A stretch of 23,752 nucleotides of DNA, from IMG/VR virus record IMGVR_UViG_3300048060_000074, one strand, 5' to 3'. The stretch's first letter is position 1. The number at the start of each line of letters is the position of its first letter. A program made the position numbers and the translations under genes. The stretch is from a virus. The notes under the pieces are model-generated. The model was not told the DNA's origin. It saw nothing but the letters and a program-made list of their open reading frames with translations, and ran no database searches. Below are positions 1 to 23,752 of this stretch, in pieces.

Positions 1-52
1 CTTTGCACACCGATGTCATCAAGTTTACGGTGGAAGACAACCTGTTTCCGCC

Positions 53-81
53 TTGACATATAGCGTGGTATATGCTATAAT
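53..81 (+). promoter_or_regulatory. Consensus sigma70/sigmaA promoter with extended -10
   Basis: TTGACA at 53-58, 17 bp spacer, TG at 73-74, TATAAT at 76-81. It lies inside an imperfect inverted repeat at 53-86 (TTGACAT-ATAGC...GCTATA-ATGTCAA). Confidence 0.85.
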
Positions 82-118
82 GTCAACATAAGAGCCTAGT
101 AGTCGTAGTCGCGAACTG

Positions 119-157
119 AAGGGCCGGGAGTGCATTCTCCCGGCCCTTTTTTGTTTT
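119..157 (+). terminator. Intrinsic terminator T1
   Basis: 10 bp GC stem GGGCCGGGAG (121-130) / CTCCCGGCCC (137-146), 6 nt loop, then TTTTTTGTTTT. Confidence 0.85.
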
Positions 158-164
158 CTGCTCA

Positions 165-180
165 TTTTACACGTATAAAA
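165..180 (+). repeat. 16 bp quasi-palindromic motif, copy 1 (TTTTACACGTATAAAA)
   Basis: Exact match to copies at 4846-4861 (rc), 12487-12502 and 21144-21159 (rc). Sits directly before the GGAG RBS of the protease gene. Confidence 0.9.
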
Positions 181-190
181 TGGAGTCCAA

Positions 191-1438
191 GTGCCAAAAA
201 TCTTAGATGATTGTGTCCAGTCTGTACTGAATGGCTGGCGCGAGAAACCAAAGAGTGCACCAAAGCGCAACAAGTCTGGCAAGCCAGTAAAGACGGAGCA
301 AGATCGTCGCTCGGTCGCGACAGCCATGTGTACCTCAAGCCTTCAAAAGGCCGGCAAGATGGAGTACGACGACGACGAGTATTACTTCTCTGAAGACGTG
401 GACTCTGCGAACCCGGCGATGACAGGTCTCGCTTTCACGAACAAGCCGTACATCCAGGGACTAGAAGAGATGTCCTTCGTGGATGGCAACGGCGAGCCGT
501 GGGCCGAAAACGCTGGCGCGAAGCTACTCAAGATACCTCTTCTTCTTCTCGGCAAATGGAAACACCGTCGAGGGATCCTCAATTTCACTAGCGGCTTTGT
601 CAGCAAGATGATCGAGAATTTCGCCAGTGGTGTTGTTGGCAATAAAATCTCTGCTGACGCCAGGCATATGCCCGGTGTTAGTGGGGCGCTTGCCTGGGTT
701 AGCAAGTTGTTTCAAGAAACCAGGATGGACGGCAAGGAGCAGGTATCTGTCATCGCGGCCCCGACAACCACTGGGCAGCAATTAGTAGAGGAACAGCGAT
801 TCCGTTACGGGTCAATTGAGTTCGTCCCCAACTTTAAGCGCCGACAGATCGTCGAGGCGCTTTCGATGGACGGCATTCAAGGCCCGTATGTCGAACTGGA
901 ATCTTGTCCAATAGATCAATCGGAATTTGAAGATTTGTTTGAGGAGGCAACTACTATGCCTGAGGATCAAGACCAGGTCTCCCTGGATGATTTCAACACC
1001 CTGAAGGATCAGGTTACACAACTGACCGCTGCATTGACTGCTGAACAGGCCACCGTGCGGGGGCTTCGCGTGCGGACAGCCAAGCAATTCGTCGAGGGCC
1101 TTATTATGAAGGCTGAGGCGTATCGTGATGGCGATGGACGCGGGCACTCCAAGGTGTTTCTGGACTGGATGAACAGCATCCTGCTATGCCAGCCAGTCGG
1201 AGAAGGTGACGAGTCGATCTCCCTGGAGAACAAGAACGAGGTCGCCGACGTTCACGCGTATTATCGGCGAGGGATTGCGTGGCTTGCGAACAATGTGCCC
1301 GGAGCAGGCCCCAGCCTGAACCCGCCAGTAACGCAGCCCGACAAGGATCGTCCAGTAAACGACTTGTCCGTCGAACTCGAGCTCGACGAAGATGACATGC
1401 GCGAGCTCGACGACGTGTGGGCCATGGCGGCGGCTTAG
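191..1438 (+). CDS. Prohead protease/scaffold, Mu gpI-like (apparently circularly permuted)
   Basis: GTG start after GGAG. Motifs GKWKH..G, MIENF, ISADARH, ALAWV, FRYGSIEF and GLAFTNKPYIQGL resemble Mu-like I proteases. Acidic/coiled-coil C-terminal half; lies upstream of the decoration and capsid genes. Confidence 0.75.
   Translation: MPKILDDCVQSVLNGWREKPKSAPKRNKSGKPVKTEQDRRSVATAMCTSSLQKAGKMEYDDDEYYFSEDVDSANPAMTGLAFTNKPYIQGLEEMSFVDGNGEPWAENAGAKLLKIPLLLLGKWKHRRGILNFTSGFVSKMIENFASGVVGNKISADARHMPGVSGALAWVSKLFQETRMDGKEQVSVIAAPTTTGQQLVEEQRFRYGSIEFVPNFKRRQIVEALSMDGIQGPYVELESCPIDQSEFEDLFEEATTMPEDQDQVSLDDFNTLKDQVTQLTAALTAEQATVRGLRVRTAKQFVEGLIMKAEAYRDGDGRGHSKVFLDWMNSILLCQPVGEGDESISLENKNEVADVHAYYRRGIAWLANNVPGAGPSLNPPVTQPDKDRPVNDLSVELELDEDDMRELDDVWAMAAA
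956..1438 (+). CDS. Nested in-frame scaffolding protein (internal start), 160 aa
   Basis: GAGGAGG at 941-947, 8 nt before an in-frame ATG at 956 (MPEDQDQVSLDDFNTLKDQVTQLTAAL, coiled-coil). Analogous to Mu I/Z and lambda C/Nu3. Confidence 0.6.
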   Translation: MPEDQDQVSLDDFNTLKDQVTQLTAALTAEQATVRGLRVRTAKQFVEGLIMKAEAYRDGDGRGHSKVFLDWMNSILLCQPVGEGDESISLENKNEVADVHAYYRRGIAWLANNVPGAGPSLNPPVTQPDKDRPVNDLSVELELDEDDMRELDDVWAMAAA

Positions 1439-1453
1439 CCTAAGGAGGGCAAC

Positions 1454-1843
1454 ATGCCTTACAGAACGACAAGAACGCACAGGCAACACCACGAGGTGGT
1501 GCGCGACCTGCACGTCTCCAGGCTCGCCAGCCGGCTATTCGATTCGAGCTATCTGGCTACGAATGCGTACCAAGAGAAGTACGCATACGCGGGGATGATC
1601 GTCGCGCTGGACTCTGCCACGTCAAAGTATGTGCCCTACTCGGTTGCGGCCAGTTACGGCACTGGGTCCGATACCGCAATCGGGCTTCTGGTAGAACCAG
1701 AAGATATGACCTGGGGCGACAAGGCCATCGCGCCGGCGTGGCACTTTATCGCTGTAGAACAGTACTGCTTCGTCTACGGCTCGGCTATCGGTACTATACC
1801 GGCAGCCGTCAAAACCGCTCTAGACAACAGCGAGTGGACATAG
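1454..1843 (+). CDS. Head decoration protein (lambda gpD-like)
   Basis: 129 aa, between protease and capsid genes. AGMIVALDSATSKYVPY...GTGSDTAIGLL pattern is typical of decoration proteins; AAGGAGG RBS. Confidence 0.7.
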   Translation: MPYRTTRTHRQHHEVVRDLHVSRLASRLFDSSYLATNAYQEKYAYAGMIVALDSATSKYVPYSVAASYGTGSDTAIGLLVEPEDMTWGDKAIAPAWHFIAVEQYCFVYGSAIGTIPAAVKTALDNSEWT

Positions 1844-1852
1844 GAGAGTAAA

Positions 1853-3052
1853 ATGGCAACTTTTCCAAACCCTTTCACCCGCGTATGGATGGATGCGGCG
1901 ATTGAGCGTAGGCCGACCAGACCTATGATCAAGCAGGGCTATTTGTGGACAAAGTATTTTCCCATGAAAACCGTGTACGACTTTGAGTTGACCTGGGACT
2001 ATATCCAAGCAGCCAACCCGCTTGCGGGACTGTATTCCCACGACGGTGTGCCGATTCCTGGGACCGACACGGACTATGAGCAAAGGCTCGTAGACATCTC
2101 CCACGTCATGGCGAGCAGGACAATCAACCAAAACACCGTGATGAAACTCCGTCAGGCCGGCGAGCTACGCATGAGCAGCGGAAACAGCCTGGTGAAGAGT
2201 ATTCGCCAGCGATATCTTGGCAAGGTCGCCGAAAAGTTGGCATCGTGCCAGGACGAGGTCGATGGTACGATGGAGTACCTGTCCATGGCCGCGCTCCAGG
2301 GCTCGATTGCCTGGCCGCCGACCACCGCAGCCGGTGGCGCAATCGCCAACCCGCCTGCCTCCTGGGGCAACATCGCATTCACCCTTAGCATGGGCTTCCG
2401 GGCCAATTTTGTCCAGGATGTCTCTACTCTCGTCGGTTGGAATAGCAAGGCCGGAGCTCAGGTTATCTGGAGCACTGTCGCGACCGCCAACCCGATCAAG
2501 GACTTCCAAGTCATCCGGGAGCTTATCAACAAGACCACCGGGCTTAGCGCCAGGAATGCGACTGTCATCATGGGTTCTGACATCTTGAGCCTTATGGCAG
2601 AGAACACCGAGGTCCTAAGGTGGATCCGTGGAACGCAGGGGCCGGCAATCGAGTCGACCCAGAAGTTCATCGACACAAACCTGCTAGAGGACGCCCTGAA
2701 GACCAGGCTCGGTTGGAACATCGAGACCTACGACGCGAGATGGACCTACCCGACGGCCAGCACGCTTGGCTCCGAGTCCGGCGTGACCCACAACCTGATC
2801 GAGTTTTTGAAGACGGGCAAGGTAATCATCATCCCGGAAGGCGCGCTGAGTGACGGGTACTCGTATATGGCGTCGGCCCCAGACATGGCGGGCAATATGG
2901 CGAGCGGCAAAGACCCGGATTCGGGCGGTCTGTACACCTGGTCGAAGCAGATGGACGTACCCCCGTGGACTGCGGTGATGGGCGTTGGATGCCACTGCTT
3001 CCCGATACTCAAGACAGTCGAGGAAATATTCGTCTTGGACGTCTTGAACTAG
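1853..3052 (+). CDS. Major capsid protein (lambda gpE-like, HK97 fold)
   Basis: 399 aa, follows the decoration gene. LWTKYFP, EYLSMAALQGSI, WST..TANPIKD, IETYDARW and C-terminal FPIL..VEEIFVLDV match the Phage_cap_E pattern. Confidence 0.85.
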   Translation: MATFPNPFTRVWMDAAIERRPTRPMIKQGYLWTKYFPMKTVYDFELTWDYIQAANPLAGLYSHDGVPIPGTDTDYEQRLVDISHVMASRTINQNTVMKLRQAGELRMSSGNSLVKSIRQRYLGKVAEKLASCQDEVDGTMEYLSMAALQGSIAWPPTTAAGGAIANPPASWGNIAFTLSMGFRANFVQDVSTLVGWNSKAGAQVIWSTVATANPIKDFQVIRELINKTTGLSARNATVIMGSDILSLMAENTEVLRWIRGTQGPAIESTQKFIDTNLLEDALKTRLGWNIETYDARWTYPTASTLGSESGVTHNLIEFLKTGKVIIIPEGALSDGYSYMASAPDMAGNMASGKDPDSGGLYTWSKQMDVPPWTAVMGVGCHCFPILKTVEEIFVLDVLN

Positions 3053-3064
3053 ACGAGGCGGACC

Positions 3065-3667
3065 ATGCCACCGACCACACCGTACAGCACGTCGAAACAG
3101 GCTGCGTACCTGCTCAAGACGATGTTTAGAAACACTCGTCCTGGGCCGAGCACGCCTGTGACCGATGAGGAGTTCACGCAGATGATACAGTGGTGCGACA
3201 GTGTCATCGACATGAACTTTTCATCGGTTGGTTACATCGTGCCGTTTGCGACGCTGTCCGGCGAGACGTGGCCGACGCATCAGACCAACTGGACGGCATA
3301 CCTCAGCGCGGTATCGGCTGCTGCGATGGCGGGGGGCTACATTCTCGCCCCCGCCCCTGCGATGATGCCCAGCCAGGTACGAGGCGGACAGAACATCTAT
3401 GCCTCGATGATCAACCAGTTTTTCGTGTCGATAGGGAAGCACGGGTACCACTTTCGCGCGCAGTACTATCGAGGTACGAAAGCAGAAAAGTGGCTGACCA
3501 CGCCGCAGGGCCCAAGAACTGACTTTATGTCGGACTATCTCGACCCGACCAGGTATGAGTTGCTGAGTGCTTACACGGACCGCATCGTGGAGCTTTTTGG
3601 CGATGTGGGTGACCTGGACATCGAGTGGGATTACCTTTACTCGTTGAGATCTGTGAGTGCGTCCTGA
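3065..3667 (+). CDS. Head-tail adaptor (Mu gp36/DUF1320-like)
   Basis: Directly after the capsid gene; N-terminal YST...STPVTDEE..QMIQWCDSVID...VGYIVP pattern. Confidence 0.55.
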   Translation: MPPTTPYSTSKQAAYLLKTMFRNTRPGPSTPVTDEEFTQMIQWCDSVIDMNFSSVGYIVPFATLSGETWPTHQTNWTAYLSAVSAAAMAGGYILAPAPAMMPSQVRGGQNIYASMINQFFVSIGKHGYHFRAQYYRGTKAEKWLTTPQGPRTDFMSDYLDPTRYELLSAYTDRIVELFGDVGDLDIEWDYLYSLRSVSAS

Positions 3668-4224
3668 TGAAGGTGCTTAAAGACGCCTTTCCAAGGCTGC
3701 AAAGATGGATCATGCGTGTCCAGGAACGCAAGGTCGATAAGGAGTATGAAGCTGCCGTTGAGGGGCTTGACGTCTTGATGGATACCGTGCGAGAATTTCA
3801 ACCTATCGGGCAGCTTGACCCACTTGTTATCGGGGGTTGGGCAACAAACCCGAATAGACATGAACGGCCCAGCATCCGGCAAGGTCTTGTTCCTATAGAG
3901 TTTGGGTGGCACTATGAGGCTGAGCGAACTGACCGTGGTGCCGAAATGCACATATCGTCTGAGTCGGAACACATTTCTCTATTCACATACTGGACTGGAA
4001 GATCATACCTTGGAATTCGTCCTGGCGCGGCCCAAGTAGCGTCGAACCCGCCAAGAACTCTGGCCTTCTGGAGTGGAGGGCCAAGATTTCCGAGATCGAC
4101 TGCGCCGCATGGATTTGAAGTAGAAACCGACTTTATGCAAGACGCCTTCGACAGCTCTCGCCGCGATATGAGACGGTCGGCCAGGAGGAAGCTGCGAGAG
4201 TTGTTGGTAGAGGTTCGTCTGTGA
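3667..4224 (+). CDS. Putative neck/tail completion protein
   Basis: Start reassigned to ATG 3667, which overlaps the upstream TGA. Position and basic C-terminus (DFMQDAFDSSRRDMRR) resemble HK97 gp10/Mu gpG-type proteins. Confidence 0.45.
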   Translation: MKVLKDAFPRLQRWIMRVQERKVDKEYEAAVEGLDVLMDTVREFQPIGQLDPLVIGGWATNPNRHERPSIRQGLVPIEFGWHYEAERTDRGAEMHISSESEHISLFTYWTGRSYLGIRPGAAQVASNPPRTLAFWSGGPRFPRSTAPHGFEVETDFMQDAFDSSRRDMRRSARRKLRELLVEVRL

Positions 4225-4766
4225 ACGAAGACGCCGCCGTGCAGGCAGTGTACACAGTCATTAACGCCAACGAGGCAACGCTTATATCAGGATTGCTATC
4301 TGGCGGTACACTGAGGGAGGTGTCACACCTCACGCCAACAATACTCTACACGCCGGCTGCGTACTATGCGGTTGGGGTGCACTGTGAGAGGGCCAGGGAG
4401 CACGATCATCCAGGACTCGCCAACGTGACCAGCACGGCGAACTCGCCGGACTATGTGGAATATCCTATGCTCGTCCGGGTAGCGGACGCCGTATATTCAG
4501 AGCCAAACGAGGATATTCCATACGACGTAGCACACTCGAATTTTCGCAAGTTCACAGATAGGTTAGTGCGGCTGCTGCGCGAGACGACGGTGTGGTTCCC
4601 GGATGCGGCGACGCGACCGAGGTTCCGAGTTAAGGAAGATCGCACTCTAGGCAAAGTGTTCGAGAAAAATAACGTCGCACCGTTCATAGAGACGGATGCC
4701 TATGTGTTGGGCGCGGAGATCAGGTTTGTTCTGGTAGACTGGTGTTCAGACAGTAGCCTGATCTAG
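4221..4766 (+). CDS. Putative tail terminator protein
   Basis: 181 aa, GTGA overlap with the upstream gene, located just before the tail tube gene; alpha/beta pattern. Confidence 0.45.
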   Translation: MNEDAAVQAVYTVINANEATLISGLLSGGTLREVSHLTPTILYTPAAYYAVGVHCERAREHDHPGLANVTSTANSPDYVEYPMLVRVADAVYSEPNEDIPYDVAHSNFRKFTDRLVRLLRETTVWFPDAATRPRFRVKEDRTLGKVFEKNNVAPFIETDAYVLGAEIRFVLVDWCSDSSLI

Positions 4767-4999
4767 TGGGCGACTGGACACTGGTTCAGTCAAGCAGGCG
4801 GTATGGGGAATGGAGTTATCAGTCCCCCACTGACGGAGAAACGTATTTTATACGTGTAAAACCGCCAGAATGGATTCCCTCGGCAGACATACCAAAGCTG
4901 ATGGAAAGACGAGAGATCGGATGCTGCGGGGATGCACCGATTACTGTGATCGAGATCGTTAGACCAACGGTGGACCAAATGAGGACAAAGCCTGGGTAG
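4766..4999 (+). CDS. Small hypothetical protein (77 aa, IGCCG motif)
   Basis: Fills the gap between terminator and tube genes with a TAG/GTG overlap; contains motif copy 2. Confidence 0.55.
   Translation: MGDWTLVQSSRRYGEWSYQSPTDGETYFIRVKPPEWIPSADIPKLMERREIGCCGDAPITVIEIVRPTVDQMRTKPG
4846..4861 (-). repeat. 16 bp motif, copy 2 (inverted, intragenic)
   Basis: TTTTATACGTGTAAAA on +, the exact reverse complement of copy 1. Confidence 0.9.
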
Positions 5000-5024
5000 G
5001 TTTGCCGACAAGGAGTAGACAAAA

Positions 5025-5663
5025 ATGGTAGGAACATATCTTACGCCTACGGCACCAGTGGCGACGACAACTATGCTCATGAAGCCAGAGACCGCTGTTT
5101 TGGTTGGTACTGCCAACCAGTACGGGTCGCTTGAGACCTCAAGCTGGGTCTATGCCACCTACGGCGTGTCCATCGGGCTATCGGCCTCGTTCCAGATGGG
5201 GATCCTGAGCGAACTGACCTTTGCCCATGTGCCGGCGTTTGAGGCCGTCGAGTCATACAATGTGACTGACAATTCGGTGTATGAGGTCACTGGCGAGGAG
5301 ACCACGGCCACGGTTGGCATACGGCAGTTCGATTACCGCGTGATCGAGCTCGCTTTGGGTACAGGAACTCGAATTATGCTTGGCGCGGCGGAAGCAGTCT
5401 ACCCATTCGGCGGTGGCTGCACAATGATTCAGCGTCCGTACTCTCTAGAGTTCACCAACGAGTCATGTTCTGCGCCTAGCGCCCAGGACATCACCGTGGG
5501 GATCACCGGCGGCTGTATCACCCTGTACGATTGCTTCATATCGTCCGGGCTAGAGTGGGCCATGACCGCCAAGGAGGGGTCTGCCGTGACGCTGGAGTTG
5601 ACGGCGCTGCCGATTTTGGCGAGGGTGAGAGGCCGCAGGCTTGGCTGCCTTTACATCTATTAG
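5025..5663 (+). CDS. Major tail tube protein
   Basis: 212 aa, beta-rich; strong AAGGAG RBS; upstream of the chaperone and tape measure genes. C-terminal ITLYDCFISSGLEWAMTAKEGSAVTLELTAL resembles siphovirus tube proteins. Confidence 0.75.
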   Translation: MVGTYLTPTAPVATTTMLMKPETAVLVGTANQYGSLETSSWVYATYGVSIGLSASFQMGILSELTFAHVPAFEAVESYNVTDNSVYEVTGEETTATVGIRQFDYRVIELALGTGTRIMLGAAEAVYPFGGGCTMIQRPYSLEFTNESCSAPSAQDITVGITGGCITLYDCFISSGLEWAMTAKEGSAVTLELTALPILARVRGRRLGCLYIY

Positions 5664-5715
5664 TATTGATACGCCCCAACAGGGGCAACTCTGGTAAACT
5701 GAAAGGATTTGTGTA

Positions 5716-6186
5716 ATGCCCGGGTCAGAACCAGTTGTAATTACGCTTGGAACGAGAAAGGTCATATTAAAACCGCCGCTAGGCATGAAGTCGTTCAGGA
5801 TGATGCCAAAGATCCTGAGGCTTCTGTCAGAGTGGGTTTACGCCGCCATACAGGCCGGCATTCCCCTTCACAAATGGTTTTTGGAAGGGGAAATTGGCCA
5901 GATTGAGGCCGGCAACACACTCAGGGCGGTTTTGTTCATCTCCGAGAAGATGGACGAGCAATGGGACATCATCTCCAAAGAAATCGTCCCGTTCCTGTTG
6001 CAGTGCAATATCAAGGCACTTGATGAAGCTACGCCGAAAGAGATCATGGGATCTTTGTGGACATCTTTGAGTTTCCACGCTCCCTATGTGTTTGGCGAGG
6101 ATACCTCTGAGGCCCTAAAAAAATTGGTCGTCGCGGAGGAGGTCGAGACTCCGCAAGCGGACGAACCGATGATGGATTCGACCTAG
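5716..6186 (+). CDS. Tail assembly chaperone (gpG-like)
   Basis: Between tube and tape measure genes; contains slippery CTA AAA AAA TTG near its 3' end. Confidence 0.7.
   Translation: MPGSEPVVITLGTRKVILKPPLGMKSFRMMPKILRLLSEWVYAAIQAGIPLHKWFLEGEIGQIEAGNTLRAVLFISEKMDEQWDIISKEIVPFLLQCNIKALDEATPKEIMGSLWTSLSFHAPYVFGEDTSEALKKLVVAEEVETPQADEPMMDST
6117..6167 (+). other. Programmed -1 ribosomal frameshift site with 3' stem-loop
   Basis: A7 run at 6117-6123 in A AAA AAA phase. The -1 frame is closed by TGA at 6108-6110, then open to TAA 6680. Hairpin GCGGAG (6133-6138) / CTCCGC (6149-6154) follows. Confidence 0.8.
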
Positions 6187-6680
6187 AGAGGTCGGTCGCG
6201 CTGGTCTGTAGGCACTTTAACCTGTCCGCAGACTATGTCTATGACAAGCTGGAATGGGTTCGCTGGATCAGGATGCTTGCAGTCGCGCTCGACTTGCAAG
6301 AGCTCGAGGAGTACCATTTTTGGATACTCAGCCAGCAGGATCCAAAAAAGTTTCAGTGGTCATCGAGTGACCATGCAGGCACGCAGCCTCTAGACAAAAA
6401 GCCTGTCAACGAGCAAATTCTGGCGTTTGGGCAAGCACTCGCCGGGGGGAACGCCGCCGCACAGGTCAGAAGTGATATCTGGGAGTATGGCAAGGTGCGG
6501 GGCGCAGGGCAGGTGTTTGAGGCAATGAAGTGGGATGAGGTTACTGGTCAGCAGATCGGCATAGTATACATAGACCAGGACGGGGCGGAAGTGGATGTTT
6601 CGGGATACGTACTCGTCAAAAGTAACCACGAAGAGGCCCGTGCGAAGGCTAGTAGTGTGTTTGAAAACCTGAGGGCCTAA
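6123..6680 (+). CDS. Frameshift extension of the tail assembly chaperone (gpGT-like, about 321 aa fusion from 5716)
   Basis: The -1 frame reads IGRRGGGRDSASGRTDDGFDLERSVALVCRHFNLSADYVYDKLEWVRWIRML and continues into the listed 6273-6680 ORF. Confidence 0.75.
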   Translation: MGRRGGGRDSASGRTDDGFDLERSVALVCRHFNLSADYVYDKLEWVRWIRMLAVALDLQELEEYHFWILSQQDPKKFQWSSSDHAGTQPLDKKPVNEQILAFGQALAGGNAAAQVRSDIWEYGKVRGAGQVFEAMKWDEVTGQQIGIVYIDQDGAEVDVSGYVLVKSNHEEARAKASSVFENLRA

Positions 6681-6697
6681 CGGCCCTTTTTTCTTTT
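6672..6697 (+). terminator. Intrinsic terminator T2 inside the tail operon
   Basis: AGGGCC-TAAC-GGCCCT followed by TTTTTCTTTT; overlaps the GT stop codon. Confidence 0.6.
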
Positions 6698-6767
6698 AAT
6701 TTGGCTATTCCCCCTTGGGGGCTGTCTCACCCGGGCGCAGCCCCCTCGGGGGTAGCAAAAGAAAATC

Positions 6768-9700
6768 ATGGCAGACGTAATAGAACTATATCGAGCAAAA
6801 CTAGAATACGATCTGGATTCAGACAGAGCTCTTTCTGAGGTCGAAAAGCTGCGAAAGCATATGAGAGGCTTTGCTGACGAGGTGAGCACCTTCGAGACCG
6901 AGGTCAAGGATTTTGGCACCGGCATCGCCCTTGCGCTGGAGGAACCTAGGCGGCCACTCAGGGATATGATGGCATTGTTCCGGGTTGGTCTAGAGGGCAT
7001 CAAAAAGGGAAGCGACGGCGCCGTAGGTGGGCTTTCCGCGATGTCTATTGCAGCAAGCGATCTGATCGGGCGCGTTGAGGGGATGGAAGATGTTGCCAAT
7101 GTCATAGGCGATCTTGGCCGGCTCGGGAAAACCGCTTCGGCCTTCTTCGACCGCCTGAGTGGGCGAGGTAGGGGGCTTGCCCAGGACATGAATCGTGTCA
7201 TGCGCATGACAAGCGAGCTTGGCGAAGTGATGGCTACTCAGGCTCGTGCGGTTCGCATTGCCCACCAGGATGAGCTTCGGCAGATCGGCGAGCGGATACG
7301 CAATATCAAGCTCGTAATCACCGAGCAGCGAAATCTTGCTGCCGAGATGGAGAAGCGTATCACTGCCGAGCAGCAGAGCGATGTTGCCATGCAGAAACGG
7401 CTTGTTATTTTACAACAGTCCGAAGACCTGATAGGCCGCAGGATTGATTTGTTAGTGCAAGAAAAAGATCGGATGACTGACATTGCGGATGCGGCTGAGT
7501 CTGGTTCCGAGAAACAGAAGCAAAGTTTGGCTAAGATAGAATCTATGGAGATTCGTTATGACGAATTACTCCAAAGGCGGCAGAGAACTACCCAAGAGAT
7601 CAACGAGATACAGGAAAAAGGCGCCGGTACTGAATCCCGCATCACCAAGTTGCGACAAGATGCCGCCAAGGCGACCGAGAAGATGTCTGCCGCCACAGCC
7701 AGTCTTGCCAAGCACCAGGAGGAGCACAATTTCAAGCTCCGTATCCAGGGCCCACTAATCCAAAACGCCGCCAAGCATATGCAGTCAGCGCGGACTGCCC
7801 TGCGCCACCTGGAAACAGGATGGGAGGCCACTGGCAAGATTGCAGATCAAAGACTCGCCGATGTCAATCGCGGGCTGCGGCTGTTTATGCAGGAGTCTCG
7901 CAGGGCAAGAAGGGCTGGCGTCGAGTTGCCAGCGGCGATGGTCAATTCGTACACGAAAGCCTCTCAGCTACTCGATATCTGGAATCAGAAAGCTAAGGAG
8001 CAGCGACAGGAGGCCGAGAAAGGAGAAAAGACTTCCAGGAAATTGACTGCTGCTACAGATGCGCAGGCCACTTCTGTCGAGGGCGCTGCGGTGGCTACTG
8101 ACAAATACGCCAAGAGCGTTTCCAAGGTAGAGCTATCAAGCCGCAAGGTATCGACCTCGATGCAGAATGTAAGCCAGTCGATTCGGACAGTTAGCAGGTC
8201 ATTTTCTGGCGTGTCGCCAATTATTTCACAAGCCACAAGCGTGGTCACATCGTTCTCTGACCAGATTACTTCGACATTTACTCGTGCTGCCAACCTTGCC
8301 GAAAGTGGCGCGAAGAGAATAAAGGTATCGCTGCTCGCCATTGGTGGTGTGCTCACTGCGCTTGGAGGTATCACTCTCGGCTTTCTGAAGAAAACTGGAA
8401 TGCTTGCCGCAGAGGTAAAAACCCTAGATGTGACGATGCGTACCGTGGCACGCAACCTGGCTATCAACGCCGGCGCTGATTGGCAAAAGTTCACGTCGTA
8501 TGTCGTCGACCTCAGAGACAACCTCAAAGGAATTACGACAAGAGAGGCTACAAAGGCAGTCACCTCATTTTTGATCGGCAAGCTGCCCATAGATAGATTG
8601 AATGACCTCGCGACCGCAGCCAAGAACTTTGGTGTTACCGTGGCGAACATGTCGTCGTCGCAAGTGCTTGGGCGATTCAACGAGTTCATCCAGTCTGGAA
8701 ATACTGCGCTCTTAAAGGCCATCGGCATTGTAAAGACTGCCGACGAAATGCACAAAGACTATGCAAAGACGCTGGGCATTACCACGAAGCAAATGACCGG
8801 CCAGCAGAAACAGCTTGCTCGTATCGAGGGCATACTTGGGCAGGTTGCGCTGACAGCGGGCGTCTACGGCGAGGCGATGAAGACTGCCGGAAAGCAGTTG
8901 TCATCTATGAGCCGTCTAATAGAGACCGCATTGCAACTTCTTGGCGAACGATACGAGCCAATGCTCGCCAGGATCATTATGGGCGTCAACAGTCTGCTCA
9001 AGTGGTTCGTAGAGCTTCCGCCGTTCGTCATAGATGCGGTTGCGGCGTTCATCAAGTGGTCGGCGATTCTAGGCACGATTTCTGGCATTGTCCTTGCCTT
9101 GGGCCCGGCTCTAAGTAAGCTCATCCCTATTATCAAGGTGATCGGTGCCCAATTCGCCAGGTCGTTGCCTGTCATATTTGCTATCGGGGCAGCGATAGGT
9201 ATCGTGGTTGCGGCTGTCAAGTTACTCCAGGCAGCGTGGCAGTCCGGCGCTGGCGCGGAGCTTGCAGCTTCCCTGAAACGTATCATCGACATGCTTCTGA
9301 ATCAGCTAAAGCCTGTGCTGGATGATATCCGGTTCTGGATTAACACCGTGCGATTTGCAGCGGAAGAGTTGTTTAGCGCTATAGCAGAGCTTCTTAGTAC
9401 CTTGCTAGGCGCCGCGTCCGAGGTCCTTGGCGCCGTGCAGTTGAATTTTCGCAGGGCGTTCAATCGCATCAGGGATATCGTCAATGGTGTTGGGCTGGCT
9501 ATCACCCAAACCTTGAGGGGTATCACCGCCCTCGTCCGTGGGGACACCGTTAAGGGCATGCAGTTTCTCGAAAGCGCCGTCGAGAATGTGCTGACTTCCA
9601 TTGCTTTACTTTTCAAGAACTTTATTGGCAAGGCGTCTGCCTGGGGATGGAATCTGGTCGTCGAGTTTGCGAACGGCATAACTCTGGCTGCCTCCAAGGT

Positions 9701-12479
9701 ATTAGCCAAGGTCATGAACTGGTTCGGTAGTGTCATTGGCAAGTTCCTAGCTCCTGGGTCTCCCCCAGAACGAGGCCCACTGAAGTTCATCGCCGATTGG
9801 GGCAAGGGACTGTCCGAGATATTCCTGCGCTCGTTCGCCTCGGCGGACTTTGGTATTTTGAGAGATGCTGTGGCTCCGATCCAGCAAGCCCTGCAATCCG
9901 CCGTCGCGGCAGGCGCACTTGATGAGGAAGACCTGATACCGTCTGTCCAGGCGGTCCGCAAGCAGATGGCTGGACTGATTGCCGATTTCAGGGAGACCGG
10001 CGAGATCAACGAAGAGATCATGTCGCAGATGAGTGAGCGTCTTGGCGAAGGTGGCGAGATGTTCTTGGAATACACACGTCGCGTCCTCGAACACCAGAAA
10101 GCTCTCAAGGGGTTAGAGGAGGTACAAGAGGACTATGCCGATGCGCAGGAAGCAGGATTTGTACCGAAAGCGTTACAGGACAGGCTGGCGGCAGCAGAGG
10201 AGGAAGTATCGGCGGCAGAAGAGGCCGTCAACTGGCAAAAGGAATACGTAGCTGCCCTTCAGGAAACCTCCGACTTGCAGCTTGAACAGTTGGCACTACT
10301 AGAGCGTATGGCGAAGGCAATGGAGAAAGGAATAGATCCAGCCAAGATGGGCGGTGCGATTGGCAAGGCGGTTGGAGCAGCCATAGAAGAAGCCATGCAG
10401 CTCGATTTTCCAGATATAGGCGCCGAGTCGATTTTTACAGGTTTCGAGGAGGGGCGCGCAAGGATTGGGCAGGTCTCTCAGGAATTCATCGACATGCGCG
10501 ATAGAGTACGCGAGGTTATCCAGTCTGTCAAGGACTGGATTGCTCTTCCGTTCAACGAGAAGATACTTGCGCTTGGCGAGTGGCTTACCGGAGTTGGCGC
10601 AGACTTTCTAAAATGGGCTGAGGATGTCACCGGGCTGGACTTTAGCAAGCTCGCCGAGGACATAGGAACGTTTGGGGAAGAGGCGCTGGGCTGGCTGGAG
10701 AAGATCACCGGATGGGATATTTCCGAGTGGGGCGAGAGCATCAAGAAAGCCGTAGGCGATGCTTGGGATTGGATAGTCGAGAAGGCCAAGTGGCTCTACG
10801 AGCAACTTGTCGGCGAATCCTACATCCCGGACACAGTCAACGAAACGATCACGTGGTTTGAAAAACTAGAGACGTGGTTCGCCAATAGCAAGATCGGCAA
10901 GTTCATCGACAAGATTGTTGAAGTGTTTGAAGCAATAGCTGGCGTCGTTGCATCTATAGGCGCTGCGACAGCCATCGTGGCGATCATTGCTGCCATAGCT
11001 AACTTTGGAACCATTGTGGCGGCTGTCGCCGGGCCTCTCGTTAGCCTCTATGAGACTGTAGTTCTCCTGGGGTTGGTTTTCGGGGAGGTTGCTGGAGCTA
11101 TAACGGCGACACTCGCGCCGGTGATTGCCATAGTCGCCGCCGTCGTAGCTGCAATAGCCCTCTTGGCATACGGTATCTGGAGCAACCGCGAGCAGCTTGT
11201 CGGAATCTGGCAGAGCCTCAAAGAAGAGTTCATGACGATGTGGAACCTTGTAAAACCTGCGCTGGCAGATATCTGGGATTTGTTGCGACCAATATTAACG
11301 GGAATTGGGATTGGGATTGCTGCGGTGGCCGGCTTTATTGGGGTGGTTTTGGTCAGCGCAATTCAGGCGCTCTGGGATCTTGTCGTAACAGCCCTGCCGT
11401 ACATTCAGAGGATCTTCAGTGGTGTTTTTACTTTCATTCATGGGCTAATCCAGACATTCATACTGCCAATTTTCTATACATTGATCGGTGTTCTCAACCT
11501 GCTGACAGGCAACAACGAGGAGGCCGCGCAAGCGTTTCAGAAGGCATGGGAGAACATTAAGGAGGGCGTGAAAAATGTCCTGGACGGGCTGTGGACTATC
11601 ATCAGCGAACTATTTCTCGGCATCCTGGATTCTCTGGGCGCGTTTATCAGTTCGTTCATAGAGCACTTTGTCGAGTGGCTTGGCAAGATATTAGAGCACT
11701 TTGGCATCATCGACGAGGAGACCAGAGAAAAGTGGGAAGCTCTCTGGAGCAACGTTTGGGAGAAAGTCAAAACAACCCTGGAGCAAATCTGGGAAATAAT
11801 AAAGTTCTTTGGGGAGGACTTTATAGAGTGGATAAGCGATCTAATCGAGGGTATCATTCAATGGTTCAAAGACCTGTACGATGCTCTCATTGGAAAATCT
11901 ATCATTACAGACCTGGTCGAGGGCATTCTTGGCCTATGGGAAGACCTTGTAGACGGCACGGTCGAGTGGTTTCAGGATTTGTACGATGCCATCGTCGGTA
12001 AGGTGCAAGAGGTCTACGATGATGCCATTGCTATAGCTGAGACGTTCGTAGACATCGGGACAAAGATCGTAGAGAATATCGTCGCCGGCGTGAACGAAAA
12101 GATCGAGTGGGCCAAGACTCAGATCAAAGAGGGGTGGGACAAGATCAAGGAAACCTTGCCCTTCTCCGAGCCCAAGGACCGCACCTCTCCTCTATACGGG
12201 CTAGGCAAGGCCGGCGAAGCTATCATGAGCAATATCGTCGAGGGCATGGGAAACTTTGATGTCTCTGGTGCGGTTGGTGCGCAGCTAGGCAATATCACTG
12301 CGCAGCTTGCCACGGCATCGCCGACGAACAATTACAACCGTCAGTATAACATTGGGGCCGGCGCAATCCAGGCCAGTTTTCCAGGAGTAACGCGCGGGAT
12401 CGACGCGGGAAACGTCATGGGCGTACTCCAGGGACAGGTTGATACTGCAACCCAGATGGGGCATTTCAGACCAAGCTAG
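6768..12479 (+). CDS. Tail tape measure protein
   Basis: 1903 aa, Ala-rich and helical, coiled-coil N-terminus, hydrophobic segments and Trp/Phe-periodic repeats; follows the G/GT chaperone. Confidence 0.92.
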   Translation: MADVIELYRAKLEYDLDSDRALSEVEKLRKHMRGFADEVSTFETEVKDFGTGIALALEEPRRPLRDMMALFRVGLEGIKKGSDGAVGGLSAMSIAASDLIGRVEGMEDVANVIGDLGRLGKTASAFFDRLSGRGRGLAQDMNRVMRMTSELGEVMATQARAVRIAHQDELRQIGERIRNIKLVITEQRNLAAEMEKRITAEQQSDVAMQKRLVILQQSEDLIGRRIDLLVQEKDRMTDIADAAESGSEKQKQSLAKIESMEIRYDELLQRRQRTTQEINEIQEKGAGTESRITKLRQDAAKATEKMSAATASLAKHQEEHNFKLRIQGPLIQNAAKHMQSARTALRHLETGWEATGKIADQRLADVNRGLRLFMQESRRARRAGVELPAAMVNSYTKASQLLDIWNQKAKEQRQEAEKGEKTSRKLTAATDAQATSVEGAAVATDKYAKSVSKVELSSRKVSTSMQNVSQSIRTVSRSFSGVSPIISQATSVVTSFSDQITSTFTRAANLAESGAKRIKVSLLAIGGVLTALGGITLGFLKKTGMLAAEVKTLDVTMRTVARNLAINAGADWQKFTSYVVDLRDNLKGITTREATKAVTSFLIGKLPIDRLNDLATAAKNFGVTVANMSSSQVLGRFNEFIQSGNTALLKAIGIVKTADEMHKDYAKTLGITTKQMTGQQKQLARIEGILGQVALTAGVYGEAMKTAGKQLSSMSRLIETALQLLGERYEPMLARIIMGVNSLLKWFVELPPFVIDAVAAFIKWSAILGTISGIVLALGPALSKLIPIIKVIGAQFARSLPVIFAIGAAIGIVVAAVKLLQAAWQSGAGAELAASLKRIIDMLLNQLKPVLDDIRFWINTVRFAAEELFSAIAELLSTLLGAASEVLGAVQLNFRRAFNRIRDIVNGVGLAITQTLRGITALVRGDTVKGMQFLESAVENVLTSIALLFKNFIGKASAWGWNLVVEFANGITLAASKVLAKVMNWFGSVIGKFLAPGSPPERGPLKFIADWGKGLSEIFLRSFASADFGILRDAVAPIQQALQSAVAAGALDEEDLIPSVQAVRKQMAGLIADFRETGEINEEIMSQMSERLGEGGEMFLEYTRRVLEHQKALKGLEEVQEDYADAQEAGFVPKALQDRLAAAEEEVSAAEEAVNWQKEYVAALQETSDLQLEQLALLERMAKAMEKGIDPAKMGGAIGKAVGAAIEEAMQLDFPDIGAESIFTGFEEGRARIGQVSQEFIDMRDRVREVIQSVKDWIALPFNEKILALGEWLTGVGADFLKWAEDVTGLDFSKLAEDIGTFGEEALGWLEKITGWDISEWGESIKKAVGDAWDWIVEKAKWLYEQLVGESYIPDTVNETITWFEKLETWFANSKIGKFIDKIVEVFEAIAGVVASIGAATAIVAIIAAIANFGTIVAAVAGPLVSLYETVVLLGLVFGEVAGAITATLAPVIAIVAAVVAAIALLAYGIWSNREQLVGIWQSLKEEFMTMWNLVKPALADIWDLLRPILTGIGIGIAAVAGFIGVVLVSAIQALWDLVVTALPYIQRIFSGVFTFIHGLIQTFILPIFYTLIGVLNLLTGNNEEAAQAFQKAWENIKEGVKNVLDGLWTIISELFLGILDSLGAFISSFIEHFVEWLGKILEHFGIIDEETREKWEALWSNVWEKVKTTLEQIWEIIKFFGEDFIEWISDLIEGIIQWFKDLYDALIGKSIITDLVEGILGLWEDLVDGTVEWFQDLYDAIVGKVQEVYDDAIAIAETFVDIGTKIVENIVAGVNEKIEWAKTQIKEGWDKIKETLPFSEPKDRTSPLYGLGKAGEAIMSNIVEGMGNFDVSGAVGAQLGNITAQLATASPTNNYNRQYNIGAGAIQASFPGVTRGIDAGNVMGVLQGQVDTATQMGHFRPS

Positions 12480-12486
12480 AGTTTGG

Positions 12487-12502
12487 TTTTACACGTATAA
12501 AA
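12487..12502 (+). repeat. 16 bp motif, copy 3
   Basis: TTTTACACGTATAAAA; 12487-12514 matches 165-192 at 27/28 positions. Confidence 0.9.
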
Positions 12503-12518
12503 TGGAGTCTAAGTCTAA

Positions 12519-15059
12519 ATGGCAGCAGGAATCTTCACAGTCATACCACGTTCTCCGGGTATTGCGTCTATCACGTGCTCTATCATCGGGGACGGCGGGA
12601 CGACAGATTATCAGGTCATCCCCGACTCGGTAGACATCCACGAGGTGGAGCGAATCAAGATCGCTTATGCGGAGGGCAAGGTCGGCGGGCATGTCCAGGG
12701 CATCACTCGGTCTTTGGCCCAATTCCAGTTCGATGTGGTGATATTCGGCACGAGTGAGGCAAATGCTCAAGCTAACATGCGCACGTTCCAGCGGGCGATC
12801 ACCGACCCTATGGGTGGGCATGTACAGTATCGCCCTTCTGGCCTTGGGGGAAGTGTTATCTCTACATACTACCATTACCTGATGTCCCCGCCGATGCAGC
12901 TTTTTCCTGTTGCCGGTGTTCAGGGTCGTGCCCGTGCCTGGACGCGACCTGGTGGCGCCATAACAGATGAGGCGTATCGCTATCGGGCCACGTTGATGAC
13001 CAAGGCGTGGGGGACAAGTGACCCAACCTCGTATAGCTCCATCGTTACGTCGACAGGGGTGGACAACGAGGGAGGGACAATGGTTGTGCCTGCCTCCAGT
13101 ATTAAGGGCGATGGCGCGCTTGGGGTGCTAGAGGTGGTCGGGACAATGAGCTCTGGCGATGACGTGCTCAAGAACGCCATTGTCTACAAGCGAAAGATGC
13201 GGGTTGGCAATAACTCTGACCTCGACTGGATCGAGGCTGAAAATATGCAGGATCCTGTCGGCGGAAATTATAACTATGCGGTGTTTTGTGGTATTGTTTG
13301 GAGAGCGCCGGAGGGAGACACAAATTATCCTATTGATATTGTAGACGACGGGTTTGATACAGACAGTCTGACGACAGCAAAAATGCAAGCGGACGGCGAC
13401 GATCTGCGCGTATTCAATGGGGGAGTGGAGATTGATCGCTGGCTATATGACATGGACAATGCTACAACTCAGGTATGGTGCAACCTGGACTTTGCGGTGG
13501 CGATCAGCATGACGCTGAATGGGGGCATATCTAGCAGCATTCAGTCAGTGGTTGTAAACGAGAGCATCGCCGGAATGCCTAGCACTGGCATCATTAAGAT
13601 AGATTCGGAGTACCTGTCCTATAGCTCGAAAAACAATTCCAGTAAAACGTTTACGATATCTAGTCGCGGCTATGGAAATACGACCGCAGCCTCTCATTCA
13701 GATTCAGTTGCTACTTACTGGGTGCAGCATGACCTGTGGATTGTTTATGGAGACGCGGGCGCTTCGACCCCTGCCGTTAATGATGACTACGAGCCAGCGT
13801 TTGAACTGAGTTCTACAAACGGCAGTTGGGTTTACCAAGAATTTGGCGAAGATGACGGGTTCAGAACTGCCGGATGGATTGTTTATAATGGCTGGTTGGG
13901 GTACTACAATGGCAACCGTCGCGCCGCCGCTGATCCCTGGATCGAGATCGGGCTCGGGCCTGCGGCCTTGGGTGAGTTATATTGGTATTTGCACAACCCA
14001 TGCCAGATTACCAACGCGAATTTTACAAACGGCGAAAGCCTTCGGAATGTTTCTGCCGGGTTCTGGACTGGCGAGATTCGGTCGAGCCAAAACGGATCGG
14101 CATGGACGACCGAATACACAATTCCCGATCCTGCCGTGGCAGGCGTATGGGACTCGTGGAGCAGAAACGAGGCAATTACGGCTGGTGCTACTTACGTCTC
14201 AATGTATCTTCAAATAAGCACCGATGTGCTCAACCAAGATTCTCTTGAGGCCGCAGATTGCACATTGACTCTTAACCCATCATACACTCCAGTCGTAACT
14301 GTAGAAGCGGAAATTGCTTACGCCTGGACGCAAATTGGCGATGCGGCTGCTTCTGGAAATAATTATATGAGGCTTGGCATTCCGGTATCGTATCTTGCGA
14401 TAACATCATCCAACACCGCCGGAATGGATCGTACATATACCGGCAAAGTCTCTCCTCTTGTCATTGCAAGATGTGATGTTGGAACAAACTACAATGTCCA
14501 CTGGGTGGTGTATGTGTCAAACAGGGTTGCGTCCTGGCAAACATCTAGGGTGGTCTTGCTGGAAGGGTCAACTTATTGGAAGTGCTTGTATCAGTTTGGG
14601 GAGATAGACCTGCCTCCGTTTCCAATCCCAGATTATGTTTCCGAAGCGAATATAGACAGCTATATTGATACGGTGTTTATCGAGCTTACGTTCACCAGAA
14701 TATCTGGTGGCGGCAACATTGAGGTGGACGCTGTTTGTCTTGCCAAAGCAGACGAATGGATTTCTCATGTCTATAACTCTGTAGACTCGACAGGTTTGCA
14801 AGAATCAACGGATGACACGTTGGTCATAGACGCTGTCGAGAATATCACCCATACCAAGGATGCTTCCGATCTAGTGAAACAGTACTGGGAACGACAAGGC
14901 GTACCACTTAGCCAGCTTGCTTTTGATAAGCGGTTCGATCACCGCCTCAGGGTGGTTGGATTTATGGATACGTCTACTTATAAATATACACCGACATACA
15001 CATTTAACGTTGTTCTCACAGGACTTTTTCTAACCATCTTTCCTTTTTCCGAGACTTAG
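12519..15059 (+). CDS. Distal tail (Dit-like) protein with inserted accessory domains
   Basis: First gene after the tape measure gene; 846 aa, beta-rich. Contains a DUF2341-like segment (KMQADGDDLRVF...VWCNL...IVYGD) and EAE..DAAASG carbohydrate-binding-like motifs. Confidence 0.55.
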   Translation: MAAGIFTVIPRSPGIASITCSIIGDGGTTDYQVIPDSVDIHEVERIKIAYAEGKVGGHVQGITRSLAQFQFDVVIFGTSEANAQANMRTFQRAITDPMGGHVQYRPSGLGGSVISTYYHYLMSPPMQLFPVAGVQGRARAWTRPGGAITDEAYRYRATLMTKAWGTSDPTSYSSIVTSTGVDNEGGTMVVPASSIKGDGALGVLEVVGTMSSGDDVLKNAIVYKRKMRVGNNSDLDWIEAENMQDPVGGNYNYAVFCGIVWRAPEGDTNYPIDIVDDGFDTDSLTTAKMQADGDDLRVFNGGVEIDRWLYDMDNATTQVWCNLDFAVAISMTLNGGISSSIQSVVVNESIAGMPSTGIIKIDSEYLSYSSKNNSSKTFTISSRGYGNTTAASHSDSVATYWVQHDLWIVYGDAGASTPAVNDDYEPAFELSSTNGSWVYQEFGEDDGFRTAGWIVYNGWLGYYNGNRRAAADPWIEIGLGPAALGELYWYLHNPCQITNANFTNGESLRNVSAGFWTGEIRSSQNGSAWTTEYTIPDPAVAGVWDSWSRNEAITAGATYVSMYLQISTDVLNQDSLEAADCTLTLNPSYTPVVTVEAEIAYAWTQIGDAAASGNNYMRLGIPVSYLAITSSNTAGMDRTYTGKVSPLVIARCDVGTNYNVHWVVYVSNRVASWQTSRVVLLEGSTYWKCLYQFGEIDLPPFPIPDYVSEANIDSYIDTVFIELTFTRISGGGNIEVDAVCLAKADEWISHVYNSVDSTGLQESTDDTLVIDAVENITHTKDASDLVKQYWERQGVPLSQLAFDKRFDHRLRVVGFMDTSTYKYTPTYTFNVVLTGLFLTIFPFSET

Positions 15060-15061
15060 AT

Positions 15062-17122
15062 ATGTCGTATCGGCCTTTCATTCCAGTTCAAATCGAAACC
15101 TACAACGAAGGCAACCGGCAGAGTATCATAGGTGATGCTACCGGGCTTTCTTTCTCGTCCCACTACGGCGAGGGCGGGAGCGGCTTCGGGTTCTGCAAGT
15201 TCGTGCTTGGACGCGAGGTCGGCAATGATTACAGAGACATAGGTTTTGGCTACCGTCTCATTGTGCGCAAGTACCTTGGCACGATCTTGTTCGATGGGCA
15301 GATCAGACAGATCGGCGAGAAAGCAGGTGCAGGTGGAGACGAGATAGAGATTGGCGCGCTTGGACACCTCATAGTTGCAGAGGACGACGAGTTCACTCGC
15401 CGCATCTGTGATACCAGGGCCAGCGAGTGGGAGATGGATAGCGAGGTGCCCACCGGCAGCTTCCAGCCCGGCAAGTTCACCGTCAACAGTGGCGCAACCG
15501 GCATCGTGATATACTCCAGCAATAACCAGGTTCTATCTGCTGGCGACTATACACAGGTCGTCTATGATTTTGAATCAGACGAGAATGGGGAACGGCTAAA
15601 GTGTAACCTCTCGATGGTACTTGGGTATGGAAATCTCAACGGCGCAGGCCCAAACTTCTCCGCCGAGATAGCGTCTATTTCGGGCACAGTGATCACCTAC
15701 ACCAATGACACTGGCGAAAACAACCTTGCGGCTGACCAGATTCTAGCCAACATCACCAAAAAGGGCACAGCCACAATCTCGTCGAACAACACTGGGGCCG
15801 ACACGATCACTGTGTCAGATGCAGATCACATCGACAAGTGGGAGACTGGGGATACTGTTTTTGTGGGCGCTCCGTACTTTGAGGCTACGTTCTCGTCCTT
15901 CGCTGGAACGACCCTGACGTACTCTGGCCCAACTGGCGAAGCTGAGGCGGCAGCGGCCACCGGGTGGGTCGTCCATAACGTCGACGAGGACGAGTACGCC
16001 GAGGTCGCAAGCTGGAACGAGGGCAGTGACCAGTTTGACGTAACAAACGCCGGAGACATCACCGGCAACTGGACGAACGGCGACACGATCCGGATCTATA
16101 CCCCGTTTGCGTTACAAGTCAGGGAAGAGGACGGCACGATGATTTGGCCTGCTTCCGACTGGCGGGAAGGCGCGATACCTAGGTCATGGACGGCGGTCAA
16201 TGTAACCCCATCCTCCGCGTCTACAAAGTTCATAGTACGGCTCACGTGTTACGTCGCTGGCAGCGCAGGCGAGTCCACGTTTGCCAACCTGAACTCGCTC
16301 AGGGTCTACTCGGTTACAGACGAAACGGTAACATCTCAAACCCTGGCTACTGAGATACTGAGCATCCTAAGTGCTGCCGGACATGATCTGAGCAGTGATA
16401 CTGATGATATCGAGGCGATTTCCAAGACGCTAGAGCCAGCCGTGTTCGAGTACGCAGCGCCATCCCAGGTGATGTCCTGGGTATGCAAGGCCGGGGACGG
16501 ATCGGGGAACCTGCTTGCCTGGGGAGTTCGGTTGACTGATGGCAGGAAGTTCTTTCTCGAAACGCAGGATAGGTCCACGATTGACTATAAGGTCCGTCGG
16601 GATGTCCCTGTTGAGGCCAGTGTTTCTGGCGATGTTCAGGGCTCGGTGCAGCAGGTCCGCATCGTGTACGAGGATGAGTTGGGCGTTCGACAGCACACTG
16701 ATTGGCTATCAGACGAGGATGCCTATTTTGCGGGCCACTTCCGCCGACAAAGTGTAAAGGTGGATAACATCAACACCGCAGACGAGGCTGACGAGCTCGC
16801 TGCCTTGTTTCTCAGTGAGAGCAAGCAGGCAAAGCGACAGGCCAACTATACTGTCAGCGAGGGCGCGGTGTTTACGCCAGCCGACCTGATCGTGCCAATC
16901 GACGAGGTGAAGGCCACTGGGCGGATGGTGACCATCGAAGATTGGCGCTCTGTGGAGACTGGAGGGTCGACGACGGACATTCGTGACTCGTGGACGCAGG
17001 AGAACATCGTCGTGGTGCAGATCGATTATGAAAACAGGACTGCACAACTAACGCCTGCTGGAGCGAAGGACACCTTTACCAGGTACATCGCCGAGCTATC
17101 CAGGATAAGGAGCGGTTTATGA
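15062..17122 (+). CDS. Tail tip hub (Tal/gp27-like) protein
   Basis: Second gene after the tape measure gene. N-terminal LFDGQIRQI..IEIGALG and C-terminal ADELAALFL patterns of hub proteins; internal tandem duplication. Confidence 0.55.
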   Translation: MSYRPFIPVQIETYNEGNRQSIIGDATGLSFSSHYGEGGSGFGFCKFVLGREVGNDYRDIGFGYRLIVRKYLGTILFDGQIRQIGEKAGAGGDEIEIGALGHLIVAEDDEFTRRICDTRASEWEMDSEVPTGSFQPGKFTVNSGATGIVIYSSNNQVLSAGDYTQVVYDFESDENGERLKCNLSMVLGYGNLNGAGPNFSAEIASISGTVITYTNDTGENNLAADQILANITKKGTATISSNNTGADTITVSDADHIDKWETGDTVFVGAPYFEATFSSFAGTTLTYSGPTGEAEAAAATGWVVHNVDEDEYAEVASWNEGSDQFDVTNAGDITGNWTNGDTIRIYTPFALQVREEDGTMIWPASDWREGAIPRSWTAVNVTPSSASTKFIVRLTCYVAGSAGESTFANLNSLRVYSVTDETVTSQTLATEILSILSAAGHDLSSDTDDIEAISKTLEPAVFEYAAPSQVMSWVCKAGDGSGNLLAWGVRLTDGRKFFLETQDRSTIDYKVRRDVPVEASVSGDVQGSVQQVRIVYEDELGVRQHTDWLSDEDAYFAGHFRRQSVKVDNINTADEADELAALFLSESKQAKRQANYTVSEGAVFTPADLIVPIDEVKATGRMVTIEDWRSVETGGSTTDIRDSWTQENIVVVQIDYENRTAQLTPAGAKDTFTRYIAELSRIRSGL

Positions 17123-19374
17123 CCGTCATATCGCTTCAAGAAGTAGATAGAGAGATCAGGCGGCTGGTACGGTCTGTCGGCAAGCTGGAGGAAAAAGACC
17201 GGCGGATCATGGAGCGCATCGCTGCCGTATCAGGCAATGCGGTTCTGGACGAGCTAACGCTGAACACCCTCAATGTCACAACCATCGTCGTTGGAGAAAT
17301 TGTGGATGGTGTTGACGTGGGCGCCTGGAATGCCGACCAGTTCGTTGTCATGGCGCTAAGTAGCGAGATGCCTAACGAGAGGGTCTTGACCGCTGGTGAT
17401 GGCATAGATGTGACGGACGGCGGCGCAGGCAGCACCGTGACTATTGCCGTCGATGTAACTGACATCCTGGGCACTGGAATAGGCGAGGATGGTGCCAACA
17501 ACCTCGTGCTGCCAACTCCTGGCACATTGACGGTCTCCACGGGCAATGCAGAGGCAGCGCCGCATACGCACGCGGTCACATCTTCCAGCAATCCAGGAGT
17601 GGCAGCGTCTATTTTGGCGACTGACGCGAGCGGGAACGTGACTGTTCAGGACATCACCGCAGCCGATGATATGTATCTTGGTGATATTCTGTACCGCAAT
17701 GGCGACACAAACACATACATCAACGGCAATGCCGATCAGTGGATTCACTATGCTGGCGGCGCAGAGTTTATGCGGTTCACCGAAGCGGCGCAGGACGAAA
17801 CCAGATTTAACAACGCTGGTGCTGACATAGACTTCATTGTCGAGGCCAGCGGTGTGGCAGACGCGTTTCAGGTGCTTGGCAGCAATGGGCAGATTACCCT
17901 TGGTGCGCTTGGCGCCGGGTTTGTTCAGTCAAGTGCTGGCGGCGTCCTATCATCGGCAGCGATCGGGGCTGGCGATCTGCCAGCGCATACCCACGCCGGG
18001 GCTGGACAGGGCGGGCAACTGGATTGGGACGACGTGTGGAGCGACGCTGTACACACGCACGCGAATGCTGGCGAGGGCGGCGCTACGATCAGCGCAACGC
18101 TCTACGATGCCGCAGCGACAGTCAGCGCCGTTTTCACGCACTCAGCTAATATTGCGCTTGACGATGGTGTGGGGGATTCGCCGGTACTTCAGTTTGTCGG
18201 CGGCTCAAACGAACTGGCGACGCTCTATTTCGATGATACAGCACGCGCGCTAGTGACTACTATCGAGGATAATCAAGCAATCGCCTACAGTATACTCGAC
18301 GATGGCGCTGGCGACCTGTTCATGCAAATTGTTACCACGACAGGCAGCGAGGCCGTTGTGTTCAACAACGGAGGCGACGATGTCGATTTCCGCGTCGAGG
18401 GAACCGGAGAAGCAAATGCCCTAGCCGTCCAGGGCAGCGACGGTTTTGTCGGCGTCGGCACGGCTGCCCCAGGCGCGAGATTGGAAATCAGCGGAGGCCG
18501 AACGCTGGAAGTAGATGTGGATTCAATCGCTGGAATCGCAATAGTCCAAAGTGACGATGCGACAACGTCGCTTGATATCAATAATGTAGCCATTGGCGGG
18601 GACACACGAATATACGCTACCGAGGACATCCATTTTAGGACAGCGACGGTGGATCCAGCGGCCACCATTGTAAGGGCCGGAACGTTCTACATCAACGAGT
18701 CAACAAATGCAGACATGGCGGGGTCTGGCCTGACGATAAACCAAGGCGTGAATGATGACGAGATCCTTGCCGTCAAAAGTAGCGACATCGACCACCCATT
18801 CACCGACCTTGCCGAGAACGATACCTATGGCACATTCACAAAAGCCAACGCGCTTGGCGGCGGCCTCCAGATACGAGGCTACAGAGACGCAGACGGCGAC
18901 AACGATTTGGCGGTACAGATCGCCGGCTTTTTGGGCGAGGCGGCAGACACTACAAAAGACACTTCAGGCCGTGGCATAGTCGAGATCTTCGCAGCGATAA
19001 CAGATGGCGGTACGGGCATCGCAGTCCCAGGGGCCGATGCCAATGTGCTCACGATACGAGTCGGCGGAGGGACAACCCGGTTTATTTTCGATGTGGAGGG
19101 CAGCGCGCATGCCGATGTCGAGTGGACGACTTTTTCAGAGCATGACGACATCGCCTTGCTAGGCGCTCTAGAGCGAGAATTTGAACGACGGCGCGATCCC
19201 GCTCGGGCTATGGTTGGCGGTAATGAGGATCGCCATGTCCTAGAGGATGCAAAGATCGTCACTTTCTACGATGATGGACCCCGAGGGATGGTGAACACGA
19301 CGCGGCTGGCGATGTTGCTTGTCGGCGCGCTACGCCAAGCTGGGGAACGAATAGCACTACTGGAGGGAGCATAA
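17119..19374 (+). CDS. Tail fibre / receptor-binding protein with chaperone-like C-terminus
   Basis: 751 aa, Gly/Ala/Asp/Thr-rich. N-terminal coiled coil, HxH motifs, FNN.G.D.DF.VE repeats, VGVGTAAP motif, C-terminal VNTTRLAMLLVGALRQ..RIALLE. Confidence 0.75.
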   Translation: MTVISLQEVDREIRRLVRSVGKLEEKDRRIMERIAAVSGNAVLDELTLNTLNVTTIVVGEIVDGVDVGAWNADQFVVMALSSEMPNERVLTAGDGIDVTDGGAGSTVTIAVDVTDILGTGIGEDGANNLVLPTPGTLTVSTGNAEAAPHTHAVTSSSNPGVAASILATDASGNVTVQDITAADDMYLGDILYRNGDTNTYINGNADQWIHYAGGAEFMRFTEAAQDETRFNNAGADIDFIVEASGVADAFQVLGSNGQITLGALGAGFVQSSAGGVLSSAAIGAGDLPAHTHAGAGQGGQLDWDDVWSDAVHTHANAGEGGATISATLYDAAATVSAVFTHSANIALDDGVGDSPVLQFVGGSNELATLYFDDTARALVTTIEDNQAIAYSILDDGAGDLFMQIVTTTGSEAVVFNNGGDDVDFRVEGTGEANALAVQGSDGFVGVGTAAPGARLEISGGRTLEVDVDSIAGIAIVQSDDATTSLDINNVAIGGDTRIYATEDIHFRTATVDPAATIVRAGTFYINESTNADMAGSGLTINQGVNDDEILAVKSSDIDHPFTDLAENDTYGTFTKANALGGGLQIRGYRDADGDNDLAVQIAGFLGEAADTTKDTSGRGIVEIFAAITDGGTGIAVPGADANVLTIRVGGGTTRFIFDVEGSAHADVEWTTFSEHDDIALLGALEREFERRRDPARAMVGGNEDRHVLEDAKIVTFYDDGPRGMVNTTRLAMLLVGALRQAGERIALLEGA

Positions 19375-19631
19375 TGGCAACGCCTAAAACGCTCACGGCA
19401 TACGACGCCCAGCAACATCGGCTAGTGTTGCTCCAACAGGGCACGGCGATCCACGTGGAGCGGGCCTACTCACTAGTTGACGATGTAGGTGATGCGCTCG
19501 ATCCGCCGACTGGCGGCAAGCTCGTCACGGATATTCAATGGAGCGCCGTTCCCGCAGGTGTCCAGGCAGCGCTCACAACGATCAACACCTGGACATACAA
19601 TCAAATTCTGTCCAAGGAAGGAATGACGTAA
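19374..19631 (+). CDS. Hypothetical protein (possible fibre-associated protein)
   Basis: 85 aa, TAATG coupling to the fibre gene, GGAG RBS. Confidence 0.6.
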   Translation: MATPKTLTAYDAQQHRLVLLQQGTAIHVERAYSLVDDVGDALDPPTGGKLVTDIQWSAVPAGVQAALTTINTWTYNQILSKEGMT

Positions 19632-19856
19632 ATGCACATCATAGTGCTTTTGAGCAAGCAAGGCGAGAAGATCACAGTCAGCTATGAGCTTGGCGCTGGT
19701 GTAGGGAAAGAACTTGCCGCGAACGCCCTCCGGGCAGCGGAGTCGTTGATCCAGAGGGAAATTATAGAGGCAAGGATCAGACAGGAGTTACAGCCGACCA
19801 TCGAGGCAGAAACGGGCCAGGAGGTACAAGATGAGCAGGCCAGCAGGGCGCCTTAA
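19632..19856 (+). CDS. Hypothetical protein
   Basis: 74 aa, abuts the upstream stop codon, AAGGA RBS. Confidence 0.55.
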   Translation: MHIIVLLSKQGEKITVSYELGAGVGKELAANALRAAESLIQREIIEARIRQELQPTIEAETGQEVQDEQASRAP

Positions 19857-20214
19857 CGCTTCTTTGGTCATCGAGGAATTCTTGCTCGACGTGTGGGAGG
19901 GTATTCCTGCCAGCACGGACTCGGTGGCTAATTCGTTGCAGCGGTTCCGTTCCGAGTTCGAGGCAATCGTATACCGCCTGAAGGAGCAACACGAGCAGGA
20001 AGGGCAAAAGATGGACCTGCTCACCGGCCAGTGGAAAGAACTCCACGACCGCGAGGGCCGGACGATAGATCGGATGGTCGACAAATTGGCGTACCTGAAG
20101 ACCATCGAGATCGCCGCCGGGGATACGGCTACCAGAGCTACGGTGATCGAACCACTGGTTCGCCACCTGAGAGAGTTTCTGAAGGAAATTGGAGATGAAG
20201 ATGACAGTTCATGA
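19831..20214 (+). CDS. Hypothetical all-helical protein
   Basis: 127 aa, AGGAGG RBS, overlaps both neighbours, amphipathic helices. Confidence 0.6.
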   Translation: MSRPAGRLNASLVIEEFLLDVWEGIPASTDSVANSLQRFRSEFEAIVYRLKEQHEQEGQKMDLLTGQWKELHDREGRTIDRMVDKLAYLKTIEIAAGDTATRATVIEPLVRHLREFLKEIGDEDDSS

Positions 20215-20539
20215 GAGGATGCTCAACAGCCTGTCGCTAGGCATAGTCTTGTCCACGAAGGACGGGCGGATACTGGAAGCAAATCAATCCGCGCAGGAGA
20301 TGCTGGGCTATACACTGGAAGAGCTAAGGGGAATCCACGCGCGCGATTTGTGGTTATATCCCGAACAACGACCAGCCATTATGCGTGAGGTACTGAGTAG
20401 CTGCGAGGCTGTTTTGAAGCAGATAGAGCTAGTCGGGCATGACGGGGTTGCTTTTTGCTTTGAAGTGAGCATGAAGCATTTTGGGAATGGAGAGCACGAC
20501 GCCGTGATGTCCCAGTTGAAGTTCGCCGGGGAAGAGTAG
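20201..20539 (+). CDS. Stand-alone PAS domain protein
   Basis: ERMLNSLSLGIVLSTKDGRILEANQSAQEMLGYTLEELRG..ARDL..PEQR...IELVGHDG..FCFEVS is a canonical PAS S-box signature. Start could be 20195 or 20201 (GGAG at 20191). Confidence 0.85.
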   Translation: MTVHERMLNSLSLGIVLSTKDGRILEANQSAQEMLGYTLEELRGIHARDLWLYPEQRPAIMREVLSSCEAVLKQIELVGHDGVAFCFEVSMKHFGNGEHDAVMSQLKFAGEE

Positions 20540-20558
20540 GTTCCTAGAGGAGATTGGC

Positions 20559-21113
20559 GTGCCGTCCTGGATCAACCAATACGGACCATGGTTTGCCGTG
20601 GTCTTCCTGTTGATTCTATTTTCTGACAAAGTAGCCGAAAGCATGCAAAAGGTGCTCGCGGTTTTTTCGCCTGGCGTGGCTGAGAAGCTACGACACGCTA
20701 AGGAAACTGCCCAGTGGCGGCGCGAACAGATCGAACGGGAGTATGTGGATACGGTCAAGAGCCAGAAGGACTTCATTTTGGAGATGAAGAGCCAGGCTCA
20801 GGAAGAGCGCGACCGCGCAGACAAGCAACGCCTCGACTGGCAGCAGCGGGCCGATGAGCGGGACCGTCTCTATCGTGAGGAACGCGACCACTTGCAGGTG
20901 AAAATCGAGAGGCTGATGGAACAGCGCACCGATGATTATGAGCGGCTGGGCCGCCAGTTTGCTGAGCTGGAAACGCGGAATATCGACATGAACAGGCAGC
21001 AAATCGAGTTGCTTGGCATGCAGACCAGGCGGCTGGATCTGATCAGTCTCACACTTGCCAGCGAGAAAGGCTTTCCTAGTCGGCAGATGTTGCCTGTGAA
21101 GGATGGAGAGTAA
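20559..21113 (+). CDS. Single-TM coiled-coil membrane protein (holin-like candidate)
   Basis: N-terminal hydrophobic YGPWFAVVFLLILFS, loosely like BhlA-type holins, then a long charged coiled coil; last gene of the late block. Confidence 0.5.
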   Translation: MPSWINQYGPWFAVVFLLILFSDKVAESMQKVLAVFSPGVAEKLRHAKETAQWRREQIEREYVDTVKSQKDFILEMKSQAQEERDRADKQRLDWQQRADERDRLYREERDHLQVKIERLMEQRTDDYERLGRQFAELETRNIDMNRQQIELLGMQTRRLDLISLTLASEKGFPSRQMLPVKDGE

Positions 21114-21115
21114 AC

Positions 21116-21147
21116 AAAAAACCCGACCTTCGCGAAGGTCGGGTTTT
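21116..21147. terminator. Bidirectional intrinsic terminator
   Basis: Perfect 30 bp palindrome AAAACCCGACCTTCGCGAAGGTCGGGTTTT (21118-21147) between convergent genes. Confidence 0.88.
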
Positions 21148-21159
21148 ATACGTGTAAAA
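21144..21159 (-). repeat. 16 bp motif, copy 4 (inverted)
   Basis: TTTTATACGTGTAAAA on +; its first four T's are the + strand U-tract of the terminator. Confidence 0.9.
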
Positions 21160-21164
21160 TCAAA

Positions 21165-21740
21165 CTAGAATGGCGGCGTGTCTAGTATCCAGGAATCGAG
21201 GACGCCAGACGGCGGAACGACCCGTCCTACAGGACGGAAAGTCTCGTAGAATTTCGACCACCCGGGCCCTACTTGCACTATGCTTACCCCTTTCTTGCAT
21301 CGCCCCTTTATCACGCCATCACCACGGATGAATTCTGGTCTCTTTGTTAGGTGGCACACCCAGAACTCCCGATATAGGTCCTCATACCAATTGTACCCGA
21401 GAACACTCTTGACGATAAGATTTGCTTTGGTGACCCTTCCGGCATCGTACTCCTCGACCAGCTTCCGTGCCCACAGATGGGGTTTTGCCAGCTTGTTGCT
21501 TTTGGACGACGGTGGATTTAGAAACACTGTGCCATGCCATGGCCCTCCCAGTGCGTTGTCGCCCTTTCCATAGTACGTGATTGCCTCGACGGCCAGGTTG
21601 GCCTCGTAACAGCTTGCTGGGTCGAGGTCGATAACGCCTAGGTTCGCGCGCACAAGCTCGACGAGCCAGGCTGGTGTATACCACTCCTCGCTCTCTGCCG
21701 TGAACGTGGTCACATGCGTTTGCTGATTTACTGCACGCAT
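21165..21740 (-). CDS. Phage-type DNA N6-adenine methyltransferase-like protein
   Basis: EEWYTPAWL...IDLDPAS...WHGTVFLNPP pattern of the phage Dam family; catalytic motif reads NPPS; GGAGG RBS. Confidence 0.75.
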   Translation of the reverse strand: MRAVNQQTHVTTFTAESEEWYTPAWLVELVRANLGVIDLDPASCYEANLAVEAITYYGKGDNALGGPWHGTVFLNPPSSKSNKLAKPHLWARKLVEEYDAGRVTKANLIVKSVLGYNWYEDLYREFWVCHLTKRPEFIRGDGVIKGRCKKGVSIVQVGPGWSKFYETFRPVGRVVPPSGVLDSWILDTPPF

Positions 21741-22612
21741 ACTTCTTCCTCCATTGGTAACTGGATCTGCACGTCGACCGGGATGCCCGGCGACAGCCAG
21801 ATGCTTTCCGTCCTTCCCACGCCAGCGTTTCCGGTGGTCTTCCAGGACACGCGATTCCAGCCGTGGTCCTCGTACAACTCCCGATATAGCTCAGATGCGT
21901 AGCCAGAGATGATTGCCCGCCCCCGCATTCCCCGGAGCAGCCGCGCGAGCCTCACGTGATCGTCTGCTGTCCAGTCATGTAAGTAAAACCCACCGGATGT
22001 CCGCTGTGTCCCCTTTGACAGATACGGCGGGTCCAGATAGAACAATGTGGTCTCGCCGTCGTACTTTGGGAATTCCTCAAAGAAATCTCGGCACTCTATC
22101 TGGACGCCCTGCAATCTCCGGCTTATCACGTACAAGTGTTCGAGTTGCACCTCCGTCCTGGAGGCAGGTTTGCCAGGCGGCTTCTTGCCTGGTTTTTGCC
22201 CAGTCGTGTGCCGCCATCCCGACTTGCTGAAGGCCATGGCGCCTATAGACTGTATCTGCCCGACCCACAGAATGCGGGCCTTCTCTACAGGGTCGTCTGG
22301 GGGACTGTCAAGGTAGAGGCGGTGCCTCTCGTATTCGATCCTCGACCACGGCGTCAGCCATATTGCCCTGACCAGGTCGTCTGGACGGTCGCGCAACACC
22401 TGGAAATAATTCGTATACCAGCCATTCACATCGAATGTCGTTTCCAGGTAAGAGCGCGGCTTTGACAGCAGCACGCTCAATGTGCCGCCCATCCCTTCGA
22501 CGTAATGTTGCTGCTTCATTTCCGGGATGTACGGCACAATGTGAGGCGCGTTGTTCCATTGTGCACCGTAGAGCCTAAGGGCGGGACGGTTGCTTGCTAC
22601 TTCTATCCTCAT
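21728..22612 (-). CDS. D12-class (Dam-like) DNA adenine methyltransferase
   Basis: Start reassigned to ATG 22612 (ATGA overlap). RLQGVQIECRDF, TLFYLDPPY, DHVRLA, IISGY and RTESIW are typical of MethyltransfD12. Confidence 0.85.
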   Translation of the reverse strand: MRIEVASNRPALRLYGAQWNNAPHIVPYIPEMKQQHYVEGMGGTLSVLLSKPRSYLETTFDVNGWYTNYFQVLRDRPDDLVRAIWLTPWSRIEYERHRLYLDSPPDDPVEKARILWVGQIQSIGAMAFSKSGWRHTTGQKPGKKPPGKPASRTEVQLEHLYVISRRLQGVQIECRDFFEEFPKYDGETTLFYLDPPYLSKGTQRTSGGFYLHDWTADDHVRLARLLRGMRGRAIISGYASELYRELYEDHGWNRVSWKTTGNAGVGRTESIWLSPGIPVDVQIQLPMEEEVCVQ

Positions 22613-23433
22613 GGTTCTTTCACCCCAAGCCGTCGCCAGAACTCTGCGTAGGCGTATGGATTTCTTACCAGAGATTGTACGGTATGCCCCTCCTTCGTAG
22701 CCCTGTCGCCCCGGTATGTCCACGAAACACCGATCACGTTGCCCTGCCCATCACGGCGCCTGAAGAACCTGACCTTTTCGCTTGAGTTTGTGCTGGCAGG
22801 CCGCCCGGCGCGAACGGTTTGCCTAACGGCTGGTGCTGTTATCTCGTGGGGGGTTGCGGACCAGGTATCCACGATATGCCAGGCAACCATCTCCGAAGGC
22901 GTGTCTCCATGCAGAATGAACCCCTCGCGGACCTCCAGGATTTCGCCCGTTTTCATATCGTACTTGAGCACCGGAGAGGTATCCACCCCTCGATTGGTGC
23001 TCAGGAGAGCCCTGGCCACGTATACGCCGTCCTCGCATAGAAACAGGTGTTCTGCCTTGAGCCCCGGCAAGTAGTCCATGATGCGCATATATGCCAGAAA
23101 CTCGTTAACCGTATAGCGCCCGCGATGGTGTTGGACGCACCAGTCCTCGACGAAGGCGCCCCATGTGTCAAAGCTGGCATACTCGAACAACCGAAATCGC
23201 CTGATGAGGTGCAACTCGTATATGCCTGCTGTGAAGTCCTGAACCGCCTTTGTTATATGCGCATTCGCACCGGCGTCTAGTTCGTGCAGAAGGGATATCC
23301 CTTCTTGTTTCGTAAGCAGCCCGTCAGCAGCCTTCTGGATGAGATTAAGCGTCGTCTTTTTGGTCAGCCGGATCTGGGACAGCAGGTTCTCCGGCAGTGC
23401 CGGTATCATCGCCGTTGTCGGTTCCGTCGTCAT
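22609..23433 (-). CDS. Hypothetical protein (274 aa)
   Basis: Start reassigned to MTTEPTT (ATG 23433), preceded by GGAGGA. LFEYASFDTWGAFVEDW..GRYTVNEFL resembles F.TW..Y helical phage DNA-binding segments. Confidence 0.6.
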   Translation of the reverse strand: MTTEPTTAMIPALPENLLSQIRLTKKTTLNLIQKAADGLLTKQEGISLLHELDAGANAHITKAVQDFTAGIYELHLIRRFRLFEYASFDTWGAFVEDWCVQHHRGRYTVNEFLAYMRIMDYLPGLKAEHLFLCEDGVYVARALLSTNRGVDTSPVLKYDMKTGEILEVREGFILHGDTPSEMVAWHIVDTWSATPHEITAPAVRQTVRAGRPASTNSSEKVRFFRRRDGQGNVIGVSWTYRGDRATKEGHTVQSLVRNPYAYAEFWRRLGVKEP

Positions 23434-23740
23434 TTGTTTCCTCCACGTTTTCTTTCGGTGACCAAACCTGCTTTTCCCGGACGGACTGCCGAACGTCCGC
23501 AACACCATTTTTGGCCCACTCGTTTGCTTGTTCTGCGCTATAGCCCTCTTCTTCGGTGAGTCGGTGCAGTTCTTCGTAGAATCTGGTCACGCACAGCAGT
23601 TCTCCCTCCGTGCGCCCGAAGAACTTTTTACCGAGGAGCACCTTGCCGATCTTTGCATCTAGGACGTCTGCGCCAGGAAGGTCTATTCCATAATGCACTC
23701 GGATGACTTTTCTCAACCGCGCCTTTGTCGCACTTGTCAT
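23345..23740 (-). CDS. Hypothetical protein
   Basis: 131 aa ORF co-oriented with the downstream genes; start uncertain at the window edge. Confidence 0.5.
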   Translation of the reverse strand: MTSATKARLRKVIRVHYGIDLPGADVLDAKIGKVLLGKKFFGRTEGELLCVTRFYEELHRLTEEEGYSAEQANEWAKNGVADVRQSVREKQVWSPKENVEETNDDGTDNGDDTGTAGEPAVPDPADQKDDA

Positions 23741-23752
23741 AGGCTTTGAGAA

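Follow-up and report, generated by a model that had tools for sequence, protein, structure and literature searches.

What would read four identical copies of a 16-bp quasi-palindrome dispersed along the DNA of a virus? The question is raised by a 23,752-nucleotide stretch of the IMG/VR record IMGVR_UViG_3300048060_000074 (hereafter the window), in which an inspection of the letters alone, the sequence-only reading, had picked out the repeats (Table 1). A motif search of the window verified all four exact 16-mers, with coordinates and strands as claimed, and found no additional match with up to 3 mismatches allowed; shuffled windows give an expectation of 0.05 matches, and 8 strand-matches were reached in 0 of 100 shuffles. 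The description of an AT-rich motif in a GC-richer genome is also borne out (75% A+T in the motif, ~54% G+C in the window), as are two likenesses in the surrounding bases: copies 1 and 3 have 27 of 28 bases in common, GGAG included, and a TAG stop with (A)GTTTG-like bases precedes both copy 3 and copy 4.

The window corresponds with zero mismatches to positions 46,346-70,097 of an uncultured phage contig of ~89.5 kb, which allowed copies and orientation to be counted over the whole genome, as the sequence-only reading had advised. Over 88.3 kb of the contig the palindrome TTTTAYACGTRTAAAA is found at 18 perfect sites, where base composition predicts 0.00004, and at one 3-mismatch site. The asymmetric pair said to be kept by all copies is present in each of the four in the window, but over the contig 12 of the 18 sites are asymmetric (C/A), three are C/G-perfect and three are T/A-perfect palindromes. 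This free assortment fits two half-sites that each take C or T at will. In the genome-wide set the pair is just a free Y/R position, which refutes the meaning that had been attached to its conservation. Relative to transcription, the asymmetric variants are oriented 6 vs 5, and the predicted folding energy is 0 kcal/mol for three of the four RNA versions of the palindrome. Symmetry, orientation neutrality and non-folding RNA together point to double-stranded DNA sites for a symmetric dimer. An extended palindrome was considered and rejected, as the flanks are only R/S-biased, owing to the adjacent stop codons and ribosome-binding sites (RBSs).

The sites are not randomly placed. Fifteen of the 18 are intergenic, though intergenic DNA makes up 8.3% of the contig, and they typically fill the space that separates a stop codon from the RBS that follows. 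Among 19 gaps 16-60 bp long, 10 contain a palindrome. Eleven sites end 10-28 bases ahead of a start and have GGAG or GAGG immediately after the motif; the other seven have no adjacent start and include two to three intragenic sites, one at the convergent terminator and two upstream of promoters. The stop/RBS location of most sites is likely explained by nearly all non-coding DNA being found there. Sites recur roughly every 5 kb, with a largest gap of 8.7 kb and a coefficient of variation (CV) of 0.52, which is more even than chance under uniform placement (P = 0.009 for the largest gap, 0.003 for the CV) and under placement in gaps only (P = 0.00025 and 0.0005, respectively). At three promoters, among them that of the operon encoding RNase H and a ParB-like protein, exactly 17 bp separate the -35 box from a palindrome upstream of it, whose centre is thereby near -61. 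Two further sites lie 69-83 bp downstream of promoters, and the remaining sites are kilobases away from promoters. Some subsets share flanks: TAGTTTGA is common to copy 4 and the palindrome at record position 76,622, and two cassettes are paralogous. In the window, the promoter ahead of copy 1 would start a leader of roughly 65 nt, judging from coordinates and if transcription begins ~7 bases past the -10 box; the unit of promoter, leader, terminator, palindrome and RBS has a second occurrence upstream (L047:1183-1300).

Table 1. Palindrome copies and neighbouring features in the window, and the candidate reader outside it. Coordinates are window positions unless marked as record positions.
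Feature	Position	Strand	Details
Perfect sigma-70-type promoter	53..81	+	TTGACA, 17 bases, TATAAT, with TG
Intrinsic terminator of leader	118..156	+	13-pair stem, then T/G-rich tail TTTGTTT
Palindrome copy 1 (TTTTACACGTATAAAA)	165..180	+	9 bases past the T/G-rich tail (150-156) of the leader terminator
Copy 1, downstream side			GGAG (182-185) 1 base on; GTG start (191) of first head gene 10 bases on
77-codon gene around copy 2	4766..4999	+	Coding by third-position bias vs a relative
Palindrome copy 2	4846..4861	-	Within the 77-codon gene 4766-4999, translated ..YFIRVK..
Palindrome copy 3	12487..12502	+	7 bases past TAG stop of 1903-aa tape-measure gene
Copy 3, downstream side			GGAG 1 base on; ATG of 846-aa gene 16 bases on
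GC-rich terminator hairpin, 22 bases	21122..21143		Convergent, bidirectional; late operon vs leftward methylase operon
Palindrome copy 4	21144..21159	-	Adjoins the bidirectional terminator hairpin, provides the T-run of its + strand
Copy 4, neighbour			Leftward Dam methylase gene, stop 5 bases away
ParB-family protein, 337 aa	record 73,775-74,788	-	3.7 kb past right end of window

Copy 2 was said to be held inside a coding frame. The frame is left uncalled by one gene caller and has a weak codon score, and we considered it as non-coding on the basis of that score and GC3. That view was overturned by the only diverged relative found, a 544-bp contig from sample ERZ23498405 with ~86% DNA identity, in which the frame is open and identical in length. 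Because 22 of the 34 differences are third-position changes, we take the 77-codon frame to be a gene, and the original claim stands. The sequence-only reading had also proposed to examine conservation of the site itself at synonymous positions. In the relative, A replaces C in the otherwise invariant CG at the centre of the palindrome (C8A), turning Arg into Ser, and with 1 change in 16 bases vs ~2.3 expected the 16-mer is no better conserved than its flanks.

Identifying a reader for these sites required looking beyond the window. The sequence-only reading had suggested a search for ParA/ParB or for a repressor or sigma factor gene, and of these only a ParB-family gene was found, outside the window. 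It is the one ParB-like gene in the phage, an orphan and divergent. Its 337-aa product is matched by Pfam HTH_ParB at E = 0.001 and 19.6 bits, under the 22.6-bit family cut-off, and by PHROG 4715 ('ParB-like partition protein') at E = 1.6e-7, and all four of its non-self matches among 1.8 billion proteins are ParB-family. In hhalign, comparison with 20 canonical ParBs (itself excluded) gave 95.6% probability and E = 1e-8 over a span covering GDRR (box II), DNLHA (box III) and the helix-turn-helix. A structure model built from the alignment reached pLDDT 74 (38 for the single-sequence fold), and its top Foldseek matches are Noc, Spo0J, ParB and KorB. The protein is thus a member of the ParB family. 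Its N-domain has box II as GDRR, keeps the Asn of box III with Arg replaced by Ala, and aligns only the Arg of box I; this divergence, together with the sub-threshold HTH_ParB match, makes clamp behaviour uncertain. The predicted homodimer scored 0.50 vs 0.00 for the best control, at a mark reached by 20 of 30 proteins solved as pairs of one chain and 1 of 23 solved as single chains. As the alignment supplied was one made for this analysis and structures of ParB dimers already exist, this pass may partly reflect those known structures. Between runs, at least 37% of contacts agree, with partner pLDDT of at least 65 and an interface at residues 279-325. A word-index search for homologues of the protein matched only itself, and its nearest remote homologue lies on a 1.8-kb contig.

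The likeness to parS claimed by the sequence-only reading is borne out. Across TTTTAYACGTRTAAAA and parS TGTTNCACGTGAAACA, 14 of 16 positions agree (Y = C, N free), with identical length and ACGT centre, and the half-site TTTTAYAC differs from the parS half-site TGTTNCAC by one specified base. Both parS and the Noc-binding NBS are likewise 16-bp palindromes with an ACGT centre (PMC7383237, PMC8429893). Four specificity positions have been defined in the protein, and parS-type binders carry Arg at 173 together with a small polar residue at 201 (PMC7383237). When mapped through the hhalign alignment, these positions read R-R-E-S in the phage protein, which shares both features, a pattern that fits the parS-type core and the A that the palindrome keeps at core position 6. 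As a counter-point, the Arg equivalent to 173 contacts G1 of parS, whereas the palindrome has T, neither G nor A, at position 1. The phage sites are also spread evenly over the whole genome, whereas parS is clustered near the origin and NBS is excluded from the terminus, and neither a ParA nor a ParA-binding motif was recognised in the phage.

We therefore favour, with moderate confidence, a reading in which the palindromes are KorB/Noc-like loading sites of the phage ParB-family protein, serving genome-wide control or organization and not ParABS partition. The claim of the sequence-only reading that the copies are binding sites of one phage protein survives in this form, carried by the ParB-family gene and the parS-like half-site, while two of the functions it had proposed, N15-like partition and late promoter activity, find no support. 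The closest parallel is KorB and its operator OB in the IncP-1 plasmid RK2 (PMC11790492), where a ParB-family protein is likewise paired with one 16-bp palindrome repeated round a mobile genome, and where sites likewise lie both near -35 boxes and hundreds to thousands of bases from promoters. The action we propose for the phage protein would resemble that of KorB in being loading and sliding, not looping. The two systems differ in that KorB also performs partition with IncC, a ParA (PMC11790492), for which the phage has no recognised counterpart; in the distance from the -35 box, 4-10 bp for proximal OB sites and 17 bp in the phage; and in the phage having 18 sites, mostly at stop/RBS junctions, a far more degenerate N-domain, and no recognised KorA or TrbA homologue. 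The analogy to mycobacteriophage stoperators, also raised by the sequence-only reading, extends to the number and distribution of near-identical sites (>20 in Cluster A, 18 here, at promoters and in short gaps genome-wide; PMC9283540). It fails on the defining points, since stoperators are 13-bp, asymmetric sites for a monomeric immunity repressor with one working orientation (PMC9283540), whereas the phage sites are symmetric and orientation-neutral (6:5), and no such repressor was recognised in the phage.

Which other readers could account for the same sites? An unlikely, though substantial, alternative is that the palindromes are operators of another dimeric protein, such as a small phage regulator or host ParB/Noc, and that the ParB-like protein serves elsewhere. 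Any dimeric regulator would suit the symmetry, exactness and promoter-proximal sites; of the 83 non-structural proteins, ~70 match no known family, leaving room for an unrecognised regulator; and one specified base per half-site separates the palindrome from the near-universal chromosomal parS. In an Acetobacter plasmid contig, moreover, an array of the palindrome lies beside parA with a 246-aa partner that is not detectably ParB-like. This removed what we had considered as an independent link to ParB, and implies that the palindrome is not exclusive to ParB-fold readers. Against such a regulator, the sole fold for sequence-specific DNA binding that could be recognised in the phage is the ParB-type helix-turn-helix, with no other HTH, integrase, sigma factor or RNA polymerase recognised among the 83 non-structural proteins; the site is parS-like; and even genome-wide spacing is atypical of a gene-specific operator. 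A dispersed centromere for plasmid-prophage partition in the manner of N15, with the ParB-like protein and a ParA-type motor, is improbable. Dispersed 16-bp parS-like sites occur here together with a ParB-family protein, as four dispersed IR sites serve SopB in the phage N15 (PMC7205306), and bacterial clusters of the palindrome lie upstream of parA operons in two of three cases. N15 is a linear plasmid prophage with SopA and four sites, however, whereas searches for ParA, CbiA and AAA_31 matched none of the 83 proteins, no deviant, ParA-type Walker A box turned up when the N-terminal 80 residues of all called proteins were scanned, and a motif scan gave no ParA-binding LG[KR]GL in the 337-aa protein. 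Nor could a protelomerase, an integrase or a repressor be recognised in the phage, which thus gives no indication of lysogeny. The number of sites, 18, is also well above the needs of partition.

The three remaining alternatives are less probable still. A role for the motif in middle or late transcription, as a promoter or activator site specific to the phage, is very unlikely, though the motif is AT-rich, contains TATAAA-like and TTTACA-like hexamers, and stands at module starts (copies 1 and 3). A class I activator classically sits near -61, where the palindrome is centred at three promoters; activation at those three sites is compatible with loading of the ParB-family protein. As a promoter, the motif would give transcripts that begin past it without an RBS, the start codon being 10-17 bases away, and copy 4 would transcribe directly into a terminator; the gene-proximal half is GTATAAAA or GTGTAAAA with no preference, and neither a sigma factor gene nor one for an RNA polymerase was recognised in the phage. 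A host sigma-70 promoter inside the motif was likewise discarded, there being no conserved -35 box at proper spacing in copies 1 and 3. We give equally little weight to an RNA-level or translation-linked element upstream of the RBS, of the Cluster K SAS or RegA/RegB type. The 11 sites close before starts with GGAG or GAGG, and the RBS common to copies 1 and 3, would suit it, and the SAS is also a short repeat just upstream of many starts that sometimes overlaps the upstream stop (PMC3203893). Yet single-stranded recognition needs no palindrome, orientation vs the mRNA is random, and an RNA hairpin is ruled out by folding energy. The SAS, moreover, is asymmetric, has the Shine-Dalgarno core inside, lies 3-7 bp from the start and keeps a single orientation on one genome arm (PMC3203893), whereas the phage motif excludes the Shine-Dalgarno, leaves 10-28 bases to the start, and has no adjacent start at seven sites. 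Lowest in our estimation, and scarcely probable, is a selfish or recombination-related repeat (a duplicated mini-palindrome or a module boundary) with no dedicated binder. The shared flanks in subsets (copies 1 and 3; copy 4 and record 76,622), the two paralogous cassettes and the lack of conservation of copy 2 in the relative would favour it. The even spacing, the 18 exact copies with almost no decay and the fixed 17-bp distance to three -35 boxes stand against it, and argue for selection on each site.

Among 50,697 phage records, neither a megablast search with the window nor a tblastn search with the capsid protein gave a match, and the capsid protein found no relative in IMG/VR. Motif scans of IMG/VR returned single, chance-level matches only, with no other viral contig carrying more than one copy, and metagenome contigs scanned for the motif followed by YGGAG gave two matches, also at chance level. 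The long contigs that were found are all the same phage at 99.97-100% identity, and thus provide no comparative signal and no test of mosaic boundaries.

Under the favoured KorB/Noc-like reading, we infer the binding, sliding and transcriptional effects as follows. A dimer of the 337-aa protein would nucleate at each palindrome through its ParB-type helix-turn-helix and, if the degenerate N-terminal nucleotide pocket is functional, would close and slide along the flanking DNA, which would bring the whole genome within ~4.4 kb of some loading site. The three early promoters whose -35 box has a palindrome 17 bp ahead of it would be controlled directly, that of the protein's own operon included. 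At the other sites the protein would occupy gene junctions: in the window, copy 1 would place it at the entry to the head module, behind the terminated leader, copy 3 between the tape-measure and tail-tip genes, and copy 4 at the convergent terminator. More tentatively, this probably lytic 89-kb phage, which also encodes a Q-like protein of 213 aa, may use an orphan, highly diverged ParB-type clamp and even loading sites to coat and time its whole genome, wired to early promoters at -61 and to late entry points with Q-type promoter-leader-terminator cassettes, as a viral counterpart of KorB long-range silencing. To our knowledge, long-range gene silencing by sliding has so far been shown, among ParB relatives, for plasmid KorB. 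Phages and prophages commonly encode orphan ParB-fold proteins, with mostly obscure roles (PMC12704722). The 13-base TTGACAAAYGTCA, a further element, is common to exactly four of the early promoters and could be a second operator. With 18 exact, evenly spaced, parS-like sites and one ParB-like gene, the phage is a compact case, reducible to one protein, one 16-mer and three defined promoters, on which to ask whether viruses regulate or organise their own DNA through ParB clamps.

Through exact-protein look-ups, the window, which had no match among GenBank phages or in IMG/VR, was placed onto the 89,481-bp JGI metagenome contig 3300060479 Ga0589155_0000006 (the record; the analysis covers everything from base 1,173 onwards), whose bases 46,346-70,097 are identical to it. 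The sequence-only reading had described four exact copies of the 16-mer TTTTACACGTATAAAA in the window; all four were confirmed, with no further match found there at up to three mismatches and a mean of 0.05 expected from dinucleotide-preserving shuffles. Across the record, TTTTAYACGTRTAAAA has 18 perfect matches and one copy with three mismatches, the expected number from base composition being 0.00004. The perfect sites split into 12 C/A-asymmetric copies (the window form), 3 C/G perfect and 3 T/A perfect palindromes, which is the expectation for two half-sites that are independently C or T, and asymmetric copies are oriented 6 to 5 relative to local transcription. The shared asymmetric pair, to which meaning had been given, is thus a sampling effect of the window, and the true unit is the symmetric half-site TTTTAYAC. 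RNA folding of the motif gave 0 kcal/mol for three of four variants and -1.7 kcal/mol at best; this symmetry without RNA structure points to a candidate double-stranded DNA site for a dimer.

The 18 sites are spaced more evenly than chance, with a largest gap of 8.7 kb and a CV of 0.52 (P = 0.009 and 0.003, respectively, under uniform placement; P = 0.00025 and 0.0005 for random sites limited to the actual intergenic gaps), a layout suggesting whole-genome coverage and not the regulation of just a few genes. Fifteen are intergenic, though intergenic DNA makes up just 8.3% of the record, and in 10 of the 19 gaps that are 16-60 bp long there is little besides a stop codon, the palindrome, a ribosome-binding site and a start. 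Seven sites are not next to a start: two fall within clear genes, copy 4 is at a convergent terminator and others are beside promoters. At three strong promoters the distance from site to -35 box is identical. A separate 13-base sequence, TTGACAAAYGTCA, with TGAC..GTCA symmetry, lies over the -35 box of exactly four early promoters and nowhere else in the genome, and could serve a second regulator as its operator.

Coordinates of the features discussed (W, window; R, record; L-numbers, fetched contig pieces, with coordinates local to each piece)
Feature	Location	Strand	Remark
Copy 1	W 165-180	+	
Copy 2	W 4846-4861	-	
Copy 3	W 12487-12502	+	
Copy 4	W 21144-21159	-	
77-codon frame	W 4766-4999		in relative, L250:244-477
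Copy 1 unit, perfect sigma-70 promoter	W 53-81		
Copy 1 unit, strong terminator	W 118-149 plus tail		
Second unit	L047:1183-1300		upstream
Third unit	R 4,409-4,126 (L065:16,960-17,243)	-	looser
Strong promoter	R 19,708	-	site exactly 17 bp upstream of -35
Strong promoter	R 19,759	+	site exactly 17 bp upstream of -35
Strong promoter	R 75,352	-	site exactly 17 bp upstream of -35; upstream of RNase H / ParB-like operon
Promoters with TTGACAAAYGTCA	R 13,039, 19,696, 19,759, 75,340		outside window (L065, L053)
ParB-like protein	R 73,775-74,788	-	337 aa
Zinc-finger protein	L063:2196-2837		213 aa
Two adenine DNA methyltransferases	W 21165-22723	-	Dam-like, D12-class
PAS-domain protein	W 20189-20539	+	112-116 aa
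Internal repeats	R 39,212-40,029 (L052:2073-2890)		in leftward 642-aa gene
Logan extension	L064:1-788		181-aa gene
Acetobacter pasteurianus sites	L168:3390-3535		three copies
Bacillus mobilis sites	L209:5933-6081		two copies

A box II motif scan singled out one protein, of 337 aa (..AGDRRIEAAK..), as candidate reader of the palindromes. It matches HTH_ParB of Pfam at E = 0.001, below threshold, and 'ParB-like partition protein' of PHROGs at 1.6e-7, and among 1.8 billion representatives, searched in full with HMMER, there were four non-self hits only, all ParB-family by Pfam. Aligned as a single sequence to 20 canonical ParBs (hhalign), residues 47-199, which take in box II, box III (DNLHA for ENLQR) and the helix-turn-helix, gave 95.6% probability and E = 1e-8. 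The fold predicted with an alignment (pLDDT 74) has Noc, Spo0J, ParB and KorB as top structural matches, which are partly circular since that alignment was ParB-rich. A homodimer prediction passes (score 0.50 versus 0.00 for the best control). Of proteins solved as one-chain pairs, 20 of 30 reach the mark used, as does 1 of 23 whose structures are single chains; between-run contact agreement is at least 37%, pLDDT is at least 65 and the input alignment was author-made. The predicted interface is formed by C-terminal helices 279-325. As ParB dimers are already solved, this pass is a sign of likeness more than proof. The other half of a ParA/ParB pair was not recognised: the 83 non-structural proteins yielded no ParA and no other HTH, integrase, sigma factor or RNA polymerase, no Walker A box of the ParA (deviant) type occurs within residues 1-80 of any called protein, and the LG[KR]GL ParA-binding motif is absent from the 337-aa protein.

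The half-site differs from that of parS (TGTTNCAC) solely at the G. Four positions set the preference for parS or NBS, R-T-A-G in ParB and Q-K-K-R in Noc, and in parS-type binders residue 173 is Arg and residue 201 is small, a combination paired with A, not C, at core position 6 (PMC7383237). By the hhalign alignment, these positions in the phage protein are R-R-E-S, which would be compatible with the A retained at position 6; the G usually met by Arg 173 is a T in the phage site, and the point is a weak and inferred one. The reader may instead be some unrecognised protein, since partition loci elsewhere carry the same palindrome beside partners without recognisable ParB likeness. On a plasmid-like contig of Acetobacter pasteurianus, three perfect copies fall within 150 bp upstream of parA, next to RepA, and the parA-adjacent partner (246 aa) has no such likeness; on one of Bacillus mobilis, two copies precede parA and a 118-aa gene that is not recognisably ParB-like. 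The palindrome is therefore not exclusive to ParB-fold readers, and its being a partition-locus site in these two cases makes a parS-like label for the phage palindrome reasonable.

With the ParB-like protein as reader, a dimer would nucleate at each palindrome and, provided that its degenerate nucleotide pocket is still able to close, slide along DNA; as neighbouring sites are at most 8.7 kb from each other, the entire genome would be reachable. The nearest working model, by analogy, would be KorB on RK2, which loads at 16-bp OB sites, promoter-proximal or up to >1 kb off, slides and silences promoters (PMC11790492). The phage system differs in its viral host, in lacking a recognised ParA, in a promoter-proximal distance of 17 bp as opposed to 4-10 bp, and in having no recognised KorA-like partner, yet TTGACAAAYGTCA is common to those four early promoters. 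N15-type partition (PMC7205306) is unlikely, because neither ParA nor any lysogeny gene was recognised. Like the palindromes, stoperators (PMC9283540) and start-associated sequences (PMC3203893) favour intergenic DNA, but the palindromes show neither the asymmetry nor the fixed orientation that defines those elements. The first reading, of binding sites for one phage protein, is thus partly supported: the four-copy observation is extended to a putative protein-binding, parS-like network, while partition, stoperator mechanics and a promoter role find no support. The analysis adds the symmetry and spacing statistics, the homodimer prediction, the evidence that copy 2 is coding, its natural variant, and the cassette setting of copy 1.

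The 77-codon frame around copy 2, between head-tail connector genes and a 212-aa putative tail tube gene, was passed over by one gene caller and has a weak codon score. Every long contig recovered elsewhere, in other samples, belongs to this same phage; the only diverged relative found is a 544-bp ENA contig (sample ERZ23498405), ~86% identical, in which the frame is full length (87% aa identity). Third codon positions account for 22 of 34 differences, and changed codons are 17 synonymous and 10 non-synonymous, similar to the neighbouring gene. Frame retention, third-position bias and synonymous excess bear out the claim that this copy sits in a coding frame. Its 16 bases show one change where about 2.3 are expected, conservation no better than the surroundings, so that in this one comparison there is no sign of extra constraint. 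That change replaces C with A in the central CG, invariant elsewhere, and turns Arg into Ser; it indicates that point mutation can create or remove single sites.

Copy 1 follows a promoter-leader-terminator unit (leader ~65 nt, estimated from coordinates), directly ahead of the first head gene's ribosome-binding site. A second unit keeps the order through to the palindrome and has strings AAGAGCCT and CCTTTTTTGTT in common with window 53-190; the CCTTTTTTGTT terminator tail is common to all three units, AAGAGCCT only to the two best-matched. All three promoter-short leader-intrinsic terminator units precede gene modules. Together with a zinc-finger protein weakly matching Q-like antiterminators (PHROG 127, E = 1e-5), they suggest lambda-style late antitermination, and late-gene entry may require it. 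As had been noted from the window, copies 1 and 3 agree over 27 of 28 bases into GGAG, and a TAG stop precedes copies 3 and 4. Copy 3 takes up the space from the tape-measure gene to an 846-aa gene. The plus-strand terminator has its T-run from copy 4, which is separated by 5 bases from the stop codon of the Dam gene.

The phage encodes a terminase, a Mu-type portal, lambda-like head proteins (D-like decoration, E-like capsid), a 1903-aa tape measure, tail-tip proteins, a PAS-domain protein and a long glycosyl- and methyl-transferase island. Its leftward block opens with two adenine methyltransferases, Dam-like (191 aa) and D12-class (about 294-331 aa), adjacent to each other and directly beside copy 4. 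The end of the JGI record is extended by 788 bp in a Logan contig of this phage, with zero palindromes in the extension, so the JGI contig is an incomplete genome or the genome is circularly permuted. The stand-alone PAS-domain gene lies near the late operon end, a position expected for lysis genes, and ~220 bp internal DNA repeats of 65-68% identity occur in the leftward 642-aa gene that separates the glycosylation island from the head genes.

Follow-up and report, generated by a model that had tools for sequence, protein, structure and literature searches.

Lysis timing by phages is understood in only a few model systems. In T4 the proteins RI and RIII are antiholins of holin T and cause lysis inhibition; genetic recognition of one-TMD lysis regulators dates, to our knowledge, from 2026 and has so far been limited to actinobacteriophages. 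These regulators are known from mycobacteriophages as LysF1b, in phages Girr and NormanBulbieJr, and as LysA2b, which is gp30 of D29 (PMC13056207; bioRxiv 10.64898/2026.08.27.747656). LysF1b-like proteins have one N-terminal TMD, an N-out/C-in topology and an extended helical cytoplasmic tail that is 30-50% charged, and they fall into 20 phams with minimal identity (PMC13056207). Both LysF1b and LysA2b activate a separate two-TMD holin-like protein, setting lysis time and burst size (PMC13056207; bioRxiv 10.64898/2026.08.27.747656). The D29 pair LysA2a and LysA2b shows toxicity only in tandem. In D29, LysA2b is encoded downstream of the tape measure and is needed for normal lysis, and its two-TMD partner is encoded elsewhere (bioRxiv 10.64898/2026.08.27.747656). 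A PAS domain enters the control of lysis in VqmA-Phi of vibriophage VP882, a quorum-sensing receptor with PAS and HTH domains through which a signal bears on the decision to lyse (PMC8284805); a search of the literature found no other paper in which a PAS domain is linked to a holin or a phage lysis cassette.

The locus described here lies in a stretch of 23,752 nucleotides (the window) from IMG/VR virus record IMGVR_UViG_3300048060_000074. Its source is an uncultured, very divergent sediment phage with a host that is probably non-actinobacterial; the search for a host clue via the terminase in GTDB genomes found none. Three genes of this phage, which encode a helical protein, a stand-alone PAS domain and a protein with an N-terminal hydrophobic helix, are tentatively read as a lysis-regulator module with two cytoplasmic partners.

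Organisation and conservation of the cassette

The three genes form a tightly coupled cassette on the + strand, and their reading frames, order, tight packing and terminal operon position are all as an earlier note on this DNA had described them (Table 1). The 127-aa and PAS genes overlap by 14 nt, the PAS gene is separated from the 184-aa gene by a spacer of 19 nt, and GGAG precedes the start of each. The cassette is the 3' end of a late head-tail unit of about 21 kb, which begins at a perfect sigma-70 promoter (53-81), takes in the head, tail and fibre genes and ends at the terminator directly after the cassette; the same terminator closes the convergent leftward unit. The dispersed motif next to it is present in the window in 4 exact copies, against 0 expected.

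Table 1. Positions of the cassette genes and neighbouring features in the window
Feature	Position	Strand	Basis or remark
Context gene, 85 aa	19374..19631	+	ORF adjoining 751-aa fibre-like gene; part of conserved five-gene tail-end block
74-aa gene	19632..19856	+	ORF without family; 26-nt overlap with 127-aa gene
Acidic cytoplasmic protein, 127 aa, modelled as an up-down four-helix bundle	19831..20214	+	AlphaFold2
Stand-alone PAS domain protein, 112 aa	20201..20539	+	Pfam, NCBIfam
184-aa protein, short N-terminal hydrophobic helix and long charged helix	20559..21113	+	AlphaFold2
13-bp-stem hairpin, flanking A/T runs	21118..21147	.	Bidirectional terminator
16-bp dispersed phage motif TTTTATACGTGTAAAA	21144..21159	.	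Copy overlaps terminator tail

Conservation of the cassette was read in two relatives, L003 and L004. The order of 74-like, helical, PAS and TM-helix genes is kept in both, at 75-79% identity in L003 and 52-69% in L004, and all three cassette genes have a dN/dS of 0.05-0.09 (0.08 for the 127-aa gene against L003 and 0.09 for the PAS gene), indicating strong purifying selection. Upstream, the 74-aa gene has an L003 homologue of 66 aa at the same position (83% identity, dN/dS 0.05); in L004 a gene of 129 aa lies upstream of the cassette, and its N-terminal half is weakly similar to the 74-aa gene (E 7e-4). The 85-aa gene, the start of which overlaps the stop of the fibre-like gene, has no family in Pfam, PHROG or NCBIfam; the C-terminal 22 residues of its homologue precede the cassette in L003.

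The membrane gene of L004 has no detectable similarity to the 184-aa protein (hhalign probability 1%), and its product has a clear N-terminal TMD (KD 3.51) followed by a long charged helix. In front of the gene for P0005, a homologue of the 184-aa protein (62% identity) from run SRR31155649, lies a 123-aa gene without a PAS match on record; the PAS protein is therefore perhaps not obligatory. The expectation in the earlier note that syntenic relatives would carry the PAS gene thus held in part: the gene is present in L003 and L004, but it is internally deleted in the latter and perhaps absent upstream of P0005. No further relatives were found in IMG/VR via the 184-aa protein, the PAS alignment or an exact 40-mer, in JGI metagenome contigs via the alignment of the 184-aa protein family, or among GenBank phages via blastn and tblastn.

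Features of the three proteins

The 184-aa gene has a GTG start with GGAG 6 nt upstream. AlphaFold2 models its product as helices at residues 3-20 and 22-36 and a continuous helix of about 130 residues (38-169), with a pLDDT of 82 overall and above 90 over most of the long helix. A conserved W-x-x-Q-x-G-P-W motif and a short hydrophobic helix make up the N-terminus, and an amphipathic helix comes next. The hydrophobic core spans 11 residues, and over 19-residue segments the Kyte-Doolittle mean peaks at 1.53, against a usual threshold of 1.6. From these values membrane insertion is likely but borderline, and full spanning of the membrane is uncertain because the hydrophobic helix is short. There is no lysine or arginine in residues 1-22, and five follow in the next 30 residues (K24, K31, K43, R45 and K48); an N-out/C-in topology is what the positive-inside rule alone predicts. 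The long helix is 43% KRDE, or 45% with histidine included, and its heptad occupancy is moderate; it could be a charged single helix instead of a classical coiled coil. These caveats apply to the TM segment and the coiled coil of the “holin-like” single-TM protein that the earlier note had described.

Only four members of the 184-aa protein family were gathered, in one alignment. The protein had no match in Pfam, PHROG or PADLOC, none at E 0.01 by tblastn against 50,697 phage records (D29 and F1 phages included), and its long-helix model found nothing by Foldseek in BFVD. Resemblance to the RNase Y N-terminus, seen as two sub-threshold NCBIfam matches (E 0.02-0.035), was put down to coiled-coil composition. 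No known holin or spanin family was matched. Identity as a class III holin like T of T4 was also discarded, there being no holin match in Pfam or PHROGs and the C-terminal part being a single long helix, not a globular domain. A feature search of a protein atlas gave scores of 0.80-0.87, under the meaningful level, and a BhlA-holin-like cluster at 0.81 is regarded as chance.

In its architecture the 184-aa protein nevertheless corresponds to the published one-TMD lysis regulators (PMC13056207; bioRxiv 10.64898/2026.08.27.747656). Like LysF1b and LysA2b it has one hydrophobic helix at the N-terminus, here a borderline candidate for a TMD, and basic residues that come after this helix and not before, from which N-out/C-in is predicted; then follows an extended alpha-helical tail that is more than 40% charged and so lies within the 30-50% of that class, and the family is diverse in sequence with its architecture kept. 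The differences are that the 184-aa protein is longer (against 88-150 aa), has a shorter hydrophobic core and shares no sequence similarity with them, and that no lysin A or B was found in this phage. Further, the mycobacteriophage systems have no coupled four-helix and PAS genes, whereas the 184-aa gene is preceded by both.

The PAS gene most likely starts at ATG 20201, which has GGAG 6 nt upstream and is also the start in the metagenome gene calls; the longest reading frame, from TTG 20189, would give 116 aa. The protein matches Pfam PAS_9 (PF13426; 6.6e-12, 46.1 bits, cut-off 27) and PAS (PF00989; 9.2e-12, 45.4 bits, cut-off 22.6) and NCBIfam sensory_box (TIGR00229; 7e-11, 42.4 bits, cut-off 22.9), over residues 4-105 of 112 and with no second domain. 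It has an orthologue of 75% identity (P0002) and 18636 distant PAS matches, of which the best non-orthologues are multi-PAS proteins of about 30-44% identity. Since cellular PAS repeats are at most about 44% identical to it, it is not a recent kinase fragment, an origin that the earlier note had considered; the GC content of the gene is also that of the phage. A programmed frameshift fusing the two cassette genes was considered on the ground that PAS lies in the +1 frame, relative to the 127-aa gene, in 3/3 lineages. Ordinary coupling explains the arrangement more simply, since every PAS gene begins at a start codon of its own, which in the window is served by a separate Shine-Dalgarno sequence.

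The 127-aa protein is signal-less, and AlphaFold2 gives it an up-down four-helix bundle (helices 10-24, 29-63, 66-99 and 102-125; pLDDT 73, pTM 0.62). It belongs to an orphan family with 3 homologues among 5.8 billion proteins. Fold searches with the model (Foldseek against PDB and BFVD, ESM Atlas, and VIA wide) returned generic helical bundles, with a best Z of 10.9 that is inside the noise range for helical proteins. A hemerythrin identity was rejected: the di-iron ligand set (H, HxxxE, HxxxH, HxxxxD) is not there, only two histidines (H54 and H112) are invariant, the Pfam match (E 0.07) is under the cut-off and the structural match to DcrH-Hr (Z 9.0) is helical-bundle noise. The anti-RecBCD protein Abc2 of P22 was likewise set aside, its profile scoring 15.9 bits (E 0.015) where 25 are required; two of the three homologues match that profile at a similar E, and a PDB profile search gave 8b1t at E 0.87. 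Other weak leads that were dropped are TCAD9, the internal head protein phrog_5750 and Csm2. A complex prediction for the 127-aa and PAS proteins scored 0.00, which is under the mark and is evidence neither way.

Readings of the cassette

As the earlier note had reported, no kinase or endolysin family is recognisable in the window. On a wider scale, the records for positions 1173-86609 of the 89481-bp contig (95% of the genome) show no kinase, endolysin or other output domain, as judged from precomputed Pfam results for all called genes in that range, PHROG searches of 46 proteins and Pfam searches of 26; this negative has to be read against the divergence of the phage, most of whose proteins match nothing. 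Within the tape measure there is one weak match to an “endolysin” PHROG, the sole related one. It follows that the “usual lysis position” of the earlier note is unsupported. The label of lysis is drawn from position and architecture only, because an endolysin is neither adjacent nor recognisable in the part of the genome covered. A candidate holin-like protein of 73 aa, with two TMDs and an N-in/C-in topology, is encoded at L013 2320-2541 on the minus strand, in an opposite and probably earlier transcription unit, and has a weak sub-threshold match to Phage_holin_5_2 (E 0.017). In D29 the LysA2b gene similarly lies in the tail region apart from the lysins and the two-TMD partner, and the two-TMD candidate here is also elsewhere.

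The reading that is tentatively favoured is that the three late-expressed genes act as a module at the inner face of the cytoplasmic membrane. The 184-aa protein would be anchored N-out/C-in by its hydrophobic helix, with the charged helix reaching into the cytoplasm, and would act like LysF1b and LysA2b by activating a separate two-TMD holin-like protein. The translationally coupled four-helix and PAS proteins would be its cytoplasmic partners and modulate it, the PAS domain binding protein via its beta-sheet face. Weighing against this are the length of the 184-aa protein, its lack of similarity to any phage record, its short hydrophobic helix, the sub-threshold match and opposite transcription unit of the two-TMD candidate, the possible loss of PAS upstream of P0005 and the missing endolysin. 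The proposed logic resembles that of T4, where the one-TMD holin T is set by the small separate proteins RI (periplasmic) and RIII (cytoplasmic). T, however, has a large globular periplasmic domain and is N-in, no homology links the systems, neither RI nor RIII is a PAS protein, and no superinfection-like signal is known for the cassette.

Alternatively, and somewhat improbably, the cassette may be a late accessory module unrelated to lysis, serving superinfection exclusion, the tethering of assembling particles or DNA, or some other change of host physiology. Genes right after fibre genes are frequently accessory or exclusion genes, and p16.7 of phi29 tethers DNA at the membrane for replication. 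The position just after the fibre genes fits such a role, as does the failure to find an endolysin nearby, and all three proteins are orphan or generic, with fold searches giving nothing specific. On the other hand, the cassette is in the late structural unit and not in an early or lysogeny-expressed position, PADLOC finds no similarity to known exclusion or defence proteins, and the architecture fits the LysF1b type well.

A true split sensor is unlikely; in this reading the membrane protein would be gated by the PAS domain on binding of a host metabolite, cofactor or redox signal, and lysis or membrane activity would thereby track the physiology of the host. PAS domains commonly signal via adjoining helices, and this general habit speaks for a sensor, as does the PAS core, which is complete in the window and L003 and under purifying selection. 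The two cysteines (68 and 86) and several histidines (five counted) were correctly noted earlier, but both cysteines are outside the LOV-motif segment and neither is conserved. The LOV motif (GxNCRFLQ with an adduct-forming cysteine) is itself absent, including its NCRFL core, the corresponding segment being GIHARDLWLYPE. No histidine is present in the inferred F-helix, PEQRPAIMREVLSS, which was assigned by alignment to PAS profiles, and no PYP-type site is recognisable. The nearest solved PAS sequences, ThkA (3a0r, E 1e-3) and TodS (5hwt, E 7e-3), are weak matches; they and short stand-alone bacterial PAS proteins (PYP, short LOV) have the core fold in common with the 112-aa protein, but those of ThkA and TodS are parts of kinases, whereas this one stands alone and has no chromophore-binding motif. 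Furthermore, in the L004 lineage the F-helix and G-strand have been deleted, with the A/B strands, C-E helices and H/I strands kept and the gene still in place. Redox or ligand sensing, as the earlier note had suggested, is thus disfavoured. Because L004 has lost the pocket-forming F-helix and G-strand and the cysteines are not conserved, the PAS protein, as judged from its sequence, is more likely to be a protein-binding adaptor via the beta-sheet face than a small-molecule sensor. VqmA-Phi is also a phage-encoded PAS protein, but its ligand is DPO, it carries a DNA-binding domain and its action is on transcription from the lysogen (PMC8284805); the 112-aa protein is a bare PAS in a late structural operon, without an HTH.

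A protein-binding PAS could instead have the host as its target: held perhaps at the membrane by the other two proteins, the output-less domain would pair with its counterparts, the PAS domains in sensor kinases or cyclases of the host, and silence or hijack host signalling late in infection. Such a decoy draws on the resemblance to repeats of multi-PAS sensor proteins (about 30-44% identity), on the beta-sheet/N-terminal half, which is used for PAS-PAS contacts and is conserved in 3/3 lineages, and on the fact that the PAS protein has no output domain and no kinase or other signalling output was found to be encoded by the phage (95% of 89 kb examined), as the earlier note had it for the window. 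It is nonetheless quite unlikely, as no close host homologue indicates mimicry of a specific target, and genes expressed last in a late operon have little time in which to reprogramme the host.

Very unlikely is an i-spanin (Rz-like) role for the 184-aa protein, with an N-terminal TMD and a periplasmic coiled coil bridging to the outer membrane: the N-terminal hydrophobic helix, the long helix and the place as last gene of the late operon would suit it, but no lipobox ORF occurs in any + strand frame of 19300-21160 and hence there is no o-spanin, the terminator follows at once, basic residues are found only after the TMD and therefore predict a cytoplasmic C-terminus, the helix is unbroken where two helices with a hinge would be expected, and there is neither a cysteine nor an Rz match.

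Possible implications for lysis control

Returning to the lysis-regulator reading, a bolder form of it, which is improbable as a whole, would be a three-protein lysis clock: a one-TMD trigger, bound at its charged cytoplasmic helix by the PAS protein and the four-helix partner, would be freed or restrained by them in response to a metabolic or redox cue from the host, and would in turn activate a two-TMD holin encoded elsewhere. If a lysis role is correct, the class of one-TMD regulators would extend beyond mycobacteriophages, and the cassette would show, in a simple form open to testing, how a signalling-type domain can be linked to a membrane effector of a phage. Should lysis not be the function, the strong selection that maintains an output-less PAS domain in the last part of a virion operon still has no published explanation.

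The late unit and its final genes

The window lies within an 89,481-bp JGI metagenome contig (sample 3300060479), where window position equals record position minus 46345; the same phage was found in two Logan runs. The + strand of the window is a siphovirus-type morphogenesis block with genes for a decoration protein, the major head protein and the tape measure, tail/fibre-like genes and five small genes. The phage as a whole is unusually divergent. None of the three large tail/fibre-like proteins has a Pfam or NCBIfam match, and their sole PHROG match is a weak one, from the 846-aa protein to phrog_7578 (unknown function, E 3e-4). The tape measure has eleven hydrophobic segments and a weak 'endolysin' PHROG match (phrog_971, 3e-7); no Pfam lytic domain was detected in it.

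Window 53-180 resembles the leader of a late operon whose transcription would depend on antitermination. The four exact copies of the 16-bp motif (0 expected by chance) are located at module boundaries: the first stands just 5' of the first head gene, after the leader terminator, and the last overlaps the terminator ending the three-gene cassette. This hairpin closes both the late block and the convergent leftward genes, which include Dam, D12 methyltransferase and others; therefore the three genes flagged in the earlier note are truly the last of the late unit.

Features of the phage genome and of relative L004 (window positions unless stated)
Feature	Position	Strand	Details
Sigma-70 promoter, extended -10	53-81		12/12; TTGACA-17-TATAAT with TG; opens morphogenesis block
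Strong terminator	118-149		~40 nt after promoter
16-bp motif TTTTATACGTGTAAAA	165-180, 4846-4861, 12487-12502, 21144-21159		four exact copies
Tape measure	6768-12479	+	1903 aa
Three large tail/fibre-like proteins	12519-19374	+	846, 686, 751 aa
Gene 1 (helical)	19831-20214	+	127 aa, acidic, no Cys
Gene 2 (PAS)	20201-20539	+	112 aa; 14-nt overlap with gene 1; GGAG 6 nt before ATG
Gene 3 (membrane)	20559-21113	+	184 aa; GTG start with own GGAG
Hairpin terminator	21118-21147		13-bp stem
Two N6-adenine DNA methyltransferases	21165-22723	-	Dam family and D12 class; different, adjoining, end of convergent leftward unit
73-aa two-TMD protein	record 13102-13323 = L013 (piece outside window) 2320-2541	-	hydropathy scan; leftward unit
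Helical and PAS gene pair	L004 548-1082		in-frame internal deletions; both genes intact and overlapping

The helical character claimed for the gene 1 product is borne out by a predicted up-down four-helix bundle (pLDDT 73, pTM 0.62). Likewise, the gene 2 product is a PAS domain with no other domain (PAS_9 6.6e-12, PAS 9.2e-12, TIGR00229 7e-11, all exceeding curated cut-offs). Among solved structures, the closest in sequence are PAS domains from the kinase ThkA (3a0r, E 1e-3) and from TodS (5hwt, E 7e-3). An exhaustive HMMER search gave 18,636 matches, the best of which, besides the orthologue, are long multi-PAS proteins. The possibility that the gene is a fragment of a host kinase is not upheld, the best cellular repeats being only ~30-44% identical; by its sequence, the product is a generic cytoplasmic PAS and no recently captured kinase fragment.

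The gene 3 product is predicted to form helices at 3-20 and 22-36 and one unbroken helix at 38-169 (pLDDT mostly >90). Conservation is highest at its N-terminus (P2, W4, Q7, G9, P10, W11, LLIL 17-20, K24). It had been described as a TM protein with a long coiled coil. The long helix stands; the TM helix is likely but borderline, since its hydrophobic core (FAVVFLLILFS) is just 11 residues long and no 19-residue stretch has a Kyte-Doolittle mean above 1.53. With 43% K/R/D/E and only moderate heptad occupancy, the long helix may be a charged single helix and not a classical coiled coil.

Relatives of the cassette

This is a very rare lineage: a search of 5.8 billion clustered proteins yielded one orthologue of the PAS protein, two of the helical protein and three of the membrane protein, and relatives were not found in IMG/VR, JGI contigs (pattern scan) or 50,697 GenBank phage records. 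The PAS gene is present in both short syntenic relatives. L003 (75-79% identity) carries the tail of the 85-aa gene and after it 74-like, helical, PAS and membrane genes that overlap in the same way; L004 (52-69% identity) has the order 74-like, helical, PAS, membrane. A caution comes from P0005, a protein record of a 62%-identical membrane homologue, whose gene follows a 123-aa gene for which no PAS match is recorded.

In L004 the helical and PAS genes form a naturally reduced, 'minimal' pair: the former has an 18-codon in-frame deletion, and the latter has lost residues 51-83 (33 codons) in frame and encodes just 75 aa. The L004 membrane gene has no detectable similarity to gene 3 (hhalign probability 1%) and likewise encodes an N-terminal TMD (KD 3.5), after which comes a long charged helix. 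For the window against L003, dN/dS (Nei-Gojobori; rough figures, synonymous sites being close to saturation) is 0.05 for the 74-aa gene, 0.08 for the helical gene and 0.09 for the PAS gene, and the GC content of the cassette equals that of the rest of the phage. Gene order, dN/dS and GC thus mark the cassette as a long-established component, under selection, of this group of phages, in which the 'helical, PAS, membrane-helix' layout outlives the sequence of the membrane partner.

Lysis and signalling genes in the genome

Gene look-ups along record 1173-86609 with precomputed Pfam matches returned terminase, a Mu-type portal, a large glycosylation island, RuvC, FtsK, DUF2227, RNase H, metallophosphatase, radical SAM enzymes and two methyltransferases. 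These matches included no endolysin or holin, nor any histidine kinase, GGDEF or other signalling output, and no lytic enzyme was added by PHROG scans (46 different proteins) or Pfam scans (26). The observation of no kinase or endolysin in the window thus extends to the whole genome as no recognisable match, which is not proven absence because the phage's divergence leaves the majority of its proteins without any match.

The hydropathy scan yielded a single good small membrane protein, the 73-aa protein, which has two TMDs, a charged N-terminus (N-in/C-in predicted) and a sub-threshold match to Phage_holin_5_2 (E 0.017); no other class II holin-like candidate was seen in the genome. Its gene is near those of the DUF2227 protein and the FtsK-like ATPase.

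A putative membrane-directed module

The closest published parallel is with LysF1b and LysA2b of mycobacteriophages. LysF1b (124 aa) combines a single N-terminal TMD, N-out/C-in, with an extended helical cytoplasmic tail that is ~50% charged; phages deleted for it form small plaques, with changed timing and a low burst, and ~80% of M. smegmatis phages carry a similar protein (92-150 aa, 30-50% charged, spread over 20 phams with minimal identity) (PMC13056207). The gene of the D29 homologue LysA2b (88 aa) lies downstream of the tape-measure gene, a long way from both the lysin genes and that of LysA2a, the two-TMD partner; cytotoxicity is seen only when both proteins are present, and activation of the two-TMD protein by the one-TMD protein is what the authors propose (bioRxiv 10.64898/2026.08.27.747656). 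The 184-aa protein shares the long charged helix, basic residues that start only past the hydrophobic one, and gene placement in the tail region. Since this architecture fits, while size and lack of sequence similarity do not and the TMD is marginal, the protein probably works like a LysF1b-type regulator without being called one.

The cytoplasmic tail of the 184-aa protein would be within reach of the signal-less PAS and four-helix proteins, and translational coupling suggests that the three act together. T4 RIII acts from the cytoplasm on holin T; by analogy, the PAS and four-helix proteins may reach the 184-aa protein in the same way. The role in lysis is putative, and its case is weaker for want of an endolysin nearby; a decoy for host PAS proteins and a non-lysis membrane function together carry about the same weight as the favoured LysF1b-like reading.

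That the full-length PAS is a true ligand or redox sensor is possible but disfavoured. Direct reading of the sequence finds no LOV motif and no His in the inferred F-helix, and Cys68 and Cys86 are not maintained across the three lineages (window, L003, L004). Furthermore, the L004 deletion takes out the F-helix, G-strand and G/H loop, the elements that form the ligand pocket, and keeps the A/B strands, C-E helices and H/I strands, including the sheet face, which PAS domains use for protein contacts. Because the pocket is deleted and the sheet face retained, we infer that the conserved job of the PAS protein would be protein binding, not small-molecule binding. A spanin is disfavoured for the 184-aa protein, with the lipoprotein partner missing, the charge distribution the wrong way round and the long helix unbroken.

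What the earlier note observed is confirmed, and the split PAS sensor tied to lysis that it proposed is partly supported: ligand sensing is doubtful, and a module directed at the membrane, with an effector like LysF1b, is plausible. The locus is a split, three-gene arrangement whose distinctive traits are the four-helix third partner and the natural pocket-deletion variant.
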